A DNA stretch of 64,000 nt from a virus (lineage: Duplodnaviria > Caudoviricetes). How positions within the stretch are numbered: position 1 is the first letter of the stretch; each line of letters opens with the position of its first letter. Shown here piece by piece: positions 1 through 64,000 of the stretch. Location of the stretch: IMG/VR virus record IMGVR_UViG_3300033463_000012. The stretch is one strand, 5' to 3'. Made by a program: the position numbers and the translations under genes. Below the pieces are notes generated by a model that was given only the letters and a program-made list of their open reading frames with translations, had not been told where the DNA came from and did not search any database.

Positions 1-151
1 AGTCCGGCTCGACCAAGGTCATCTCCAGGCAATCAGCGAATTTCATATAGTTTGTCGTGACTTCCTGGTGACGCTCGTTGAAATCCTTCACCTTGGCCCA
101 GAACATCTTCTTGACCAAATCGTGGGTGAATTTCAACTGCTTCTGATTCAC
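1..151 (-). CDS. Hypothetical early protein, truncated at window edge (MNQKQLKFTHDLVKKMFW...)
   Basis: Open frame from GTG at 151 to the edge, GAGGAG SD, early promoter upstream. Confidence 0.6.
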   Translation of the reverse strand, partial: MNQKQLKFTHDLVKKMFWAKVKDFNERHQEVTTNYMKFADCLEMTLVEPD

Positions 152-183
152 TTGGTGGTTCTCCTCTAAATGGTTCTAGGTAG

Positions 184-214
184 AATATAATATTGTTTTA
201 TGCTAAATGGTCAA
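184..214 (-). promoter_or_regulatory. Early sigma70-like promoter (TTGACC-16-TATTATATT)
   Basis: Same architecture as promoters near 26150, 47770, 48480 and 49640. Confidence 0.6.
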
Positions 215-388
215 AAATTTTTCATATTTCTTTGATAATTTTTTCGAAGGGCTAAATTTGAGACCAATTGGAGATGTATGAAAAATCTTTTAAAGGATTC
301 ATTGTTCGTTATTTTAGGACTTTTAGTTATTTCAGTTTATTACGGCACTATGGCTTTGGTGGTCAAGTATTTCATAAGTTGAGAAATC

Positions 389-847
389 ATGCGCACGAAG
401 GGTCAGTTCTATCAAGGCGATTATCAGCCCAAGCACCCGGAGAAATACATCGGGAACACCTTGCCTCATTATCGGTCAGGGTGGGAAAGGCGCGTGTTCT
501 ATTATATGGACATGAACGAATCGATTGCCGCGTGGGGGTCTGAATGCGTCGTGGTTCCCTATGTGTCTCCTAAGGATGGACAGATTCACAGGTATTACCC
601 CGACATCTTTTGCAGAGTGAAGACGGTGGATGGATTGAAGGACTTCATGCTGGAAATCAAACCTCTGGCGCAATCCCAACCTGCGAAGAAACCGAAAAAG
701 ATGACAGCAAAATCCGTCATGCAGTTCAATGAAAGTCAAGAAGTGTATTTGGTGAACAGAGCGAAATGGGAAGCGTGCGAGAAGTGGTGCAAACAAAGGA
801 ACATCACTTTCAGGGTAGTGACGGAAAATGAATTGAGATTGCTATGA
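389..847 (+). CDS. gp4: Head completion nuclease (T4 gp4-like, TnsA-like fold)
   Basis: PKHPEKYIG, YRSGWE, WGSE, HRYYPD and EIKP motifs. Confidence 0.9.
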   Translation: MRTKGQFYQGDYQPKHPEKYIGNTLPHYRSGWERRVFYYMDMNESIAAWGSECVVVPYVSPKDGQIHRYYPDIFCRVKTVDGLKDFMLEIKPLAQSQPAKKPKKMTAKSVMQFNESQEVYLVNRAKWEACEKWCKQRNITFRVVTENELRLL

Positions 848-849
848 AA

Positions 850-879
850 AAGGAGAGGATTTGTGGTCCTCTCCTGTTT
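850..879. terminator. Bidirectional intrinsic terminator between convergent genes
   Basis: AGGAGAGGA/TCCTCTCCT stem flanked by A and T tracts. Confidence 0.75.
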
Positions 880-893
880 CAAATTCAAATTAT

Positions 894-1814
894 CTAGGAT
901 TCTGGATTTATGTTTTCTCTTTCTTTGGCTATCTTGTTTAACCAATTTTTCGTAACATTAGCAAATTCACTCCAAACGAAGTTAGTGTGTCCAAATCTAC
1001 TGAATTGACGTGGACAATTTATTGAAGTTTTAGTTCCATCTGAAAGTTCAATCATCAAGTAAGGATCAGTGGAGTCTTCCAACCATAATTCGCCATTACA
1101 AGGAGTCATACTCTTTATTTCCAGTCCTAATTCCTTTGCCAAATCCAATACACTCTGTTTGGCTTCAATATTTTCCAGTTTCTTTTTTTCATATCTAATT
1201 GAATTAAACCAGTTTGAAATTTTTTTGATTGGCTCGAGGTCTGGAATCAGATTACCTCTCACTATTTTGCAGTTATTTTCATTCCATTCAATTTCTTTCG
1301 TATCACCATTCTTCATGACCACTGTCAATTTTGGAAAATTCCAGTTGGATTTATCACGAGGATCACCTGATTTCAATGAACCTTTGAAAAATTCCACATC
1401 TTTCACATCACTGTATAAATTGTAATCTGAAATCAAATGTTCTATTTCTGGCTTTATTGTGTCTATCTTTTTTACGTAATATCCTTCTCTCAGCATCTTT
1501 GTTGATATATCATCATAAGATTCATACATATTGGCAGCTTCTTCTGCAGCCATTCTGAGATATTCCATCACATCATCTTCAGTTTCCAATTCGGCTTCAT
1601 CACTGCGGTCATTGTCACCGTAATCCTTCCACACGTCCCAATAGGCATGCTTGGTCTGTTTGTCGAAGATACGCTTGGCCAGGACGTCGAATTTTCCAAG
1701 TAGGATTCTTGAGGCCTGTTCATATTCATCCCAGATTCCACGAAAACCTTCCGCATGCATCTTTGTCTTCAACTTGAAAAGTGGAGTCTGATAGTCTGTT
1801 CCTTTTGTCCACAT
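894..1814 (-). CDS. Modular hypothetical protein with ES...MLREG linker (candidate internal head protein)
   Basis: 306 aa; YESYDDISTKMLREG lies near a shift to AT-rich DNA. Confidence 0.7.
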   Translation of the reverse strand: MWTKGTDYQTPLFKLKTKMHAEGFRGIWDEYEQASRILLGKFDVLAKRIFDKQTKHAYWDVWKDYGDNDRSDEAELETEDDVMEYLRMAAEEAANMYESYDDISTKMLREGYYVKKIDTIKPEIEHLISDYNLYSDVKDVEFFKGSLKSGDPRDKSNWNFPKLTVVMKNGDTKEIEWNENNCKIVRGNLIPDLEPIKKISNWFNSIRYEKKKLENIEAKQSVLDLAKELGLEIKSMTPCNGELWLEDSTDPYLMIELSDGTKTSINCPRQFSRFGHTNFVWSEFANVTKNWLNKIAKERENINPES

Positions 1815-1840
1815 GATGATACCTCATTGATTTTTTCAAT

Positions 1841-3154
1841 TTAGTTCTTGCCCAACTGTCTTCTGAGTTCCGGCAAAAACCTTCCTTCGAAGAATGTCTT
1901 GAATTTCTCCACTGATGACATTCTGCTCCGTGACGCGGCCATTTCCTTGAATGCATCGGATATGGAATTGGCCAGAATTTCACCACCTCGTTGATTCAAA
2001 GGCAATATCAATTCAGGACCAGCTTCACCCGCGACCACGTTGACCATTGCACCTTGAGCTGCCTTCACTGTAGGGATTTCGACTTCCCCTGCATTTCCTG
2101 TCATTGATTCCTGCAGGGTGGCCAACTGATTGGCAACTTCTATCATCTCGGCTTGTCTTAAAATGTTTGCAGCTTGATTCGCCAGTGCTATTGATTCTTC
2201 GTCCGGCAATCCTGTTTCCGGGTCAAGTCCCTTTCTCATTCTGATCGCAAAGACCGAATCCGCCCCGACATCCCTCAACTTCTTCTTGAGTCCCTGCATT
2301 TTGGCGTCTTCCACGTGCCAAGTTTCGATCAGCTTCCCTGTCTTCTTGCTTATTTTCTTTTCTGACCTGACCAATCCATGCTTGGCGAACAACCCGAGTG
2401 CCTCCATCGCGTTCGCTTCAGTCGTATTGGTGTCAAGGGCAAAGCCATATTCGTGCATTGACCTTCCAGGGGCTGCAGACTTGGTCGCTGTTCCTCCGTG
2501 TTCCGCCTTGTCCTTCTCGTAGATTTCCTTCTGTTGAGCCAAGGATCTGTAGCCGGAGTTTATTCTGACGACTCCTCCCTTGTAGACCTCTTGATATTCC
2601 CTGACGGCGTCCGTGAAGCGTTTGAGGAAGTCCTGGTTCATTCCATCCAGGTTCACCCCAGGAGCCATATACAGCTTCGCCCCGTTAATCACCTGAACGC
2701 CTTCCGGCAGGGGTTGAGGCGCTTCGTCTATTCCTTCCGTTGGTTCGGCCTGTTTGAAGGAATTGTCCATCAAGGAAACAAGACCGGCTGCAGCCATTCC
2801 ACCCAAACCGAAGGCAGCTACATGGCGACGCATTCCCTTTGGAGCCATTGCGTCCCACATCTTTCTGGACAAAGACCGATGTTCCTTTTCCTGATCTTCC
2901 TTCTTTTGTCTGTTGTCCTGCTTGACGAACAAGGCCAACATGTCATCGAGTTTGGTTGCAAGTCTGCCTAGGACGTCAAGAATCTTTTGTTCACTCAGCT
3001 TTCTGTTCTTCTGAGCTATTTCCCTACGGCGAGCGTTCTTGCCGGCTGCAGATTGGGGATTCAGCTTGGCTGACAACAGATTCTGCGCTTGCCTTTCCCT
3101 TCGGCTCAGTCCTTTTGACTTCGGTCTCGACCTGTTGTGATTCTTCTTGGCCAT
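1841..3154 (-). CDS. Tail/baseplate-associated protein with M15 peptidoglycan peptidase domain
   Basis: SGYRS..QQ, APGRSMHEYGFALD and ETWH zinc-peptidase motifs; AGEAGPE tape-measure-like C-terminus. Confidence 0.8.
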   Translation of the reverse strand: MAKKNHNRSRPKSKGLSRRERQAQNLLSAKLNPQSAAGKNARRREIAQKNRKLSEQKILDVLGRLATKLDDMLALFVKQDNRQKKEDQEKEHRSLSRKMWDAMAPKGMRRHVAAFGLGGMAAAGLVSLMDNSFKQAEPTEGIDEAPQPLPEGVQVINGAKLYMAPGVNLDGMNQDFLKRFTDAVREYQEVYKGGVVRINSGYRSLAQQKEIYEKDKAEHGGTATKSAAPGRSMHEYGFALDTNTTEANAMEALGLFAKHGLVRSEKKISKKTGKLIETWHVEDAKMQGLKKKLRDVGADSVFAIRMRKGLDPETGLPDEESIALANQAANILRQAEMIEVANQLATLQESMTGNAGEVEIPTVKAAQGAMVNVVAGEAGPELILPLNQRGGEILANSISDAFKEMAASRSRMSSVEKFKTFFEGRFLPELRRQLGKN

Positions 3155-4171
3155 TTATTTTTTGCCTATTCCTTCAGTTGCTCCATTGACTGCAGCGTTC
3201 TTTGCATTGAAATCCGAATTGTTTTGACCCCAATGTCCTCCTGCCAATTCCTTGAAGTTGCTGAAATACGTCTTTTCGCCCTTGCTGTATATGCCGAAAA
3301 GTTCCTGGTTGGTCGGCTGAACGATAGGTTCAACGTCCAAGGAGTATTTGGTGTAGACAGGAAGGCCATTTTCCAAGATTTCACGGGAGAATGTGGCGTT
3401 GAAGTTCTTGATCACCATGTTCTTCAGCATGCATACATTGGAAACTTCAATGTCTATGCAATTCTGAGTTTTGTCGGCGAAATGGTCAGAAGGATAGTTC
3501 CCGGTGGATTGCCCGAATATCGTCTTGAACATCGATGTGCTTCCGGAAAAACCAGCTTCGATTTGAGTTATTGCCGAGCTAGCCACTCCTTTGAATGCGC
3601 CCTTGATCGTTTCCCATACGCCATTTCCTCCTTGAGAAAAGTCCTCGAATATGGCGTTCATCTTTTCCATGAATTCAGGCGGCATGTTCGGGAATGACAT
3701 CGAGGTGAAAACCAGAAAAGGAACAATGGAGTCACCGTCCTTCGTTGCGTCATCGTCTCTTTTCAAATTTCCATATCTGTCCAAGTCTTCGAAGCAAGTG
3801 AAATTGAAATTGTAGGAAATGTCGGACACCCCCTTGTACAATTTCGCTGATTCGATTCTGCCGAAGTATTCATTTCTGTCCGCTGACATTGTTCCGGAAT
3901 CCGCAAAACCTCTGATCTTTTCGAACACCTCTCCTACAGGGTTGGAATTGTATTTCTGCATCAATTCACCGAATGTGGTGTATTGAGGAGCTGCATTGAA
4001 TTTGAAAGGTTCACTGAGAGGAGCCGTGCAAATCACTTGTTCAGTTATACGATTTCTGAGCAGCTTGTTTCCTTTCGACAAGGATATCTTCACCTTGTCA
4101 TAGTTGTCGTAAGGTGCTTCTGGCGCCTCGTTGAATTTCTTCAGCACTGTCTGTATTTTTGGACTTGCCAT
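3155..4171 (-). CDS. Putative baseplate/tail-tube initiator (gp48-like)
   Basis: 338 aa; tube-like beta pattern (YNFNF, MVIKNFNATFS); located in baseplate cluster. Confidence 0.45.
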   Translation of the reverse strand: MASPKIQTVLKKFNEAPEAPYDNYDKVKISLSKGNKLLRNRITEQVICTAPLSEPFKFNAAPQYTTFGELMQKYNSNPVGEVFEKIRGFADSGTMSADRNEYFGRIESAKLYKGVSDISYNFNFTCFEDLDRYGNLKRDDDATKDGDSIVPFLVFTSMSFPNMPPEFMEKMNAIFEDFSQGGNGVWETIKGAFKGVASSAITQIEAGFSGSTSMFKTIFGQSTGNYPSDHFADKTQNCIDIEVSNVCMLKNMVIKNFNATFSREILENGLPVYTKYSLDVEPIVQPTNQELFGIYSKGEKTYFSNFKELAGGHWGQNNSDFNAKNAAVNGATEGIGKK

Positions 4172-4179
4172 CTTCTACC

Positions 4180-6258
4180 TCATCCAAATACCGATATCGG
4201 TGTTGCAATACCTAGTTCTCTTTTGTCTTTCTTCAATGCCCCGACCAATCCAGGAAGGACGGAATCCATGAAATATCCCATCAGGGCGTCATCGAACCAT
4301 TCATCATTCATTCCATTGAAGCCATCTTTTATGACATTCTTGATCTGATTTCCGGAGTTTTCCAGTGTATTTATCGCTTCGGCCTCCATCATGCCTAGTG
4401 AGGTCGCCGAATTCAGAACACCGCCTTGAGCCAAGAATTCAGGTTCAATCCCTGGTTTTGCAAGAAATTGTCTGTATGTGGATCCTTTTGAGTTTCCATA
4501 GAACCAGAGGCCTTCGTTCTTCGCCCTTGACCACATCGGGCTTTCCTTTGTGTACAGATAGCCACCGGCGTCCTTGACCTCTCGCAGATTGTGTGAAGCG
4601 AGGATTTCGTTCAACACTGCCTTGTATTCGGGTTGAACGCCTATGCCGAAATACGGAAACACGTGGCTTACATCTTCGTCTGGTTTGTTGTTTCCTATGT
4701 AGGTAGGTTTGGTTTCTCCTATCACCAGCTTGTTCTTGTCCAGCCAATCCTTCATCTTCTTTCTGTAAGGATATCCATTCTTCGCTTCCTCTTCCATCTT
4801 TTCCGTGGTTTCGGGAACGAATTGAGTTTCCGCGTCATTTATCAATCTCTGCCAGAATTCAAGGGCGGCTTCATAGAGGTCCTGCTGGTATTGAGTTCCC
4901 TGCTTGTCCTGAATCTTTTCCAGCAGTGTGTCTTCGAACCATTGAGATGTCCAATCCACTGGCCAGGTTTCCGGAGCGTTCACATTGCCGAGACCTGCAT
5001 AGAATGTACCTATAGCCCGACCAGCTCTCTTTATTGCCTCTTCGGCGTCATCCGTGCTCATGCCTTCGGCGAACAGGCGCTTCTTCAGCTCGTCAGGACC
5101 ACCTTCCTTCATGATGATCTGCGCTCTTTCCAAGTCTTCGTCGGTCAACCCGATTCTGTCCAATGTGGCTTTGTCGGGTTTGGAAAGGAGTCCAGCGCCG
5201 AACAAATCCCACAACAGGCCTATGCCTTGAATCGCTTGACCTATTCCAGGAATGAATGCCGCTGCACCGGTGACAAGGTTTATTGCACCATTTATTCTTC
5301 CCGCCAGTTGTTCAGTTTCCGCTGCAGCCGAATTGTATTTCCCGATTTCGGCCATCTTCTCCAGGTCGAGATTGGTTCCAGTCGTGGTTGCTGCAGTTTC
5401 TCCGGCAAAAGTGGAGGACATGTCACGTTCGCCTGCGGCCTCGACTGCAGCGTTCTTTGCATTAAGCAGCTGATAGGCACCGACACCTGCCTGAACGACT
5501 GCCCCTGCCTTTCCTGCGAATTTCCCGGCTGTTCTTCCTACCTTTGTGGCCTTGGATGCAGCTTGAGCGGCCTTCGATGTCTTTGCCGCATTTGCCAAGT
5601 TTTGTCCAGCGTTTGTCTTCAGGAATCTGCTGGCTCCTGCTTTGATCGCCTTGCCTAGTGCAATGTTGATGCCTATGTCAGCGGCAAGACCTAATGCACT
5701 GAAGTCATCTCCGCCTGATTCCTGAGGTGCCCCTGAACCACCGCCTGAAGACGGAGCCGGCATCGGGGTTGTGGTTCCAGACCCGCCAGGAATAGCGGTG
5801 GCTGCAGCTGCTCCCGCGGCCGCTCCTGCTTCTTCCTTGTTCAGCTTTCTGCTCAGATTAGCTTGTCTGTCAAGGTCAGCTTGTTTCTCTTCCCTCTTGT
5901 CCTGGGCGATGAAGTGAGCCAACATCTTGCCCATCTTGTTGTCAATCTCGCCCAGCTTTCCATAGACCTCGTCCAGGAATTCATCACCTGAATCGAGAGG
6001 AGCATATCGTTCATCCTGATATTGAACTTCCTGTGTGGCTATTTGTCTTTCGAATTCAGCTTCTCTGTTTTCACGAGCCATCAAGGCGGATTTGTTGCCA
6101 CGAGCGATTGCAGCATCTTCACCACTGCCACCTGACATAAAGTCATGTGCCGTGCTCCTGTTCACCGAATTTTCAGAAGCATCATCGGACGACGCGGCAC
6201 TTCTTATGCCTTTTACGGCTGCATGAGTGGCTGCTGTTCTCGCTATGAATCCTAACAT
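4180..6258 (-). CDS. Tape-measure/baseplate-hub-like protein
   Basis: Ala/Gly-rich helical segments, hydrophobic AFIPGIG stretch, CTAAAT upstream. Confidence 0.55.
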   Translation of the reverse strand: MLGFIARTAATHAAVKGIRSAASSDDASENSVNRSTAHDFMSGGSGEDAAIARGNKSALMARENREAEFERQIATQEVQYQDERYAPLDSGDEFLDEVYGKLGEIDNKMGKMLAHFIAQDKREEKQADLDRQANLSRKLNKEEAGAAAGAAAATAIPGGSGTTTPMPAPSSGGGSGAPQESGGDDFSALGLAADIGINIALGKAIKAGASRFLKTNAGQNLANAAKTSKAAQAASKATKVGRTAGKFAGKAGAVVQAGVGAYQLLNAKNAAVEAAGERDMSSTFAGETAATTTGTNLDLEKMAEIGKYNSAAAETEQLAGRINGAINLVTGAAAFIPGIGQAIQGIGLLWDLFGAGLLSKPDKATLDRIGLTDEDLERAQIIMKEGGPDELKKRLFAEGMSTDDAEEAIKRAGRAIGTFYAGLGNVNAPETWPVDWTSQWFEDTLLEKIQDKQGTQYQQDLYEAALEFWQRLINDAETQFVPETTEKMEEEAKNGYPYRKKMKDWLDKNKLVIGETKPTYIGNNKPDEDVSHVFPYFGIGVQPEYKAVLNEILASHNLREVKDAGGYLYTKESPMWSRAKNEGLWFYGNSKGSTYRQFLAKPGIEPEFLAQGGVLNSATSLGMMEAEAINTLENSGNQIKNVIKDGFNGMNDEWFDDALMGYFMDSVLPGLVGALKKDKRELGIATPISVFG

Positions 6259-6296
6259 ATTTTCTCCAGTCCAATTTAGCTCTGGTCACCTTACAC

Positions 6297-6396
6297 TCTC
6301 CCTGGCTGTTCAGGATGAGTTCTGAGACAGTTTTGCAGTTGGCTAGTATCTTTTACTTACCTACACAGAAAATGGCTCCATGGTCATCCCTGGAGC
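6297..6396. repeat. Dispersed palindromic element, copy A
   Basis: Left arm nearly identical to copy C (49493); right arm AAAATGGCTC...TCCCTGGAG. Confidence 0.7.
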
Positions 6397-6426
6397 CGTA
6401 GGAGCATTGTAGCTGTTCCTTATGAT

Positions 6427-6744
6427 TTAGAAGGCACTTATGAATTCCTTGGCAGTGTCGTAGTATTTCCCAAACGCGTCCTTTACGGACTTGTCTGCGG
6501 AATTTATGAAATCCTTCAGCTTGGCGATGTCATTCTTGAACATGTCCTTCACTTTCTTTCCGGCTTTGGATGCCTTGTAAATCTTCCAGAACAGACTCAC
6601 CATACTGCCGATGGCCTTCAGGTTCATCTCGTCCAGGGGTTCTCTCGCCTCATTGATGGCTTCGTTCAGGACATCATCGAAATCCAAGCCATACTGTTCC
6701 GAAAATTCATACAATTCTGAAATCAATTTCGCTTCCGTTCTCAT
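6427..6744 (-). CDS. Hypothetical late protein rich in L/I-x-E sites
   Basis: ATG at 6744 with GGAG SD and CTAAAT at 6771-6776. Confidence 0.65.
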   Translation of the reverse strand: MRTEAKLISELYEFSEQYGLDFDDVLNEAINEAREPLDEMNLKAIGSMVSLFWKIYKASKAGKKVKDMFKNDIAKLKDFINSADKSVKDAFGKYYDTAKEFISAF

Positions 6745-6772
6745 GTGAATATCTCCTCGAATGTTTCTTAAT

Positions 6773-7372
6773 TTAGCCGTTTTTCTTGGCTCCACCTATG
6801 AGTTCCACTTTGAATTCCTCATAGTTGAAGGAAACCGGGAAAGTAAGGTCTTCGGCCACGCCTGATTCAAGGGTCAATGTACCTGTGGATATCGGAAACA
6901 GATTGATGAATTTGAGTCGAGAAACGTGGATGCCCGAATTGGTGAAACCATCGACAATCATTTCGTGGATGACGTTCTTGTAGTAAGGTTTGCTCAGCTT
7001 GATGATCCCTGCTCTCATCTGCCTAATGTAGGTGTAAATGAGGAAATAGTTGAGAAATGTATTGTCTACCTTGAATTCCACCGTCACGGGTTGCAGATTG
7101 TCGTTCGCTCTTGCGGTCGGCTGAAGCTGTACCCTGTTCAAATAGGGGAATTCGGACACGGAAAGGGACTGGTCAGGAATGGTCACGTTCTTCACATTGT
7201 AGTCGAAGATACGCATGTCGACCGGCTTGTCGGAACCAACCAAGTCCTTCAGGTCGTTGATTATCGGGAAATTGGAAAATGCGACCTTAAAGTTGTCCTG
7301 GTGAAAGGTGTTTATAACGTCGGCCTTTATCTCCTTTGACCCGACAAGCTGTTCACTGATGTCCCCTTCCAT
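6773..7372 (-). CDS. Tail tube/terminator-like protein (gp3-like)
   Basis: VTIP, VEFKVD..NY, FINLFP, FPVSFNY pattern of the gp3/gp19 fold. Confidence 0.65.
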   Translation of the reverse strand: MEGDISEQLVGSKEIKADVINTFHQDNFKVAFSNFPIINDLKDLVGSDKPVDMRIFDYNVKNVTIPDQSLSVSEFPYLNRVQLQPTARANDNLQPVTVEFKVDNTFLNYFLIYTYIRQMRAGIIKLSKPYYKNVIHEMIVDGFTNSGIHVSRLKFINLFPISTGTLTLESGVAEDLTFPVSFNYEEFKVELIGGAKKNG

Positions 7373-7381
7373 CCCCGCTCC

Positions 7382-7798
7382 TTACTTGATGATTTCGGTC
7401 AGGAGTTCCAAGTCCTTGACCTTGAACACGCCTTCGGGGAGGGAATCAAGGTCAATTTCGGGGATTTCGATCTCGACTTCCTCTTCCAGCATTTCCCCGA
7501 ATTCCTGGTCCTTCTTCCGGAAGTTGTCGACCAGATCCTTGTTTTCCTGATAGATAGCCAAGGACTTCTGAGCATATTCGGGGTCGTTCTTGTCGAGTTC
7601 CGCCTGCTTTCGGTTGTATTCCTCGATTTCAGGGGTGATCATAACAGTCTTCTGCGCCTCGACAATGGCGTCGATTTCTGGCTTGCAGGCCTGCTTCAGC
7701 TTGATGAATTTGAAGGCAAGCTTGGGGGAAACCACCTTGTCAGCAACGGATTCAATGAGGTTGTGGATGTCGACAATCTTTCTGCGAGTGAGTTTCAT
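7382..7798 (-). CDS. Hypothetical protein
   Basis: 138 aa ORF, AGGAG SD, CTAAAT upstream. Confidence 0.75.
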   Translation of the reverse strand: MKLTRRKIVDIHNLIESVADKVVSPKLAFKFIKLKQACKPEIDAIVEAQKTVMITPEIEEYNRKQAELDKNDPEYAQKSLAIYQENKDLVDNFRKKDQEFGEMLEEEVEIEIPEIDLDSLPEGVFKVKDLELLTEIIK

Positions 7799-7837
7799 AG
7801 GATACTCCTTGTTAGTTTGAAGAATTTAGTTATTGAC

Positions 7838-9046
7838 TCAAGAAATGAATGAGTCAAAACTGGATTTGTTCAATGGATTTGACCAAGTTTTTGTTTCAAC
7901 CAATTCATTGAAATACTTGCAGAAATGATCAATGATTCTGTCATTTCCCCACCATTTCATCATGAATTCATATTGCTTCTTGGTCGATTCCTCGTAGGTC
8001 TGCTCAAACTTCTTGATGTTTTCGGCGTTCAGGTCACCCCAATCGTCGATTACAAAGAAACCCGAATTTTCGACATCCGGCTTTTCTTCGTACACCCTGA
8101 TCGCGTCCACATATCGTTTGAACGTGATCACAGGAGTACCGGACTGAATCGTTTCCAATAAAGCATATTCATTGGCTTCTGACTGTATCTTGGCGTTTTT
8201 GTCATTATATCCATATCCGAACACCGCGAATCTGATATGAGCACGGAAGTCAATGAATTCAGGGTCATCTCTGTCGTAGGTGTCAATAATGTTGAACTTT
8301 TCCTTGGACAGCAGATTCGTCTTCAGCTTCGGGAACCATAGGCAATTGTCAGGCAACTTCTTGTTTTCGAAGATGCTCATGGACGTCAGATTGAAACCCC
8401 AGGACTTCATGGAGAATGAGCTGTCATAGAAATCCCTTATGTCGGTTTCCTTCTTTGACATCGTGATTCCGGAGGAGCCTATCGTGCAGTATTTGTATTC
8501 ATTGTTGAGGAACTTGTCGGCGTTCTTCAGATATTTGTCGATTCCCTTCACTGGCATCAATCTGCCGAAGGACGAAATGATGTCACTTCTTTCGGACAGA
8601 GGAAGGATTGAATATGGCTTCTCGTCGAACAGATTGAAGTTGCCTATTACATACAGCTGAAAATTTTTGCTGGACTGAAGGACATTATATCCATTCTTGT
8701 TGGTGTCCACGCCAGTGTGAGTGACGATGCAGTTGACCCTGCTCAGGAAATCCTGCACTTCAGGGACATTGGCATGCTTCCAGTTTCTATGACAATTGAC
8801 GAACAGTGTCTTTGTCTTCGGATGTTCATCAAGCCATTTGTTCACTTCTGCAAAGGATTCCCCGGAGATTGAATTGCCGACAAACAGGACATCGTATTCC
8901 TTGTCCTTGTCCCAATCTTCGAAGTGTATTCCTCTGGCTTCGAATTCCGGCCAGTGATTCTTCCAATGAATGTTCAGTGCAGTTGATCCACCGAACACAT
9001 AACCCTTCACGCCACGGTCAAATTCAACGAAACCGACATTTATCAT
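7838..9046 (-). CDS. GT-B glycosyltransferase resembling T4 DNA alpha-glucosyltransferase
   Basis: 402 aa; FGR...KG and EYALLETIQSGTPV donor-binding motifs. Confidence 0.65.
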   Translation of the reverse strand: MINVGFVEFDRGVKGYVFGGSTALNIHWKNHWPEFEARGIHFEDWDKDKEYDVLFVGNSISGESFAEVNKWLDEHPKTKTLFVNCHRNWKHANVPEVQDFLSRVNCIVTHTGVDTNKNGYNVLQSSKNFQLYVIGNFNLFDEKPYSILPLSERSDIISSFGRLMPVKGIDKYLKNADKFLNNEYKYCTIGSSGITMSKKETDIRDFYDSSFSMKSWGFNLTSMSIFENKKLPDNCLWFPKLKTNLLSKEKFNIIDTYDRDDPEFIDFRAHIRFAVFGYGYNDKNAKIQSEANEYALLETIQSGTPVITFKRYVDAIRVYEEKPDVENSGFFVIDDWGDLNAENIKKFEQTYEESTKKQYEFMMKWWGNDRIIDHFCKYFNELVETKTWSNPLNKSSFDSFIS

Positions 9047-10062
9047 TCTACGAAGTCCTTGAGATTTGACTTGTCCAGTGTACCCCAGCCGCGCCTCACC
9101 TTGCGGTTGTTCTCGTAACCTTCCTTCTTCATTCGTTCTTCCCAGTCATAAGGAAGGATCTTCGGAGCGCAATATTCCCATTCGACCCCGTGGTGAACAC
9201 GTCGACCACCGGATTTGGAATACTTGTAGCCCATGCGAATGAGGTGACAAGCCGAAGGAGCGCAAACCACCGTGGCGAAGGACTTGAAATACGTCCCGAA
9301 TCTGCGATAGAAAGGAGTCACACCGCCGCTTGAGTTCTGCGTAGGCACCTGCTGAATCTGAATGAACGGGATGTTTATGACCAACATTCCCATACGACCA
9401 CCCACCACGTATGCATTGCAGTCTTCGTTCGTGATGCCCATGAATTCAAAAGGACGTTCCATGTCGAAGAAGTGGGTGTTCATTGCCTTGCGGAGGATTC
9501 TGGTGTCCACGTGGTCACCGATGCCGTCCCCTGTCTGAGCCCAAGCGACACACGAAGCTGTAGTTCTTTCCAACATTTCGTAGGTCTGCTTCATAAGGTC
9601 ATCGAAGTTCGGCCTCCAAACCTTCTTGGCGATGAATTTGTCGTGAAGTCTCAATCTGAAGTTGCATTCATAATAGTCGTCGTCCATGGTGGAAAGAAGT
9701 CTGTCACCACGACGTTTGGCTATCTCGGGAACAGCATGACGAGCATAGACGACAATGGGGAATATCTCGCCGGTGAATGGATAGAAATACTCGTTCTCCG
9801 GATTTTCCGCCTGTTCCTTCTTGGAGAAAATCTCGACTGCTGCATTGCCGTCATCTGCAGCCAACTTCTTGTAGCCTTCTATGTCCTTGTCCTGGTCGTC
9901 GATTACGCAGACGATTGTTCCAGTGAATCCATTCTTTCTGAGCCAACCGAACGTATGCTTCTTGCAGAATTCGGAACGGTTGTGAGTGAGAATGTAGACC
10001 GGAGGAACATAGTCGCAGACCCAACCGGGATGTGGAATGATTTTGTCAGGTTGAATCAGCAT
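9043..10062 (-). CDS. GT-A glycosyltransferase of TAGT/GREB1-like DNA-modifying family
   Basis: VYILTHNR, MDDD, RKAMN, NED, NSSGG and GTYFKSF motifs. Confidence 0.75.
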   Translation of the reverse strand: MLIQPDKIIPHPGWVCDYVPPVYILTHNRSEFCKKHTFGWLRKNGFTGTIVCVIDDQDKDIEGYKKLAADDGNAAVEIFSKKEQAENPENEYFYPFTGEIFPIVVYARHAVPEIAKRRGDRLLSTMDDDYYECNFRLRLHDKFIAKKVWRPNFDDLMKQTYEMLERTTASCVAWAQTGDGIGDHVDTRILRKAMNTHFFDMERPFEFMGITNEDCNAYVVGGRMGMLVINIPFIQIQQVPTQNSSGGVTPFYRRFGTYFKSFATVVCAPSACHLIRMGYKYSKSGGRRVHHGVEWEYCAPKILPYDWEERMKKEGYENNRKVRRGWGTLDKSNLKDFVE

Positions 10063-10757
10063 TACTTGCCCTCGTATTTATGGTCCTTTTCGAACACCAT
10101 GGTTATCATCTTTTCCATGCCGAATTCAATGGCTCGGTCAATGTCGACCACAACCATCAGCAGGCGTTCATACATCTTCTTTGCATCTCCGCTCGCTCTT
10201 GCATATTTGTCAGCGAAACGGCCATAACGGAATTTGATGAATCGAGTTGCGCAAATCTTGGCTATCCTCTTTTCTTCGTCCGTCAGGTCATACTTGCTGA
10301 TGTCTTCCAGGGCACGATTGTATTCGCTCATGTCCAGACAATCTTCAAACGAGGGTTCGGGTCCAGATGAAGGTTCATAAAACATCTGGCTCATGACCTC
10401 GGTGTACACTTCCTTGCCTGTCTGCTTCGGCACATACCACTTCGCGAGGACGTCTTCGTAGTTCCACTGAATGATCGTGTCGTAGAGTGGACGATAGATG
10501 TTGTCTTCCTCTTCCTTGGAAATGTCCACGAAGATGACGTTCAGCTTTTCTATGTTCGCCTTCTTTGCAGCTTCCACCAAGGCATGACCATAAATAACCA
10601 CGTTTTCTCGACCATATCTGCGGTTGAGAATCACCGGCTTGTATTCACCCTTGAGCTGTTCTTCGGCTTCCTTGAGTTCCGCCTCGCTTACCTTGTGCGG
10701 TTGCTTTTCCAAATTCATTGCGGAAACTTCTTTTTCTTCAATCTGAAACTGATCCAT
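10062..10757 (-). CDS. ParB-like N-terminal domain plus TAGT-associated C-terminal domain
   Basis: PVIL...VIYGHA..AAK (degenerate ParB); C-terminal YEP...ATRF..F.Y..AD.Y...VVDIDRAIEFG. Confidence 0.6.
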   Translation of the reverse strand: MDQFQIEEKEVSAMNLEKQPHKVSEAELKEAEEQLKGEYKPVILNRRYGRENVVIYGHALVEAAKKANIEKLNVIFVDISKEEEDNIYRPLYDTIIQWNYEDVLAKWYVPKQTGKEVYTEVMSQMFYEPSSGPEPSFEDCLDMSEYNRALEDISKYDLTDEEKRIAKICATRFIKFRYGRFADKYARASGDAKKMYERLLMVVVDIDRAIEFGMEKMITMVFEKDHKYEGK

Positions 10758-10760
10758 TGT

Positions 10761-11861
10761 CTAGTTCTCCTTTACGAGATTTAGCGCCCATTCCATGCAG
10801 TCGTCCATGTCCATGTATTTGTACAGGCCATTTCTACCAGTAAATATAACTTTCTGGTCAGGGACTTCCAAATGTTTTTCCAAGTATTTCCTGTAAAGTT
10901 TTTGGTTGTCCTTGTCCATCAAAGGATAGAGTGGCTCATTGTACCCATGGATGTAGTTCTCGGGGTATTCGAAATCGACCCAGGTGTTCATTGACCACTC
11001 GTCCAAGAAGTGCTTGTGTTCAATGGTTCGGGTGTAGGCAGTGGAATGGTCATTGTGATTTATGACTGCATTTCCCTGCCAGTCTTCCTGATTGAAGCAC
11101 TTTCTGTCGAATTTCAAACTACGATAACCTAGGCGACCGAATTCAAAATTGTAATAATCATCTATTGAACAGGAACAGTAGACCTCATTGGCCTGGTTCA
11201 ACCAATATTCCTTGTCGTCCAAGAAGTCCGTATCGAGTTTGATTTCCGCTCCCTTGAACATGTTTTCTATCATTTTTGTGTAGCCGTGTTCCGGGATGCC
11301 CTGATAGATGTCATTGAAATAGTTGTTGTTGAATTCGAACCTGAGTGGAATCCGTTTGATGATGTCAGGCGAGAGTTTGTCGCATGGGCAACCCCACTGC
11401 TTTTCGGTATAGCACTTTATCAACCTTTCGTAGATTGTCCTGCCGACCAAGTTCAGTGCCTGTTCCTCCAAGTTCTTCGGATTCTCGTAATGAGTTCTTT
11501 CCGATTCAATCTTGGCCTTTGCCTCTTCTGTAGTATGCACATCCGGCCAAAGCTGACAGAACGTGTTCATGTTGAAGGGAAGGGAATAGAATTCATTGCA
11601 CCACTGGGCTTTCGGGGAGTTCACGAAGGCGATGAACCGAGTGAATCTGCGACAGAAATTCCAAACTTCCTCATTGGACGTGTGGAAGATATGAGCACCG
11701 CAATTGTGAATCGTGATGTTCCCTTCCTTGTAGGTGTTGCAAACCCCACCGATGTAGGACTTCTTCTCCAATACAAGGCACTTCTTTCCCTGGTCCAACT
11801 TCTTTCTGGCTATTACAGCATTGGTCAGCCCGGAACCTATGAATAAGCAATCAACCATCAT
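10761..11861 (-). CDS. glf: UDP-galactopyranose mutase
   Basis: GSGLT FAD site, GAHIFHT, LPFNMNTF, YTEKQWG, YQGIP, RTIEHKHF, YKYMDMD. Confidence 0.93.
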   Translation of the reverse strand: MMVDCLFIGSGLTNAVIARKKLDQGKKCLVLEKKSYIGGVCNTYKEGNITIHNCGAHIFHTSNEEVWNFCRRFTRFIAFVNSPKAQWCNEFYSLPFNMNTFCQLWPDVHTTEEAKAKIESERTHYENPKNLEEQALNLVGRTIYERLIKCYTEKQWGCPCDKLSPDIIKRIPLRFEFNNNYFNDIYQGIPEHGYTKMIENMFKGAEIKLDTDFLDDKEYWLNQANEVYCSCSIDDYYNFEFGRLGYRSLKFDRKCFNQEDWQGNAVINHNDHSTAYTRTIEHKHFLDEWSMNTWVDFEYPENYIHGYNEPLYPLMDKDNQKLYRKYLEKHLEVPDQKVIFTGRNGLYKYMDMDDCMEWALNLVKEN

Positions 11862-14736
11862 ATTCCTCTTGTTCTGCGTAAAGGTCAAACCCTGACTTAT
11901 TTAGGCCACTTGCCTTTACGTATCTCTTGTAACCTTCCCATTGGGTGAACTTCAACACCTCGCAGATACGATTGATCATTCCGGTGAACGTGTTGAATTG
12001 TCTTTCATAGTCCACCTTGATCAGCTTGCGGATTTCCTGAGGACAGGTTTCGACCCAGGCGATCACGTCGTTTCTGAAGTCTATCACATTATGCACAGGG
12101 ATGTAATGAATCTTCGAGCCGTCCGTAATCTTCTCGTAAGGCAAATTCTTGTTTTTGATGAACGTGTTGTAGGCAATTGCCGCCTTGTTTCTCATTGGAG
12201 TTCCTGGCTTGAAATCCAACAGCTGAACGATTTTCACGTCAGAGAATGCAGCGAATGGATTGTCCGCAACTTGCTTCGGTTTCGCCTTCTCGTTGTTGTT
12301 CGCAATCGTGTATGCATGATACTTGGACACTGAACCATTTGAGCAGATGTCCTCCAGACTTTGTTTCTGGAATTCAAGCCAAATCTGGTCAACTCTTTCC
12401 ATCAGTTCCTTTTCTGTGCAACCGGCAATGATGTAGTCAACTGTTTCGATCATCTTTTCCTTGACCCACTTAGGAGTGTCGGAACGAGTGATTTCGACCC
12501 CGGTCGTCTTCATTCTCGGAGGATCATAGATTTCGTCCTCGTTTTGCACCAGAATGGAAATATACTTTTTCTTGGCCATCACGAGTTCATGGGTGATCAC
12601 GCCTTCTCGCTTGAATTTGATGACCTGATCCAATCCTTTCAGGTCTGCCTTCTTCTTCAGCACGACTTCAAAGGCCTTCTCCATGTAAACTTCCATCTTT
12701 TGCAGGAAGTCTCGTTCAGGCATGTCAGGTGCGAGATTTGCTTTCAGCTCTTGAAAATGTAAATGGCAGCTGTCAGTGTCAATAAGTGAGAGGACTATGT
12801 TTTTCATCTCGAATGGCTTGGCTCCAGGGAAACATACTTCCGGGTGAGCGGCCAACATCTTGCACGCCGTCTCCGCCTTGTCCGACAGGAAGCGAATCAA
12901 CCTGCGTCCACCACGAGTAATGCAGCGAGCAAGGTCAGGGTCATAGAAGTGAAAGAATTCATTGATCATCACCCCATACATGGAGTTGATCAAAATCTTT
13001 CTCACTTGCTGCATGGAATTGTAGTAGTTGTAGAGGTCTGTTCCATGCTTTTCCTTGAACATCTTCTTCTTGAAGCTGGAACGTTCATCGAAGATTCGCT
13101 TGACGATAGTTGGCAGAATCCCCTTCTCCCTCTTGAACCACACCCCGTTGATTTCTGATTCAATGTACCCTGCCCTGTCTCCGACTTCCTTGGTCAGCCG
13201 AGTCACTTTGGTTTCCGGGGAGATGTTGTATTGAATGATCATGTGAGGATAAAGGGAAGCCACGTCGAAGCAAAGGGAGGAAGTGTACATCCCCGGGTTG
13301 GCTTCCACGTGTCCACCTTTCACGTGATACTTCATCAGTTCCCGGAGTTTGGACATCTGCTCCTTGTCTTGATTTCTCCAAGCGGTGAGGTATTTCTCCG
13401 TATCTTCATCCCTCACATTCTGAGCAACTTCTATCATCTCTGACTTCGGGTTGCTCGGGTCTTTGAGTTCCTTCGTGATGAACCAATCCTCTTCGACCCA
13501 CCAGTCCCGTTTCTTTTCCGTCCTGTTGCTCATCACCATCTTGTGCTGATGCAGATAGCGGAGGATGTAGCCTTCAATCGTGGCGACGGAGGAGAATATC
13601 TTGTCGATTGGGACCAGCGCCTGATAAGCGAAGGTCACGGCCAGGTCAAGGAATCTCTTCTTCTCGTCAATCTTCTTCACGAGCAGAACGTCCTGAACGT
13701 TATACTCGACGAATCTGTTCCAGTCTTTCTTGTAGAAGGTATTGATCGACCCCTCGTATTCCACCTTGCCTTCTCCGCAGACCTTCATGCCAATCGCTTG
13801 AAGTTTGTAGGAAGTCTCGTTTACATAGGTGAATTTCTTGTAGAGTTCAAGGTAGTCGATGACGATTGTGTCCTGAATCTTCACATGAGAAGTCGGGCTC
13901 GTTATTCTTTCCTTGTTCACTCTGCCGGAAGCTGACAATCCTCTGCAAGCGTCATAAACTTCCTTGTCTCCATTGTTTCCATACATGATCGAACGATTTA
14001 TGAGATATTTCAAGTCGAACATCTCCACGTTCCAACCAGTAATGATGTCGAAGTTCTGGCTCTTGAACCAATTGAAGAATCCAACAAGCATTGACCTTTC
14101 AGTTCTGTAGCTGTGATATTCAAAATCAGCGGAACCGGTGTAGTCACCAATGCCGAACGTCACGGTTTTCTTCGTCTTGCTGTCGTATGCAGTGATGAGA
14201 TTGACGGGATATTCCACCTTGATAGGATCGGGGAAGTCAGACTTCGCATAATTGGAATCCCTGAATTTCACATAATTTTGTTCTTCAATTACAAGGAAAT
14301 TTCTGAATCCATCGATTTTTTCCAGTTCAATCAGGGGAAGTGATTCCCTTTCCCCATCTTCAGTCCGCTTGAAGGATACGATTTCATTCGGCAGGTGATT
14401 ACCATTGCCGCCTGCGATTTCAATGTCCAAGATGCAAACACGGAAGTCGTCCATGTTCACTTCGAGTTCTTTGTCTCCGTATCTTTCCTGAAGATAGACG
14501 AGTTCAGGCGCGATGTCCGACTCATATTCCACCGTGACTTGTTCACCTGGATTGATCTTCCTTACCGGCTTCCCTTCTATGTTGGTCCACCCGGAGGTAG
14601 AGGCGGGATCATCTGTCCAAGCTGTCGGTTCCCATTTTATCTTCTGAGGCCTTTCCTTCCCGGCTTCATACAGATAAATCATTGATGGCTTGTCATTCCA
14701 AGCCCGTTCATAACGAATTCTTTTGAATCCTTTCAT
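11851..14736 (-). CDS. gp43: Family B DNA polymerase
   Basis: LDIE, GWNVEMFD, YNVQD exonuclease motifs; DVASLYP, KILINSMYG, DTDS, KKKY; start set at the ATGA overlap. Confidence 0.95.
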   Translation of the reverse strand: MKGFKRIRYERAWNDKPSMIYLYEAGKERPQKIKWEPTAWTDDPASTSGWTNIEGKPVRKINPGEQVTVEYESDIAPELVYLQERYGDKELEVNMDDFRVCILDIEIAGGNGNHLPNEIVSFKRTEDGERESLPLIELEKIDGFRNFLVIEEQNYVKFRDSNYAKSDFPDPIKVEYPVNLITAYDSKTKKTVTFGIGDYTGSADFEYHSYRTERSMLVGFFNWFKSQNFDIITGWNVEMFDLKYLINRSIMYGNNGDKEVYDACRGLSASGRVNKERITSPTSHVKIQDTIVIDYLELYKKFTYVNETSYKLQAIGMKVCGEGKVEYEGSINTFYKKDWNRFVEYNVQDVLLVKKIDEKKRFLDLAVTFAYQALVPIDKIFSSVATIEGYILRYLHQHKMVMSNRTEKKRDWWVEEDWFITKELKDPSNPKSEMIEVAQNVRDEDTEKYLTAWRNQDKEQMSKLRELMKYHVKGGHVEANPGMYTSSLCFDVASLYPHMIIQYNISPETKVTRLTKEVGDRAGYIESEINGVWFKREKGILPTIVKRIFDERSSFKKKMFKEKHGTDLYNYYNSMQQVRKILINSMYGVMINEFFHFYDPDLARCITRGGRRLIRFLSDKAETACKMLAAHPEVCFPGAKPFEMKNIVLSLIDTDSCHLHFQELKANLAPDMPERDFLQKMEVYMEKAFEVVLKKKADLKGLDQVIKFKREGVITHELVMAKKKYISILVQNEDEIYDPPRMKTTGVEITRSDTPKWVKEKMIETVDYIIAGCTEKELMERVDQIWLEFQKQSLEDICSNGSVSKYHAYTIANNNEKAKPKQVADNPFAAFSDVKIVQLLDFKPGTPMRNKAAIAYNTFIKNKNLPYEKITDGSKIHYIPVHNVIDFRNDVIAWVETCPQEIRKLIKVDYERQFNTFTGMINRICEVLKFTQWEGYKRYVKASGLNKSGFDLYAEQEEYDG

Positions 14737-15650
14737 CCAACGTCCTTTGTGTCGTTTACCATTTTCCAAACGGCTTCACTCAATGACTTCATAGGATCAA
14801 TACGGAACCCGCCTGCCCGAGCGTGTCCACCACCGAATCCAACTTTCTTGAGATATTCACCTACTGAGAATATACTTTCCTTTCCTTCGCGAAGTCTTAC
14901 GGAACCGCCATAAGGATACCAAACCCAGATGACCACGTTGATCGACTTCGTCTTCTTGAAAACCTTGTCCGCGATGTCGTTGTTGAACCTCTCGTCAAGA
15001 ATGACCATGGTGTGCCCGTTGACGTATATCTGCATATCCATCCAGATGTCGTCCAGGCGCTTCAATTCCTTCTGATAGATTTCCATTTCTTCGTCAGTGA
15101 AAGTTCCGTCGAAGTTCTGGAAACGGCCCTCGAAGGTATTCCAATCGTAGGTGCGGTAGAGATGTTCAAGAATGGAGGAATCCTGACTTGACTTGATCCA
15201 CAGGTCATAGTCATTCACCATGTCCACCAGCTTGTCGTATTGGCCGAGGTCCACATCGAACACGGTTTCCAAAAACACCTTGAGGAGATAGGATCCGCAT
15301 TTGTCATTGCAATTGAAGACATGTGCGCCCTTGTTTTCGGCGGAAGTTTCGTGGTGGTCAATCATAATGAAGTTCCGGCGATTGAGAATCCTCTGCGAGT
15401 TCGTGCTGAGGTCCGCCATGATGACCGCTTTGAATCTCCTCATGTCGTAATGTTCAAGGAGTTTGTCATGTTCCGATGCAGGAAGTTTGACGCAGAGTAG
15501 ATTGGGAAAAACCTTCCTCGCAATCAATTCGCACACACGACCGTCCATGCAATTTTGGTGAGTGAGCAGGAGGATCTTCTCGTTGGGATCAAGAAGGGAT
15601 TTGAGTTCTTCCTTCTCGTCTTTCACTTGAGCTATGTAGTCTTCGAGCAT
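14733..15650 (-). CDS. DHH/DHHA1 phosphoesterase
   Basis: THQNCMDG, ADL, IDHH, DYDLW, GGGHARAGG. Confidence 0.88.
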   Translation of the reverse strand: MLEDYIAQVKDEKEELKSLLDPNEKILLLTHQNCMDGRVCELIARKVFPNLLCVKLPASEHDKLLEHYDMRRFKAVIMADLSTNSQRILNRRNFIMIDHHETSAENKGAHVFNCNDKCGSYLLKVFLETVFDVDLGQYDKLVDMVNDYDLWIKSSQDSSILEHLYRTYDWNTFEGRFQNFDGTFTDEEMEIYQKELKRLDDIWMDMQIYVNGHTMVILDERFNNDIADKVFKKTKSINVVIWVWYPYGGSVRLREGKESIFSVGEYLKKVGFGGGHARAGGFRIDPMKSLSEAVWKMVNDTKDVG

Positions 15651-15669
15651 GTTCTACTCCTTTTGTGGT

Positions 15670-16029
15670 TTATTTGCACCTTTTGACGAATTCTTCCATC
15701 GTCGGGAATGTCCATCCATCGCCAATGCCCTCGAATTCGGTCTTGGACGAAAACACTATCGTTCCATTTCCTTTTCTGGAATAATAGTCAACGAGATAGA
15801 CGTTGGAACCATCGGGATTGATTTCCTTTCTGACATTGTGAAAACATCCTCTGTTTCTTACACGAGCATACACGTCTTTCTTGTCGTCATAAACATAGAA
15901 GTCGATTTGTTCTCCATCATCATATCTTTTTAGGAGGTCCAGACGCAGTCCGACTTCTTTCAATTTGTTCCCGATTTTCCCGCAAACTATGTTCAAGACC
16001 AAGTTCTTGTCAAAAGACAGCTTCGGCAT
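15670..16029 (-). CDS. Hypothetical protein
   Basis: ATG at 16029 with GGAGG SD and TATTATATT promoter element. Confidence 0.65.
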   Translation of the reverse strand: MPKLSFDKNLVLNIVCGKIGNKLKEVGLRLDLLKRYDDGEQIDFYVYDDKKDVYARVRNRGCFHNVRKEINPDGSNVYLVDYYSRKGNGTIVFSSKTEFEGIGDGWTFPTMEEFVKRCK

Positions 16030-16093
16030 GAATTCCTCCGGTGGTATAGAAAATATAATAAAATTCAGGACAAAAGGAAAGATTTTCAAAAAG

Positions 16094-16119
16094 AAAACCC
16101 TCCTTTGTCGGGAGGGTTT
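16094..16119. terminator. Intrinsic terminator
   Basis: AAACCCTCC/GGAGGGTTT stem. Confidence 0.75.
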
Positions 16120-16148
16120 GAAATATTTGATAAATTGTTTCTATCTAA

Positions 16149-16634
16149 TTACGAGTTATCATGGGTTATTGACCACAATGTCCATTTGTTCCATTCATTA
16201 GCTAGCATTTTTCCAGTTTCAGCATCTATTACCTTAAAACAACCACCATGTTCTTTTGCATACTTTTTTATAAGTTCAATGGCTTCATCATAATCATCTG
16301 TTGTAGTCAATAATTTCGCTGATTCATATGGCGGTTCATTTACGACTTTGTATTTCTTTTTTGAATCTTCATTGTCTTCACGAAGCATGCGACCGCGACG
16401 GAGACGACGGGATTCATCTAGGTCTTCATTATTTTCATCATCTTCATCATCATAAAAATAAGTTTCAGCTACATATTCTGTTGCACTTGCAACAATTTCT
16501 TCAAACACACTTCTATTCAAATACTTTTCATATTTATTCAAAAAATCTCTTAACACATCCACAAGCTTATCGTGGATGGCCAGTTCTTTTCTTGTCCAAT
16601 CTTCATCAATTCTCATATTCCACTCCTTTTGCAC
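16149..16634 (-). CDS. Two-module protein with LDESRRLRRGRMLRED linker
   Basis: AT-rich ORF, late promoter CTAAATTAGACAGAA upstream. Confidence 0.75.
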   Translation of the reverse strand: MQKEWNMRIDEDWTRKELAIHDKLVDVLRDFLNKYEKYLNRSVFEEIVASATEYVAETYFYDDEDDENNEDLDESRRLRRGRMLREDNEDSKKKYKVVNEPPYESAKLLTTTDDYDEAIELIKKYAKEHGGCFKVIDAETGKMLANEWNKWTLWSITHDNS

Positions 16635-16663
16635 TTCATTGTGCTATTAAACTTCTGTCTAAT

Positions 16664-17113
16664 TTAGCATCTCCAGAACTTGCTCGTGATGTCCTCATTT
16701 TTCTTCAAATCCCACATTCGCTGATTGGTTGTCCTCTTGTTCAATGGACCACAATCTTTGACAAATGGACCAGTTTTCAAGTAATCCAGGTTGTCCTTGA
16801 TTTCCTGAGACACGTCATCGAGCCCGGTGTACAGGGCAGTCTTGAGTCCTAGGTCCTTGACCAACTTGAGCATTCCGACCAGCCATTCCTCTTCCCATTC
16901 CCCGCCGTAGAACAGAATGCAGGAAACGTGAGGAGTGTATTTGCCCAGCCAGTTCATCAGGTATTCTTCATTGAATTCCTCGCCCAGCTCCTTGTCCCAC
17001 AGAAACTTGGAGTGGCAATCAGGGCAGTGTATAGGACAACCGGTGCAGGAAAACGCCAGGGATATTTCACCCGGCACTTCCTGAAAGACAATTTCAGCAT
17101 TACATGATTTCAC
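16664..17113 (-). CDS. nrdG: Anaerobic ribonucleotide reductase activase
   Basis: IVFQEVPGE, CxxxCxxC radical SAM motif, GGE, LYTG, TNQR; start inferred. Confidence 0.92.
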   Translation of the reverse strand: MKSCNAEIVFQEVPGEISLAFSCTGCPIHCPDCHSKFLWDKELGEEFNEEYLMNWLGKYTPHVSCILFYGGEWEEEWLVGMLKLVKDLGLKTALYTGLDDVSQEIKDNLDYLKTGPFVKDCGPLNKRTTNQRMWDLKKNEDITSKFWRC

Positions 17114-17612
17114 TGGTTTCGTCTGGCTCCTCTTCGTAAAGGTCTTCCTCTTCTTCGACATCTTCTGTCTTCGAATTGATCGCTTCCTTTAGTTCAGTGA
17201 TCAATTGTTCGACATACCAATCAAATTTGTCCATGAAGCTGATACATAACCTCAAGGCAGTGTCGGGTGACGTCCTTCTTTCCGGTTCGATCAACATCTT
17301 CATTGGATCAAATCCTTCTTGCTTCAGATGCATCCAGGTTTCGGCAAAGGTCTGCACGGAAGGGTCATCGGCTTCGTTTCTGTATTTTTCCACAGTAGGA
17401 CCGCTGACGTTCAACTTGTAGATGTTCAGTCTATGGCCGATGGCTCCATAGATGACAGGGACCAATTTGTCAAACACCTCTTTGGTGCACTCCTTGTCCA
17501 ATTCATTGTTTGTCCATATCTTTCCATTATGTTCAAACAATTCCATGTCCATCAAGGTGATTTCGCCCCAGATATATGTCTTCAACCAATCCTTGTCATC
17601 TATCCCGTACAT
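17100..17612 (-). CDS. Hypothetical protein between nrdD and nrdG
   Basis: 170 aa, GGAGG SD. Confidence 0.7.
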   Translation of the reverse strand: MYGIDDKDWLKTYIWGEITLMDMELFEHNGKIWTNNELDKECTKEVFDKLVPVIYGAIGHRLNIYKLNVSGPTVEKYRNEADDPSVQTFAETWMHLKQEGFDPMKMLIEPERRTSPDTALRLCISFMDKFDWYVEQLITELKEAINSKTEDVEEEEDLYEEEPDETSEIM

Positions 17613-17630
17613 GATGACCTCCTGTCCGAA

Positions 17631-19493
17631 TTAATGATAATATCGCTTTGCTGCTTCTATCTGCCTTCCTTTCGAGAAGTTAGAGATTTTCTTCAAATAC
17701 CCGATCACGCGAGTAAGGTATGACAAGGAAGTCGAACCACATGCAGGGCACTTGTCCAGGGTATGCTTGTCGATATGACCGCACGCTTCGCAATAGGTGC
17801 CGAGAATGTTCGTGGTCCAATAGTTGCATCCTTCCTTGGCCGCGATGCACATCATCTTGTAGTATTGCTCAGCGTCGGGGAATTCCTTGAGATTGAGGTG
17901 AAGTGCAGAACCACCGTCCAGATACTTGATCATGTCACCGCCGTGCATTCTGAACTTGTCGATTTCGGTCAGGGTTTCGTCCTCGACCTTGTAGAAATAG
18001 GAATTGTAGCAGTCACGAGGAACTTCATAACCAGCTTCCTTGTCCCATTTCGAGTTCTTGATGCCAAGGTTTTCCGCGGGAACGTATTCGGTGTTGAACC
18101 GATAGCCATATTTCATCTTCCCGGCCTTGTCGGTGTCGTAGATGACCTTGAGAAGTCCGGAGACGAATGACTTGTAGGAATCATTGTTGGAGATTTCAAG
18201 TCCGAGGTATTCGGAACCTTCGACCAACCCGTTCACCCCGGTGGTGAGGAACTGCTTGTCAAGGTCGATATATCCGGCGTCATAGACAGGAAGCATGCGG
18301 TGGGCCTTGTAGGATTCCATGACGGAACGATAGGCGACCTGATACTTCTGAATCTTTTCGACCTGAACCTGGACCGCCTTGTAGATGCGTTCCTTCAATT
18401 CATCGAAGTGATCCCTGAGCATCTCTTCCTTCGTGATTTCCTTTTCGGTCATGAAGGACTTGGCTGTGTTCTGAATCAAACGGTTGAAATTGATGGTGAT
18501 GACATTGATCGAACCTGACTTCACGCCACCAGCACCAAGTGAATAGGAGAAGTCATTGTCGGCCAATTCATTCCGAAGTCTGCAACAGGAGGAAAGACTG
18601 TCAACAGAATTGGATTCATAGACAAAGAAGCTGTTCCCTTCGGCCAAATCCTGAGCGCGATCCCTGGCAAATTGTTCATCGACTGGCTTTTCATTGTCAA
18701 CCAACATGGCCGCGGTGACCACGGGGAAAGTCAGAATCGCCTTGGTCCGTTCTTCGTTGAACCACTTCATAAAGAAATTCTGCAACTTCTGAACGGATTT
18801 CCACGAGGGCTGAGTGAAGTCCGGGAAATAGAAATTGCCGAACAGGGAATCGAAATAGTTTTTGTCGAACAGAGAAACATTCCAGAAGGTCGACTGATAG
18901 TTGCGGGCGCCTGCAGGTTGATTCAAGCAATAGACGACCTGCTGCAGAAGGTCGGTGATTTCCTTCTTGTTGGTTTTCAAATAGTTGTCACCGAAGTCCT
19001 TTCTGGCGAAATAGTCAAAATATGTCAAAAATTCGACCGTGGCCACTGCACCTGCAAACTGACAGGCAATGGAATAAATCATGTTCACAAAGGATCCGCA
19101 GAATGAATGCAGATGCTTCGGAGCCAATGATTCACCACCAAGTGACTTCATGCCACCGGTGAGGAATGGATACATGGAAATGGCGACGCAATATGGCATC
19201 AAGGAAGTTTCGTCGTGAGCATAGATTTCGTGCTCGTCCAACTGCCTGATGTATTCATCGGCGGTTTCAGTGTCGAACAATTTGGATATCTTGTTGTAGA
19301 GGATTTTGCGGTTGACTTGTATGTTTACGTCTTTGTTCAACTCACATGACATTGAAGTCATGTTCTTCACGGTGACGTTGGCGTTTGCATCCAATTTCGC
19401 CCCCGTGGCTGGATTCTCACTATGTGTGAAATCCTTAATGAATTCAATTTTGCTTTCGATTTGCTTTTGTGTCAACTTCACAAAACCTGACAT
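17631..19493 (-). CDS. nrdD: Class III ribonucleotide reductase
   Basis: SSCCRL, PAE, zinc ribbon CxxC..CxxC, glycyl radical RVIGY. Confidence 0.95.
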   Translation of the reverse strand: MSGFVKLTQKQIESKIEFIKDFTHSENPATGAKLDANANVTVKNMTSMSCELNKDVNIQVNRKILYNKISKLFDTETADEYIRQLDEHEIYAHDETSLMPYCVAISMYPFLTGGMKSLGGESLAPKHLHSFCGSFVNMIYSIACQFAGAVATVEFLTYFDYFARKDFGDNYLKTNKKEITDLLQQVVYCLNQPAGARNYQSTFWNVSLFDKNYFDSLFGNFYFPDFTQPSWKSVQKLQNFFMKWFNEERTKAILTFPVVTAAMLVDNEKPVDEQFARDRAQDLAEGNSFFVYESNSVDSLSSCCRLRNELADNDFSYSLGAGGVKSGSINVITINFNRLIQNTAKSFMTEKEITKEEMLRDHFDELKERIYKAVQVQVEKIQKYQVAYRSVMESYKAHRMLPVYDAGYIDLDKQFLTTGVNGLVEGSEYLGLEISNNDSYKSFVSGLLKVIYDTDKAGKMKYGYRFNTEYVPAENLGIKNSKWDKEAGYEVPRDCYNSYFYKVEDETLTEIDKFRMHGGDMIKYLDGGSALHLNLKEFPDAEQYYKMMCIAAKEGCNYWTTNILGTYCEACGHIDKHTLDKCPACGSTSLSYLTRVIGYLKKISNFSKGRQIEAAKRYYH

Positions 19494-19535
19494 ACATCCT
19501 CCGTATTGTTCAACTGTCAGTATTTAGATAGGTAA

Positions 19536-20357
19536 TCAAAGAAGCACACAGGGAGTCGGGGCTTCATTCAACCCGTCATCCTTGGTGTTCAATCTTGATT
19601 CGATCAACAACTTCGACTTTTCTCTGAAGTCAAAGCATTGATGCTCCTGGAAAACCATAGAGTTTTCGCTCAGCCACACCAACTTGCACCCATGAACAGG
19701 CAAGCCGATTTTCTCCAGAATCAAGCGATAGATTGACAACTGACCGGAATAGGCATGCAGGTTGCTGTCCGGACAATTGTCGAAAGGTGGAAGCAGATAT
19801 TGCCATTTGTTCTCGGTCGTGAATTTCCCGTTCGTCTTCCAGTCATATATCCAAAGGTTTCCCTGTTTGTCCAGGAAAAGTTGGTCAATAGTTCCGACCA
19901 CTCTCCATTCAGGGATCCCCACTTTCACTTCTGATCTTACGGGAATCAATTCACCCGTCTTGATGTACATATTGAGGAATCTGTCTGCAGCCGGCTTCGT
20001 CTTTTCGAACGCCTCGACTATTTCCTCTCTGTTCAACTCGGCCGGAATCTCGAATGGCTTGTTGGACAGATTGCATTCCATGTAGTAGTGGACGAGTGTG
20101 CCTTTGTCGCAAGCGCGCTTTGCCTTGTTGTCCCATTCCTCAAGGATCATTTCCTTTGTGCAGCCGCGGTCCTTGGCTTTCTTTGTCGCCCAGAAATCGG
20201 AATCGAATGGCTTGTGAAGCGTGCCGGTCAAACCAGTGGCCGATATCAGTTCTTCTGGCTTTATGTCCAGACCTTCAAACCAATACTTATGCGCTTCCGG
20301 TTCAAACTTGATGTTGTCGAATACCTTGAGTTTTTCCAATATCGCCAGCTTGTCCAT
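19536..20357 (-). CDS. PD-(D/E)XK exonuclease
   Basis: GTLVH, E, GTIDQL, DWKT, QLSIY. Confidence 0.85.
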   Translation of the reverse strand: MDKLAILEKLKVFDNIKFEPEAHKYWFEGLDIKPEELISATGLTGTLHKPFDSDFWATKKAKDRGCTKEMILEEWDNKAKRACDKGTLVHYYMECNLSNKPFEIPAELNREEIVEAFEKTKPAADRFLNMYIKTGELIPVRSEVKVGIPEWRVVGTIDQLFLDKQGNLWIYDWKTNGKFTTENKWQYLLPPFDNCPDSNLHAYSGQLSIYRLILEKIGLPVHGCKLVWLSENSMVFQEHQCFDFREKSKLLIESRLNTKDDGLNEAPTPCVLL

Positions 20358-20847
20358 CTACGAATTCCTTGAAAGTTTTGCAATGACTCTTGAAGGAGTC
20401 GATAATTTTAGCTTTGTCTCCGGTTATTAAGATACTAGGTATCATGCCACCGTGCACATGCATATACAATTTTATTTCATCCAATCCAACAGGAAGGACT
20501 CTTATGTAGTCATTTGAATCTTTAGGATATTTGCAACCGAATCCCCACGTGAAGTTATCGACAATGAAAAATCCTTCCGCTTGAGCGATCATCTTCAACA
20601 TGTTTCTCCAGAGATTGTAGCGAAACCAAAATCCCTTGAAGCCTTCCCAATGAGTTTTCATTTCCTCGGCAAATTCATTAATGCTGAAAAATGTCTCCTT
20701 GGACAAGAAAAGGCAATCGCCTTCAAATCTCCACCCTTCGTCATAATGGATCAGATGAACACCATAGTTTTCACCGAGAATGATGTTCACATCATTGACG
20801 TCATATTGGGCGCCGGCGTTTCTCAATGATTCAAGTGTTTCAAACAT
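20302..20847 (-). CDS. Hypothetical protein, paralog of 20840-21394
   Basis: Shares xxEF.EE...W.G and TG....IIDS segments. Confidence 0.65.
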   Translation of the reverse strand: MFETLESLRNAGAQYDVNDVNIILGENYGVHLIHYDEGWRFEGDCLFLSKETFFSINEFAEEMKTHWEGFKGFWFRYNLWRNMLKMIAQAEGFFIVDNFTWGFGCKYPKDSNDYIRVLPVGLDEIKLYMHVHGGMIPSILITGDKAKIIDSFKSHCKTFKEFVDGQAGDIGKTQGIRQHQV

Positions 20848-21394
20848 GACGACAAGACCACGTGGGCTCACCGCCAGATGCTACGGTGAGGACTGACCCG
20901 GTTTCCAAGTCATTTTTCCATTCTTTGGTCCTGAGAAGTTCGACCAAGGAATCAATGATCATGGACTGCTTCCCGGTGAAACAGTATTTGTCACGGGACT
21001 TGTTGCACATGAGTTCGATGTCATCAGCGCCAAAGAAATAGATGTAAATCGAATGATCGCACTTTTCCTTGCTCAAAGTGATCACACCGTTCAGACAAGA
21101 GTTTTCATCATCCACCTTCCAACCAGTTTCCTTGATCTTTTCGGAGATGAGTTTGGTCAACAACTTCACGGTGTATTCAATCTTGTCGAGTCCACCCCAC
21201 TTCCTGTTGGCCTCTTCGAAGAATTCGTCCAAGGTCTTGTATTTCGTCTTTCTGATGAACGGGTTGTTTCCGGGATTCATCACGATGTTTCCCAGTGACC
21301 ATTCATTGTTCCAGAAGCTGATGTATTCACTGAACCCGCTGGTCATTTTGATTTTGTAGGCAACGGGTTCGAGATAAGGCATGTTGTTTTCCAT
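20840..21394 (-). CDS. Hypothetical protein, paralog of 20302-20847
   Basis: 184 aa, TATTATATT element directly upstream. Confidence 0.7.
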   Translation of the reverse strand: MENNMPYLEPVAYKIKMTSGFSEYISFWNNEWSLGNIVMNPGNNPFIRKTKYKTLDEFFEEANRKWGGLDKIEYTVKLLTKLISEKIKETGWKVDDENSCLNGVITLSKEKCDHSIYIYFFGADDIELMCNKSRDKYCFTGKQSMIIDSLVELLRTKEWKNDLETGSVLTVASGGEPTWSCRHV

Positions 21395-21450
21395 ATTTCA
21401 AATATAATAAGAATTTCTGAACTGGGCTAAATTTTCTGGAGGAATTGTCA

Positions 21451-21933
21451 ATGATCCTTAATGAAGTCAAGTATTCGGACATCAGAAAGGGAGTCGATGC
21501 GAAGACGAGGGAAAGGACCAAAGCCCTCAAATCGATTCTGGTTGGCTACAAAAATGGCCAGCTGATCTTCAACACTCGCTCCGGGACTGTTCCTGGAAAG
21601 TGGTGGGTGCAGAAAGTCAGACTGCTCGACTTGCCCGAATTGCTTAAGGACACTGAACTTTCCCATTACGATATTGTCAAACTTGCTCTGCAGGGAGACA
21701 TCAAGGTGACCTGCAATTGTCCGGCACATCTCTACTGGGGATCGGCATATCGGTTGGAAAAACTTGGAGCCGAAGAAGAATTGAAAAACGTGGAACCTCC
21801 GGAACATAATACCGTGATCAACACCCTGGCTTGCAAGCACATTGACAACACGCTTTTCGCTCTTCCTTTCAATGCTCGACAGATTACGAAAATGCTGGAG
21901 CAAGCGGGAGTATTCAATAAAGAGGCTCCCTGA
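21451..21933 (+). CDS. SWIM-like zinc-finger protein, late
   Basis: CNCPAH...CKH; CTAAAT at 21427 and GGAGG SD. Confidence 0.7.
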   Translation: MILNEVKYSDIRKGVDAKTRERTKALKSILVGYKNGQLIFNTRSGTVPGKWWVQKVRLLDLPELLKDTELSHYDIVKLALQGDIKVTCNCPAHLYWGSAYRLEKLGAEEELKNVEPPEHNTVINTLACKHIDNTLFALPFNARQITKMLEQAGVFNKEAP

Positions 21934-22023
21934 GCTCCAGGGAGCCATTCTGAGACAGTTTCTGATGAGGTAGCTATAACTTACTAGCTTCTTGAAAAAT
22001 GGCTCTGATGGCTTCGTAGAGCC
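21934..22023. repeat. Dispersed palindromic element, copy B
   Basis: GGTAGCTATAACTTACTAGCT (21969-21989) identical to 49536-49556. Confidence 0.8.
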
Positions 22024-22390
22024 CCGTGGACCATTCTTCCTTGTAGAAGGCATTGGCCACCTTCTCCGACAATCCCAAATCCTTCAAGTCCTCTATATCC
22101 CAACAACCTATGATTTCGTTTGCCCTTGCATATCCCTTTTCCAGAAGGATCTCGGCCTTTATCCCTCTTTTCATATTCCCGAAAATCACTATGTTCATAA
22201 TAGGGTTATGAATTGTCGGACATGGTTCGGCTTTCACCTTTTCGCCATCTCTTGAAAGGATCCAAAGTCTGCTGCTTTTTTCTTGATAGTAAACCGGCTT
22301 GAATTTCCTTCTGTATTTCTTTGCCGTTTGCTTCAGAATGTTCTCGGTCAACTGAATGGAAAATTCCAACTGACTTTTTGTGTAATTCAT
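21974..22390 (-). CDS. Hypothetical protein
   Basis: 138 aa; C-terminus runs into repeat copy B. Confidence 0.65.
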   Translation of the reverse strand: MNYTKSQLEFSIQLTENILKQTAKKYRRKFKPVYYQEKSSRLWILSRDGEKVKAEPCPTIHNPIMNIVIFGNMKRGIKAEILLEKGYARANEIIGCWDIEDLKDLGLSEKVANAFYKEEWSTGLYEAIRAIFQEASKL

Positions 22391-22406
22391 AATTCAAATA
22401 TAATAA

Positions 22407-22435
22407 AAGAAGGGTGCATGTGAGCACCCTTCTTT
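22407..22435 (-). terminator. Intrinsic terminator after hsp20
   Basis: AAAGAAGGGTGC/GCACCCTTCTTT stem. Confidence 0.7.
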
Positions 22436-22453
22436 CATCGTCTCTACAACATT

Positions 22454-22858
22454 CTAGTCCACGGAGTCAATATTGTAGTCGTGACGCTTGTTGGCTTCGT
22501 CCACGTTGAAGCCGAATTCCACGGTAAGGATCCCCAGAGCCAACTTAACGGAAGCGGGCTCCTTCTTCAGGGTCTTCATCTCGGTGTCGAACTGATTCAA
22601 GGCGAAGGACCGCTGATCATCCTGAACCTTGACATAGAGCAGACCATTTTCGGTCCAAACCTGAATGTCTTCCTTCGGGATGCCTGGGACGATGAACTTG
22701 AAGGAAACCTTGTCGTCCGCAGATTCACGTTCCACCTTGAGAATCTTGTTTTCCACGTTCACCTTGGGAGGTTCCGCATTCCAAGACCTGCCGGAAGATT
22801 CGTTCAACAGCTGAGCGGCCAAACGTTCCAAATCTCTAACATCGAACAGACTGCACAT
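22454..22858 (-). CDS. Small heat shock protein (Hsp20/alpha-crystallin domain)
   Basis: VPGIPKEDIQV..ENGLLYV, RSFAL, LALGILTV. Confidence 0.85.
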   Translation of the reverse strand: MCSLFDVRDLERLAAQLLNESSGRSWNAEPPKVNVENKILKVERESADDKVSFKFIVPGIPKEDIQVWTENGLLYVKVQDDQRSFALNQFDTEMKTLKKEPASVKLALGILTVEFGFNVDEANKRHDYNIDSVD

Positions 22859-22905
22859 ACTCTACTCCTTTGTTTGTGGTTTGTACATCCATCCGGAACA
22901 TATAT

Positions 22906-22922
22906 AGCTAGGACTATGCCAA
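22906..22922 (-). promoter_or_regulatory. Sigma54-type -24/-12 promoter upstream of hsp20
   Basis: TTGGCATAGTCCTAGCT, GG-N10-GC spacing. Confidence 0.55.
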
Positions 22923-22949
22923 CTGAATATGTTCCAAAATAAAACTCAT

Positions 22950-23053
22950 GGTAGGATACGGGACCAGGAATCAACTACAAGGAGGCTTTCGTCGATTCTG
23001 GGAGCTATGTCACGGGAGAACCACCAACCCGCTCCCGTATCCTAAACTTCTCT
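22950..23053 (-). ncRNA. Candidate structured small RNA
   Basis: 12-bp closing helix 22952-22963/23033-23044, inner hairpins, ATTATATT promoter element near 23061-23068. Confidence 0.55.
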
Positions 23054-23095
23054 TATCTTCAATATAATTCAATATCGAGACAGGAGAAAAATTTC

Positions 23096-23938
23096 CTAAT
23101 CATTTGTGCATATAATAGATGTTAATTTGTCTATATATGCTTTTCTTTCATCTTTTGATAATTTTTGATAATGACTCCACCTAATTCTGTCAATCAATGT
23201 CCATCCATTATCAGATAACTTCATTGTTCGTATTTTGTCATGTTCAATTATTCTTTTGTCAAGGTAGTGTTGCTCACCATCAACTTCAAAATACAATTTT
23301 CATTTCGGCCATGCAAAATCTAAAAAATATCCGCATTGACTATAATCTGTTTTGAATTCTATACCCATAGAATGAAAAATTTGCATGAAATATCGTTCCG
23401 GATAACTTGGTCCTTTTCTATGATGATTAAGAAGATATGGAACCTTATCTGGATGTTCTTTTAGATATTTCTTTCTACTTTCCGAAATTTTCCTTTTTTC
23501 ATCTTCTGGTTTTATCCTTCCTTTATTGGACGGAATCAACTCTCCGTTTTTGTATCTTTTGTGTAGCTTTATTCCGCTCTCCAGGATACGTTTATCTGTT
23601 TTCTTGTTCAGTCCTTTGTTCCACGCGTGACCAGAAACCATCTTACGTTTTCCGTCTATGATTTTCCATTTTACTGGTTTTTTATCATGGACTTCAACTG
23701 AATGCTCATGTAAATCTATTCTTCTTTCTAGAACCGCGCCGCAAATTGAACACTTCCATCCGCCTTCTTTTCCCTTCCGTCCGCGTTTTTTCCACTTTCT
23801 ATTAGCGAACTCCCACCCGTTTCCATTATTTTCCAGCGGGCGTCTGTTTGGATTGGATTTGCATACTCTTTCGTGTATTCCTCGGCCGCTTGGCGCCCTG
23901 AATTCTCTTCCGCAAAATTTGCATTTGGTTTCTTTCAT
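23096..23938 (-). pseudogene. Free-standing homing-endonuclease-like gene (zinc fingers, NUMOD-like repeats, DUF559/Vsr-like nuclease) with in-frame TGA
   Basis: DFAWPK-TGA-KLYFEVDGEQH continues in the same frame; AWNKGL and KRKISES motifs. Confidence 0.75.
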
Positions 23939-23951
23939 ATCATTTTCCCTT

Positions 23952-24050
23952 TATTAAGGTTATTGCCATAACCACTAATATTTAGAGAAAATGAAACGGT
24001 TAGACGAGTTGATAAATCTCGTCAAATGGTGGCAACCATCTGTCCCGTTT
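23952..24050 (-). promoter_or_regulatory. Structured leader (three-way junction plus hairpin) upstream of the endonuclease gene
   Basis: AAACGG/CCGTTT, GACGAG/CTCGTC, ATGGT/ACCAT stems; GGTTAT/ATAACC hairpin near the RBS; CTAAAT at 23980. Confidence 0.5.
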
Positions 24051-24061
24051 ATTTATGAAAA

Positions 24062-24134
24062 TGCCGTCGCCGAGACTTGAACTCGAAATTTACCATTAAA
24101 AGTGGCAAGTGATAACCTATTTCACCACAACGGC
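24062..24134 (-). tRNA. tRNA-Lys(UUU)
   Basis: Cloverleaf, anticodon arm TGCCA-CTTTTAA-TGGTA, T-loop TTCAAGT. Confidence 0.9.
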
Positions 24135-24141
24135 TTTTGAA

Positions 24142-24455
24142 TACCCCGTGGAGGACTCGAACCTCCGACCAGCGGTTTAGCGTCCAGCATCATGTTTCCA
24201 TGACCACCCTTTCGGGCTTGCTGGCTGGACTATTTCTTCGGCGTTTCAGCCGACGTGCGTATAGTCTCTACGGATCCCTGGTCTTGGTTTCCTCGGAGTT
24301 GTCGTGTGTTGTTGGCACTTACGATTTTCTCCGATACAGCACGTTTCATTTCATGTGTTCTTTTCTTGAGAGGATTTGATTTGACCGCCATCTCAATTTT
24401 CCACACGAACGCTCCAGTTGAAGACCGCTGCTCTATCCAGCTGAGCTAACGGGGC
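24142..24455 (-). tRNA. tRNA-Arg(UCU), interrupted by a group I intron
   Basis: Exons 24455-24421 and 24180-24142 join to give GCGGT-CTTCTAA-ACCGC and a complete cloverleaf. Confidence 0.9.
24181..24420 (-). mobile_element. Group I intron, 240 nt, no ORF
   Basis: P1 with U.G splice pair (CTT|CA..TGGAG), R element GTAGAGACTA, S element AAGAAATAGTCC, terminal G. Confidence 0.88.
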
Positions 24456-24497
24456 TAGGTAATCGGGCGCCGATATTCTCGAACACCCGATTGTTTA

Positions 24498-24728
24498 TCA
24501 GGCCTTGACCATGACGTTCTGGCTAATCCGCATCTTTTCGTGCTTGTCGGACTTGGCCGTCAGGTGAATGCGATGACGCTTGTCGGGTCGTGCATCCGCC
24601 ACAATCCACTTCTTCTGAGAGGTGAGGTGGCGAACAACATCACCATTACGGAACTTCGCGCTGTTCTTGACTTCGATGGTGGCGATCTTGCCGGTGGACA
24701 GGCGGATGTTCATCTTTTGAGTAGTCAT
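24498..24728 (-). CDS. Small basic hypothetical protein
   Basis: 76 aa, AGGAG SD, upstream promoter-like sequence. Confidence 0.7.
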   Translation of the reverse strand: MTTQKMNIRLSTGKIATIEVKNSAKFRNGDVVRHLTSQKKWIVADARPDKRHRIHLTAKSDKHEKMRISQNVMVKA

Positions 24729-24830
24729 TTTGTTTTCTCCTAGTTGTGTTGGTGAAGGGATGACTGGTCCCTGACAATTAAAATATAAGCATTTTCTGGT
24801 TTGTCTGCCAAGAAAATACCTATAATTTTC

Positions 24831-25640
24831 CTACTTCAAGTTGACCACAGGCATCATTTTGTCCCCGGCTGTGACTTCGGGGAGTTTGCCATTCCACTTT
24901 TCGATCCACTTGAGAGTCAGATAGTCCTTGCCGTTCTGCTGGCGGAGGGCGTTCATCTGGAGGGAAATCGCGGCAGAATCAGCTCGTGCTTTGGTCACCT
25001 TCTGTTCCCCTTCATACTTGATCTTTTCCAGGACGTTCTTTTCCCGCAACGCCTCCTGTTCGGCCACCTGCTTCGCTTCAATTGCGGCGTTAAAGGAGCT
25101 GGAAAATTGGAACGAAGTGATAGTCAAACCGGCAATCACGATGTTGGCATTCACGGAATCCAGCTTGGCCTTGAGTTCGTGTTCCATTCGACTGCGGATT
25201 TCCTCGCGCTTCTGCAGCATTTCCTCGGGGACGTATTGGGCGGTGACGCCGGTGATCGTTTCCTTGATCTTGGGCTGAAGGATCGTCTCTACATAGGCCC
25301 GGCCGAACCTGGAATAGATTTCGCCGACCTTGGATGCGAGCGGGTGATAGTTGACGTTTGTGGCTACATTCACCTGCTGAAGGTCTCTGGAACCTGCTTC
25401 AATCTTTATTTCTTCCAGCTGGGTGGACACGGGAATCTTCACGACCGAGGTGGTGATCCCGTTGTAGATGTGCAGGCCTGGTTCATATGTCTCGGTGTAA
25501 TGACCGAAATTCAGAACCACGCCGCGTTCAGTTTCATCGATAATGGTGAAACGGATGAACAGAAAAGCCAGGAACATGCAGAGTAGGACCCCGCCTGTTA
25601 CCAGCTTCGTGGGAATGTTGAAGGTGTGTTCTTTTTCCAT
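24831..25640 (-). CDS. SPFH/prohibitin (band 7) membrane protein
   Basis: N-terminal TM helix, ERGVV..FG, PGLH, SRDLQ, AIEAKQVAEQ, WNGKLP. Confidence 0.92.
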   Translation of the reverse strand: MEKEHTFNIPTKLVTGGVLLCMFLAFLFIRFTIIDETERGVVLNFGHYTETYEPGLHIYNGITTSVVKIPVSTQLEEIKIEAGSRDLQQVNVATNVNYHPLASKVGEIYSRFGRAYVETILQPKIKETITGVTAQYVPEEMLQKREEIRSRMEHELKAKLDSVNANIVIAGLTITSFQFSSSFNAAIEAKQVAEQEALREKNVLEKIKYEGEQKVTKARADSAAISLQMNALRQQNGKDYLTLKWIEKWNGKLPEVTAGDKMMPVVNLK

Positions 25641-25641
25641 G

Positions 25642-26109
25642 CTATTCTCCTTTTTTGGTGATTTTCTTTTTGGAAACTTTCTTGGAAGGTTTCTTGTTCT
25701 GGGCCTTCTTCTGGTCCTGAACGTATTTCTCCACCTTCTTGCTCAACTTGCGGTAGTCCTCGACCTTGGGAATCAGCTTCTGGTTTTCCCACACGTAGTC
25801 AGCGAATCTGTTCCAGTTGGCTTCGATTTGGGTCCAGATGTCAATCTTGTAGCCCTCGTCATTTTTAGAGCTAGGCCACGGGAAAAGCTGAAGTTCATAC
25901 TCGCACTTTGACCAGAAGGAATACTTGAGGGCTCGCTTCAGCTCCTCTTCGAATTCCTTGCGCTCCAGTTTCTTCTTCTTGATGTTGTAGAGGTCAAGGG
26001 AGAAGCGGTAATGGTCGAAGATGTTCACTGTCTGTGGTAGATATGGCTCATTCCCGGACCAAGCTGTGGGGTATTCCCAGACATTCCATTCTAACTTCTT
26101 TTTCACCAT
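25642..26109 (-). CDS. Hypothetical phage protein
   Basis: YSFWSKCEYE, KIDIWTQI..NW; Lys-rich tail; early promoter. Confidence 0.75.
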   Translation of the reverse strand: MVKKKLEWNVWEYPTAWSGNEPYLPQTVNIFDHYRFSLDLYNIKKKKLERKEFEEELKRALKYSFWSKCEYELQLFPWPSSKNDEGYKIDIWTQIEANWNRFADYVWENQKLIPKVEDYRKLSKKVEKYVQDQKKAQNKKPSKKVSKKKITKKGE

Positions 26110-26184
26110 TGACTCCTAGGCCTGTGGTTTTCTCTGAGTTTAATATAATAAAAATAAATGAGAGTGGTCAAAGAAAAATGAAAA

Positions 26185-26532
26185 TTATGCAGAACCTACA
26201 ACCGAACATGCTCTGGTTTTCAGCACATTGTCTGCAAAATTGATCATATCATTTATCATGTTTTCTGACATGGGCGCTTCGAATTTTTCATCTACCCACA
26301 TTCCGAATCCATAAAAGACATGCGTAAATCCATCACTTGCAGCCACTATTTTACATCTATTGAAATACTTGTTCACAAAGAATGCATATCCCATTCCTGG
26401 ATGAATTCTATCTCGCAAGGTAACTGTGCACAATCCTTTGTATTCCGTATTGAATCCGGCTTCCTTGAATTTCTGTTCAAGGATTTTGGATATCAGCTTC
26501 ATGCGAAATTCAAGTGATTCGCTTCCGTTCAT
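26185..26532 (-). CDS. Hypothetical protein
   Basis: ATGA-coupled to gp62. Confidence 0.55.
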   Translation of the reverse strand: MNGSESLEFRMKLISKILEQKFKEAGFNTEYKGLCTVTLRDRIHPGMGYAFFVNKYFNRCKIVAASDGFTHVFYGFGMWVDEKFEAPMSENMINDMINFADNVLKTRACSVVGSA

Positions 26533-26939
26533 TCCAGCCACCCAGCGGATTTTACGTCTTTTACTGCCTTGTCGATTTCCTCTTCGGACATCGTGGCCAT
26601 GATTTCCTCGGCGTCCCGAGAGCCACACTTGTAGAGGAGCATTATCGCCTGAGGTCCAAGGTCATTTTCCTTCGGCTTCTTGATGTAGTTGACATACAGT
26701 CTTCTGCTCGGGAGATATGCCTGAAGAATCCTATGGTGCTGTTCAGCTGTCATTCCATTGAACAATCCCATGTTCAACATGTTGGCTAGAATGATCAAAG
26801 GATCACCGGCCATCGAGACCAGGCGATTCATGAACACAGGAGAATAGGACTTCATTTCCTCTTCGGTCAAGTCCCTCTTTCCGGTCGTGAGGGTGTCCTT
26901 GAGGATGTCAAATGGTGAAAAGGTCGAGGGTCGAGTCAT
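26529..26939 (-). CDS. gp62: Clamp loader small subunit
   Basis: SPFD.L, YSPVFMNRLVS, AN.LN, YIKK pattern. Confidence 0.75.
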   Translation of the reverse strand: MTRPSTFSPFDILKDTLTTGKRDLTEEEMKSYSPVFMNRLVSMAGDPLIILANMLNMGLFNGMTAEQHHRILQAYLPSRRLYVNYIKKPKENDLGPQAIMLLYKCGSRDAEEIMATMSEEEIDKAVKDVKSAGWLE

Positions 26940-27216
26940 TGCTTTCCTTCCGTAAACTTCTGAGGTAGTCCATCACGTCTGCAGTGATGTCGGAATCAAG
27001 AACGTTCAAGAGATGCTTCCCTTCGTCATAGACCTTGTCCACGCATACCATGAAGATGTCAGTGGTATCGTAGCCATAGGTGTCCTGAATATCATAGAAT
27101 ATCTCGGACAAGAGTTTGCCTTCCTCTTGGTTGTCATGGGATATCTTTTCCCAATCTATATTCTTGTCGCCTATTATGTTCGCTATGAATTCCTTATCGC
27201 CTTCGTCTTTGATCAT
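26908..27216 (-). CDS. Hypothetical protein, possibly gp33-like late coactivator
   Basis: 102 aa acidic helical ORF next to helicase; resemblance is weak. Confidence 0.4.
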   Translation of the reverse strand: MIKDEGDKEFIANIIGDKNIDWEKISHDNQEEGKLLSEIFYDIQDTYGYDTTDIFMVCVDKVYDEGKHLLNVLDSDITADVMDYLRSLRKESNDSTLDLFTI

Positions 27217-28562
27217 TTGAGCCCCGCAATTGTTTTCGCCTTTTCCAGGTTTTCGTTTCTTGTTTGCTTTGTCAGCTCCATCATCTTTTCCACCGACTTG
27301 TCGACCTTGTCTCCTTCGGTTTCTTCATAGACCTTCATTCTGGAGAAGTCGACTGAAAGTTGCAATCTCCTTCCTCGTCTGTTGAAGCGGTTCTTGGAGG
27401 TGATGAAGTTGTATTTCCCGCTGTCCCGCATTTCGTTGTCCTGACCGATGGTGAGGATTACGTCCGCCGTCATTACCTGGCCAATGGAGTCAGCTGTATC
27501 CGTAAGGTCAAGTTCGGCTTTTCCGTAGCCACCACGATTTGACTGGTTGGAGGATACCACGGCCACCTGTTGTTCCACGGCCAATCCTCTCAATTCTTCA
27601 GTAATGGTCTTGTATTTGATGTTAGTGTTGTCCCCGCTCCCGATGTGGTTCGGCTGCATGATGCCTACGTAGTCGACGAAAATCACATCCGGGGTGAATT
27701 TCTGCTTCATCTTCAAGTCCTTCAACAACTTGCGAAGGGTGTTGGCCGAAGCCGAAGCGGTTGGATATTCCTTGATGAAAAGACGATTGGTCCTTCCGAT
27801 CAATGCCTTGTAGCCCTCTTCGAATTGCTCTTTGGTCAAGACGTATAGGTCCTGCATGGAGATGTTGGCCACGTTGACATAGATTCGCTTGGAGATTTCC
27901 TCTTCGCTCATTTCCATCGTGACGTAGAGGACGTTCTTCCCGGAGAGGAAGGCGTTTGTGGCGAAGGAACACTTGCAAAGGGTTTTACCTACATTGGACG
28001 GGGCAATTAGGAGGGACAGCGTCTTCTCGTGCCAGCCACCGCCGATTTCCTTGTCCAGTGTGTCTATCCCCGTGGAGACCACCTTCGTGTTTTCGTGGAT
28101 GTAGTCGAACAGGCGTGTGCCATCGTTCGAGAAGTCCATGCCGATGCTGTTGTCGAAGTCGAATGAACAAATATCTCGTAAGGAATCGAGATAAGGAAGG
28201 ATGAATTCAGCTCCCTTGTCCTCCAGCCCGTCGGTCATTTCCCCGAGAGTGTCCAACATCATTCTGGTCTTGAACCATTCCTTGATGTAGTCCTTCTTGA
28301 TGTCCATGGATACATCGGCATGAACATTGAGGCAATTGTCCAATTCGGTCTTTGCCTCTTCTGACGGGAGAATGTATCTGAGTTCTGAAGCGGAAGGAAA
28401 CTTTGTCCTCTTTTCCTTCTCCTTCAAATATGTGGAAATGATTTCCTTGTGGACAGGGTTCTGAAAGTATTTCTCGTCAAGATATGGAAAAATCCTGTCC
28501 CTTAAATGTTCTTCCTGAAAAAGCAAGGAGATCAGCTCTTTGCTTCTGTCTTTTGTTTCCAT
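27213..28562 (-). CDS. gp41: DnaB-like replicative helicase
   Basis: APSNVGKT Walker A, YVTMEMSE, IKEYPT, FVDY, EELRGLA, Q.NR. Confidence 0.95.
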   Translation of the reverse strand: METKDRSKELISLLFQEEHLRDRIFPYLDEKYFQNPVHKEIISTYLKEKEKRTKFPSASELRYILPSEEAKTELDNCLNVHADVSMDIKKDYIKEWFKTRMMLDTLGEMTDGLEDKGAEFILPYLDSLRDICSFDFDNSIGMDFSNDGTRLFDYIHENTKVVSTGIDTLDKEIGGGWHEKTLSLLIAPSNVGKTLCKCSFATNAFLSGKNVLYVTMEMSEEEISKRIYVNVANISMQDLYVLTKEQFEEGYKALIGRTNRLFIKEYPTASASANTLRKLLKDLKMKQKFTPDVIFVDYVGIMQPNHIGSGDNTNIKYKTITEELRGLAVEQQVAVVSSNQSNRGGYGKAELDLTDTADSIGQVMTADVILTIGQDNEMRDSGKYNFITSKNRFNRRGRRLQLSVDFSRMKVYEETEGDKVDKSVEKMMELTKQTRNENLEKAKTIAGLK

Positions 28563-28632
28563 CTAGCTTCCTTTGACTTTACTCTGAATATAGCCAAAAT
28601 CAAGGTTAATGACCAGATTAAAATGTAAAAGA

Positions 28633-28657
28633 AAAGCCCGGCTTGTCGCCGGGCTTT
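28633..28657 (-). terminator. Intrinsic terminator
   Basis: AAAGCCCGGC/GCCGGGCTTT stem. Confidence 0.8.
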
Positions 28658-28676
28658 GAGTTGTGATCAATCTTTA

Positions 28677-30242
28677 TCAATAGCCATCACGAAGGATAGC
28701 TTTGAATATGTCCATGGGTTCCTTGCTGTCATCTACCAGATATGACGCCTGAGTGAAGTCATATTCATAGGATTCCATATCTTGCCATGATTCGGGTGCA
28801 TTGGGACAAGTTGTTCCAGACATGTAATCGAGGGCATTTTGTAGATGATTATCTTCGTCTTCCTCTATCAAATTATAGTAAGTTTCCATATCACCTTTTC
28901 TACAAGCAGCTAGGAACATTTCTTTGATTTCTGGATTGACTTTATTGAGTTCAGATTGAGCATTCATAATACAGTCAACTGCGAGTTCGATTCCATCGAC
29001 TTCCTCTTCTTCATCGTCGTAGGATTCTTCGATGACTCGACCATATCTCTTCCAGGATTCAATCTTCTTCACCACGTCGTCCACACCCTTTGCAAGAGTG
29101 TTCGTGATTTCTTCGGGGTTTTCTCCGGTCTGAGGCATGAATTCTCTTTCAGGGGCACCGGAAATCGAATTGTTGTTTTTCTTCAGGGATAGACAATTAC
29201 GAACGGCGTAAGTAAGGACCTTTGCACCGGCACTGTCATCATCGTTGAAACCGGATTTAATGCCAGCGATTTTACGTTCAGGGTCCTTGGAAAGAATGTT
29301 TTCGCAAAGTTTGGAGAATTCCTTTTTCTTTGGAGAGGAATCATAGCACTTCTGAGCAGCAGTCAACATGGTTGCTTCGTCTGCTTCCAGAACATTGCAT
29401 GCAGTTTCCTTCTTTCCGTCTATCTTGCTGGTCGCGATTGGAACCTTGCCGAGAGTGGAAGCGATAACACCCTGAACTGCAGCCAGTGCCTGTTTGGGCA
29501 AAATTTCTTCAGTGGACTTGAAGTTAATGGCGGCAATCTTCGAATTGGGATTGAAGGCATAGACCTGAGACCATCTGTGGTGGCCGTCAATAATGAATTT
29601 CCCTTCAAAAACCCAAATAGGAGAACCAGCTTCAATGCTAGGAGATTCCTCGGAAAGCATTCTGGTGACCGTATCTTCGGCTTCATTGGGCTTGGTGACC
29701 GGGAAGCCAATGGAGTTTTCCAGACCAATGAAGTTCTGAGTGGGAATAAGTTTGTTCACAGGAATATAACCAGACTGCTGAACCTTGATCTTGATGTCCC
29801 CGGAACCACCACCGAAGGCATAGTCAATCCACTTTTCCATCTTCGGGTCATTTACGCCCTTGATCAGCTTGTTGACGAATTCCTTGTATTTGATTCCGTC
29901 TTCAATATCTGCAGGGGCCTGGACCTCTTCCTGTTTTCCACCTTCGTCTTCATCTTCCTTTAGCATTCGGCCAGTGGGATGATGAGATTCCTCTAGTTCC
30001 TTTTCCGTTTCATAGACGTATTCCAGAACATCTTCGGGATAAAGGTTTGACTTTTCGTCGTAATAGTCATCTTCATTTGAGTCCTTGTGAACATCCCAGC
30101 CGTGATCATTCAGAATGGCCACTACATCAACACCACTGAGTGAAACCCGAATCTCAGTTTCATCATCGAGGCACCATGGATTATATCCGGCTTTTCTCAG
30201 AATGTTGAACAATTCTCTTGCTTTTTCTCTATATCCATCCAT
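28677..30242 (-). CDS. Three-module protein with central ParB/Srx-like domain and two linkers
   Basis: LIPTQ...IIDGHHRW; linkers LEESHHPTGRMLKED and IESWKRYGRVIEES; late promoter. Confidence 0.75.
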   Translation of the reverse strand: MDGYREKARELFNILRKAGYNPWCLDDETEIRVSLSGVDVVAILNDHGWDVHKDSNEDDYYDEKSNLYPEDVLEYVYETEKELEESHHPTGRMLKEDEDEGGKQEEVQAPADIEDGIKYKEFVNKLIKGVNDPKMEKWIDYAFGGGSGDIKIKVQQSGYIPVNKLIPTQNFIGLENSIGFPVTKPNEAEDTVTRMLSEESPSIEAGSPIWVFEGKFIIDGHHRWSQVYAFNPNSKIAAINFKSTEEILPKQALAAVQGVIASTLGKVPIATSKIDGKKETACNVLEADEATMLTAAQKCYDSSPKKKEFSKLCENILSKDPERKIAGIKSGFNDDDSAGAKVLTYAVRNCLSLKKNNNSISGAPEREFMPQTGENPEEITNTLAKGVDDVVKKIESWKRYGRVIEESYDDEEEEVDGIELAVDCIMNAQSELNKVNPEIKEMFLAACRKGDMETYYNLIEEDEDNHLQNALDYMSGTTCPNAPESWQDMESYEYDFTQASYLVDDSKEPMDIFKAILRDGY

Positions 30243-30293
30243 ATTTCAAGCTCCTTTATGCTATGAAACATTAAAACTTCTGTTTAATTTAGC

Positions 30294-30572
30294 TCAGATG
30301 AACATTGATACCTGATACTTGTTTCCATTTTTGTCCGTCATGTAATATGGACAATCCATGATTTCGTCCATGTTTTCCTTGACGTCATCTATCACGCCAA
30401 GTTCCTTTGCCTTTATCAGCATGAGGTCCAAGTCCTTGAAATTCCCTTCGGTCATCAACTTCTTGGCGTCACGGGCATAGGCAGCGACATCGTCTATTGA
30501 CTGATTGGAGAAAACCAGGCAGATGTATTTGCCAGTTTCTGGATTTCGAACATTGATGATTTTATTTTGCAT
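30294..30572 (-). CDS. Hypothetical protein
   Basis: ORF with GGAGG SD overlapping the upstream gene end. Confidence 0.6.
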   Translation of the reverse strand: MQNKIINVRNPETGKYICLVFSNQSIDDVAAYARDAKKLMTEGNFKDLDLMLIKAKELGVIDDVKENMDEIMDCPYYMTDKNGNKYQVSMFI

Positions 30573-31632
30573 TGAGCGCCTCCGGGCCAATGAGAGCTGT
30601 TGTCCATCTCTTTACGTTTATCAAACTTTCGGACCACCTGCCTTCCTTTTCCATCCATTCCCTTTGCTTCTTGAGCATTGTCTCGAAATTGGATTTGTCG
30701 CAAGCGTCCTTTATCTTTCTGTCAATCTCGTCCTTGGAAATGTCAACAGGAGCGGTCATCTGACATTCGACATAGGGAGAATTGTCGAAAGTCGTTCCAA
30801 AACAAACGCATTCCATTGCACTCGCTTCGACCAACTTGATGTCAGATTTGCACTTGTTGAAGACATGGTCAGCCAAAGGATTTATGGAGAAATGTGGATC
30901 AATTTTACGAATGAGGCCAGGCAGTGAGGAATAAGGCATCCAAGGATAGACCTTGATTTTGTCCTGGATTTCGTCAAAGAACCACGGGAGGGAACCGATG
31001 CAATGGAATTCGATTTTCCCTTTCTTCACTGATTCGATCACCCAGCTTGCCCATTCCTCTGTCCAGTCACCGTAGAGTTTGTTCGTATTCCCGAAGTGGG
31101 TCGATGAACCGGAATAGAGGATTCTCGGAACCTTGATGTCCTTGTCCAACTTCTTTTCCGGTGTATACCATAGTGCCTTTTGAACGGTATTCGGAATGAT
31201 CGACGAGGGACCTTTATGCATGTTGTCCCAGACCCAGCTTGTGAGATACTTGGTGGAAAACGTCTTCATGTTCATCAGACTCATCCACTCGATTTCGTTT
31301 CGTCTGTCCTCTGCGGAGAATTTGGCGAAGTTCGGTTTCAGGAAATTCCACTCAGGCAGAAGGTCATCCCAAATCAGGTCGTCGTTGTCCAAGATCAACC
31401 TGACGTGAGGAAATTTCGCCTTTATCTGCTTGAGGTCATTGAGAATCTGAACATTGCTCCTTCCACGGAAAATCACGAAGGCAGTCTCGGACAACACCTT
31501 TGGATGTATCGGAAAGCAGGGAAGGTCAAAGTAATAGAGATTCTGAATCCTTTCCGCCAGAGTGTCCAGTGGATTTTGGATTCTGATCTTGGATATCGCG
31601 TTTTTCTGTGATACGAATGAAAGTCCTACCAT
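30562..31632 (-). CDS. GT-B glycosyltransferase-like protein
   Basis: DNDDL, IPN, YSGSSTH..D, PL..HVFNKCKSDIKLVE. Confidence 0.8.
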   Translation of the reverse strand: MVGLSFVSQKNAISKIRIQNPLDTLAERIQNLYYFDLPCFPIHPKVLSETAFVIFRGRSNVQILNDLKQIKAKFPHVRLILDNDDLIWDDLLPEWNFLKPNFAKFSAEDRRNEIEWMSLMNMKTFSTKYLTSWVWDNMHKGPSSIIPNTVQKALWYTPEKKLDKDIKVPRILYSGSSTHFGNTNKLYGDWTEEWASWVIESVKKGKIEFHCIGSLPWFFDEIQDKIKVYPWMPYSSLPGLIRKIDPHFSINPLADHVFNKCKSDIKLVEASAMECVCFGTTFDNSPYVECQMTAPVDISKDEIDRKIKDACDKSNFETMLKKQREWMEKEGRWSESLINVKRWTTALIGPEALNAK

Positions 31633-31650
31633 GCTTTATTTAGAGCAGGA

Positions 31651-32688
31651 CTAATCACCGAATTCCTTCAAGAGGGCTTTCAATTCCTTCTTGATCTGAT
31701 CCTTGTTCTCGATGTCTTCTCTAAGGTCGACATATTCCATGAGGACTTCGGCCATGGTCTTGTTCTCGACTTCAACCTTGGCGTTCTGCAGGGCTTCGGG
31801 TTGTAGGACCTTGACCGTCGGTGGATACATCGGCTTCATCTCGGAAATCTTCTGGACAAATTCATCCAACTTCTTGTCGTCCAGGAATTCGGGTTTGACC
31901 AAGACATCGATCATGTTCCCCTGAATGTCCTCTTCCTTCGGGACATTAGGATATTCCACATCCACGAATTTGGCGGAAACCTTGTTCTCTACGAATTCCA
32001 ACTTCATGGTTTCCGTATCGAAGATATAGCCGCCGCGGGAGCCACCTTTGTCCGTTCGAGTCATTTGATACGGCGCACCCAAGTATCTGCATTCCTTGTT
32101 TCTTTCAGTTCTCACGCCAGGTGTATGAATATGACCCGAGAATGTGCGAATGAAGTTGTCAAAGAAAAGCGACAGGTCAACCTGAAAGACATTCTGATTC
32201 GAGGTTTCCGGAATGTCGAAGCCAAGTATTTCCAAATGTCCTAATGCATATTTCGCCGTGATCACTTCATTGCTCAGCAAGGAGTCAAGTGCCGCCTTGT
32301 TGTATTCAGACAGCCACGGGATTATCAAGAAGTCCCCGACCTGTTCCATCTTGGTGTAGACATTGATGTTCGGAGAAAGGAAGGAGAGGTAGTTGATCGA
32401 ATTCACTTCCGTGTCGGTGGTGTAATACATGTCATGATTGCCGACCAGGACGTGAGTGTGAAACTTGGAAAAGTCCTCCTTGAACAGCTTTGAAACCGAG
32501 TCAAGGAGTTTAACGGATATCGACTTTCTGTCATTGAAGATGTCACCAAGAAGGAACAGTGTGTCTATTCCATCGTCTTCCAACTTCTTCAAGAAAACGT
32601 CCTTGATGAATTTCAGCTGGGATTCAAAGAATACGTCATCCGACTTCTTTATGCCGAAGTGTAGGTCAGCCAACATTCCAACTTTCAT
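31651..32688 (-). CDS. gp47: Recombination endonuclease subunit (Mre11/SbcD)
   Basis: DLHFG, LGD, GNHD, GHLE, SGHIH. Confidence 0.93.
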   Translation of the reverse strand: MKVGMLADLHFGIKKSDDVFFESQLKFIKDVFLKKLEDDGIDTLFLLGDIFNDRKSISVKLLDSVSKLFKEDFSKFHTHVLVGNHDMYYTTDTEVNSINYLSFLSPNINVYTKMEQVGDFLIIPWLSEYNKAALDSLLSNEVITAKYALGHLEILGFDIPETSNQNVFQVDLSLFFDNFIRTFSGHIHTPGVRTERNKECRYLGAPYQMTRTDKGGSRGGYIFDTETMKLEFVENKVSAKFVDVEYPNVPKEEDIQGNMIDVLVKPEFLDDKKLDEFVQKISEMKPMYPPTVKVLQPEALQNAKVEVENKTMAEVLMEYVDLREDIENKDQIKKELKALLKEFGD

Positions 32689-32714
32689 GTGGATCCTTTT
32701 GGTATACCTAAAAT

Positions 32715-33329
32715 CTAATTAATGAAGGACTCGAATGGATTCGGTTTTTCCTTCTTTTCCGCTGGCTTCTTTTGCTGCACAACGTTCTTCTCTTCCTTGA
32801 GTTCATGGGATTCAAGGAAGGAATTGGAGAGGAATTTGTAGCGGTGGGCGAATTCATCAGCTCGTAGATTGTATGATAAATTCTTTATGACCTGAATGAA
32901 ATAGGCCAGCGGATTTTCCTTTCTGGAGTCAAAGCGATTAACCACAACCAGAAGGCGGGTCATCACGTCCTGTTTCAAGTCCATCTTGGATTCGTCTGCA
33001 TTCATCTGCTGAAAGCCAAATCCGGCCAGGACTGAGTCGATCAATTCATAGAAAATCTTGAAAAGTTCATCGGACACCTGTTCCAACTTCAGATGTCTTT
33101 CCTTCTTTTCTTCCGGTGTTTCGTTCTTGAGTCTGTCCTTCTTTCCAAGATACCAACCGGATTTGAATTCCACGAAGGCCTTGCGGTTTTCCTTGTAGGT
33201 GTCGAAGGCTTCATCCGACATTCCTTTCGGTCTGATCAACTTGGAATTGAGCCAGGATGCATCGATGTCATCGTTCAGAAACTGATAATCGGATATCAGT
33301 TCATGCAACTTCTTCTTGTCTATCCACAT
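32715..33329 (-). CDS. gp55: Late-transcription sigma factor
   Basis: NRFDSRKENPLAYFIQ; start MWIDKKKL; adjacent to gp46/47. Confidence 0.8.
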   Translation of the reverse strand: MWIDKKKLHELISDYQFLNDDIDASWLNSKLIRPKGMSDEAFDTYKENRKAFVEFKSGWYLGKKDRLKNETPEEKKERHLKLEQVSDELFKIFYELIDSVLAGFGFQQMNADESKMDLKQDVMTRLLVVVNRFDSRKENPLAYFIQVIKNLSYNLRADEFAHRYKFLSNSFLESHELKEEKNVVQQKKPAEKKEKPNPFESFIN

Positions 33330-35074
33330 TTTCTGAGGTCCTTTATGAACTTCACCTGCGAGAAGCGAGCAGGTTTTGTCACTTCCAACATCCCGTCGAA
33401 GTCCATGTTTTGAGGGTCGCGGTGGGTGATGACGAAGGAACACTGCTGATTGTTCCTCACCATTTCCTTGACCGAGTTCACGATTACAGCCAGGTTTTCC
33501 GTATCCACCGAGGAGTCGAACAATTCGTCGAAGAATATGATGTTCGAATCCCAACCTGACAATGTCTTGGTGATTTCCATGAAGGCCAAGAGGATCGCCA
33601 TATCCACTCTTTTCTTTTCGCCTTCGGAACAGCTCATGTAGTTCACCATGTCGTTCTTCAACTTCAGCGCAGCTTCGTCATTCGCATTGAAGACGAATTC
33701 GAAGTCAAGACCGAATTCTATCAAGCGATTGTTCACCATCTGATTGACCACGGTGACGTATTTGTCGATGTAGTATCCTCTGACCCCGTTGTCCGAGAGG
33801 ATGTCGACCAGCTGCTTCTGTATCTTCAAGTCCTTTGTTATGCGCTTGAATTTGTTTTCCTCACTCTGCCAGTTCTGCTTCGCTGTCTTTGCATCCTGTT
33901 CATATTTGTCCAGGTCGATTTCAACGGGAGCGTCCTGCTTTTTGAGCTGTTCATCTATCGTCTTTATCTTCTGCTTCTCTATCTTTTCCTTGTAGGTCAG
34001 ATCAGCGACCACCCTGTCCATCTCATTCAGCTCATTGTTTCTGTCCTGCTGAAGTTGAACCTCGGCTTCTATTTCCTTCACCTTGGACGAGTTGTTCTTT
34101 CCATCTGCTATGACCTTCTCCTTTTCTGCTCCCAATTCCTCCAACTTGTTGGTCTTGAATTTCTTGTCGATTTTCTGTCCACAAGTCGGGCAGCAGTTAT
34201 GAGAGGAGAAAAATTCAATGTTTTCGATCAGCTGTTTTGCCGTCATCCGAAGTTGAGCCAGCTTTTCCTTCAGCTTGTCCAACTTCTTCGTGTCAGGGTT
34301 TGGAACGTTCTTTTCCAGTTCTTCCCGTTTCTTCTTCGCTTCCATCAACTTCTTCGAGAAGCCGGCCATTGCAGTCTTTGCCTTTTCCTTGTCCGATTCC
34401 AGCTTCTGCTTTTCGTCGTCCCCGTGGTTCTTCAGATTTTCCACGGTTTCCTTCATGTTCTCGAAAGTCTGCAAGGCATTGAGTGAAGTGGTCTTGAGGT
34501 TTGTGGCCAGTGCCTCCGAGACCTTGTAGTCGACCTTGAGTTCCGATATGCGCTTCTTAACCTCGGTCGTCATCTTGGAGAATACGCCCAGGTTGAAAAC
34601 GTCCGACAGAAATTCTCGCTGTTCCTGTGCAGTCATCGTCATGAATGGTTTCGTCAATCCAATGGAAAGAATGACCACGCGGCGGAAAAGGTCTTGCTTC
34701 ATGCCGAGTATCTGGTCGATTTCGTTCTGCACCAGTGTCTTTGAGGAAAGAAGGTCAAGCGGTTGCCCGTTCAGGGAGATGTCCAGGATGTTTGGGGAAC
34801 GACCTCGCTGAATGACATATACATCGTCATTGCGCTTGAACTTCACCTCGACCAACATGTCCGAGTTGTTGGTTCGGTTGATGAGTTCATCCATCTTCAC
34901 GTCTCTGTAGGTTTTCCCATAGAGAGCGTAAAACAGGGCGTCGACTATTGTGGATTTACCGGCACCGTTCGACCCTCGTATGGCGTAAAAGCCCTTTGGA
35001 AAATCGATTTCGGTCCACTTGTTGCCGTATGATAGGAAGTTTTTCCAGCGTAAGGAAAGGAATTCTATGTGCAT
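33320..35074 (-). CDS. gp46: Recombination ATPase (Rad50/SbcD partner)
   Basis: KNFLSYGN, GSNGAGKST, CPTCGQ hook, SEGEK, FFDE. Confidence 0.95.
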   Translation of the reverse strand: MHIEFLSLRWKNFLSYGNKWTEIDFPKGFYAIRGSNGAGKSTIVDALFYALYGKTYRDVKMDELINRTNNSDMLVEVKFKRNDDVYVIQRGRSPNILDISLNGQPLDLLSSKTLVQNEIDQILGMKQDLFRRVVILSIGLTKPFMTMTAQEQREFLSDVFNLGVFSKMTTEVKKRISELKVDYKVSEALATNLKTTSLNALQTFENMKETVENLKNHGDDEKQKLESDKEKAKTAMAGFSKKLMEAKKKREELEKNVPNPDTKKLDKLKEKLAQLRMTAKQLIENIEFFSSHNCCPTCGQKIDKKFKTNKLEELGAEKEKVIADGKNNSSKVKEIEAEVQLQQDRNNELNEMDRVVADLTYKEKIEKQKIKTIDEQLKKQDAPVEIDLDKYEQDAKTAKQNWQSEENKFKRITKDLKIQKQLVDILSDNGVRGYYIDKYVTVVNQMVNNRLIEFGLDFEFVFNANDEAALKLKNDMVNYMSCSEGEKKRVDMAILLAFMEITKTLSGWDSNIIFFDELFDSSVDTENLAVIVNSVKEMVRNNQQCSFVITHRDPQNMDFDGMLEVTKPARFSQVKFIKDLRKCG

Positions 35075-35119
35075 AGTTAGTATCTAATATAGTCACTGTA
35101 GAGATGAAAGGTAAAAGAA

Positions 35120-35146
35120 AAAGCCCTCCATTTTCAGGAGGGCTTT
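35120..35146 (-). terminator. Intrinsic terminator
   Basis: AAAGCCCTCC/GGAGGGCTTT stem. Confidence 0.8.
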
Positions 35147-35156
35147 ATTTATATGT

Positions 35157-35909
35157 TTATGATAATGCTTCCATCAATTCATCGAAGTGTTCTTCTATGT
35201 CTTTTCTACTTAATTGATAATTACCTCTGACTCTTCTTCCTACATCAGGAACATGTTTTTCTAGATAATCAACCAGTTTTCCTACTGTTCCATAACCATT
35301 AAGTTCTATGTAAACTGGATACTTGTCCTCTGAAATTTCAAAACTTCTATAACAAGAAGAAGGGCCTCTATGTAACCAATTTATACAAGAACCATGGTCT
35401 CCTCTATATCCATCTGCTATGATACGCACCATTTCTCTATCACTACTATCATCAAAAACATCATACAATGCTTCCAAGAATTTCAATACATACTTTGACT
35501 TTTCTTTCTGCTCAGTCCTGAATCCTTCCCGAAGCATCCGACCACGGAGACGACGGGATTCATTGAATTTTCCTTCTCTGGACATTTTTATATGATTTTC
35601 AGTCCTGATGCTGGAAATTTCATCATCAACAACATATCTTATTGCTTTGAACATTGGTCCGGCTGAAAACACAATATCGAAATTTTCAATATCATAAACA
35701 TCAATATCCAATGAAGCACCTAAATCAATAAGAGGCCTGACTATTTTCGTCAAAGCATCTGTCATATTTATTGGCAGATTAGGAAGATTGGTTTTTACTC
35801 CTTCATCATCATTTCTGCGATGGATTTGAACATATGAACCTTCGACTGGATTCAAATCTTTGTCAAAGGCATCAAATCCTTTTCTGTTTACTGTTAGTCG
35901 TCCAAGCAT
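35157..35909 (-). CDS. Two-module protein with FNESRRLRGRMLREG linker
   Basis: AT-rich; last gene of the tail operon. Confidence 0.75.
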   Translation of the reverse strand: MLGRLTVNRKGFDAFDKDLNPVEGSYVQIHRRNDDEGVKTNLPNLPINMTDALTKIVRPLIDLGASLDIDVYDIENFDIVFSAGPMFKAIRYVVDDEISSIRTENHIKMSREGKFNESRRLRGRMLREGFRTEQKEKSKYVLKFLEALYDVFDDSSDREMVRIIADGYRGDHGSCINWLHRGPSSCYRSFEISEDKYPVYIELNGYGTVGKLVDYLEKHVPDVGRRVRGNYQLSRKDIEEHFDELMEALS

Positions 35910-35921
35910 TTTTCATTCTCC

Positions 35922-36341
35922 TTATTTTGTCTTTGTCATTATGATTCCATCTTCTTCCGTTTCCTGGACAGCGACGAAACCAAAACTTTCATAGATTTCG
36001 ATCAATTTAGCCATCTCGGTTCCTTTGTCCGGATATGCTCGAAGGATGAACTGTTTGCAATGTTCCCTGTTTTCAATCTCCTTCAAGCCCATTCCGAACA
36101 AGGTCTTTCCGAGACCAATTCCCCGGTATTCCTTGTTTATGTAGAAATACTCGATGTTCGTAACTCTTTCGTCGGGGTCAAATCCTCTCATTATGTCAAA
36201 GTCAAATTCATCGGACAAAGTTTCTTCATATTCGTGCATGATTACTTCAAAATATCCACAGGTATATGACAAATATCCTATCTGTTCACCATCCAAAATG
36301 AACTTCACTTCGTTTTCTGAATAGTCAATTGATATGTTCAT
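35922..36341 (-). CDS. GNAT acetyltransferase
   Basis: INKEYRGIGLG acetyl-CoA motif, YESFGF. Confidence 0.85.
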   Translation of the reverse strand: MNISIDYSENEVKFILDGEQIGYLSYTCGYFEVIMHEYEETLSDEFDFDIMRGFDPDERVTNIEYFYINKEYRGIGLGKTLFGMGLKEIENREHCKQFILRAYPDKGTEMAKLIEIYESFGFVAVQETEEDGIIMTKTK

Positions 36342-36877
36342 TTATTGTCCATTATGATTTGATTGCAACAGAATGTCAATTTCCTGATGATTTTTCCTGG
36401 AGAATTATATGAAAAATCCAAGCCATCTGAACGAACGAAGAATGAGTCCGACATTATCCACGTCTTCAAAATGTCGAAGTCACCGGAATTCGTATATCCT
36501 TTCGGAGACAAAACCGAAATCCTGATGTCTCCTATACAAGCCGATGACCAATAACGATGAATGCCATATTGGTCAATGTTCCTTATTTCCAATTCATTCA
36601 CCAATTCCGAAACCTTCCAATCCTTGGTTTCCTCCATGGTGATCGTGAATTCGTAGCCATCGTTTTCCTTCATCACAGGACGGGAGAATGGACGACCTTG
36701 CACCTGGAATCCGACCTTCTGAAATTCCACAGGTTCCTGAATGGATATGTCCGTGACCATCCAGTTCTTTACATCCACTCCCAGGGTATCAGGAAAATTG
36801 ACGATAAACCAGTTGTTCGGTTGTATCGTCTTTTGATTGAACGCTTCCTGTTCCTTTTGAAGAGGTACCTTGGCCAT
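36338..36877 (-). CDS. Tail-tube-like protein
   Basis: gp19-like pattern, tandem with other tube genes. Confidence 0.55.
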   Translation of the reverse strand: MAKVPLQKEQEAFNQKTIQPNNWFIVNFPDTLGVDVKNWMVTDISIQEPVEFQKVGFQVQGRPFSRPVMKENDGYEFTITMEETKDWKVSELVNELEIRNIDQYGIHRYWSSACIGDIRISVLSPKGYTNSGDFDILKTWIMSDSFFVRSDGLDFSYNSPGKIIRKLTFCCNQIIMDNK

Positions 36878-36880
36878 CTA

Positions 36881-37495
36881 TCAGTCTCCCTTCAATGCTT
36901 CCTTGCAGTTGTCGGTGCCGTCCAGTGACCAATAGTCGAATGCGAAAGTCGCTGTGTATTTCACTGCATCTGATTTTCCATAGTCCAACTTCACGGACGA
37001 AATGCTTGTGATGAATGCATTTCTTATCTTCACTTCGGCTGGAAGCAACTCACCGTTCATGGCATATTGACGAATGACGATTGTGGTGACGAAAGATTCC
37101 TTGAAGTCATTGTATCGTCTGTAATATTGGTTGTCCAGCTGAGAATGGTCATAGATTTCGTGAATCCAGGAGTTGAGCATGGTGACCACTGTCTGGTCCT
37201 CACGTTCAATGAAGTCTATGTCCACCGTCTTTCCACCATCATCCGCGGGCAGAGGAAAGTTGTAGGTATGCCCGAGATATTTTGACGATGTATAGGCAAC
37301 CTTGCGGTCAGGAATGGAAACACCGATTGCGCGGAATTTGAGTTTGTCCTTCATTCCAATCGACTTGCCTGAGCAAGATGACCACAATCGGTGATCCTTG
37401 ATGCATTTCGGATTGTAGATTTCCACTTCCCACAGATTGGTCTTCTGTGGGTCCACCATGTTGGCGAATTTGTTGACAATGTGGAAATCCGGCAT
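36881..37495 (-). CDS. Tail-tube-like protein (gp19/gp54 paralog)
   Basis: NLWEV, SIPDR, F.E.ED, TFAFDYW. Confidence 0.75.
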   Translation of the reverse strand: MPDFHIVNKFANMVDPQKTNLWEVEIYNPKCIKDHRLWSSCSGKSIGMKDKLKFRAIGVSIPDRKVAYTSSKYLGHTYNFPLPADDGGKTVDIDFIEREDQTVVTMLNSWIHEIYDHSQLDNQYYRRYNDFKESFVTTIVIRQYAMNGELLPAEVKIRNAFITSISSVKLDYGKSDAVKYTATFAFDYWSLDGTDNCKEALKGD

Positions 37496-37505
37496 CCGCT
37501 ATCCT

Positions 37506-38105
37506 TTATTCAACCCGGTCTGTAAGTTCCCACCAGTCATACTGGAAAGTGCAGCTGTTTTCAAGACCATTCGAGTTGTCATAAGTCAAGCTGATGTCAC
37601 CGACCGAGGTAGGCCAAGCGTCGTGGAAGATGACTCCTTTGGAAAGGGGTTCACCGTCCATGCCGATCAGCTTGAGTTTGATGTCGGCCGAATAGTTGAA
37701 TCCACGAAGTCCATTGGGGTATTTCTGTCCGGCCAAACCGTGACCACCGTTCCCCTTGGAGGACATGGAATCGAAGATGTTGTTCACCCAGGTATTCAGA
37801 GCACGAGTGATATACTGGTCTTCGTATTCATAAAACTGGATGTCCAAAGTCTTGCCGCTCATGTCTTCGGTTCCTGCATAGTTGGATACCATGCCCATAT
37901 ACCGAGTTTCAATGCTAGGAATCTTACGACCAGGAATTGAACAAGACTTGGCACGAATCATCAGTTCCTTGGTCTGAGGAATTTCATTGCCTTCGACAGA
38001 ATATACAAGACCCTGAGGAATCTGAATTCTCACCTGCCAGAGATTCGACTTCTGAATGTCCGGCAGGGAGTTCTTTACTGCTGCGATATGATAATTGCTT
38101 GCCAT
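37506..38105 (-). CDS. gp19: Tail tube protein
   Basis: SIPGR, AWPTSVGDISL, TFQYDWW; follows the sheath gene. Confidence 0.85.
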   Translation of the reverse strand: MASNYHIAAVKNSLPDIQKSNLWQVRIQIPQGLVYSVEGNEIPQTKELMIRAKSCSIPGRKIPSIETRYMGMVSNYAGTEDMSGKTLDIQFYEYEDQYITRALNTWVNNIFDSMSSKGNGGHGLAGQKYPNGLRGFNYSADIKLKLIGMDGEPLSKGVIFHDAWPTSVGDISLTYDNSNGLENSCTFQYDWWELTDRVE

Positions 38106-38124
38106 CTATTTTTCTCCTCTCAGA

Positions 38125-40269
38125 CTAGGATTCCGTGAAGGAAACCCCGGTTCTGGTCACTATGATGTTGAGGTTGATGAATTCCACCGTCTTGACCGGC
38201 TGAACGTATAGGTCGATGTTCAGTTCATTGTTGTCGATTGTGTAGGGGGTATTGTTGGTCGAGTCGCACACGGTATTGTATGCATAAAGACCACCACCTG
38301 CATAAATCGTCTGAAGGAACTGGTCAATGCCCGACTTCACACGAGAACGGAGAAGTTCGGTATTGGGCTCGAACAGATACGCCTGAAGGGAGGGTTCGAG
38401 GGTGTTTTCGATGTAGAGCAAGAGGCGTCGGACATTGATGCGGTCGAGAGCGGAGGCCTTGACCTGACCCGTCTTCTGTCCCCACATGTAGTCACCTGCA
38501 CCACGCACCCGCTTGGAGGTGTTGACGTTGTTGGCGTAGAGGTAGCCGATTTCCTGTTCGGTGTAGACCTTCATCTGGTCCAGGGTTCCCATCGCACCTC
38601 TATTCAGCCCGGCAGGAGCGTCCCAAACATGAGCCACATTGTCGTTGTTGGCTATGATACGACCAGCGAAGGCGACCTTAGGAAGGTAGATGTTCTTGTT
38701 GGTGTATTGGTCATAAACCAAGTCCGTGCCGGCGTAGATGCCTACATAGCTGTTTCTTGCGAAAGAATTGATATTGGGCAATTCAGTTTCAACTATGGTC
38801 TGTGCCTTCACTACATTCAACCCGGAAACGGGAATCACGGCGAAGCAGTCCCGACGAGAGGAAGCGACTTCGCAGACGGCCTGGACCAGTTCCTTGACAA
38901 TGGCGGTTTCGGTAACATAAGGAGCCATCAGGATGTTCGGGGTCACCTGTTCCTTGGAGCCGTATAGTGCTCTCCAACAATCAGCTATGCCGTCGGTCGA
39001 AGACTGATTGTATTCACCCTTAGGCAGAGCCGTGACGTTCTTGGCGGAATAGTTGAGTTCCGAGGAAATGTAGGTCACTGCCTTTTCCATTTCCACTTCA
39101 GTCCCTTCATCGGAACCACAGGAAAGTTCATATCCACTGAGAGTGACGTCAATGCTTCCGATTGTACCTTCAGACTTGATAAGGGTCTTGGTCAGGTATA
39201 TCGTAGTGCTCCGTCTGGATTCACTGTCAATTGCTTCCCAACCACCAGTGACGTCGAATTCGGTTCCATCTGCAACCAGCTTGCCTTCGGAAACCGTAAG
39301 GGAGTCAACTGCAGTTCCGCCGATTGTGGCTCCATCGATCTTGACCTTGAGAATCCCGTTTTCGAAGGTAGGATCAGCATAGGTCAGAGTCATTTCAGTG
39401 GAGCCGGAAGTCAGAGTTTCCGGAACAGTGAGCGTGGAGGAGAACAGGATCAGAGGAACAACAGGATAAAGAGTTCCTTCAATCGGTTTCTTGTTGGTGT
39501 TGACGTAGATGAAATCGGAGTATCCGTTGACCACGTCCTTGACGAACATGGAATTGCCGGAATAGTCCTTGGCCAGAGGGTCATTGGAAACCACCCAGGA
39601 TTCGGTAGGAACCAAGTCCTTCAGAGGATCAACACCGGTCCAACCTGCATCTTCAAATGACTTGTCGGTGGTCTTGGTATAGACGTTGATTCTGTAGTAT
39701 TTTACCGGTTCGCCATTGATGTTGGTTTCGGGATATTTCCCCGCCCAGGTATAGCCATAGGTATAGGCCATAGTCTGAGTTTCGGTGTTGTCTTCGGTCA
39801 CCACGATGATGCCAATGTTGTCGCTTTCGTTCGAAGCGCCAAGTGCAGTGATGACCAGAGGCGAATCAGTGATCTGTTCAGCAGGATAATACTTGTTCGG
39901 CTGGTTGCCGTCTTCGTATCCATCTTCAGAAAAGATGTCTTTGCCTTCGGATTCCTGTCCTTCCTTCCATGATTCACCATCGACCTTGATGTAGCCAACT
40001 GTGTCGTTCTCGGTGGCTGGACGAGTGAACCACATGAAATCGGATGCCTTGAGGAATTCGATTGCGGTGTAGATCGGGTATTCATCTCCATTAATGGGCG
40101 CGCCGAACTTGGACACGAAGTCCTTGTTGCTCGTGGTCAAAACCCGTCTGTTGGTCATGCCCTTGGGAGTCCGGCCCACCAAAGCACCGACGTTGGTGCC
40201 AGCGGGAACGGTCACTTCGGACAAGTCTATCTCTTTGACCTGTACGCCTGGTGCTCTGTATGATGCCAT
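38125..40269 (-). CDS. gp18: Tail sheath protein
   Basis: PGVQVKEID, APAGLNRG, WGQKT, RINVRRL, FEPN. Confidence 0.95.
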   Translation of the reverse strand: MASYRAPGVQVKEIDLSEVTVPAGTNVGALVGRTPKGMTNRRVLTTSNKDFVSKFGAPINGDEYPIYTAIEFLKASDFMWFTRPATENDTVGYIKVDGESWKEGQESEGKDIFSEDGYEDGNQPNKYYPAEQITDSPLVITALGASNESDNIGIIVVTEDNTETQTMAYTYGYTWAGKYPETNINGEPVKYYRINVYTKTTDKSFEDAGWTGVDPLKDLVPTESWVVSNDPLAKDYSGNSMFVKDVVNGYSDFIYVNTNKKPIEGTLYPVVPLILFSSTLTVPETLTSGSTEMTLTYADPTFENGILKVKIDGATIGGTAVDSLTVSEGKLVADGTEFDVTGGWEAIDSESRRSTTIYLTKTLIKSEGTIGSIDVTLSGYELSCGSDEGTEVEMEKAVTYISSELNYSAKNVTALPKGEYNQSSTDGIADCWRALYGSKEQVTPNILMAPYVTETAIVKELVQAVCEVASSRRDCFAVIPVSGLNVVKAQTIVETELPNINSFARNSYVGIYAGTDLVYDQYTNKNIYLPKVAFAGRIIANNDNVAHVWDAPAGLNRGAMGTLDQMKVYTEQEIGYLYANNVNTSKRVRGAGDYMWGQKTGQVKASALDRINVRRLLLYIENTLEPSLQAYLFEPNTELLRSRVKSGIDQFLQTIYAGGGLYAYNTVCDSTNNTPYTIDNNELNIDLYVQPVKTVEFINLNIIVTRTGVSFTES

Positions 40270-40292
40270 ATTCGTTATCTCCTAATGATAAA

Positions 40293-40310
40293 ACTTTCTG
40301 TTGAATTTAG
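40293..40310 (-). promoter_or_regulatory. Late promoter CTAAATT-N3-CAGAA (representative of about 17 CTAAAT sites)
   Basis: Recurs just upstream of sheath, terminase, baseplate and linker-bearing genes. Confidence 0.7.
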
Positions 40311-40801
40311 AACGTGTCGCTTTCGTCATATTCCCAATCGTATATGTTCCCCACATAATCGACTTTCTTCAGTTTTTCCATCAATGACTGGGCAATGGCT
40401 TCATCTTCACCGGTTACACAGGAGATAGCATCTTCCATGCCTATATTTTTATAAGTTGGACAACTTACAATTTTGAATACATCATGATATCCGCCACCAC
40501 ATGGACCATCCCAATCATATCCATCATCATATCCTTCTGATGTAAAAGATGCAAATTCTACTGGTGAATCATCACAGTATTCTTTTACATCAAAAAGCAT
40601 TTTTGTTTCTTCTTCATTGAGATTTGCTTGTTTTGCAAGTTCCTTTAGATTCAGGTGAATTGTCGGAGGTTCACCTATTGCATTTCCAGAAGAACATGTC
40701 CATAATTCTCCTTCATTTTCTATGTCAAATTCCATAACAACATCTTCTGTATCATCCCAGCTTGAACCACTCAGATAATTGCCTTCAAACAATCTTCTCA
40801 T
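40307..40801 (-). CDS. Acidic hypothetical protein starting MRRLFEG
   Basis: AT-rich ORF with L-x-E leader. Confidence 0.7.
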   Translation of the reverse strand: MRRLFEGNYLSGSSWDDTEDVVMEFDIENEGELWTCSSGNAIGEPPTIHLNLKELAKQANLNEEETKMLFDVKEYCDDSPVEFASFTSEGYDDGYDWDGPCGGGYHDVFKIVSCPTYKNIGMEDAISCVTGEDEAIAQSLMEKLKKVDYVGNIYDWEYDESDTF

Positions 40802-40809
40802 ATCACCCC

Positions 40810-41127
40810 TCACTTCTGGTTGATCACACCAACGGTTTCGCCTTTGTCACCAACCCAGGCGTCCTTCGACTTTTCGGGAGGAGGAATCTGTTCAACGTTC
40901 GGGTTGTATTCAATTCCAAGCAGCTTCAGGAAATGATTCTCGGCTTCCTTGGCGGCATTTTCAATAACCGCCAAAGCCAGCTGTTCATCTCCATCCAAGT
41001 GCCAAAGAAGGACTTGCCATTCCTTTGATCCTGGCTTGATCGCCAACTGCTTCAATGCCTGCTTGTAGTCCGTGGTTATCGCATCTACGCAGGTGTTTTC
41101 CTTCAAATAATCCTTGAAGTTTTTCAT
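40810..41127 (-). CDS. Candidate internal head protein with capsid-targeting-like N-terminus MKNFKDYLKE
   Basis: Resembles T4 IP leader MKTYQEFIAE; CTAAAT upstream. Confidence 0.65.
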   Translation of the reverse strand: MKNFKDYLKENTCVDAITTDYKQALKQLAIKPGSKEWQVLLWHLDGDEQLALAVIENAAKEAENHFLKLLGIEYNPNVEQIPPPEKSKDAWVGDKGETVGVINQK

Positions 41128-41282
41128 TTTTGACTATCTCCTTGTCAAAATTCCTACAATCAATTTAGCCCTCAGTCCCTGGACAACTTCCTTGAGTGTC
41201 CAGGATGACTTTTCGGTCCAATTTAGAGATAACAGCTAGGTTATAGTTTCCTATGGAAAATGAACAGTAAGGTTATACCGTC

Positions 41283-42470
41283 CTAGGCCTTCTTGGGCTT
41301 TCTTCCACAGGATTTCCTTTCAATGCAGTATCCAGTCTTTTCGCATTTAGGAACGAAAAGATTGTCCGAAATCCACTTCCATTCATCGTCCAGTGCTCCT
41401 AATGCCTTCTTCAGTTCATAGGCAAGTCTGTGGATTTCATGGTATGCTCGGCCACAAAGACGCTGGTTCATGAAGTTCTCGAGCATTCTCAGGTTGCATT
41501 TCCAGATGATTTTGGTGCTCATGCCCAAAGGAAGGACATTGGCCGCATCCTCCTTTGAAACGCCGAGTTCCATCAACTTCTTGTATCCTTCCTTGATTTG
41601 ATTCATGACCTGATCATAGATTTCCTCTTGGTCAGGTTTCATCGGAGGAGTGAAGTAGTCGAATTCCGCACAATTGACATATCTGGTCGATTCCTGAAGA
41701 CGAGTTGGGGATCCTCCAATGTGGGTATAGAGTTCCCGAATTGCACGAGCGGACCACCCGGAAAGGACCACTTCAATGTCAACGAATTCCATCGTCCTAC
41801 CATGGCCTGACAGGATGCAATCCTTACCACGGGTGATGTTCTTTTCCAGATTGTCTTCCGAGTTCCAGCAAATTCCGGCCATCTTCCCGATTTTCTGCAA
41901 GGGATTTCTGGTGGTCTCGTCCAATATTACAACTTTTTCCACTTCCTTCTTTTCCACCAGTTTCGACTTGAATTCCGAGTTCCACTTCTTATCGTCCACC
42001 CAATAGGCAGGGCACTGTTTCCATGTTACGTCGAAATGGCGGATGACGTTTTCGGCCGGGATGTTGAATTCGGCCATCAGTTCCTTGGTCAATTCAATGG
42101 CCATATCAATTGTTGCCTGGTTCGGAAGGATTTCGGTCTTGGTGCTTCCGGTTCCGCAGAGTTCAATGCCTATGGAGTTCGTGTTGGTGCATTTTCCGTT
42201 GTAGGTTCCGCCTTGAGTTCCAGACAGAAGTTTCCCGCCACAATGCCAAGCCGCGTGACTGAGGGGAACGGACTGAAGGATTTCCTTGCCGTCCACGAAA
42301 AAGTGTGCAGAGGACTTGGTGACATTGTTCTTGAAGTATTTGCAGTTCCCAGCGGCCGTGTCGTTTTTGTTGGCCGTATAATGTATGACAATATAACATA
42401 CTTTGCCTAGGTCCCTGCTGGTCTTGGCGAAATTGTCCTGATGTGCCTGAACTAGTTTGTATTGCTTCAT
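41283..42470 (-). CDS. thyX: Amidase_2 endolysin domain fused in frame to ThyX flavin-dependent thymidylate synthase
   Basis: IVIHYTA, SAHF, AWHCG, SIGIE, RHFD..CP; then SGH, ELYTH..RLQESTRY, RLC. Confidence 0.85.
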   Translation of the reverse strand: MKQYKLVQAHQDNFAKTSRDLGKVCYIVIHYTANKNDTAAGNCKYFKNNVTKSSAHFFVDGKEILQSVPLSHAAWHCGGKLLSGTQGGTYNGKCTNTNSIGIELCGTGSTKTEILPNQATIDMAIELTKELMAEFNIPAENVIRHFDVTWKQCPAYWVDDKKWNSEFKSKLVEKKEVEKVVILDETTRNPLQKIGKMAGICWNSEDNLEKNITRGKDCILSGHGRTMEFVDIEVVLSGWSARAIRELYTHIGGSPTRLQESTRYVNCAEFDYFTPPMKPDQEEIYDQVMNQIKEGYKKLMELGVSKEDAANVLPLGMSTKIIWKCNLRMLENFMNQRLCGRAYHEIHRLAYELKKALGALDDEWKWISDNLFVPKCEKTGYCIERKSCGRKPKKA

Positions 42471-42570
42471 TTGGTGTCCTTGTTTGAAGAAAATAAAAAA
42501 CAAGCTTGGCGTCAACGGTCGTCGGTGCCAAAACCTGATAAATGCGCGTGTGTTTTCCCTTTGCCGCCAC

Positions 42571-44757
42571 CTACGAACATGCGGAATTCGCTCCTTTCAA
42601 CCATAATTTACGTTTGGTCAACTTGATCCTTGAATTTTGTAAAAAGAAAGAAGGATTAAAGGAAGAAGGAGTGTATAGGGTAGTTTGTCCACTCTTTATC
42701 TTCTCTTTCTTCTCTTTCTTTGATTGATTGATCTTTCTTTCTTGATCTGTATTTAGTAGGAAAGAAAGATTGAAAGGTAACCTTATGGTTGAAGAAACTG
42801 AAGGTTTCTTCACAAGGATGTCAAGAGACTGAAATGCAATGGAGGGCTCTTGCATCCTTGAGTTAGATTGATTTTCCTGGAGTAGAGATAGGAAAACCCT
42901 CTTTACTGTATCATGTTTCCTGACGTATCCAAGACGGAATACTTGAATCCTTGCTTGGTCTATGACTCTGTCTCTTTCCGTTGTCTTGAGGAAGTTCCAT
43001 AGTCTGAGATTCCATCCTTCCTCTTCAATCCAGTTCTTGAGGTGATTTCTCCATAGAGAGGCAACGTGCTGTCTTGAAAGGATCGAGTTCCTTCTCTGTT
43101 CAGGGGTATATGTGGAAGTCCAGGCAGTGGTGTAGAAATAGGATGCTGAATAGGCAAGGTCATGATCAGTCTTGTCCGTTTTGACCTTCTTGTATTCCTG
43201 GATGTAGAGGTCTGTCCATTGTTCCTTGGTAAGGGAGGAGACAAGATGACGGAGCTGGTCTGCAATTACCGCTGATGTGCGTTTCCTTTTGCCGGAAGGA
43301 GTGTAATATGTTTTTGCAGGAGCTGCAGGAGTTTGAACGATTTCCTTAGGTTCAGGTTCTGTTTCGACTTCCGGTTCTTCTTGAATCTGCTGGACAGGAG
43401 CTGGTTCCTCCGTGAATTCATCGAATGTGCCCTTCGCTTTCTTTTCATATTGATGTTCCATGACTTCCCGAATAGGAAGAAGGACATTGTTGAAGATGTA
43501 GAAATAGTCATCCTGATCATTGATGTGTTTTGAGATTTCATCAATGGAATCGGAGGAATTGAAGGCAAAAGGATTCTTGATGATGTATTTGGCGAAACCA
43601 GGGTCAGCGTGGGAGGAGGAGAATTCATTCCATCTGCTGTTGAGCCAGTCCATGAATTTGACTGCTGATTCTCTGGAAACCCACTTTTCGAACACCCAGC
43701 CAATTTGAATGTTTACTGTATGTCCTTTTTCCGTGACCTTGTTGTGGACGATGACGTAGGTCGGTTCAAATCCTTCCAAGTTCATTTCCCAAAGGAAGGA
43801 TTCAAGGTCAGCTTTCCAGCGGTTCAAGTTCATTCCGTCAATGTCAATGACAGCGACATTGGTGAATGGCTTGATTTTTGTTCTGATCTTGCCTTTTTCG
43901 ATCGAGATGATTTCACAAGGACCAGTCGAGAATGATCTGGAGTTTCTGGCGCTCCACATCATACGAATATATTCGAGGCCGGTGATCGGTTTGGAATTGT
44001 CTGGAATGACATCCATTTTTCTGTCACCGGGATGGAACATTTTTGATTGTTCAGTTCCGTCTTGACCTATCCATTTCTTTTTGGTGTTTCTGGAATAGGT
44101 TTCGAATTCTGCACCTATGCGAGGATAGACCATGTCGGTGAAATAGTCACCAGTTTCGTAGAATTCATATTTTCTTTTTTGAGAAGGTTTCAGTCGTTGT
44201 GTTTTTGGTTTGAATGAAATAATCTGATTGACTTTCTTTGATTCTTCATTCAGTTCTTTTGAATTCAAATTCTTGGTCAGTAGATTTTCAGTAGATGTGC
44301 CTATACGGAACAAATAGTTGTTGTTTTCCGAAGAAATATGGGAATTCATATAAATGTTGTTGACTTTATATGTCACCCAATCTTCAAAATCATCAGACTT
44401 GGTTTGCTCTTTGAGTTGCTTTCGTTTTCTTTCAGCTCTATTTCTCAGAGCGGCATAAACCTTTTTGTCCAGATAGTTCACAGGACCATAGAATTTTGTA
44501 GGTTTACCTTCTGGATCCTCATGCAATGGAAGTTCAAGTAGGTTTCCTATTTCCTCAAGATCAACAGTTTCTGACAATTTATGACGTTGCGTAACTTCGA
44601 CATAATCTCTGGAAACTGTATCATAATATCCTTGAAGGTAATCCTTGCTGACAAAATGGGAATCAAACTCCTCTACAGAAGACAGGAAAGACAACTGCTC
44701 CGGAAGCCGTTCCTTTTTTTCTGTTTCATTTTGTTCAGTCAAAGTGTCACACCTCAA
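42571..44757 (-). CDS. Large protein with ColE2-type replicase (primase-like) motifs
   Basis: VIDID, PTYVIV.N...GH, ADPGF...IKNPF; true start probably TTG near 44742. Confidence 0.55.
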   Translation of the reverse strand: MRCDTLTEQNETEKKERLPEQLSFLSSVEEFDSHFVSKDYLQGYYDTVSRDYVEVTQRHKLSETVDLEEIGNLLELPLHEDPEGKPTKFYGPVNYLDKKVYAALRNRAERKRKQLKEQTKSDDFEDWVTYKVNNIYMNSHISSENNNYLFRIGTSTENLLTKNLNSKELNEESKKVNQIISFKPKTQRLKPSQKRKYEFYETGDYFTDMVYPRIGAEFETYSRNTKKKWIGQDGTEQSKMFHPGDRKMDVIPDNSKPITGLEYIRMMWSARNSRSFSTGPCEIISIEKGKIRTKIKPFTNVAVIDIDGMNLNRWKADLESFLWEMNLEGFEPTYVIVHNKVTEKGHTVNIQIGWVFEKWVSRESAVKFMDWLNSRWNEFSSSHADPGFAKYIIKNPFAFNSSDSIDEISKHINDQDDYFYIFNNVLLPIREVMEHQYEKKAKGTFDEFTEEPAPVQQIQEEPEVETEPEPKEIVQTPAAPAKTYYTPSGKRKRTSAVIADQLRHLVSSLTKEQWTDLYIQEYKKVKTDKTDHDLAYSASYFYTTAWTSTYTPEQRRNSILSRQHVASLWRNHLKNWIEEEGWNLRLWNFLKTTERDRVIDQARIQVFRLGYVRKHDTVKRVFLSLLQENQSNSRMQEPSIAFQSLDILVKKPSVSSTIRLPFNLSFLLNTDQERKINQSKKEKKEKIKSGQTTLYTPSSFNPSFFLQNSRIKLTKRKLWLKGANSACS

Positions 44758-44854
44758 TTGAATTTACTTTTTAGCTGTATTGCGTCTTTTGAGCATTTCA
44801 TTCACCTTTTCACAAAGAAGAATTCAATAATGTCAAAAATGTTTCTCTTTCCAT

Positions 44855-45091
44855 TTAATTCAAACACCTCGACACAAATGAAAGTTCCTGACCAAGAATA
44901 TCCGTCAGGTGATCATGAAGGTCATTTTGAAAACCTAGAAATTCATTGCTGAAATAGCTCCAAGACAAATCTTCCAGAAACATATGAAAATCAAGTTCCG
45001 GAGTAATGTCCTTTTCGAACAAATTGAAAATTGTTTCAGTATCACCCAACCATCCAGCCAATTTGTAGATTTCTATATCTGACATTCGCAA
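44855..45091 (-). CDS. Small hypothetical protein
   Basis: 78 aa ORF. Confidence 0.45.
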   Translation of the reverse strand: MRMSDIEIYKLAGWLGDTETIFNLFEKDITPELDFHMFLEDLSWSYFSNEFLGFQNDLHDHLTDILGQELSFVSRCLN

Positions 45092-45191
45092 CCCTTTGGA
45101 TAGGACATAATCCTACCCCCTCTATAATATAGCAAGGTAGAGGATAAAAAGTCAAAATCAAATTGGCCAAAATAAAACGAAATGGCCATAA

Positions 45192-45221
45192 TGTTAGTAG
45201 ATTGTTAGTAGATTGTTAGTA
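45192..45221. repeat. 11-bp tandem repeat TGTTAGTAGAT (about 2.7 copies) at the strand switch
   Basis: Directly visible in AT-rich divergent intergenic DNA. Confidence 0.8.
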
Positions 45222-45385
45222 ATTTCACCATTATTTTACATAGAGTTTACAATAAGGAGATTCATACCCTTAAAGAAACTAAAATCTGAGCCAAAAATTT
45301 TTACAGATGGCTAGCATATATAGTGTACATTTGAGCAGTATATTGATTATATTTACACTAACCCCAACAAACAGAAGGCATCATC

Positions 45386-46414
45386 TTGAAACACATCAAA
45401 CTTTCCGACCTAAAAGAGTTCAAGGACTTTGTTCCTGTGGCTCATGAACCAGAATTCATTTCCTCTGACGTCGCGACCATCAATCTCCTCTTTTCCGGAG
45501 ACGTGAATGGCGGTATCGAGAAGGGCGTCATCAACATGATTTCAGCCGACTCGTCCCTAGGCAAGTCCATGATCGCTTTGAAGTTCCTGAAGAATGCACA
45601 GCGAAAAGGAATGGACTGCTATGTGATTGACTCCGAAACAGCTTTCAATCCCAAAATGGCGGAAGAATTCGGTGTTGACATTTCCGAAGACGCCCTTACG
45701 GTTTTCCAAACTTCCGAAATTGTCAAGATCAAACAGATCATTGCGAAGCTGGCGGAAGGAAGAACAATCGAAGAACGCAGAAACACCTTCATCGTTCTTG
45801 ACTCCTGGGGCACACTTGTTTCTCCTGTGATTTTGACAAAGGCCGAAGAAGGATCAGAAACCAAGGACCTTTCGCTTTCTCAGTGGAAGAACGACTTGGC
45901 CAACTGCTTGAAGGCATTCGGTCAGACCTACATCGTGGTCAATCACGTCATGGCAAACGTTGGTGGATTCGGCGACCCGCTCGGGGTCCCAGGAGGAAAA
46001 CGCCTCTATTTTAATTCTCAGAACGTTGTCCTAGGCATGAGCAAGGCGAAGCAGAAGGACGAAGAAGGGGACGTCGAAGGTGCAATCATCACCGCCATGG
46101 CTCACAAGGGTCGCACAGTGAAGGAAAAGTCCAAACTTCGTTTCCGTATCATGCACTCCGGTGGCCTTGATCCTTTCTATGGTCTGCTCCCCGACGCTGA
46201 AGAAGGTGGATATGTAATCAAGCCTAAGGCCGGTCGTTATTCTCGTCCTTCCGTTCCTGATGACAAGCCATGGAAGGAAACCGAAATCTACTGCAAGGAA
46301 TTCTGGGTGCCGCTTTTCCAGAACACCGACTTCAAGGAATATCTGAAGAACAAGTATACCTATCAGGCGAAGGAAGGAGAAACTTCCGACCTTTCTTCTG
46401 AATACTCCTTCTGA
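45386..46414 (+). CDS. uvsX: RecA-like recombinase
   Basis: ADSSLGKS, IDSE, VLDSWG, VVNH, GGK. Confidence 0.92.
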   Translation: MKHIKLSDLKEFKDFVPVAHEPEFISSDVATINLLFSGDVNGGIEKGVINMISADSSLGKSMIALKFLKNAQRKGMDCYVIDSETAFNPKMAEEFGVDISEDALTVFQTSEIVKIKQIIAKLAEGRTIEERRNTFIVLDSWGTLVSPVILTKAEEGSETKDLSLSQWKNDLANCLKAFGQTYIVVNHVMANVGGFGDPLGVPGGKRLYFNSQNVVLGMSKAKQKDEEGDVEGAIITAMAHKGRTVKEKSKLRFRIMHSGGLDPFYGLLPDAEEGGYVIKPKAGRYSRPSVPDDKPWKETEIYCKEFWVPLFQNTDFKEYLKNKYTYQAKEGETSDLSSEYSF

Positions 46415-46466
46415 TCAAGTCTAGATTAAGCAGAACAAAACCTCAACAACCAAAGGAAACACAAGC

Positions 46467-47159
46467 ATGCAAGTCACCTACAACTCCGAACTGCTCAAGG
46501 CCATCAACGACCTGACCATCATCAACGATCGTCTGGCCATCAACAAGGAAGACGAAGAAGTGAACATCAAGGCGAGCGACGAAGCCCACCTCATCATGTA
46601 TCACCTCTCGGCTCCTCTTGAAAATCTGAATCTCTCGGACACCATTGCCTTCTTTGACTATTCCCGTTTCTACAACAAGTTCTCGATGTTCGAAAATCCT
46701 ACCTTGGAAATCGACGAGGGGAACATCACTTGCAAGAGCGGGAATCGGGTGGCGACTCACAACCTCGCCTCCACTTCGGTGATCGGGAATGCCTTCAACA
46801 AGATCAACATTCCTTCGATTGACATGAAGTTCAAGCTGACCGCGGAGATGATAAAGAATTTCAAGGACCTCACCTCCAGTGCCTACTTCGACTCCAACCG
46901 CATCACCCTTGACTTCAACAATGACGTCGCCAGCTACAAGTGCCATTCCACCAAGCACGCCAACACATTCACTGATGATCTGACGGCTGAACGGGTGACC
47001 GAAGAGAAGTTCGACGTCACAATCGACGCCAAGGTCCTTTCCCTCATTCCTTCGGCCAACTATGACGTCAGCGTTTCTTCCGCCGGCATCATGGAAATGG
47101 CAATGGAACGCACCGACAACATTTCCGTCAAGCTGTATGTTGCACGGGTAGCTGAATAA
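46467..47159 (+). CDS. gp45: Sliding clamp
   Basis: 230 aa; IN..L, FFDY..F, ANYDVSVS..G pattern. Confidence 0.75.
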   Translation: MQVTYNSELLKAINDLTIINDRLAINKEDEEVNIKASDEAHLIMYHLSAPLENLNLSDTIAFFDYSRFYNKFSMFENPTLEIDEGNITCKSGNRVATHNLASTSVIGNAFNKINIPSIDMKFKLTAEMIKNFKDLTSSAYFDSNRITLDFNNDVASYKCHSTKHANTFTDDLTAERVTEEKFDVTIDAKVLSLIPSANYDVSVSSAGIMEMAMERTDNISVKLYVARVAE

Positions 47160-47650
47160 TGGCGAGAAGAAAGAAGGAAGAAAAGACAGAACAGGTCGAA
47201 GGGGAGGTCAAATCCTCCCCTGATACCGCTGTTCAGGACACCCCTGAAATCCCGAAGCCGACTGTCCCTCGGGAAAAGTTGATCGAAGAGATGAACAAAC
47301 TTTCACCACTTGATCGACTCAAGATGTTGGCAAAGGTCATGGGTGTGCAGATGAACGAACCGAATCCTGATTGTCCGGTATGTCACGGGAACGGATATAC
47401 TGAGGTGAAAGAGGACGGGGAAGTTCAACCCTGCATGTGCATCTTTCCTGGTTTCGGAAACGTCAGATTGAACAGGGAACAGAGAAGGAAGTTGGCGAGA
47501 CAGAGGAGGAAACAGAAATGCCGGAATACACATACCATTGCAAGAAACACGGAAACTTCACTGTCCAAAAGTCAATGGACAAAGCAAGCGAACCCGAATA
47601 CTGCATCAAATGCGGAGAACAAGCCGAGCGAGTCTGGAACGCCAACATAG
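47159..47650 (+). CDS. Hypothetical zinc-finger protein
   Basis: CPVCHGNG...PCMC, NREQRR. Confidence 0.65.
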   Translation: MARRKKEEKTEQVEGEVKSSPDTAVQDTPEIPKPTVPREKLIEEMNKLSPLDRLKMLAKVMGVQMNEPNPDCPVCHGNGYTEVKEDGEVQPCMCIFPGFGNVRLNREQRRKLARQRRKQKCRNTHTIARNTETSLSKSQWTKQANPNTASNAENKPSESGTPT

Positions 47651-47742
47651 ATCAGACGATGTATCAGCGGGAGAATTGGAGGAAGAACATTTCACCCGGT
47701 GATTACGGAAAAGTCTTGAACGGAGAACGGGACCCTTATTGA
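47518..47742 (+). CDS. FmdB-like zinc-ribbon protein
   Basis: MPEYTYHC..H...C..CG; GGAG SD. Confidence 0.75.
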   Translation: MPEYTYHCKKHGNFTVQKSMDKASEPEYCIKCGEQAERVWNANIDQTMYQRENWRKNISPGDYGKVLNGERDPY

Positions 47743-47767
47743 GGTCCCTTTCTTTTTTCATAAACTT

Positions 47768-47800
47768 TGATCACTTTGGCCGAAAAGTTATTATATTATA
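47768..47800 (+). promoter_or_regulatory. Early sigma70-like promoter
   Basis: TTGATC-16-TATTATATT followed by AGAACCAC. Confidence 0.65.
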
Positions 47801-47833
47801 TTCAGAACCACAGATGATCACAAGGAGGATCAC

Positions 47834-48118
47834 ATGCCTCAATTCGAACGCGAACTCACCCGAAACATCGCCGAGGGTTTGGTCAAGGAATTCATGGCCA
47901 AGCACAATCTCGAAAACATTGCCCAGAGTCGCCGGACCTATATGTTCGACTTCAACGGCTACCGAGTCACCCTGAACTGCCAGATGTGGTGCTTCGCTGT
48001 AAAGAATCGCGAGGCCTATGGGATCAGGGACGAATCCGCTATTTCCATGATCAAAGCTGACCTCGCGAGGATCGAAGATGGAACCCTTCCTAAAGACAAG
48101 CCGAGCATCTTTGACTGA
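47834..48118 (+). CDS. Hypothetical early protein
   Basis: AAGGAGG SD. Confidence 0.75.
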   Translation: MPQFERELTRNIAEGLVKEFMAKHNLENIAQSRRTYMFDFNGYRVTLNCQMWCFAVKNREAYGIRDESAISMIKADLARIEDGTLPKDKPSIFD

Positions 48119-48440
48119 TGCTCAGATTGACTTCTCGAACAAGCTGCTGAACAAAATCTTCGTAGTCAAGTTGCAAGAAGATGGCTGGGTGAAGTCTGGA
48201 ATCTTCCCTAGCTATGGGTCGACGCTTATTATATATAGGGCAGATGAGTCCTACCTTATCTACACCCTGAAGCTGAACAAGTCCGGTGTACCCATTATTA
48301 ACTGGGTCACAACTAAAAATCCTATAAATTTCTATCGTCCCTCCCTCGGTGGAATGGCAGTTCAGTCCGAGGCGAAGATGTACAGTGAGTCCATGGAAGA
48401 TTTTTTTGCAAGAATAATTGGAGAAATTCGGCTAAAATGA
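48078..48440 (+). CDS. Hypothetical protein
   Basis: 120 aa ORF, start uncertain. Confidence 0.5.
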   Translation: MEPFLKTSRASLTDAQIDFSNKLLNKIFVVKLQEDGWVKSGIFPSYGSTLIIYRADESYLIYTLKLNKSGVPIINWVTTKNPINFYRPSLGGMAVQSEAKMYSESMEDFFARIIGEIRLK

Positions 48441-48476
48441 CCAACTTTCGAAAAAAATGCATTTTTATGAAAAAAG

Positions 48477-48510
48477 TTGGTTCCGTTTTGGCCAAAAGTT
48501 ATTATATTAT
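48477..48510 (+). promoter_or_regulatory. Early sigma70-like promoter
   Basis: TTGGTT-17-TATTATATT with A-rich upstream tract. Confidence 0.65.
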
Positions 48511-48578
48511 TAGAGCCAGGCCAGAGAAGAGTTCGAAAGCCTAGCAAGAACCACCAAGAACCTAGCCAGGAGGCACCT

Positions 48579-49430
48579 ATGAACAACACCGAAATCAAGA
48601 TCAGCACCTCTGAAGTTCCCGCCATCATCGGCGTCGACACCCACAAGACCGCCGTCAACGTCTGGGAAGAAAAGACCGGGAAGGTCACTCCCACCGAAAC
48701 CACGGAAGCCATGGAAATCGGCTCCGCCCTCAAGGAAGTCGCCAAGCGGGTCTGGGAAGTCAAGACCGGCAAGATCGTCAAGCCCGGTGTCCAGGTTTCT
48801 TCCGGTCACTCCTGCGGGACGGTCGACGGCATGGTCGACGGCACCCCGGTCATGATTCAGACGACTCCCTTCGCCTGGGACGAAATCCCGGAAGCGGTGA
48901 AGGTCAAGGCCCAGCACTACATGGCCATGGGTGGCTGGTCCTCCATCAAGGTGATCTGCATGGTCTCCGGTTGCGGCAAGGCTATCGAAGAACACGAAAT
49001 CGAAGCCGACGCCTCCGGCAAGGCCATCCTGGAAGCGGTCGAACACTTCGTCGAGAACGTCGAGAAGGAAGTCGCTCCCGCTCCTCAGACCATCGAAGAC
49101 TGCCGCCGAATCTGGTCCAAGTCCGAAGGCGACACGGTCGAAGCCACGGAAGAAATCGCGGCGAAGATCGAGGCCCTCAAGGCCGCCACCGCCAAGGCCA
49201 AGGAAGCCGAGGCCGAAGCGGACGCCCTGAAGAAGTCCATCATGGAAGTCATGGGCTCCGCCGAAACCCTCACGGTGAATGGCAAGAAGGCGATCACCTG
49301 GAAGTCCAACAAGGACTCGGTCAAGACCGACTACAAGGCCCTGGTCGAAGCCCTCGCCCCCTCGGCCGAAGTCCTGGCCGAACACACCTCCACGGTTCCC
49401 GGTGCCCGGGTTTTCCGCATCGCCAAGTAA
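48579..49430 (+). CDS. YqaJ/lambda-exonuclease-like protein with degenerate active site
   Basis: SEVPAIIG, VWEEKTG, DG, QHYM, C-terminal WK...R.F; E-x-K replaced by MIQ. Confidence 0.75.
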   Translation: MNNTEIKISTSEVPAIIGVDTHKTAVNVWEEKTGKVTPTETTEAMEIGSALKEVAKRVWEVKTGKIVKPGVQVSSGHSCGTVDGMVDGTPVMIQTTPFAWDEIPEAVKVKAQHYMAMGGWSSIKVICMVSGCGKAIEEHEIEADASGKAILEAVEHFVENVEKEVAPAPQTIEDCRRIWSKSEGDTVEATEEIAAKIEALKAATAKAKEAEAEADALKKSIMEVMGSAETLTVNGKKAITWKSNKDSVKTDYKALVEALAPSAEVLAEHTSTVPGARVFRIAK

Positions 49431-49448
49431 GTCGGTTCGGGAAAAGGG

Positions 49449-49474
49449 AAAGGGGCTCGACGAGAGCCCCTTTC
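49449..49474 (+). terminator. Intrinsic terminator
   Basis: AAAGGGGCTC/GAGCCCCTTT stem. Confidence 0.8.
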
Positions 49475-49492
49475 TCATATTGTCTAAACATT

Positions 49493-49590
49493 CTCCCTGG
49501 CTGCATAGGATGAGTTTTGAGACATTTTCTGCAAGGGTAGCTATAACTTACTAGCTATCAAATAAATGTCTCAGAATGATTCCCTGGAGA
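49493..49590. repeat. Dispersed palindromic element, copy C
   Basis: TGAGACATTT/AAATGTCTCA arms around TAGCTA-TAACTTAC-TAGCTA. Confidence 0.8.
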
Positions 49591-49640
49591 TGTGGGACAG
49601 TTTGGAAGATTTCGAAGAAAATGCACTTTCTGCAAAAAAG

Positions 49641-49674
49641 TTGATACGCTCGGACCAAAAAGTTATTATATTAT
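49641..49674 (+). promoter_or_regulatory. Early sigma70-like promoter
   Basis: TTGATA-17-TATTATATT. Confidence 0.7.
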
Positions 49675-49706
49675 AAGCAAAGCCCAAAAGAACCACGGAG
49701 GCGCAC

Positions 49707-50999
49707 ATGAACACAAAGGAACTTTTCGAAGCCATCAAGAACACCCCCGGTCACGTGGAAAAGTCCAAGCTCGTCCACGCGAACATGACTGACGGACTCA
49801 AGGGCATCCTCGCCTACACCTACACTCGGGACCGCTACCACGTTCGCTCCACCAACGTGACCATCCCCGCTCCCGGCACGGACGACCTCATCTCCGTTTT
49901 CAACACCTACCCCAAGGCCACTCTGGACGACCTGAAGGCGGGGAAGATTTCCGGCAACGCGGGCATCGCGGCGGTCGAAAAGGTCCTCTCCACACTGGAC
50001 GCCTACAGCCAGCAGGTCTATCTCGCGGTCCTCGATCATAACCTCAAACTCGGGGTTTCTTCCTCGGTCATCAAGGATCTCGGCCTCAACGACAAGTTCG
50101 AAGTCGCGCTCGCCGCCAAGCTGCAGGACCAGAAGGGTTTGGACGTGTTCGACGGCAACTGGTTCGTCTCCCGCAAGCTGGACGGTTGCAGGTGCGTGGC
50201 GGAAGTCAACTGCGAAACTCGGGAAGTGAAGTTCCTTTCTCGCCAGAACAAGGAATTCACCACCCTCTCCAACCTGGTCGAGCCCATCCTCGCCAAGTTC
50301 CCCGAAACCGAAGGTATCTTCTATCTCGACGGGGAAATCTGCCTGGTGGACGACGAAGGAAACGAGGACTTCAAGGGGGTGATCTCCGAAGTCAGGAAGA
50401 AGAATCACACCATGGAACATCCCGCCTACAACGTCTTCGACCTGCTCACCTACGACGAGTTCTGGGGCACGGTGAAGTCTCCCATCTTTTCCCTCCGCCA
50501 CAAGGCCATCATCGATCGCGAGTTCGATGGGGTCTTTGTCCGCCCCCTCAAGCAGGAACGGGTCACCTCGGAAGAACAGTTCCTCAGGTGGAAGGAAGAA
50601 GTCAAGAAGGGTGGCTGGGAAGGCCTGATGCTCCGCAAGGACGCTCCCTATCTCTCGGGTCGCACGAAGGAACTCCTCAAGGTCAAGGACATGCAGGACG
50701 CCGAATACGTGGTCGAAGACGTGGTCCGCGGAGACATCTCCTACGCTGAACCGGGTCGCGGCCAGGTCACCTTCACGGACGTCATCAAGGCGCTCGTCAT
50801 CTCCCACAAGGGGGACAAGGTTCAGGTTGGCTCCGGTCTTTCCAAGGAACAGCGGCTGGAATGGGCGAAGAATCCTGCGGCCATCATCGGCAAGACGATC
50901 ACGGTCCAATACTTCGAAGAAACTCAGGCGAAGGACGGGACCTACTCGCTCCGCTTCCCCATCCTCAAGATTGTCTACGAGAACGGGCGCAACTGCTAG
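49707..50999 (+). CDS. gp30: ATP-dependent DNA ligase
   Basis: KLDGCR, LDGEI, VFD, EGLMLR, LLKVK, VGSG, SLRFP. Confidence 0.95.
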   Translation: MNTKELFEAIKNTPGHVEKSKLVHANMTDGLKGILAYTYTRDRYHVRSTNVTIPAPGTDDLISVFNTYPKATLDDLKAGKISGNAGIAAVEKVLSTLDAYSQQVYLAVLDHNLKLGVSSSVIKDLGLNDKFEVALAAKLQDQKGLDVFDGNWFVSRKLDGCRCVAEVNCETREVKFLSRQNKEFTTLSNLVEPILAKFPETEGIFYLDGEICLVDDEGNEDFKGVISEVRKKNHTMEHPAYNVFDLLTYDEFWGTVKSPIFSLRHKAIIDREFDGVFVRPLKQERVTSEEQFLRWKEEVKKGGWEGLMLRKDAPYLSGRTKELLKVKDMQDAEYVVEDVVRGDISYAEPGRGQVTFTDVIKALVISHKGDKVQVGSGLSKEQRLEWAKNPAAIIGKTITVQYFEETQAKDGTYSLRFPILKIVYENGRNC

Positions 51000-51006
51000 C
51001 AGAACA

Positions 51007-51087
51007 TAGAGCACCGGGTTGGCCTGAATATCATAACCCAAACAAGCGCATTCTCTTCCCCGATACTTGGGTCAGCTCGGTGCTCTA
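51007..51087 (+). other. Long G.U-rich hairpin downstream of the ligase gene
   Basis: About 25-bp stem 51007-51032/51062-51087. Confidence 0.6.
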
Positions 51088-51122
51088 AATTCAATACAAG
51101 ACGTTTCTCGCAGGGAGTTGAT

Positions 51123-51533
51123 ATGTTTAATAATTATTACATAAAATGTGAATGCACATGGACGGATGAAGAATTACAAGAAGATCCTATGGGGGGAGAT
51201 GAAGGTCCAAATCAATTCGAAGATGGTGAAACATATTCATTGAGCGATGTCGATGATATGATAAATTCTTTTGTTGAGGATTTTGAAGAACAATGTTGGT
51301 GGGGTGACCGAGATTTTGATGATAGATATATAAGAAAAGATCGAATTTCCATAGAAATTGATAATGATTTGGATAAATTCGCAATAAACTACATAGACGA
51401 AAATGAGGTAGAAAAGACATTAGCGACATTTAACATTAGTGTTCATTTGTATGACAATAATGATACAGACATACGTCCATCGGATTTGAAAGAATTATAT
51501 GGACACATCAAGGGTCAATTAAACAGTCTTTGA
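51123..51533 (+). CDS. Acidic AT-rich hypothetical late protein
   Basis: GGGAG SD, CTAAAT at 51085. Confidence 0.7.
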   Translation: MFNNYYIKCECTWTDEELQEDPMGGDEGPNQFEDGETYSLSDVDDMINSFVEDFEEQCWWGDRDFDDRYIRKDRISIEIDNDLDKFAINYIDENEVEKTLATFNISVHLYDNNDTDIRPSDLKELYGHIKGQLNSL

Positions 51534-51554
51534 TCAAGAGTCAATAGATTTCAA

Positions 51555-51590
51555 AAAGTCTAGCTCTCGATCAGGGGGCTAGATTTTTTT
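51555..51590 (+). terminator. Intrinsic terminator
   Basis: TCTAGCTCTC/GGGGCTAGA stem plus T tract. Confidence 0.7.
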
Positions 51591-51686
51591 GCAGATTTCT
51601 TTTCCATTCCACCTTGACAATTATTATATTATACACACGAACCACAGAGTTCTGAAGAAGTTTGAAAGTCAGGTCGGCAGGTTTAA

Positions 51687-51759
51687 TGCTCCATATCTCA
51701 GTAGGCAGAGAGTCCGACTGTTAATCGGAATGTCCCAGGTTCGAACCCTGGTGGAGCAG
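51687..51759 (+). tRNA. tRNA-Asn(GUU)
   Basis: Cloverleaf, TCCGA-CTGTTAA-TCGGA. Confidence 0.93.
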
Positions 51760-51765
51760 TGTTTT

Positions 51766-51856
51766 AGGAGTCGCTCCACCTCGCGGTCTTATAAGCCGTT
51801 GCGCATAATAAATCAGGTGGCGGTGCGCATGTTGGGTTCAATTCCCTCGACTCCTA
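51766..51856 (+). ncRNA. D-armless tRNA-like RNA with UAU anticodon
   Basis: AGGAGTCG/CGACTCCT acceptor, GCGGT-CTTATAA-GCCGT arm, long variable arm, GGGTTCAATTCCC T-arm. Confidence 0.75.
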
Positions 51857-51858
51857 TC

Positions 51859-51930
51859 GCACGTGTCGTATAGTGGCTATTACCCCGCCCCTCCAAGGCG
51901 GAGACACCGGTTCAATTCCGGTCACGTGCT
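51859..51930 (+). tRNA. tRNA-Gly(UCC) with C33
   Basis: Cloverleaf, CCGCC-CCTCCAA-GGCGG. Confidence 0.88.
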
Positions 51931-51932
51931 TT

Positions 51933-52497
51933 GAAGCAGCTCCACTGAAACTCGGTAGCAAGTGGAGACCCGTTGGAATCGAGTTGTCGTGAACGGGTGG
52001 GTCGTTTTCCGTGACCCAGAATTAGTTGTTGTAAAGGACACCAAAGTCCTATGATTGACGTTCCAAAGCGGATATCTCATAGGGCAACGGAATAAAGTTT
52101 ATGGGCGACCACCGAAAACGTCGATACCATGCCGGAAACACCACATGTTCAGAGCGTGTTGCAACAGCATGGTCCCTTGGCACTTCGTCAAGTAGCACGA
52201 TAGGTGCGAGCCCTTTGATTTTCGTTTCCGTTGAATCTATCTTTTCGGAAACGACCACCGGAAGGCGTTGGGATAGAACAGCGCTTGACAGATCATATTC
52301 GTGGTCCTCCGGTGGAAACCTTTTCACTTCAGACCATCGCTTCGATTTGATTTGAAGTGAACCCATCGGGAGAGGTCCCAGAATCGAAGCAACTGCTCTA
52401 ATTGTTGAGCAAGAATGATAAACCCTCGTCATAGCTTGATAGTGACCTATTTGGCCAATAGCAACCTTTCAAGTGATTGATGAACCGATGGGAACAC
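51933..52497 (+). ncRNA. Large structured ncRNA (ROOL/GOLLD-class candidate)
   Basis: About 565 nt between tRNAs, many helices, two pseudoknots, no credible ORF. Confidence 0.7.
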
Positions 52498-52501
52498 TTT
52501 T

Positions 52502-52592
52502 GGGAGATTGGCCGAGTTGGTCGATGGCGGCGGTCTCGAAAACCGCAGGTGGACCTCAAGTTCATCCGCAGGTTCGAATCCTGCATCTCCCG
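52502..52592 (+). tRNA. tRNA-Ser(CGA)
   Basis: Class II cloverleaf, GCGGT-CTCGAAA-ACCGC, G73. Confidence 0.93.
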
Positions 52593-52602
52593 TTTTGACT
52601 TT

Positions 52603-52706
52603 CTGGAGCGTGGCCGAGTGGATTATGGCGGCTAGTGGGGTGGCAACTCACGGCTTGACGCTCTCGCCGGGCGCCTCGTGGGTTCGAATCCCACCGTTCC
52701 AGACCA
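52603..52706 (+). ncRNA. tRNA-like RNA with 8/5 acceptor-T stack, encoded CCA and no canonical anticodon loop
   Basis: CTGGAGCG/CGTTCCAG+ACCA, normal D and T arms, extended arm capped by GGCA. Confidence 0.75.
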
Positions 52707-52790
52707 GGGTGAACGCTAACGATGGCGAGTTAGGAGAGACTGTAAATCCCTTGCCTTTCGGCTCAGGAGGTTCGAATCCTTCTTCACCCA
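52707..52790 (+). tRNA. tRNA-Tyr(GUA)
   Basis: GGGTGAA/TTCACCC acceptor, CTGTAAA loop, variable arm. Confidence 0.88.
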
Positions 52791-52902
52791 CTTCGAAGGG
52801 ACAGATTCCGAGGTTTAGCCATTGTCCCCGGAATTTGAAGGATGTTTCTTCCCCGTTTCCTTCCTTCTCACCTTCGAGCACTTTCACAAAAACGGAGAAC
52901 AC

Positions 52903-53262
52903 ATGGACACAGAAAAACTCAAAGCCGACCTGGAACAAAACTTCATTGACCTCTGCAATTCCCGCGGGGTCAAATGGGAAAGGACAGAAGACAAGATCAA
53001 AGTCAATGACGTCCTTTTCCGATTCGAAGTCACGCCGATTTGGAACCAATATCATCACGAATATGACCAGTTCCGATATGTCGCCTACGTACAGATTGGT
53101 GAACAGATTTATTCCTATCTCGGACAAATCATGGATATTGACTGGAAGGGAGATATGATCCCTGTTCCTCGTCAGCATGATTTCGTTCATCGTTTCGTGG
53201 CCGATATTGAATCCAAGTCAGTTTTCGGTGAACGGAACGAAACCCTCGTCAAACTTTCCTAA
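52903..53262 (+). CDS. Hypothetical protein
   Basis: ATG at 52903 with GGAG SD. Confidence 0.7.
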   Translation: MDTEKLKADLEQNFIDLCNSRGVKWERTEDKIKVNDVLFRFEVTPIWNQYHHEYDQFRYVAYVQIGEQIYSYLGQIMDIDWKGDMIPVPRQHDFVHRFVADIESKSVFGERNETLVKLS

Positions 53263-53273
53263 AGGAGAAAGAA

Positions 53274-53573
53274 ATGAAGAAAACCTTGAAGTCAGGGATA
53301 GTCAACTACGACAACGTCCCCATCTACAAGACCTCGGCCAACAAAAAGCATTGGAAGATTGTCCAGGCGTCCAAGTCCGAGTTCCACCTTCTTGAACGCT
53401 CCCGTGGTGGAAGCTATCATCTCATCAAGACATATTCCCGGTATCGTGACGCCCGCAAGTGGCTGAAGGACAACAACCCCGACCTGATCGTCTCCTATGT
53501 TCCTGGGGTGAATTTCTATTGTTCCTCTCAGCTCGAACCTGCCGAAACTCACATGACCTTTGGAGCCAAGTGA
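53274..53573 (+). CDS. Hypothetical protein
   Basis: AAGGAG SD. Confidence 0.75.
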   Translation: MKKTLKSGIVNYDNVPIYKTSANKKHWKIVQASKSEFHLLERSRGGSYHLIKTYSRYRDARKWLKDNNPDLIVSYVPGVNFYCSSQLEPAETHMTFGAK

Positions 53574-53908
53574 TGAATCCCGATATCATCAAAGACATGC
53601 CGAACAATGTGGACTGGAATGTCTGGAAGCCATTGCTGGACGAAGCCCTGGAACAAATCAATTGGAATGACGCCGGAACAGCAGGTGATTCCCTTGGATA
53701 TTCCTACTATCAGATCAAGGGTGACGCTACCGATCTTCAGCTCTACACCCTCATAAAGGAATCCGTGGAAGAAATGATCAAAGATGTTTGTTCCACAGAT
53801 GAAACCAATGAGTGCGTGAATGACATCGGCTATTGGAAGTTGAAGGTCACAAAGTTGCCTCAGCCGAAGATTTCCGTGAAGTTCGTCATCACCGGAACAG
53901 AGGATTAG
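53573..53908 (+). CDS. Hypothetical protein
   Basis: TGATG coupling to previous gene. Confidence 0.7.
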   Translation: MNPDIIKDMPNNVDWNVWKPLLDEALEQINWNDAGTAGDSLGYSYYQIKGDATDLQLYTLIKESVEEMIKDVCSTDETNECVNDIGYWKLKVTKLPQPKISVKFVITGTED

Positions 53909-53941
53909 GACGGGGTACCTTATTCCTTTCCCACCCCGTCC

Positions 53942-53987
53942 AAGCCCATGCATAGAAGAAATACCAACGGCACTATGCATGGGCTTT
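53942..53987 (+). terminator. Hairpin, probable terminator
   Basis: AAGCCCATGCATAG/CTATGCATGGGCTT plus T tract. Confidence 0.6.
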
Positions 53988-54012
53988 ACTATATTTTCAT
54001 AAGAGGTACAAG

Positions 54013-54525
54013 ATGAAAAAGAAAAACGAAAACTTCGATTGGCTCCCCAAGGAAAAGAACCAGACGCATAATCTGCTGATTTGCCCTAATGGAAAGTTCC
54101 TCATGTCGAAGATGGGGACGCTTGGAAGTGAACGAGATTTCTTTTTCGTCGGCCTGTTCAATTCCAAGGAAGAGGCAATCAAGTATTCCGGTGTCAAGGA
54201 TCCTCATTTCTTCAAGACCAAGCCCGAAAAACTTCCTTGGTCAAAATTGGATTTTGTGATCTATGATTTCGGGTGGACAAATTTCTGGGTTGTCATTGCA
54301 GAGGAAACCTTAAGCAAATTGACAAAGAAAAATGGAACCATAATCGATTCCGGGAGATTGCAGGGATTGCCAAAGTTCGTCGCGGCCAGGTGCAAGACAA
54401 TGGATTCTGCCTCGGCTTCCTTGGATGAATTCTGCAAATACACGGGATTCAAGAAGGGGAAGGTCGTGGTCTGGCATTTCAACCCTAGATTCGACGATAA
54501 TGGCAAGGAAATACCGCAGGGCTGA
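54013..54525 (+). CDS. Hypothetical protein
   Basis: 170 aa, GAGG SD. Confidence 0.7.
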   Translation: MKKKNENFDWLPKEKNQTHNLLICPNGKFLMSKMGTLGSERDFFFVGLFNSKEEAIKYSGVKDPHFFKTKPEKLPWSKLDFVIYDFGWTNFWVVIAEETLSKLTKKNGTIIDSGRLQGLPKFVAARCKTMDSASASLDEFCKYTGFKKGKVVVWHFNPRFDDNGKEIPQG

Positions 54526-54613
54526 CAGGGAGGGCCCTAGGAGCCACTTTCTGACTTTGTAAGTATAACTTACTAGCTTACCCTGAAAATGGCCCCTTGG
54601 CTCTCCTATGAGC
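54526..54613. repeat. Dispersed palindromic element, copy D
   Basis: TATAACTTACTAGCT core at 54564-54578 followed by GAAAATGGC. Confidence 0.7.
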
Positions 54614-54634
54614 TGAGGGGCTAAATACATTGAT

Positions 54635-56206
54635 ATGGCTTTTGTACCTAATTTCAGTGATACGTTACGATGGGAAGGGGAGCAGATTGAATACACCCCC
54701 GAAATGCTCATCGAATGGAAGAAGTGTCACGATGACATCATTTATTTCGCCGAAAAGTATGTCTATGTGAACAACCTGGACACTGGCTACAATCTCGTCA
54801 AACTCCGTGACTATCAGAAGGAATTGCTGCTTGCCTACATGGATGATTCAGACCCGGACAAGAGAAACACCGTGGTCCTTTCCTCACGACAGTCAGGCAA
54901 GACGGAAACTTCATCGATCTTCATGCTGCACTACATCTTGTTCAATGAATACAAGAAGGTTGCAGTCCTCGCGAACCAGGCGAACCTTGCATTCGAAATC
55001 GTGTCCAACATCAAGATGAAGTATGAGCACTTGCCGAAATTCCTTCAACAGGGAATCAAGCGAGTTGGTGGATGGGCCGCGGGAAGAATCAAGTTGGAGA
55101 ATGGGTGCGAAATGAGAGCGGGCGCCACGACACCACACTCGATTCGTGGCTTTTCGGTCAATGTCCTGTTCTTGGACGAATTCGGAATCATTGACTCGAA
55201 GATGGCGAAGGAATTCATCAAGGCAGTCTTCCCCACCGTATCTTCCGGCAAGACGTCAAAAATCATCATCTCCTCCACCCCGAAAGGAATGAATCACCTG
55301 TATGACATTTGGGAAAAGGCGACCCGTGGTGTAGGTACATTCAAGCCGATCAAGGTCGACTGGACAAGAGTGCCAGGAAGGGACGAGAACTTCAAGAAGA
55401 AGCAGATCGAGGACATAGGCATTTTGGCCTGGAGGCAGGAATATGAATGCGCCTTCCTCGGTTCGTCCAAGTTGCTACTTGAAGGCGACTCCCTGATGTC
55501 CTACGGGATTCCGAAAGAGCCGATCAGATATGAATACAATGAACGTTTGAGGATCTACGAGGACTACAAGCAAGGTTGTTCCTATGTGATCGGTGTTGAC
55601 CCTGCAGTAGGAAACGGTGGAGACGACTCTTGTATACAGATATTGAGGATAGACGGCAAGGACAAGTTGGAACAAGTCGCGGTGTTCAATGACAGTCAGA
55701 CTCAATACGAGACGTTCTGTCAAATAGTGGTGGAACTTGCAGCTCGATACAACAATCCACCGATGATGGTGGAAAACAATGGCGTAGGTTCCGCAGTGGC
55801 CAACAAATTGTTCTATGATCTCGAATACCCCGAAATGGTTCACCTGGCCAAAAAGGGAATTGGTTGTCCTTCCTCCAAGCAGACCAAGTTGGAAATGTGC
55901 CTGTTCTTCAAGCAGTATTTCGAACAAGGCAAAATCAAGTTGAATGACTCCCAGACAATAAGGCAGCTGACCACGTTCGAAGAAGTGCAGCCGAACATAT
56001 TCAAGGCGGCGGGAACGGCTCACGATGACTTGGTCATGGCTTTGCTCTGGGCACTCTATTATTTGAAGACACCGTTCTTTGAAGAGGAAGCGGTATTGCC
56101 ACCTGAAATGCAAATCCCTGAACAAGAACCGATCAATGCCTTCATCTCGTCTCAAGGCAATGGATCCTTCTTGGACGAGGAATACATAGGTGGCGGTTGG
56201 GTCTAA
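54635..56206 (+). CDS. gp17: Terminase large subunit
   Basis: LRDYQ, SRQSGKT, FLDEF, STPKG, QEYEC, GVD, HDDLVMA. Confidence 0.96.
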   Translation: MAFVPNFSDTLRWEGEQIEYTPEMLIEWKKCHDDIIYFAEKYVYVNNLDTGYNLVKLRDYQKELLLAYMDDSDPDKRNTVVLSSRQSGKTETSSIFMLHYILFNEYKKVAVLANQANLAFEIVSNIKMKYEHLPKFLQQGIKRVGGWAAGRIKLENGCEMRAGATTPHSIRGFSVNVLFLDEFGIIDSKMAKEFIKAVFPTVSSGKTSKIIISSTPKGMNHLYDIWEKATRGVGTFKPIKVDWTRVPGRDENFKKKQIEDIGILAWRQEYECAFLGSSKLLLEGDSLMSYGIPKEPIRYEYNERLRIYEDYKQGCSYVIGVDPAVGNGGDDSCIQILRIDGKDKLEQVAVFNDSQTQYETFCQIVVELAARYNNPPMMVENNGVGSAVANKLFYDLEYPEMVHLAKKGIGCPSSKQTKLEMCLFFKQYFEQGKIKLNDSQTIRQLTTFEEVQPNIFKAAGTAHDDLVMALLWALYYLKTPFFEEEAVLPPEMQIPEQEPINAFISSQGNGSFLDEEYIGGGWV

Positions 56207-56239
56207 ATTGAACAGCAGAAACTTTCAGAAGGTGAGAAC

Positions 56240-57295
56240 ATGAAAGATTGGAAAAAATACATCACCGAAGTCAAGAACGTTCACAGCAAGGAAGATTTGA
56301 TTACGAATCTTCGTGCATCCCGTGGTCTCAATTCCGACAATCCAAATCAGGATTCCTCTCAGACGGAAGAAGAGGACACACTTGACTACGAAAAGAAGGA
56401 ATTGGAATACGTCAACACCGAATTGGCCAAACAGACTCATAAGTCCAACAAGAAGGTGAAGTCGCTCAAGAAGAAGCTGAAGAAGTTGAAAGGCAAGGTT
56501 TCTGATCTTGAGGACGAAAAGGACGAATTGGAATCTCAACTTGATCAACAGGGAAGTGAAGATGAAACCGAAGAAACCTCAGAAGACAATTCCGGCGAGG
56601 AAGCCCCTGAAGGCGAAGAAGGCGAATCCTCCAATGAAGAACAGGGTGGCGAGGAAGGCGAAGTAGAGGACAAAGAAGGGGAAGAATCAGAGGAATCGGA
56701 AGAATCAGAAGAAGAGGAAAAAGGCCTCAACTACGACGATGACCTTGACTCCGTGGTCGACCTCGGTGGAAAGAAGAAACGCAATGAATCCTTGGAAAGA
56801 TTGATAAATGGCCCTATGAACATCCTGATGGAAGCGATCGAAAACGGGGCGAAGTTCGAGGACAACTACATCTGGTGGGACAAATATCCCTGCTATTTCG
56901 CCTATGTGGTTTCCCCCGAACAGAAGGGCGTCGTGGTTCTCAAGGGTTCCCATGACCTTCACGTGGTCGGTTCCGGTTTCACAAAGAAGGAGCTGGAAGA
57001 CTGCATGAAGTGCTTGGCTGACAATCTCCCCTCCAACGTTAAGGAGATTTCGTCCCATGGTGGTATTTCTCCGGGAGGCATAAATGTCCTTTTGAGATTG
57101 AAGGACTATGGCTGGACTTTGACCGGAACGGAAACCGGGGACGATCACTATTGGTGCGCTGAAATAGATGAGGAAAAATTCGTCAGTTGGATTTCCAAGG
57201 CCGAAAACGAGGACTATTGGGAAGAAACAGGCGAAACCACGGGTGACTTCCTGAAGGACACTCGACCCAAGGTTCCGGTAATGAAACGAGGATAG
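56240..57295 (+). CDS. Acidic modular protein with capsid-targeting-like N-terminus MKDWKKYITE
   Basis: Coiled coil, Glu-rich linker, globular C-terminal domain after NES...ILME; late promoter. Confidence 0.7.
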   Translation: MKDWKKYITEVKNVHSKEDLITNLRASRGLNSDNPNQDSSQTEEEDTLDYEKKELEYVNTELAKQTHKSNKKVKSLKKKLKKLKGKVSDLEDEKDELESQLDQQGSEDETEETSEDNSGEEAPEGEEGESSNEEQGGEEGEVEDKEGEESEESEESEEEEKGLNYDDDLDSVVDLGGKKKRNESLERLINGPMNILMEAIENGAKFEDNYIWWDKYPCYFAYVVSPEQKGVVVLKGSHDLHVVGSGFTKKELEDCMKCLADNLPSNVKEISSHGGISPGGINVLLRLKDYGWTLTGTETGDDHYWCAEIDEEKFVSWISKAENEDYWEETGETTGDFLKDTRPKVPVMKRG

Positions 57296-57301
57296 GACCT
57301 C

Positions 57302-57973
57302 ATGCCAATCTCGAACGAACTGCCAGATTGCGACAATTTCGACAGTCCTTACTTTGACTTTGCGTCAGAGTGCTACGAGACTGAATCGAAAATGATCGAT
57401 GATTTGACCACAGAGGAAATCAATTTGGCCGGCGTGATGGGATATTGGTATGTCGTGGACTATTCACTGAAAAATGAAAGAGTGTTCGGTGAGGACAACT
57501 CCAGGACGATATTGCGGAAATTCCCGTTCATGTTCCTGGTCGAAGGTCTGCCGATAGATGACAAGAAGTGGTCAAAATTCGGCATAGAAGGTATGGACAA
57601 CTTTCACATAGTGGTCGCCAAGGCGGGATTCACCCAGGCGTCAATGATGATGGCCGACGGGATGACTCCTGCATACGAGCCGAGAAACCCTCACTCCGGT
57701 GACATTTTTCAATCCACGCACAACAATGTATTCTATCGAGTATTGGACGTGAAGGACAAGGGAGACACAATGCTCCAGCGCGCCCATAGCTTTGACTGCA
57801 TTGTGACTCCTCTGGAAATGGCTCACCACAACATCGCTCCTATTCTGAAGGACGACATCATAGCGAAATTCAATGACGCGAAGGACTCCCTGGCGCAGAA
57901 CATGAAACTCGACAGGTCCAAGCGTCCACAAGGTCTAGATTCTTTTGGCAACGTTGTATTTGGAGGTAAGTGA
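57302..57973 (+). CDS. gp14: Neck protein
   Basis: E.I...G, FGED, SKFG, P.SGD pattern. Confidence 0.8.
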   Translation: MPISNELPDCDNFDSPYFDFASECYETESKMIDDLTTEEINLAGVMGYWYVVDYSLKNERVFGEDNSRTILRKFPFMFLVEGLPIDDKKWSKFGIEGMDNFHIVVAKAGFTQASMMMADGMTPAYEPRNPHSGDIFQSTHNNVFYRVLDVKDKGDTMLQRAHSFDCIVTPLEMAHHNIAPILKDDIIAKFNDAKDSLAQNMKLDRSKRPQGLDSFGNVVFGGK

Positions 57974-58530
57974 TGGCCGAGCAAAAGCGATTCTACAAGG
58001 GAGATTATTCTGCAACCCTCTACATCGGGGACGACATTGACAACGAGATGGCCAAGGACTTCGTCTCGACCTTGGCTCAGATAAGCGCTCAGCTGTTGGA
58101 TACCCCTGGCGCCAAAATCCTCGTGGACATCAACTCCACCGGAGGGAATGTCTATGATGCATTCTCGATCATAAATGCGATCAAGACTTGCCCGATTCAG
58201 GTCGACACCTATGTTTCCGGCCTGGCCGCTTCTTCTGCCTTCGTCATCGCCCTGGCCGGCAAGGATCGTTATTGTTCAGACCTGGCCAACTACATGTTCC
58301 ATTCCGTCTCCGCCACCTCCTCGGGAACCATGGCCTATTTGCAGAATGACGTGGCGCAGACACTGAACTTGCAGAAGATGCTGGTGGATTTCGTCAGGAA
58401 AAATTCGAAGATTTCCAAGAAGAAATTGGAAACCATAGTCAATGCAAACCGGGATAGCTACTACATGCCTGTTGATTGCGTTCGTATGGGCGTGGTCGAC
58501 TACATCGTGGACGTTGAATCCCGAAGATGA
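57970..58530 (+). CDS. ClpP-like serine protease
   Basis: INSTGG, GLAASSA, MFH, G.VD. Confidence 0.88.
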   Translation: MMAEQKRFYKGDYSATLYIGDDIDNEMAKDFVSTLAQISAQLLDTPGAKILVDINSTGGNVYDAFSIINAIKTCPIQVDTYVSGLAASSAFVIALAGKDRYCSDLANYMFHSVSATSSGTMAYLQNDVAQTLNLQKMLVDFVRKNSKISKKKLETIVNANRDSYYMPVDCVRMGVVDYIVDVESRR

Positions 58531-58554
58531 GCTAAATTCTCAAAAGGAGAGAAG

Positions 58555-59022
58555 ATGACACTTTTGGAATATGTCAAGAAAATCCCTGGACATAAAAACT
58601 CCAAAGGTGAATCTGCTCCTTGGACGATAGTTTCGCACAAGACCGGCAAGGTTCTTTCCTCTCATAAGACAAAGGAAGAGGCAGAGAAACACTTGCAGCA
58701 GATGCATTATTTCAAAGAGGACGTAAACATGAGCAGAGCGAAGAAAGTTTGCGAAGACGGTGAATACTGGTATGAAGTGGAAGTTGATCCCAACTCAGAT
58801 GAACACAATGATGGCACCTATATAGTCGATTGCAAATTCTGCGGCGACACTTACCTCTTCAAGGGATTGCCCGAAACACTAGTTTTCAACAGAAGCAAAA
58901 AAATCCAGGACATTCTCCCTAATCTCGAACCTGAATATCGGGAAATGTTCATCTCCGGCATGTGCCCCAAATGCTGGGACAAGATGATCGGGGATGACGA
59001 AGAAGAGGAAGATGAGGAATAA
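58555..59022 (+). CDS. Two-module hypothetical late protein
   Basis: MTLLE leader, basic domain ending HYFKE, then C..C...REMFISGMCPKCW. Confidence 0.75.
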   Translation: MTLLEYVKKIPGHKNSKGESAPWTIVSHKTGKVLSSHKTKEEAEKHLQQMHYFKEDVNMSRAKKVCEDGEYWYEVEVDPNSDEHNDGTYIVDCKFCGDTYLFKGLPETLVFNRSKKIQDILPNLEPEYREMFISGMCPKCWDKMIGDDEEEEDEE

Positions 59023-59023
59023 T

Positions 59024-59413
59024 ATGGAAGAAGTAAGCGAAACGGAATTGACAAAACTGATCGAATCTGGCTTCAATTGCAAGATTGACTACATGCGATT
59101 GGACGAAGGATATCTTGCGCTCATTGCGAAGATAGGAAAAGACATAAATTTTGAACTGAACTATGACAGTGAAAAATTCTTCCCGAACACCATAACAGGA
59201 ACAGTTGACCGTTGCAGATTTGACACCTACTTCAGTGAACCAAAGAATGTCGAGGAATTCCTTGGCAATGTTTTGTCATCTGTTGCCGATGAATATGGTT
59301 TCAGTAAGACCAAGACTTGGATAAACGGGGTGAACAGGTCCTACATATTCAAGGCACTTGACATGATTCAGAAAGTGGCGAACGGTGAAGCGTATTACGA
59401 CAAGGATGAATAA
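59024..59413 (+). CDS. Hypothetical protein
   Basis: GAGG SD. Confidence 0.7.
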   Translation: MEEVSETELTKLIESGFNCKIDYMRLDEGYLALIAKIGKDINFELNYDSEKFFPNTITGTVDRCRFDTYFSEPKNVEEFLGNVLSSVADEYGFSKTKTWINGVNRSYIFKALDMIQKVANGEAYYDKDE

Positions 59414-60276
59414 TGGCGAAGAAATTGTGCATATCCATTTGTGGTGGCGGGATCAAGGGCGTTTGGGTTTCTCAATTCCTTTCCCGTCTTGAATCCGACC
59501 TTGGCAAATCAATAGCCAAACAGGTGAAGGCTGTGGCCGGGACATCAACCGGTTCCATCATTGCTGCCGCTTTGGCTGAAGGGTTGTCCGCCACGGAAAT
59601 CACTGACCTCTACGTGAACAAGGGGTCCAAAATCTTCACCAAATACCCTGCATACAAGAGAGTCCTTCCCAAATATCCGACCTATGACAATTCCAACTTG
59701 AAGAAGATCCTCAAGGACATTCTCAAGGGAAAGATGAGCGAATTCAAAATCCCCGTCTACATCCCGACCACCTACATGAATGGAACAAGCGTGGAGAAGG
59801 TTTGGGACAAGGGGGACGACAATATTGACAAGTGGTTCGCAGTCCTGACCTCCTGCTCCGCTCCTACCTATTTCGACGTTGTGGTTCAGGGCAATGATTC
59901 CTACTGCGATGGTGGTATTTGGGGAAATGACCCCTGCATGGTTCTTCAGTCCGGTTTGAAAAAGGAATACCCGAAGTTCGGTGACATCAAGGTCCTTTGC
60001 TTCAATACCGGTGGGATTTCCAAGCACGAGGACACCGGAAACAAGACGATGCTCGGGTGGGCTGAATACTTCATCGACAATGTGGGGAACGCAGGGGACA
60101 GCAACTATTTCGAACTCTGCGCCAACATCGGGGAAGAAAATGTGTTCCGGGTCAATCCTAAGGTCGGTGGGAAGATGGATGATGCCTCCAAGGATCACAT
60201 CTCCAAGCTGATAGACATCGGGAATTCTGCCTATGATTCCTGCAAGGACGAGTTGAAGAAGTGGTTGAAGAAATAG
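59413..60276 (+). CDS. Patatin-like phospholipase
   Basis: GGGIKG, GTSTG, SAPTYF, DGG. Confidence 0.93.
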   Translation: MAKKLCISICGGGIKGVWVSQFLSRLESDLGKSIAKQVKAVAGTSTGSIIAAALAEGLSATEITDLYVNKGSKIFTKYPAYKRVLPKYPTYDNSNLKKILKDILKGKMSEFKIPVYIPTTYMNGTSVEKVWDKGDDNIDKWFAVLTSCSAPTYFDVVVQGNDSYCDGGIWGNDPCMVLQSGLKKEYPKFGDIKVLCFNTGGISKHEDTGNKTMLGWAEYFIDNVGNAGDSNYFELCANIGEENVFRVNPKVGGKMDDASKDHISKLIDIGNSAYDSCKDELKKWLKK

Positions 60277-60284
60277 GAGAAATT

Positions 60285-61616
60285 ATGAGAAATGACAGAT
60301 TGAATGAAAGTCACGATTGGGATGAGTTTTCAAAGGAATTTCCTAACTCTGATGAATATCTCCCCGCTAGTGGTGATGGTGACAACATGGGAACTCAGGC
60401 ATCTACTGCACTCTGCAAGTTGGTGTACAAATGGTTCAATGACGGTGACGTTTACGACAACAACTACGGAATGGAAGGATGGTGCAATGACATCTCCGGT
60501 TCCGCAAACTGGCTGTACAAACATATTCCTGAAACAAGGGAAATTCTCGATCGTATCGAAGAGGTCAACACAGATGAAGCATATACTGACCTTCTTTATG
60601 ACCTGTGCGAAGTCGTTGACCCAATGATCCCGGAATTGTTGAACGAACCCAAGGTCGGTGATGCCTACAATGAAGATGGTCCTTATCATTTCACGGAATT
60701 CATCGAGTGTCCCGAATGCAGAGAAAAATTCGATCCTAATGACCCGCTGCAATGGGTCAGCTTCATGGGATGTTGCAGAGATTGTGCAGAAGAAATGGAA
60801 CAGGAAGAGGAAGAAGAACTGGACGAATCTGTTCAGCGGTTGGATGAAACCAGTTGGTTTAAACAACGGGAACTTGCATGGGAACTCAGATATGAAGATT
60901 ACAATGGACTTGAAAGTGCTGAACGAGATCAAAATGACTATGGTCGTGCAAAATGGATAATGGGTGTAATCGAAAAAGATGTTCAGGATTTGCCAGAAGT
61001 CAAAAACACTGATTTGGATGCAGATGGGTATATTCACAAAGAAAAGAAATATGTAGACAGACCTGGATATGCATATTTCTCTGGCCATGCCTATTTGACC
61101 ATAACTGTTAATGACGAAAAAGTTGAATTGGATTTGAATGACAAATACAGATGCATAGACATTTTGTATGGTGACCACCTGGAAAAGACCCTGAAATACG
61201 TCGCCTCCTTCAAACATGACAATAATGGTCAGATGCTCGGGAAGATAAGGGCGAAGATGCGTCCTTGGTGGAAACGTCACCTGTCCGAAGAAAGCTACGC
61301 CAAGTTGTACCCCAATGCTGCAGCCGAAGAAGCTGCAGCAGAGGCAAAGAAAGCTGAACTTCAAAAGGCCAAGGAAGAAGAAAGGGAAAGAAAGGCAGCC
61401 GAAAGACTTGCAGCCCTTGACCCTGACATGGACGTCAACCCGATTCAGATGACTCGCCGTTTCTGGAAGATTCAGAAGGCGCTAAAGGCAGGGGAACAGA
61501 ACCCGGAACCTCAGGAAAAGGTGGATGAACTCAAGGCATTCATGAACACCAAGGGAGCCATGGACGCATTCGGCAAATACTACAATTTCGCCAGAAGTTT
61601 CATGAGCAAACTTTGA
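60285..61616 (+). CDS. Modular acidic protein with RLNES and LDESVQRLDET sites
   Basis: Zinc-binding acidic module, AT-richer middle module, helical tail. Confidence 0.75.
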   Translation: MRNDRLNESHDWDEFSKEFPNSDEYLPASGDGDNMGTQASTALCKLVYKWFNDGDVYDNNYGMEGWCNDISGSANWLYKHIPETREILDRIEEVNTDEAYTDLLYDLCEVVDPMIPELLNEPKVGDAYNEDGPYHFTEFIECPECREKFDPNDPLQWVSFMGCCRDCAEEMEQEEEEELDESVQRLDETSWFKQRELAWELRYEDYNGLESAERDQNDYGRAKWIMGVIEKDVQDLPEVKNTDLDADGYIHKEKKYVDRPGYAYFSGHAYLTITVNDEKVELDLNDKYRCIDILYGDHLEKTLKYVASFKHDNNGQMLGKIRAKMRPWWKRHLSEESYAKLYPNAAAEEAAAEAKKAELQKAKEEERERKAAERLAALDPDMDVNPIQMTRRFWKIQKALKAGEQNPEPQEKVDELKAFMNTKGAMDAFGKYYNFARSFMSKL

Positions 61617-61624
61617 GGCAATAG

Positions 61625-63094
61625 ATGTTCTACAGGGAACTGTTTGAAGAATTCAAGAAATGGGTGACTTCCTCTCACATGGAGGAAGAGGTCCAGGATG
61701 CCTACGAAACGGGTGACATCAGTGTCTTCGACGAAATCCTCGAACAGTTCGAATTCTTTGTACAACATGAAGTCAAGGCGGATGACATCGTTTCCATGGT
61801 GGACGATTGGTGCGAACTTCAACCACTGACTGAAAGTGCAGAAAGCAGCATTGACTGGAACTCGTTTTCAGACCCGGACATTCAGAAGGGTGTTGATCTG
61901 ATGCGAAAGATAAATGACTGCGGTTACGAGGCATACATAGTCGGTGGCTGTGTTCGTGATATCGTCAATGGAGACAAGGACGTTCATGACATTGACATTG
62001 CCACCAATATGCCAATTTCGGAACTGAAGAGCAAGTTTCACACCGCAGACAATGGCGGGGAGAAACATGGAACAATTCTTGTCGAAAACGACGGAACCAT
62101 GTTCGAGGTGACTCAATTCAGAACCGAAACTGGTTATAGCGACGGACGACATCCTGACAAAGTGGATTGGACAAATTCATTCGAAGCCGACACCAAACGT
62201 CGTGACTTCACCATAAACGCCATGGGCATAGATGCAGATGGAAAGGTGATCGACTACAATGGTGGAATGGACGACCTACGCAACAAAGTGCTTCGTGCAG
62301 TAGGAAATCCCGTTGAACGTTTCACCGAGGACGCCTTGCGTATCATGCGCGCCATGCGTTTTGCCGCTCGATTCGACATGACCATAGCTGAAGAGACAAT
62401 GGAAGGAATAGTCGCTTGCAAGGATCAGCTGAGCAACATTGCAGTGGAACGCATCCAGGCCGAAATGATCAAGACTGCTGAATATGGCTCCAAACAGTTC
62501 GCGATCATTGTTTCCTTGATGAACGACACTGGATGCGGTGAGGTAATCGATCCTTATGGTTTCGTGGATTGGGGCAAGGCGACGGATTTGACCGAAGCAA
62601 GGGCACTGAATCCATTGTTCCCCGAATTGGACAAGGACGTCATAGTCTCCTTGGCCCTGCTGTTCTATGGAAGTGACACAAACAAGGCCATGTCATATTT
62701 CAGATGTTCAGGTGATCAGACCAGGAGCGTTGGATTCATCTATGACAACTTGGAGAATTACAGGCACCTTGAAGATTTGGACCCGATCAATGCCATTAAA
62801 ATTGTGAACAACAAGGACTTTGATCGGCTGCGTGAAGTGAACCATGCGATCGAAGGACATGACAGTGAAAGCGCCAAGGTCATTCCTGTGATCGAAATGC
62901 TGATCGACAAGGCATTGCCGAGATTCAAGGACATTTCCGCGATGATGAAGAAAGCTGGAATAAAATCTGGACAAAACTACGGAATCATCCAGAAGAAAAT
63001 TCAGAACAAAATCTGCAAGATGTATATGGACGGGATTGAACCGACCGATGATCAGATAATGGAAATGCTGATCAAATACAGTGAGCTAAATTAG
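61625..63094 (+). CDS. cca: Class II tRNA nucleotidyltransferase (CCA-adding) with acidic N-terminal extension
   Basis: VGGCVRD, DIDIAT, RRDFTINAM, EDALRIMRAMRF. Confidence 0.92.
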   Translation: MFYRELFEEFKKWVTSSHMEEEVQDAYETGDISVFDEILEQFEFFVQHEVKADDIVSMVDDWCELQPLTESAESSIDWNSFSDPDIQKGVDLMRKINDCGYEAYIVGGCVRDIVNGDKDVHDIDIATNMPISELKSKFHTADNGGEKHGTILVENDGTMFEVTQFRTETGYSDGRHPDKVDWTNSFEADTKRRDFTINAMGIDADGKVIDYNGGMDDLRNKVLRAVGNPVERFTEDALRIMRAMRFAARFDMTIAEETMEGIVACKDQLSNIAVERIQAEMIKTAEYGSKQFAIIVSLMNDTGCGEVIDPYGFVDWGKATDLTEARALNPLFPELDKDVIVSLALLFYGSDTNKAMSYFRCSGDQTRSVGFIYDNLENYRHLEDLDPINAIKIVNNKDFDRLREVNHAIEGHDSESAKVIPVIEMLIDKALPRFKDISAMMKKAGIKSGQNYGIIQKKIQNKICKMYMDGIEPTDDQIMEMLIKYSELN

Positions 63095-63138
63095 ACAGAA
63101 AATTTGCATAATAGTGTGCAATGAAAGGAGATTAGGAT

Positions 63139-63777
63139 ATGGCTTTTTATTCATATACCAACAAGGAAAAGGCAATAGATGCACTACAGCGTCTCTCTGA
63201 TGCATATGAAGACGTGGTGAACTACATAAGTGACGAGGACTTCAACAAGATTGCCTATGACATGCCTCTGGAAATCGATGACAATGATGATTATAGCAGC
63301 TTGATGGAAATTTATGACGGTTCTTTCGCTCCTCGTTCATTTGATGAATTGGAAATTACTACATTCTGCGAAGCCATGATCAATGGACTCAAACGTTTGG
63401 ACAATGTCAATGAATCCCGTCATCATGGTCATATGCTTAAGGAAAGTGAAGAAAAGCAGACCATGTACATGGATGACGTTCATTTGAAGAATTTGACAAT
63501 GGACGGAGAAATCTACGATAGATGGGGCTGGGATGATATTATAAACGCACTATGGCAACAGGTAGTTGATAAGGACAATATTGAAGATATTGTACGCACC
63601 GCCTTTGCTGAAAACAAGCACTGGAAAAACCCTACTAATAGAGGGTGGTTCCCTGTTCTTACCAAATTCTCTGGAAATGCAGGTAAGGCATATTTCGCTC
63701 TTAAAAACGAAAACGGTCGTCAGTCAAAGGATCAGGTTCTTGTTTCTTGGACCCCGGTTACTGAAGACGAACTGTAA
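63139..63777 (+). CDS. Two-module protein with VNESRHHGHMLKES linker
   Basis: Late promoter CTAAATTAGACAGAA at 63086. Confidence 0.75.
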   Translation: MAFYSYTNKEKAIDALQRLSDAYEDVVNYISDEDFNKIAYDMPLEIDDNDDYSSLMEIYDGSFAPRSFDELEITTFCEAMINGLKRLDNVNESRHHGHMLKESEEKQTMYMDDVHLKNLTMDGEIYDRWGWDDIINALWQQVVDKDNIEDIVRTAFAENKHWKNPTNRGWFPVLTKFSGNAGKAYFALKNENGRQSKDQVLVSWTPVTEDEL

Positions 63778-63792
63778 AAGAATTGTGTGACC

Positions 63793-63823
63793 AAAACCCG
63801 CTCCTCCATTGGAGCGGGTTTTC
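63793..63823 (+). terminator. Intrinsic terminator
   Basis: AAAACCCGCTCC/GGAGCGGGTTTT stem. Confidence 0.85.
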
Positions 63824-63853
63824 TTTTGCCTCTAAATTCACTGGAGGTCCTAT

Positions 63854-64000
63854 ATGAACATCAATCGGGACAGTTTCCTTGAATTCGACACAAACACGAA
63901 TGACTTGGACCTTTTGACCAATCAGCTTTTCCGTACCTATTTTCCTGAAACCGAATCCAAGTTTCTGGTCACCGCTCAGGATGTAGGCAGGCCGGACTTG
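63854..64000 (+). CDS. Baseplate wedge gp53-like protein, partial
   Basis: GGAGG SD, CTAAAT, reads ...DVGRPDL at the window edge. Confidence 0.5.
   Translation, partial: MNINRDSFLEFDTNTNDLDLLTNQLFRTYFPETESKFLVTAQDVGRPDL

Follow-up and report, generated by a model that had tools for sequence, protein, structure and literature searches.

In phage T4, the internal proteins IPI, IPII and IPIII and the protein Alt carry a short leader ending in hydrophobic-x-Glu, the capsid-targeting sequence (CTS), and are processed by the prohead protease gp21 (PMC3012670). This protease removes exactly 65 residues from gp23 and 10 residues from gp24 (PMC9958956). In the giant phages phiKZ, SPN3US and 201phi2-1, gp21-related proteases (gp175 in phiKZ, gp245 in SPN3US) likewise cleave behind Glu at short motifs; head and ejection proteins of these phages have long propeptides that are cut several times, and the N-terminal parts taken off measure at least 100 residues (PMC5694885; PMC9026906). 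The polyvalent proteins are another related system: they are multi-module and variable, some of their modules are ParB-like, and it has been proposed that they travel with the DNA and are processed into units (Iyer et al. 2017, PMC5512222). Here we consider a divergent T4-like phage in which four ORFs behind a putative late promoter have in common the peptide Φ-x-E-S-(R/H)n-G-(R/H)-M-L-(R/K)-E, called the linker below. The linker resembles two head-protease sites around a basic spacer, so the proteins that carry it are probably polyproteins cut into capsid-packaged units. We know of no linker-joined polyproteins described for phages of this type. The genes concerned lie in the window, that is, the whole stretch of 64,000 nucleotides analysed, as follows.

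16149-16616, minus strand: gene P0001 (also P0006), 155 aa from the ATG at 16616; helical acidic N-module, linker, small alpha/beta C-module (family F3)
35157-35909, minus strand: gene P0002, 250 aa, closing the tail-sheath operon; N-module F23, linker, C-module F24
28677-30242, minus strand: gene P0003, 521 aa; N-module, linker, ParB-like central module (DGHHR), degenerate linker, C-module
63139-63777, plus strand: gene P0004, 212 aa; N-module, linker, C-module
894-1814, minus strand: gene P0005, 306 aa; linker membership doubtful

The strict linker pattern occurs four times in the whole 132,031-bp record, every time inside a long ORF and 68-117 residues from the N-terminus of its host. Outside the linker, no significant similarity is seen among the host proteins, and a paralogous N-terminal domain was rejected as the source of the motif for the same reason. 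A linker HMM was built from 84 external copies only and run against the 998 six-frame ORFs of the genome. It found exactly four linkers, at 17-28 bits, while the next best match reached 3.8 bits; because of this gap, the four copies are far beyond chance. The copies and look-alikes are listed below with their scores in the external HMM.

16377-16415, minus strand: linker copy ESRRLRRGRMLRE in P0001, 17.8 bits
35526-35561, minus strand: linker copy ESRRLRGRMLRE in P0002, 27.7 bits
29955-29990, minus strand: linker copy ESHHPTGRMLKE in P0003, 24.8 bits
63412-63444, plus strand: linker copy ESRHHGHMLKE in P0004, 17.1 bits
29025-29060, minus strand: possible decayed linker ESWKRYGRVIEE, the second site in P0003, with the 12-mer register kept
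1485-1523, minus strand: weak look-alike ES..STKMLRE in P0005, only 1.2 bits, membership doubtful

The original prediction, made from the letters of the window, had quoted six such peptides as one linker shared among dissimilar ORFs and had called for a scan with a linker HMM. All six lie in frame where it placed them, and the scan recovers four of them as true copies; the two degenerate ones are statistically unsupported. The second P0003 site is absent from the match list of the external HMM, and it is conserved as ESWKRRGRFVES in a 58%-identical homolog from locus L004. The modules had also been described as acidic, and indeed every flanking module has a pI of 4.1-5.4.

Are the linker genes expressed with the head and tail genes? 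The sequence CTAAATT lies less than 70 nt upstream of a gene start in 21 of its 38 copies, and CTAAAT[TA] is a real promoter-like element. It stands upstream of the scaffold, protease, portal, sheath and terminase genes, and also of P0001, P0003, P0004 and P0005, at the following positions.

16661-16667, minus strand: CTAAATT, 44 nt upstream of the P0001 (P0006) start
30286-30292, minus strand: CTAAATT, 43 nt upstream of P0003
63086-63092, plus strand: CTAAATT, 46 nt upstream of P0004
1838-1844: CTAAATT at P0005

With P0002 at the end of the sheath operon, this bears out the earlier statement that all these genes sit behind the late promoter or close a structural operon. Linker genes are found behind CTAAAT[TA], as head and tail genes are, also in the loci L003, L004, L007, L008, L009 and L020. 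Judged by the promoter motif, the linker genes are therefore presumably late. Within the window they stand among replication genes and outside the head cluster, which speaks against a role in the head, although the same is true for ipI-III in T4.

How widely is the linker distributed? It is rare. About 90 metagenome proteins carry it, with the consensus ESRRPRGRMLKE: 64 cluster representatives were found at E<=1e-3 among 1.84 billion, and a word-indexed search gave 72 linker proteins. Each protein has one to four copies, about 70-200 aa apart. The neighbourhoods of the linker genes are all T4-like, with Portal_T4, gp15, gp5-like, UvsX, gp32 and Gp23. At the DNA level, a back-translated pattern gave a single match by chance in IMG/VR, and in the JGI metagenomes one true copy and four out-of-frame chance matches. 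Relatives of the individual genes are scarce. Searches for loci related to P0001 and P0002 in IMG/VR, for P0002 by tblastn in public phage and viral sets, for an 8-kb stretch by megablast in phage records and for the P0003 sequence in the PDB all gave no match. The sole tblastn match of P0003 is its central domain in Microcystis phage Mel-JY01, where the linker profile, run without a positive control, had no match. With Pfam and PHROGs, five proteins of the window and 66 linker proteins matched almost only families of unknown function.

Cutting the metagenome proteins at the linker gave 182 modules in 37 families, which recur with varied partners and in varied positions and exist also as stand-alone genes. 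For example, the C-module of P0001 (F3) is found behind four unrelated N-modules, and the P0002 modules F23 and F24 each have another partner in P0071 and P0052. Two families, F4 and F21, have homologs among the genes of this phage between portal and protease. The P0003 homolog in L004 is without the N-module and begins with MRYLYE where the linker would be. One stand-alone module gene is in the window itself.

58555-59022, plus strand: stand-alone module gene, 155 aa, family F13, with an acidic tail at its end

Its homolog in L004 is joined through the linker to a C-module of the P0001 type. Thus the shuffling test proposed at the outset came out as predicted: module combinations differ, with the linker as the exact breakpoint, and separate genes for the same modules exist alongside.

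There is a further question of concern, whether selection acts on the linker as a peptide or as DNA. If the linker worked as a DNA or RNA element, such as a recombination site or mobile cassette, its translation would be incidental. T4-type phages do shuffle modules via conserved non-coding PeSL cassettes (PMC2839356, PMC4122927). The module-exchange breakpoints at the linker would agree with such an element, and so would its skewed codons: Ser is TCY in 22 of 22 cases, and Arg is CGN in 77 cases against AGR in 7. As had been noticed earlier, the linkers of P0001 and P0002 are nearly identical in DNA, and 10 of their 12 codons are common where 4.2 are expected (P about 1e-4). However, synonymous sites of the linker vary, including CGN/AGR and CTN/TTG switches within six-fold codon families, while the amino acids stay constant, and therefore selection acts on the linker peptide. 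Every copy is also in frame, in the sense direction and inside a long ORF, and half-motifs occur directly after initiator Met. A DNA or RNA element is thus very improbable. The codon choice suggests that the cassette copies may share common descent, and this is the hint left for the idea that the linker DNA serves as a recombination joint, against which stands selection on the peptide. A relic internal start codon was considered too and rejected, for some copies have Ile or Leu in place of Met, and the start of the stand-alone homolog lies one residue further upstream.

Then what does the peptide do? Both ends of the linker are Φ-x-E, as at the T4 gp21 sites in gp23 (FLTE|A) and gp24 (LLRE|S), the latter having the N-terminus MAKINELLRE|S. 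The phage's own capsid protein, ..GGRGFLTE|ADTG, aligns with T4 gp23, ..SFLTE65|AEIGG, and capsid proteins across the clade retain GRG[FL]L[TS]E. Compared with T4 gp23, gp24, IPII and IPIII and with the clade capsid protein, the linker has the same hydrophobic(P3)-x-Glu(P1) arrangement, and it is the second half of the linker that is similar to the maturation sites of gp23, gp24 and the clade capsid protein. In a logo of 109 linker copies, a hydrophobic residue stands at P3 before the first Glu in 87, compared with 12-14 at P2 and P4; the residues G, R, M and L of the second half are each present in 103-105 of the 109. One linker is directly followed by RRPVRRGRFLTE. The phage has a gp21-like protease of family S77 (PF03420, 130 bits, G000:C1:1845-2483; phrog_207 also matches), whose gene lies between the portal and scaffold genes. 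The reading of the linker as a putative double cleavage site, proposed in the original prediction, fits the data. Logos of gp21-type proteases show little beyond Φ-x-E (PMC9026906). Since the 12 conserved residues far exceed the known needs of such enzymes, the basic core must serve another purpose.

This surplus of conservation in the core RRPRGR would also be expected if the linker were not cut at all and served, in a flexible stretch, as a short motif for docking or tethering, for example to the acidic scaffold, to DNA (via an AT-hook-like RGR) or to a common partner, with the fusions being multidomain proteins. The linker is found N-terminal, internal and near-C-terminal, as a docking motif might be, and in a low-confidence predicted model of P0006 it lies in a coil stretch (residues 58-89, pLDDT <50) between two folded modules. 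But docking leaves the invariant Glu-Ser, the final Glu and the hydrophobic P3 unexplained, as well as the equal viability of the modules as separate genes, and we regard it as unlikely. As for the AT-hook core R-G-R-P, Met follows RGR in 103 of 109 copies and Pro never does. A Tat signal and a 2A-like skipping peptide were considered and rejected.

If the linker is cut, the enzyme might be another one. The window encodes a second protease in a putative late operon, next to the stand-alone F13 gene.

57970-58530, plus strand: ClpP-like serine protease, 186 aa (PF00574, E 5e-24), rival candidate enzyme

This member of the ClpP family, in which Ser, His and Asp motifs are present, or a host protease, might cut the linker in the cytoplasm, and the products need not enter the capsid. 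An extra protease beside S77 needs a job, and in L004 the ClpP-like homolog is directly upstream of a stand-alone P0003 homolog and a linker protein. On the other hand, the linker genes of L007, L008, L009, L020 and L021 have no Clp family match within 10 kb, and the two invariant Φ-x-E elements agree with the specificity of S77 and with the capsid-protein site. We know of no Glu-specific cutting by ClpP-type enzymes. Cutting of this kind outside the head seems quite improbable, more so than docking, and the S77 protease is the candidate kept below.

A clue to the role of the basic core comes from the N-termini. The linker is mostly internal, and some proteins have a full linker at residues 3-15. 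An N-terminal leader made of half a linker (e.g. MRRMLRE, MVKRKRMIKE) is found in 17 of 89 linker proteins; among the genome genes the count is 9 of 149, and among internal controls 2 of 89. The stand-alone homologs of the modules retain short leaders with Φ-x-E at their end. As an N-terminal leader, the linker's second half appears to be like the T4 capsid-targeting sequence. Leaders nearer to the T4 form are carried by two other genes of the window.

56240-57295, plus strand: putative late gene, 351 aa; its N-terminal ten residues, MKDWKKYITE, are similar to the capsid-targeting sequence of T4, MKTYQEFIAE
40810-41127, minus strand: putative late gene, 105 aa, with the T4-CTS-like leader MKNFKDYLKE

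Because a canonical T4-like CTS exists on these genes, the second kind of leader needs explaining.

Taken together, we lean towards the view, which we hold to be somewhat probable, that the linker is a cassette which both targets polyproteins to the head for packaging and marks them for double cleavage. Against this view count the acidic nature of the modules and the second, ClpP-like protease. The cassette, [acidic]-Φ-x-E|S-R-R-(P/R)-R-G-R-M-L-(K/R)-E|(S/D/G/E), would link independent small proteins into late polyproteins. Each Φ-x-E would be a site for the T4 gp21-type (S77) prohead protease of the phage, and the basic stretch with RMLKE would be a leader like the T4 capsid-targeting sequence for the module that follows. 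The polyprotein would be made late and drawn by its leaders into the scaffolding core. After shell assembly the activated protease would cut behind both glutamates, so that the modules are freed inside the head and exit with the DNA, and a basic peptide of 11-12 residues is released. With a common leader on every unit, recombination at or near the leader could give new in-frame combinations, which would explain the combinatorial architectures. A wider proposal can be put forward tentatively, as possible rather than probable: that this T4-like clade loads its capsid with polyproteins by means of one cassette of 12-14 residues, both targeting signal and double prohead-protease site, that any small protein with the cassette becomes cargo, that recombination at the cassette builds new cargo sets, and that the excised SRRPRGRMLKE may stay with the DNA as counter-ion.

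If cleavage and packaging hold, tailed phages would have their first cargo system of polyprotein style that rests on a dedicated linker cassette. It would be to phages what polyproteins are to other viruses, and the cassette would be a natural tag for packaging proteins in plug-and-play fashion. The system would explain the quick recombination of injected accessory proteins, which are likely anti-defence, and substrate recognition by gp21-type proteases would extend beyond Φ-x-E. The T4 CTS has already been used to load foreign proteins, one at a time; the linker would be a short tag for loading several foreign proteins, in fixed ratios, into T4-type capsids. As a simple marker in the sequence, it could also serve to find cargo proteins in T4-like phages that are uncultured.

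How does the linker compare with the known systems? As in the CTS system of T4, a conserved leader is found on unrelated, fast-evolving proteins encoded by scattered, presumably late genes, with S77 present, and CTS 10-mers near to those of T4 stand on the two genes of the window given above. The T4 CTS, however, is N-terminal and occurs once per protein, while the linker is mostly internal with up to four copies, is strongly basic, has the upstream Φ-x-E-S site and joins several modules. In the giant phages the cleavage motif, (S/A/G)-x-E, has few further determinants, and neither a 12-mer cassette nor module recombination has been described. The linker proteins share with the polyvalent proteins a variable multi-domain architecture in a phage late-gene context. 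Unlike polyvalent modules, theirs are small and mostly of unknown family. For polyvalent proteins release by an embedded zincin (MPTase) peptidase has been proposed and no conserved inter-module linker described, whereas a Pfam scan of the 66 linker proteins found no peptidase family and the G000 record has no SprT-like match. PeSL cassettes are likewise short and conserved and mark the borders of the modules that T4-type phages exchange, but they are non-coding and intergenic while the linker is coding and selected as a peptide, and thus it falls outside the PeSL class. [quoted passage not shown] The likeness is one of analogy only, for here the virus is a DNA phage and the presumed protease is encoded separately and would act inside the procapsid.

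How many copies of the linker does this genome hold? The original prediction counted six, and all six quoted peptides are in frame where it placed them. A linker HMM trained on 84 copies, all from other metagenomes, was used to scan 998 six-frame ORFs. It gave four copies at 17-28 bits, and the next match scored 3.8 bits. Four of the claimed copies are thus robust, but this external HMM does not support the one in P0005 (1.2 bits) or the second P0003 site; the latter retains the 12-mer register, and its conservation extends to a homolog. The genes concerned are:

16149-16616 (-), P0001 (same as P0006), linker gene
28677-30242 (-), P0003, linker gene; degenerate second site at 29025-29060 (-)
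35157-35909 (-), P0002, linker gene
63139-63777 (+), P0004, linker gene
894-1814 (-), P0005, gene with a doubtful linker look-alike

Over the entire record the strict pattern has four occurrences, each within a long ORF and 68-117 residues from the N-terminus. As had been proposed, the proteins bearing it are otherwise unrelated to each other, and the two best linkers have 10 of 12 codons in common against 4.2 expected. A weak AlphaFold model of P0001 (mean pLDDT 58.8) predicts a helical N-module and an alpha/beta C-module with coil between them; residues 58-89, which contain the linker, are modelled as coil with pLDDT below 50. The central module of P0003 (residues 100-395; gene at 28677-30242, -) has a DGHHR motif and matches an ESM Atlas cluster whose 1,237 members are viral proteins, stand-alone and about 295 aa long. 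That cluster gives only hints of the ParB family (score 0.95, TM 0.66), and Pfam ParB models stayed below threshold on this module.

The phage is a T4-type myovirus, but a very divergent one. Its DNA polymerase (family B) shares 27% identity with cyanophage gp43. Also encoded are NrdD, DnaB, an SbcC/gp46-like protein, tail sheath, large terminase, a T4-type portal, a scaffold protein, a gp21-type prohead protease (family S77) and a Gp23-family capsid protein. The window lies within an IMG/VR record of 132,031 bp with an estimated completeness of 66%, and a 182,555-bp ENA contig has the same genes. The record stops within the capsid gene (G000:C1:1-212, -, outside the window), and the ENA contig runs on past this end with Gp23, gp25-like, gp13-like and other genes, so the IMG/VR record is truncated.

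Does the linker resemble the sites of such a protease? Of 109 distinct copies, 87 have a hydrophobic residue three positions before the first Glu, against just 12-14 at the neighbouring positions. Ser follows this Glu, and then come four residues in 85 copies, mostly R-R-(P/R)-R. The second half reads G (104), R (105), M (103), L (103), then K or R and Glu, followed by S, D, G or E; the consensus is ESRRPRGRMLKE. Therefore, both ends of the linker are of the form hydrophobic-x-Glu. In T4, gp21 takes 65 residues off gp23 and 10 off gp24 (PMC9958956), with the sequences ..SFLTE|AEIGG and MAKINELLRE|STTT at the cut points, and IPII and IPIII start with MKTYQEFIAE|A. The capsid protein of our phage, aligned with gp23, has ..GGRGFLTE|ADTG at the equivalent place, and GRG[FL]L[TS]E is kept in capsid proteins of relatives. 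Directly after one linker of the related locus L009 stands RRPVRRGRFLTE. By these comparisons the second linker half, RGRMLKE|S, is very close to known or expected S77 sites.

Is the peptide or the DNA under selection? Residues are constant from copy to copy while codons differ in third position and alternate within six-fold families (CGN/AGR, CTN/TTG), so it is the peptide that is under selection; the linker as a DNA-level cassette was rated less probable than S77 processing. In linker DNA from the record and from L003-L009, L012, L020 and L021, Ser is TCY (TCC/TCT) in 22 of 22 linkers and Arg is CGN 77 times against 7 for AGR, contrary to the genome at large, where AGA and AGG are preferred. 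This skew points to common descent of the cassette, or to some further constraint.

As predicted, the linker is also where modules are exchanged. Splitting 70 proteins at the linker gave 182 modules in 37 families, which recur with different partners and positions. The P0001 C-module is found behind four unrelated N-modules, and both P0002 modules pair elsewhere with other partners, with the switch point exactly at the linker. Some modules are also separate genes. A stand-alone gene at 58555-59022, with an acidic tail at its end, has a homolog in L004 joined via the linker to the P0001 C-module, and the L004 homolog of P0003 is without the N-module and starts MRYLYEDEDEG, against GRMLKEDEDEG in P0003. 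Two phage genes between portal and protease have homologs among the modules, in families F4 (YdcK-type beta-solenoid) and F21. One gene there (G000:C1:2504-3916, -, outside the window) encodes a 470-aa YdcK-type beta-solenoid repeat protein; several linker polyproteins have its N-terminal part as their F4 module.

A half-linker stands right after the initiator Met in 17 of 89 linker proteins (for example MRRMLRE, MRRFGKKMLNE and MVKRKRMIKE), against 9 of 149 genes of the phage genome and 2 of 89 internal controls. Some proteins have the whole linker at residues 3-15, others near the C-terminus, and stand-alone module homologs have short hydrophobic-x-Glu leaders where the module starts (MRYLYE|, MKCKRIIME|KKYELTDET, MRIDE|). 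The linker thus serves as a signal that each module carries, and not only as a spacer. In behaviour it may be likened to the T4 capsid-targeting sequence, which alone is conserved among otherwise varied internal proteins (PMC3012670; PMC9026906). Two predicted late genes, 56240-57295 (+) and 40810-41127 (-), start with MKDWKKYITE and MKNFKDYLKE, close to the IPII/IPIII sequence MKTYQEFIAE; their products are candidate classical internal head proteins.

The most economical reading, which we hold to be somewhat probable, is that the linker combines targeting and double cleavage: the S77 prohead protease would cut it twice, and the polyproteins would yield separate modules packaged in the head. 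Two findings weigh against this. One is that the basic core is conserved beyond the needs of a gp21-type site; an uncut docking motif was scored as less probable than S77 cleavage. The other is a second protease in the window:

57970-58530 (+), ClpP-family serine protease (PF00574, E = 5e-24), in predicted late operon

Less probably, this enzyme rather than S77 would process the linker. A homolog adjoins linker-family genes in L004, but in five other loci none lies within 10 kb of linker genes. Among phage proteins the enzyme is closest to siphovirus capsid maturation proteases and to one hypothetical protein from the Microcystis phage Mel-JY01. A T4-type phage here has a ClpP-family protease in addition to S77.

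The original prediction placed the genes behind a CTAAAT motif or at the end of a structural operon. The motif precedes four of the five named genes, P0002 closes the sheath operon, and the motif recurs before linker genes of six related loci (L003, L004, L007, L008, L009, L020). CTAAATT is enriched 13-fold upstream of gene starts and lies 5' of scaffold, protease, portal, sheath and terminase genes. Downstream of it, several predicted late genes have a similar leader ..ACAGAAGTTTTAAT.. (16620-16667, 30246-30292, 40273-40310, all -), so a 5' untranslated element may be conserved among them. CTAAATA stands just 5' of NrdD and two other non-structural genes (17631-19493, 10761-11888, 30562-31632, all -); either the motif is not strictly late or these are chance copies. 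The linker genes of the window sit among replication genes, as T4 ipI, ipII and ipIII are likewise dispersed among non-structural genes.

How widespread is the linker? A profile search of a word-indexed collection recovered 72 proteins, many with two to four copies spaced about 70-200 residues apart. When 1.84 billion cluster representatives were searched exhaustively with HMMER, 64 reached E<=1e-3, so the linker is rare and limited to a small group; copies are nearly absent from IMG/VR and JGI metagenomes. All retrieved contexts are T4-like: adjoining Portal_T4, 5' of gp15, beside gp5-like baseplate genes, or near UvsX/PolB/gp32/DnaB. Gp23-family capsid proteins are on contigs of 180,567 and 66,123 bp, and linker proteins are recorded on contigs of equal size. 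In one linker-bearing relative (L007:117-3112), two proteins contain PF09603, the Fibrobacter succinogenes major paralogous domain, a possible hint at a host of Bacteroidota or Fibrobacter type.

The literature searched gave no conserved internal linker, repeated within proteins, that connects freely recombining modules. Long propeptides are already known in giant phages (PMC5694885), as are polyvalent proteins (PMC5512222); cassette-mediated shuffling is already known in T4-type phages. The S77 protease, Glu-specific maturation cleavage and capsid-targeting leaders on variable internal proteins are known components as well.

Follow-up and report, generated by a model that had tools for sequence, protein, structure and literature searches.

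What kind of element separates the tRNA region of this phage from an hsp20-like gene, and does its complementarity to the Shine-Dalgarno (SD) sequence and to early-gene leaders reflect its function? The DNA analysed here, referred to as the window, is a stretch of 64,000 nucleotides taken from an IMG/VR record that covers 132 kb of a T4-like rumen phage and is approximately 66% complete. An earlier note, made from the window alone, had described a 12-bp helix closing two inner arms and had proposed a trans-acting antisense repressor of early phage mRNAs or, if the plus strand were transcribed, a decoy for a leader-binding protein. The decisive support for the structure is comparative, namely an MFE fold common to six lineages and strong covariation. 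The element is a real, conserved structured RNA on the minus strand, with covarying helices and two invariant loops.

The folded RNA is a three-way junction whose components are listed in Table 1. The closing helix, P1, is as the earlier note had described it, with 12 bp joining 23044-23033 to 22963-22952 (on the plus strand TAGGATACGGGA at 22952-22963 pairs with TCCCGTATCCTA at 23033-23044), and it encloses two hairpins, P2 and P3. The CCTCCTT seen in one loop is AAGGAGG on the plus strand at 22979-22985 and reads CCUCCUU on the minus strand, and the reported minus-strand promoter element is present as a ATTATATT box at 23061-23068(-). The minus-strand fold has a predicted energy of -39.4 kcal/mol and a z of -2.6, compared with a z of -1.3 for the plus strand. 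In the fold of the window, part of the P2 loop is predicted to pair with itself, and a kissing interaction of the two loops (GGUGG with CCUCC) is possible, with a central U.U mismatch. If the terminal A in the U-A pair of P1 stays unpaired, A-CCA would result in the window.

Table 1. Features of the structured RNA locus, candidate target leaders and related loci. Positions are those of the window unless a contig is named.
Feature	Position	Strand	Remarks
Structured RNA core, three-way junction, 93 nt	22952-23044	-	MFE fold; six lineages; covariance model
P1 5' strand, UAGGAUACGGGA	23033-23044	-	Pairs with 22952-22963
P1 3' strand, UCCCGUAUCCUA	22952-22963	-	CCA directly after
P2 hairpin, G-CGGG-UUGGUGGUUCU-CCCG-U	23012-23032	-	Loop 23017-23027
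Variable linker, 10 nt, GACAUAGCUC	23002-23011	-	Between P2 and P3
P3 hairpin	22964-23001	-	Loop GAAAGCCUCCUUGUA at 22976-22990; CCUCCUU at 22979-22985
TATATT box and purine-rich start region	23055-23070	-	Putative own promoter of the RNA
Imperfect palindrome GTTTTATTTTGGAAC, then sigma54-type -24/-12 box TGGCATAGTCCTAGC	22907-22945	-	Between the RNA and the hsp20-like gene
Sigma54-type box in relatives	L005:3909-3955; L046:~190-235; L048:~465-510; L049:~2915-2960; L051:2400-2445		
hsp20-like gene	22454-22858	-	PHROG 432, E 2.5e-6; weak Pfam HSP20 matches; constant neighbour 3' of the RNA
Endonuclease-like gene, split into ORFs of 212 aa and 66 aa	23096-23938	-	AT-rich, 36% GC
tRNA-Lys	24062-24134	-	ARAGORN
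Candidate target leader, GGAGAACCACCAA	152-164	-	SD plus spacer before a GTG start, behind a ATTATATT promoter; duplex with P2 loop -17.6 kcal/mol
Candidate target leader, AGAACCACCAA	48547-48557	+	13 nt before AGGAGG; duplex -17.5 kcal/mol
Candidate target leader, AGAACCAC	47804-47811	+	Follows closely after an early promoter
Candidate target, DNA ligase leader, AGAACCAC fused to GGAGG	49689-49696	+	Duplex scoring
sRNA-like loci of Bacteroidaceae/Bacteroidales	L075:2840-2990; L086:4205-4370; L058:3370-3530; L088:2500-2660		About 11 more GTDB loci
Repeats D1/D2	21948-22015; 49515-49582; 54537-54604; also 6293, 21921, 41183, 49488	both	

The element was found in six lineages of related rumen phages (the window, the L005 type, L046, L047, L048 and L049), and in all six it lies directly upstream of the hsp20-like gene and on the same strand. 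Relatives of the Hsp20-like protein, three of them 75%, 65% and 62% identical and two remote, are encoded on rumen metagenome contigs. Close relatives were absent from 50,697 phage records searched by blastn, and none was found in IMG/VR with the Hsp20-like protein, with its alignment or with an exact 32-mer; a scan of JGI metagenomes with a 25-mer gave no match, the 25-mer being too specific (a 19-mer did match). Each lineage independently gives P1, P2, an optional extra hairpin and P3 as its MFE fold, and the core lengths across the six are 89, 89, 100, 103, 92 and 90 nt. A covariance model (R1) built from four copies picks up L048 at an E value of 5e-12 and L049 at 2e-7, as well as L005, L046 and L047. 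It identifies one copy in the window and no second, and the element is present as a single copy in the genome.

The stems of P1 and P3 are entirely rewritten between lineages with their pairing kept, such that P1 is GCAGGCGCGAG/CUCGCGCCUGC in L048 and GUAGGUUGGCGGGUCG/CGACCCGCCACCUAC in L049. In an alignment that was fitted to model R1, and is hence biased to the structure (the independent MFE folds agree with it), 15 of 26 pairs are changed on both sides, 91.5% of the cells pair compared with 34-54% when the partners are slid, and the observed covariation score was reached by none of 500 shuffles. Double-sided changes are seen at six of the ten modelled pairs in P1, where 98% of cells are paired, and at nine of the eleven modelled pairs in P3. 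Different behaviour is seen with P2, in which 19 nt are identical in all six lineages, stem and loop alike, and the core of the P3 loop, GCC(C)UCCU, is also kept in all six; with these sequences identical while the P1 and P3 stems are rewritten, the loops are under selection. The linker is variable, with a longer segment in L046 and L047, a GAUC-UUCG-GAUC hairpin in L048 and UCUAAUU in L049, and P1 has an N-CCA after it in three lineages (the window, L005 and L048) that is missing from L046, L047 and L049. G.U pairs occur in P2, P3 and the outer stems on the minus (hsp20) strand only, and the RNA is assigned to that strand for this reason. On the plus strand they would become A.C mismatches, and the plus-strand decoy is therefore disfavoured.

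Several other identities were considered for the element. Rfam 15 contains no match to it, either at the gathering score in the window or at E values up to 10 in the segment 22700-23300. Neither ARAGORN, which called five tRNAs that are all elsewhere, nor the Rfam models detected a tRNA or tmRNA at the element, and a tRNA-like or tRNA-Sec identity was rejected by ARAGORN and by manual folding. P2 may resemble the 3' end of 16S rRNA, and the word UGGUGGU the complement of ACCACCA tRNA ends. Small protein-coding ORFs on the plus strand (38-39 aa, 22929-23067) were also rejected; a conserved small ORF is excluded by core lengths whose differences are not multiples of three, and the substitutions in the stems are compensatory.

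The genes surrounding the element are all on the minus strand and are ordered, in the direction of transcription, Band_7 gene, 76-aa gene, intron-interrupted tRNA, tRNA-Lys, endonuclease-like ORFs, the element and the hsp20-like gene. The endonuclease-like gene, which has a weak match to a C2HC zinc finger and matches to RAP/MTES_1575 nucleases, sits between tRNA-Lys and the promoter box of the RNA in the window but is absent there in the relatives L004-L010, in which tRNA-Lys occupies this spot. It is probably a broken or frameshifted insertion of the homing-endonuclease type. Among the tRNA genes, we note that the one at L005:3355-3665 (equivalent to ~24142-24455 in the window) has its anticodon loop interrupted by ~245 nt; the insert in L005 holds a 57-aa ORF, and the interrupted gene is not called by ARAGORN.

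Every lineage has a TATATT box 10-35 nt upstream of P1, which reads TACATT in L047 and TATGTT in L049 and takes the form of an extended -10 (TGnTATATT) in L048. Just upstream of the box, L048 and L049 carry a tRNA and then an intrinsic terminator, so the RNA is probably made from this promoter of its own. A strict sigma70 scan gave no match at the box in the window, where the inserted endonuclease-like gene has taken the place of the -35 region.

A second conserved block is located between the RNA and the hsp20-like gene. It consists of a palindrome (consensus TGTTTCA-TTT-TGRAACA, and TGTTTCA-TTT-TGAAACA in L051) followed by TTGGCAY-N5-TNGCT, the canonical sigma54 -24/-12 arrangement, which is kept in seven lineages, L051 included, at ~45-60 nt before the hsp20 start. 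In the 132-kb record this box has two matches compared with 1.8 expected, the other being inside a coding region, and no sigma54 activator domain (PF00158) was found in the ~66% of the genome that the record represents. The more distant lineage L051 carries the palindrome, the sigma54-type box and the hsp20-like gene and lacks the RNA, which is therefore a separable module and not part of the sigma54-type promoter. The fixed site of the RNA before this promoter and the hsp20-like gene had not been foreseen in the earlier note, and nor had the use of P2 as a shared module, described below. A sigma54-type promoter before a phage sHSP gene is unusual in itself.

The complementarity to leaders reported previously holds in every instance. 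GGAGAACCACCAA occurs in the window exactly twice, at 23015-23027(+) and at 152-164(-), and the P2 loop UUGGUGGUUCU plus CC is an exact 13-nt complement of the leader at 152-164; the 11-nt complement is AGAACCACCAA at 48547-48557, and the core recurs as AGAACCAC at 47804 and 49689, as AAAACCAC near 26125, and as AAACCAC near 15665 and 22876. There are ten copies of AGAACCAC in the window compared with 2.1 expected, a number reached by none of 100 shuffles; the 13-mer with up to two mismatches is present four times against 2.0 expected, and is not enriched when taken alone. The whole 132-kb record contains 15 copies of AGAACCAC, seven of them in 5' leaders directly behind TTATTATATT-type early promoters, and five of these seven leaders have the motif 0-13 nt ahead of an SD of the GGAGG type. 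GGAGG is also the word to which the P3 loop is antisense, and a two-loop binder needs just this order of motif and then SD.

Duplexes of the P2 loop were scored against positions -45 to +3 of 183 called genes. Values of -12 kcal/mol or lower are found at 11 of the 183 leaders, compared with 2.7% of intragenic control windows and with 2.4 +/- 2.1 leaders for permuted loops, an approximately fourfold enrichment (p about 0.01) in which the leaders are not independent observations because they are repeated, partly duplicated promoter-leader cassettes. The leader matches, which the earlier note had proposed to weigh against chance, are thus enriched over shuffled loops, and early-promoter leaders account for nine of the 11 best duplex matches; leaders rich in A and C would nonetheless match a loop rich in G and U to some degree, whatever its function. 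AACCAC is present in 13 leaders (2.4 expected) and GAGAAC in 21 (2.2 expected), and by these counts the commonest RBS word of the phage is complementary to GUUCUCC, the 3' half of P2. Among relatives, the motif is kept in the ligase leader of L092, whose ligase is 90% identical, despite an altered spacer. In the L048-sample lineage no early promoter precedes the ligase (L093), which therefore offers no leader to compare, and the single early-type leader seen in the diverged L049, GGAGAACGUG, has the GGAGAAC part of the motif only. The leader of the hsp20-like gene is not among the top duplex matches.

The interpretation that we favour, with a probability of about 0.4, is that the RNA is a dual-loop antisense repressor of early mRNAs, because it is built like the c4 antisense RNA of phages P1 and P7. 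A minus-strand RNA with a core of ~90-100 nt would be produced from its own TATATT-box promoter and would act by base pairing, like c4. The P3 loop would cover the GGAGG of the SD in a target mRNA, and the P2 loop, extended by the CC that begins its 3' stem strand, would bind the (GG)AGAACCAC(CAA) word present beside the SD or upstream of it in many early-promoter leaders. Pairing of the P2 loop with the leader would confer specificity, and the translation of early messages would be damped as the RNA accumulates. The parts of the original antisense proposal that stand are the structured RNA on the minus strand, its invariant loops and its complementarity to a motif enriched in TTATTATATT early leaders; the leader statistics are modest. 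Other points against such a repressor are that the constant partner of the RNA is the hsp20-like gene and not any early gene, and that the P2 loop is in part predicted to be occupied by its own pairing.

In c4, a P1 stem carries two stem-loops, of which loop b' acts on the RBS and loop a' on the sequence upstream of it for specificity, and RNase P releases the RNA by cleaving where P1 starts, at its 5' end (PMC5320573). The RNA described here resembles c4 (Rfam C4, RF01695) in its closing P1 stem with two stem-loops, in having one loop that would face the RBS and another that would face upstream sequence (here the enriched candidate leader sites), and in being phage-encoded on the same strand as its neighbours. 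The N-CCA after P1 in three of the six lineages is a hint toward RNase P maturation of the c4 type. The Rfam C4 model does not match the segment 22700-23300 even at E up to 10, and for this reason the RNA is not a member of that family. It also differs from c4 in that its host phage is a lytic T4-like myovirus rather than a temperate P1-like phage, and no target operon of the icd-ant type is located downstream. Moreover, the loops of c4 vary and set the target, whereas in this RNA it is the stems that vary and the loops that stay fixed. It represents a new and well-supported family, for which the proposed mechanism is of a known kind.

Comparisons can be drawn with three other systems. T4 encodes rnaC and rnaD (species 1 and 2), small stable structured RNAs of unknown function in its tRNA region. 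The RNA described here is, like them, a small structured RNA beside the tRNA genes of a T4-type phage; it differs in its promoter-like box and in the terminator that parts it from the tRNA in two lineages. T4 also shuts off its early mRNAs with RegB, which cuts within GGAG, and RegA, which binds RBS regions. The outcome proposed here would be similar, with early messages silenced at or in the SD region, although RegA and RegB are proteins and the RNA would act by pairing. Finally, sRNAs with C-rich loops, including RsaE/RoxS in Firmicutes and CcsR/Cuckoo in Alphaproteobacteria, pair with the SD through an exposed pyrimidine CCUCC loop on a hairpin. P3 would resemble these in presenting a CCUCC hairpin loop to G-rich ribosome-binding sites, but the folds and families are unrelated and those RNAs are cellular rather than phage-encoded.

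A more complex picture emerges with P2, which extends beyond this phage family. Scans with the exact P2 core identified 22 IMG/VR contigs, 16 metagenome contigs and 21 GTDB genomes, among which some high-GC matches fall in coding sequence and are due to chance. The GGG-UUGGUGGUUCU-CCC hairpin is present in 37 distinct contexts, which comprise contigs of unrelated phages, contigs from metagenomes and genomes of ruminant-gut Bacteroidaceae. In 18 of the 37 the stem is extended by 4-11 further uninterrupted pairs of differing sequence, each such extension having a chance probability of ~2%. The outer stems covary freely, and in several contexts there are G.U pairs on the UUGGUGGUUCU strand. The IMG/VR matches to a 17-mer are genuine copies of the hairpin module, and those to a 16-mer of the P3 loop are chance.

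In L011 (180-300, -) and L012 (2080-2200, -), the hairpin begins 4-5 nt after a TGnTATAAT extended -10 and is followed by a short linker and an intrinsic terminator, forming a stand-alone unit of ~95 nt from promoter to terminator downstream of a Metallophos gene. A terminator-like setting, in which the hairpin is followed by a U-run, is seen in L013-type contigs, L016 and L060, and in L067 a T-run is present a few bases further on. L013 has three hairpins with the UUGGUGGUUCU loop (oriented positions 5907, 8348 and 10935) among small early genes, of which two hairpins precede a U-run and resemble terminators, and many early leaders in this type of phage read AAAACCACC-ATG or AGAACCAC. When the hairpin contigs outside this family are pooled, the anti-leader signal is weak (p = 0.007 for 6-mers, 0.14 for 7-mers and 0.05 for 8-mers). 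We also note that L013, together with L015, L020, L021, L025 and L026, has SD-less, A/C-rich leaders (AAAACCACC-ATG and AAAAACC-ATG) and TATTATATTA-type promoters.

An sRNA-like gene in which the UUGGUGGUUCU hairpin is the first is present in at least 15 species of ruminant-gut Bacteroidaceae/Bacteroidales. A second hairpin, of ~100 nt, comes next, with a U-run after it in the L075-type copies, and the gene is flanked by unrelated genes (FtsX/MFS in one case and TonB-BlaR1/outer-membrane barrel in another). The FopS and GibS sRNAs of Bacteroides were considered as candidates for this RNA and rejected, as they have single-stranded 5' seeds (PMC11697453) and are in Rfam. No neighbour gene is common to the hairpin contexts, no Rfam family holds the P2 hairpin, and its sequence was not found in the literature searched.

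The occurrence of P2 in unrelated phages and Bacteroidaceae points to a partner more universal than the leaders of this phage, and a phage-specific target would not easily explain it. It is possible, though we think it unlikely, that the hairpin serves to recognise some widely conserved cellular protein or RNA (such as the ribosome, polymerase, an RNase or the tRNA 3' end), in which case the phage RNA would use P2 and its SD-binding loop to recruit, sequester or mimic that partner. This would best explain the spread of the module over 37 contexts, 18 of them with at least four further uninterrupted pairs, as well as the freely covarying outer stems with G.U pairs on the same strand, the presence of the hairpin in promoter-to-terminator units, terminator-like hairpins and the Bacteroidaceae sRNA-like gene, and the lack of a common neighbour. 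The invariance of the P2 stem as well as its loop also suggests that the whole hairpin is read. Set against this are the absence of the hairpin from Rfam and from the literature searched, and the occurrence of loop-complementary leaders in this phage group and in the L013 type, which base pairing fits at least equally. A role in base pairing could itself account for the module if GGG-UUGGUGGUUCU-CCC were a portable seed hairpin with which many unrelated phages and some gut Bacteroidaceae pair with translation-initiation leaders of the (A/G)AACCACC type, and which would here be joined to an anti-SD loop to give a two-seed, c4-like repressor that times early-gene shut-off in a lytic T4-type phage. 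We offer this broader scheme tentatively and regard it as doubtful.

In six of six lineages the RNA immediately precedes the hsp20-like gene and shares its strand, which raises the question of whether it is instead a cis-acting leader of that gene. The anti-SD loop would then fold onto the hsp20 SD ~90 nt downstream in read-through transcripts, and Hsp20 synthesis would depend on the internal sigma54-type promoter, or on heat to melt the contact. There is no canonical terminator between the RNA and the gene, the P3 loop can by inspection pair with 5-6 nt of every hsp20 SD, and sHSP genes are classic targets of RNA thermometers (ROSE and fourU elements). However, the SD lies ~80 nt past P1, outside the structure and beyond a conserved promoter-like box, rather than being paired along with the start codon inside a hairpin as in an RNA thermometer, and no thermometer family in Rfam matches. 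The pairing of loop and SD is generic, with no covariation beyond GGAG; L051 shows that the box and gene are separable from the RNA; and the invariant P2 hairpin and its presence elsewhere would be left unexplained. A cis-acting role therefore seems improbable.

If the RNA mainly served to form or stabilise an end, by terminating transcripts, being processed or insulating the sigma54-controlled gene from the tRNA/early unit, the leader complementarity would be incidental. A U-rich tract begins 1-8 nt after P1 in all lineages, a U-run follows P2-type hairpins in several other phages, and the element is in the tRNA region with N-CCA after P1 in three of the six lineages, an RCCA 3' motif being one that favours RNase P cleavage (PMC12710915). 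A terminator scan called no intrinsic terminator at the element, where P1 closes an insert of 65 nt ahead of the U-rich tract. Against such a role, that tract belongs to the palindrome that is also present in the RNA-less L051. The CCA is absent in three lineages, and a terminator needs neither invariant loops of 11 nt and 7 nt nor a three-way junction, and we consider this role quite improbable. Least credible by far is action at the level of DNA, with the conserved blocks as upstream activator sites for the sigma54-type promoter ~60-130 bp downstream, since, although this distance fits typical enhancer spacing, protein sites conserve sequence whereas P1 and P3 keep complementarity, with G.U pairs, through full sequence change, L051 has the promoter without the element, the copies of P2 in other contexts have surroundings that befit an RNA, with a promoter ahead or a U-run after, and no sigma54 activator was found in the 132-kb record.

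To our knowledge, few regulatory RNAs are known in lytic T4-type phages, in which early shut-off is ascribed to proteins. With a conserved, covarying RNA and a clear set of candidate targets in the leader words of the GGAGAACCAC type, RNA-based timing of phage gene expression becomes directly testable, and the P2 hairpin module may mark a larger, unrecognised class of phage RNAs.

Among other features of the genome, we note that an ATP-dependent DNA ligase gene (49707-50999, +) follows the third AGAACCAC leader. In relatives its product has the Pfam domains DNA_ligase_A_M and DNA_ligase_OB_2, and thousands of relatives are 45-48% identical. Two repeat families, D1 and D2, which have a GTAGCTATAACTTACTAGCT core with TTCTGAGACAGTTT before it, are intergenic and occur on both strands, and one copy is also present in L092, upstream of the ligase promoter.

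Follow-up and report, generated by a model that had tools for sequence, protein, structure and literature searches.

It has been recognised since T4 that the tRNA clusters of phages can contain stable RNAs, and ROOL and GOLLD have made it clear that neighbours of tRNAs can be remarkable molecules. The tRNA array studied here raises the question of what fills a 565-nt gap between its tRNA-Gly and tRNA-Ser genes. The window, the whole stretch of 64,000 nucleotides that was analysed, is a piece of a 132-kb IMG/VR virus record that is about 66% complete. The phage is uncultured and T4-like, with a DNA ligase gene at 49707-50999 and a large terminase gene at 54635-56206. The public sequencing runs listed as containing the gap (24 runs from 14 studies) are bovine gut metagenomes, none of them an RNA run. 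A sequence-only reading had described the gap as one ornate, pseudoknotted RNA of about 565 nt, either of the ROOL or GOLLD type or of a new class.

The gap lies in a tRNA transcription unit

The array contains the following elements, all on the + strand.
51598-51686, likely operon start, an AT-rich box and leader conserved in comparison with phage L037
51687-51759, tRNA-Asn
51765-51856, aberrant tRNA-like gene with the anticodon loop CTTATAA, matched only by the tRNA-Sec model (23.7 bits)
51859-51930, tRNA-Gly(UCC), upstream boundary of the gap (ARAGORN; Rfam tRNA, 57.4 bits)
between tRNA-Gly and tRNA-Ser, the 565-nt non-tRNA gap, with cassettes A, B1, Bmid and B2
52501-52593, tRNA-Ser(CGA), downstream boundary of the gap (ARAGORN and Rfam)
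52604-52702, second aberrant tRNA-like gene, with an encoded CCA (Rfam tRNA, 33.4 bits)
52707-52791, tRNA-Tyr

A hairpin and T-run at 51560-51597 precedes the conserved AT-rich box TTATTATATT, and a 26-nt leader (51661-51686, CAGAAGTTTGAAAGTCAGGTCGGCAG), nearly invariant between the window and L037, lies directly 5' of tRNA-Asn. No terminator-like site was found in 51000-53400, versus 2.1 in shuffled sequences, and all four cassettes are on the tRNA strand with no such site between them. The shared strand, the lack of a terminator-like site and the conserved leader thus point to one transcription unit.

No element of the array is better conserved than the tRNA-like gene at 52604-52702, which shares 98% identity with that of L037 and recurs in phages L142 and L203 beside different neighbours. 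Homologs of the tRNA-like gene at 51765-51856 head the arrays in L041 and L203. The gene after the array has a leader of about 110 nt (52792-52905 in the window) that is 86% identical to that of L037.

The gap is non-coding and matches no catalogued RNA class

Pfam gave no family for any ORF within the gap, none of these ORFs was present in a collection of 15 billion proteins, and homologs carry indels in loops, which break the reading frames. Rfam 15 was searched over 51400-53000, and within 51931-52500 no family reached E<=10, including ROOL and GOLLD. The ROOL model RF03087 (threshold 99.1 bits) matched neither 51400-53000 nor the whole 132-kb record at E<=10; because the identical search finds the ROOL of L. 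salivarius pMP118 at 130.4 bits, this negative result is meaningful. The absence of tmRNA and RNase P RNA, already noted from the motifs, agreed with ARAGORN and with Rfam at E<=10, and a "permuted tmRNA" called by ARAGORN at the 80% threshold was noise. Within 51931-52500 no tRNA model of Rfam matched at E<=10, and ARAGORN called no tRNA at thresholds of 80-90%.

Theta ribozymes, HDV-like RNAs of gut phages that are small, pseudoknotted and immediately adjacent to tRNA genes, have been proposed to mature tRNA ends (PMC10879173), and the gap likewise has a small pseudoknotted RNA against tRNA genes. However, no nested double pseudoknot of the HDV type (P1-P2-P3-P1'-P4-P2'), with a cleavage site at most 5 nt from the 3' end of a tRNA, was found. 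A loose HDV descriptor gave two weak matches versus 5.6 in shuffles, neither at a tRNA end, and there was no Rfam HDV match. ARAGORN, Rfam, the ROOL control and the descriptor scan together exclude ROOL, GOLLD, tmRNA, RNase P RNA and HDV-like theta ribozymes. Nor did nhmmer at E<=10 show any similarity of the gap to the T4 rnaC/rnaD locus or to true ROOL. The proposal of a ROOL/GOLLD-type RNA or a new class therefore holds in that the gap lies outside every class catalogued in Rfam 15 at E<=10, but the unit of ROOL size was wrong, as relatives show.

The gap is a chain of four separately inherited cassettes

Parts of the gap were found in other phages and sequencing runs in the following arrangements.
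L037 and L206, only 51935-52100 of the gap, with tRNA-Tyr directly after it and no B cassette
L041 (IMG/VR), A immediately before tRNA-Tyr
L142 (metagenome contig), a near-identical 52111-52215 (B1), 168 unrelated nt, tRNA-Val, a homolog of 52325-52498 (B2) and tRNA-Ser; farther along the contig, an endonuclease-like ORF, tRNA-Tyr and then A directly
L203, B1, Z1 (160 nt), tRNA-Ser(GCT), Bmid and tRNA-Ser(CGA), without A and B2
contig of run X4, B1, 89 nt and a tRNA-like element
contig of run X14, B1, 284 nt, Bmid and a tRNA-like element
contig of run X5, A and tRNA-Tyr
contig of run X3 (another study), 52048-52291 with one difference

L037 is the closest relative (its ligase is 90% identical in protein), and the array of L206 is identical to its array. 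Homology always breaks at 52102/3, 52213-23 and 52321/2, points that coincide with the ends of predicted folds, and these fixed breaks define the four cassettes. B1 was found without B2 in L203, X4 and X14, Bmid without B2 or an adjacent B1 in L203, and A without any B in L037 and L041. In relatives the cassettes were single or recombined, usually adjoining tRNA genes at a distance of 0-11 nt. Since the X3 contig spans 52048-52291 with one difference, the junctions in the window are real and not a misassembly. These data showed that the gap is non-coding and consists of four RNA cassettes joined end to end, each of which folds autonomously and is inherited separately. Only two to five distinct homologs represent each cassette. 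The idea of a structured non-coding RNA of about 565 nt was borne out in so far as at least three of the four parts are structured under selection; however, they are four assorting cassettes and not one RNA.

Blastn of the 570 nt against GenBank phages gave no match. In IMG/VR, A was found in L041 only, and patterns for B1, B2, Bmid and the CCA-bearing tRNA-like element gave nothing. Matches to a loose loop pattern, ACTCGGTA..ATCGAGTTG, were mostly chance, L142 being the sole true one among 119 metagenome stretches, and all three matches to a stricter pattern in prokaryote genomes were chance. Covariance models of Bmid and A gave no additional homologs in 25 loci. Ligase relatives at 46-48% identity had no tRNA array adjoining the ligase, and 35 IMG/VR ligase relatives contained neither A nor B. 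For the 118-aa gene downstream of the array, a word-based search returned the protein alone, and HMMER found two relatives, one of which led to L203. A segment of about 280 nt shared by L142 (2209-2490) and the window genome is a small protein gene and was rejected as an RNA.

Helices proposed to tie the gap into one RNA

All six strand pairs and four further stems that had been quoted from the sequence were present where they had been placed. Five of the six pairs were perfect Watson-Crick matches, but the loop-loop pair 51949/51978 holds one G-U. Perfect inverted repeats of at least 7 nt numbered 24, versus 11.1 +/- 4.4 in 500 dinucleotide shuffles (2.2-fold), and those of at least 8 nt numbered 10 versus 2.8 +/- 2.1 (3.6-fold), with P of about 0.006-0.008 for both. 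At 9 nt or more there were three versus 0.7 in shuffles (P 0.07); as 0.7 such repeats are expected by chance, single matches of 7-9 nt are not rare and the list of stems alone proves little. The MFE z-score of the entire region was -3.17.

One long-range helix, CAACGGAA/TTCCGTTG (52085/52226), had been read as tying the gap into one RNA. Its 5' strand lies within A and its 3' strand within Bmid, two blocks that are adjacent in no relative. Relatives retain ACGGAA in A without Bmid, and TTCCGTTG in Bmid without A. Locally, ACGGAA has a conserved partner in the loop TTCCGT of an A hairpin (52007-52012), and TTCCG has its partner within an invariant Bmid hairpin (52222-30/52246-54). Because its strands are split between cassettes and each has a conserved local partner, this helix is unsupported, and we treat it as an accident of cassette juxtaposition. 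The pairings CCCATCGG/CCGATGGG and GCTTCGATT/AATCGAAGC were real, but both are confined to B2. No conserved pairing between cassettes was found; RNAduplex gave only meaningless whole-length duplexes between cassettes, which were discarded.

The gap could still be one large ornate RNA of a new class resembling ROOL and GOLLD, whose relatives would be domain-shuffled versions with linkers that may hold tRNAs. ROOL was discovered in cow rumen, has a mean length of 581 nt and several pseudoknots, and occurs in phages and prophages close to tRNAs (PMC5737381; bioRxiv 10.1101/2024.12.08.627333). GOLLD, a large RNA that phages encode close to tRNAs, is conserved in its 3' part and variable in its 5' part, and its linker contains tRNAs in some cases (bioRxiv 10.1101/2024.12.08.627333). 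Like both, the gap lies inside the tRNA array of a T4-like phage from cattle-gut metagenomes, and its size is near that of ROOL. In the window phage its parts are separated by U-rich joints alone, and the tRNA-Val between B1 and B2 in L142 recalls the tRNAs of the GOLLD linker. Complementary loops in A and the palindromic loop in B2 could contact other molecules as in ROOL and GOLLD cages. However, no Rfam model matched at E<=10 although the positive control worked, and A, B1 and Bmid were each found apart from the others. In ROOL the 5' part is intertwined with the 3' part and evolves together with it (bioRxiv 10.1101/2024.12.08.627333), whereas the parts of the gap separate freely. Unlike GOLLD, the gap has a smaller total size and includes a B1 that occurs without B2 in three arrangements. 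Pairing between cassettes was not conserved, the 52085/52226 helix being missing from every relative, and the MFEs of the modules sum to about -176 kcal/mol versus -185 kcal/mol for the whole region. We therefore consider a single large RNA unlikely and prefer the reading of four cassettes.

Compensatory changes in B2, Bmid and A

Cassette B2 has the following predicted elements.
52322-52498, + strand, cassette B2 (MFE z-score -3.8; homolog in L142)
52323-33/52351-61, 5' hairpin, whose loop 52339-47 pairs with 52382-90 (pseudoknot)
52362-69/52485-92, 8-bp helix closing the domain
52368-71/52376-79 and 52394-98/52407-11, inner hairpins
52426-30/52479-83 and 52434-39/52469-74, inner helices
52447-51/52457-61, invariant hairpin with the loop TGGCC

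The B2 homolog in L142, which likewise adjoins tRNA-Ser, is 78% identical, and independent MFE folds of the two share one architecture. Between the window and L142, a C-G pair of the closing helix is replaced by T-A and a T-A pair of the loop-to-junction pseudoknot by C-G. In place of the 5' hairpin and two of the inner hairpins, L142 has unrelated sequences that still pair, and a 5-bp helix has two one-sided wobble changes. These compensatory changes support the predicted closing helix and pseudoknot. An HDV-like fold for B2 was rejected, as the pseudoknot strand in L142 sits inside a hairpin loop, which the HDV fold disallows.

Cassette Bmid has the following predicted elements.
52219-52321, + strand, cassette Bmid (MFE z-score -4.3; homologs in L203, L204 and L205, 135 bits with model R1)
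52222-30/52246-54, 5' hairpin
52255-62/52308-15, helix closing a Y-shaped domain
52263-70/52279-86, helix 4 of this domain
52291-96/52301-06, helix 5 of this domain

About ten positions differ between the Bmid of the window and that of L203, where the cassette stands alone between two tRNA-Ser genes. Six of these fall within helix 4 (8 bp), where every substitution preserves pairing, including a change of T-A to C-G. X14 has an independent change in the same helix, from G-C to A-T at 52267/52282. The predicted structure of Bmid is thus supported by compensatory changes in helix 4.

Cassette A has the following predicted elements.
51937-52092, + strand, cassette A (homologs in L037/L206, L041 and L142, 169-178 bits with model R2)
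51940-46/51961-67 (H1), 51968-74/51992-98 (H2) and 51999-52003/52013-17 (H3), three abutting hairpins
51950-56/51978-84, candidate loop-loop pairing
52007-12 in the H3 loop with the tail ACGGAA at 52087-92, candidate pseudoknot
52046-54/52077-85, variable hairpin P5
52093-52102, + strand, AU-rich single-stranded joint to B1, TAAAGTTTAT

The first 88 or so columns of A are about 95% or more identical across four phages. Three pairs of P5 have compensatory changes. None of the other pairings of A (hairpins H1, H2 and H3, loop to loop, and H3 loop to tail) varied, so the homologs neither support nor refute them. In X14, two of the seven proposed loop-loop pairs are altered on the side of the H2 loop, uncompensated. 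The MFE z-score of A (nested fold) was -1.6, which is unremarkable. At least one cassette is pseudoknotted (B2), and perhaps A is too.

At the position of the joint between A and B1, L037, L206 and L041 have the start of tRNA-Tyr, and the homology with L037 runs on into it. A was directly beside tRNA-Tyr in L037/L206, L041, L142 and run X5 (L037 4518-4756; L041 2188-2427; L142 11224-11462; in the window, 51937-52791 spans A to tRNA-Tyr). The tRNA-Tyr of L142 is of an unrelated sequence type and lies on the other side of A. A functional link between A and tRNA-Tyr is possible, the sample being small.

Cassette B1 has the following predicted elements.
52103-52213, + strand, cassette B1, a predicted five-helix junction
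52103-06/52210-13, predicted closing helix GGGC/GCCC
52126-32/52167-73, predicted long arm

B1 had about 90% mean column identity with its copies in L142 and L203, and its homology in runs X4 and X14 started at 52102/52103 and ended at 52213-52223. There was no covariation whatever among the homologs, and with an MFE z-score of -1.3 the fold is unproven. What favours B1 is its conservation and the sharpness of its boundaries. B1 as a tRNA-like element (the five-helix prediction with a 7-nt loop containing CAG or TAG) was unsupported by the Rfam tRNA model and by relaxed ARAGORN. Covariation in homologs, by which the structure was to be judged, was thus found in B2, Bmid and helix P5 of A, whereas the other A helices and all those of B1 were invariant.

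Conservation and lateral transfer

The window and L037 are 72% identical at the third codon positions of the ligase gene and 77-89% identical in their tRNAs, and they have about two differences in the first 88 or so aligned columns of A; the slice 51937-52030, which reaches into the variable part of A, is 92.6% identical. L142 and the window genome have a protein identity of at most about 30%, except for one 84-aa ORF, and A and B1 of L142 are nearly identical to those of the window despite this scant similarity. Such near-identity across dissimilar phages may reflect either extreme constraint or cassettes moving laterally. Whichever holds, the more diverged copies, with their compensatory changes, speak for selection on the folds.

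Endonuclease-like genes were present in the tRNA arrays of relatives: a 220-aa zinc-finger, endonuclease-like ORF within the array of L142 (11512-12174, - strand), which has 726 homologs, and a DUF559 gene in L204/L205. In all seven loci fetched (L194-L200), the homolog of the L142 ORF lay immediately after tRNA-Thr(TGT), inside large tRNA arrays on contigs of up to 420 kb; arrays with these homologs contained no A and no B. Lateral movement of the cassettes is plausible, because the arrays of relatives hold endonuclease-like ORFs, homologs of the L142 ORF occupy huge tRNA arrays, and T4 SegB drives the inheritance of its tRNA region (PMC2330249). The arrangement is best read as an exchange of cassettes among phages whose tRNA clusters bear homing-endonuclease-like genes. 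Genes of the TnpB/OrfB_IS605 type were seen in two related phage contigs (L142 2553-3785; L190 4264-5574).

A bolder version of this reading is that the cassettes are mobile, tRNA-delimited RNA genes moving between unrelated cattle-gut phages with the homing endonucleases of the arrays, and that their excised pieces form RNA-only multimers through invariant complementary loops, a smaller counterpart of the ROOL and GOLLD assemblies. The candidate loops are 51950-56 with 51978-84 in A, on hairpins without a linker, and the palindromic TGGCC of B2. We regard this version as quite improbable.

A different alternative is that the cassettes are cis-acting spacers, whose folds insulate the tRNAs or guide or slow nucleases and whose excised pieces have no function. 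They were always found within tRNA arrays, 0-11 nt from tRNAs, and many unrelated structured spacers (X1, X2, Z1 and W3) occupy equivalent sites in relatives. However, insulation demands a fold and not a sequence, whereas some 90 nt of A, together with the Bmid and B2 loops, hardly vary between phages with unrelated proteins, and the ordinary arrays of L194-L199 space their tRNAs by 3-20 nt without such elements. A role as spacers alone is therefore also unlikely. Non-functional filler, that is, decayed tRNA genes or recombination scars of homing-endonuclease traffic, is very improbable: the two aberrant tRNA-like genes in the array, the endonuclease-like genes in relatives' arrays and the five-helix, cloverleaf-like prediction for B1 with no covariation would fit it, but no tRNA matched inside 51931-52500 (Rfam, E<=10; ARAGORN, 80-90%), substitutions in Bmid, B2 and P5 of A preserve pairs, and the cassettes are more conserved than neighbouring real tRNAs.

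Comparison with T4 stable RNAs and proposed release

The species 1 and species 2 stable RNAs of T4, rnaC and rnaD (AF158101 70908-71171), are about 120-140 nt long and are encoded on the tRNA strand within the tRNA operon, beside tRNA-Arg and the homing endonuclease gene segB. Through SegB the tRNA region of T4 spreads to related phages (PMC2330249). Like rnaC and rnaD, the window cassettes are non-tRNA RNAs on the tRNA strand of a T4-type tRNA operon and are contiguous with a tRNA; the T4 region carries segB (PMC2330249). Unlike rnaC, none of the four cassettes has its tRNA-like T arm end, and unlike rnaC and rnaD, the window has four chained cassettes, of which B2 (perhaps also A) is pseudoknotted. 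The gap would work most like the T4 stable RNAs.

We consider it probable that A, B1, Bmid and B2 are accessory RNA cassettes, separately inherited, co-transcribed with the tRNAs and freed by tRNA-processing enzymes in the manner of rnaC and rnaD. The cassettes and tRNAs would be transcribed together as one precursor, and the cassettes would generally be released from it by RNase P, cutting where the next tRNA begins, and by 3' maturation of the preceding tRNA. In the window phage, maturation of the 3' end of tRNA-Gly would make the 5' end of the non-tRNA RNA, and an RNase P cut at the 5' end of tRNA-Ser would make the 3' end of B2. As only U-rich joints and no tRNA lie between the cassettes here, the first product may be a chain of about 570 nt, and tRNA processing alone does not imply release as four RNAs; additional cuts in the U-rich joints are possible. 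The freed cassettes would persist as compact small RNAs, like species 1 and 2 of T4. That they act in trans in host takeover, for example as decoys or binding platforms for host factors acting on tRNA-like RNA, is a guess and a doubtful one.

The locus contributes four uncatalogued RNA families (A, B1, Bmid and B2), for three of which comparative data support a structure, and the cassette boundaries are now available for cloning. What these cattle-gut phages inherit as a unit is the individual fold, and not the large gap as a whole. Phages with almost no protein similarity carry the same cassettes in reshuffled order, so the cassettes are accessory genes that deserve testing. Before a large "ornate" gap in a tRNA array is proposed as one RNA class, comparative data should be used to split it.

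Further cassettes in relatives

In L203, about 350 nt (1270-1618) lie between an odd tRNA-like gene and tRNA-Met and end in a T-arm-like hairpin; neither Rfam nor ARAGORN gave a match there. Two further cassettes were seen in relatives and are absent from the window. Z1, of 160-170 nt, comes after B1 in L142 (12973-13140, - strand) and L203 (2281-2443) and has an MFE of -66 kcal/mol. X1, of about 100 nt, is present in L037 (4384-4517) and L041 (2620-2727, - strand), and its closing stem changes from GATACC/GGTATC to GTTATC/GATAAC, which amounts to two compensated pairs.
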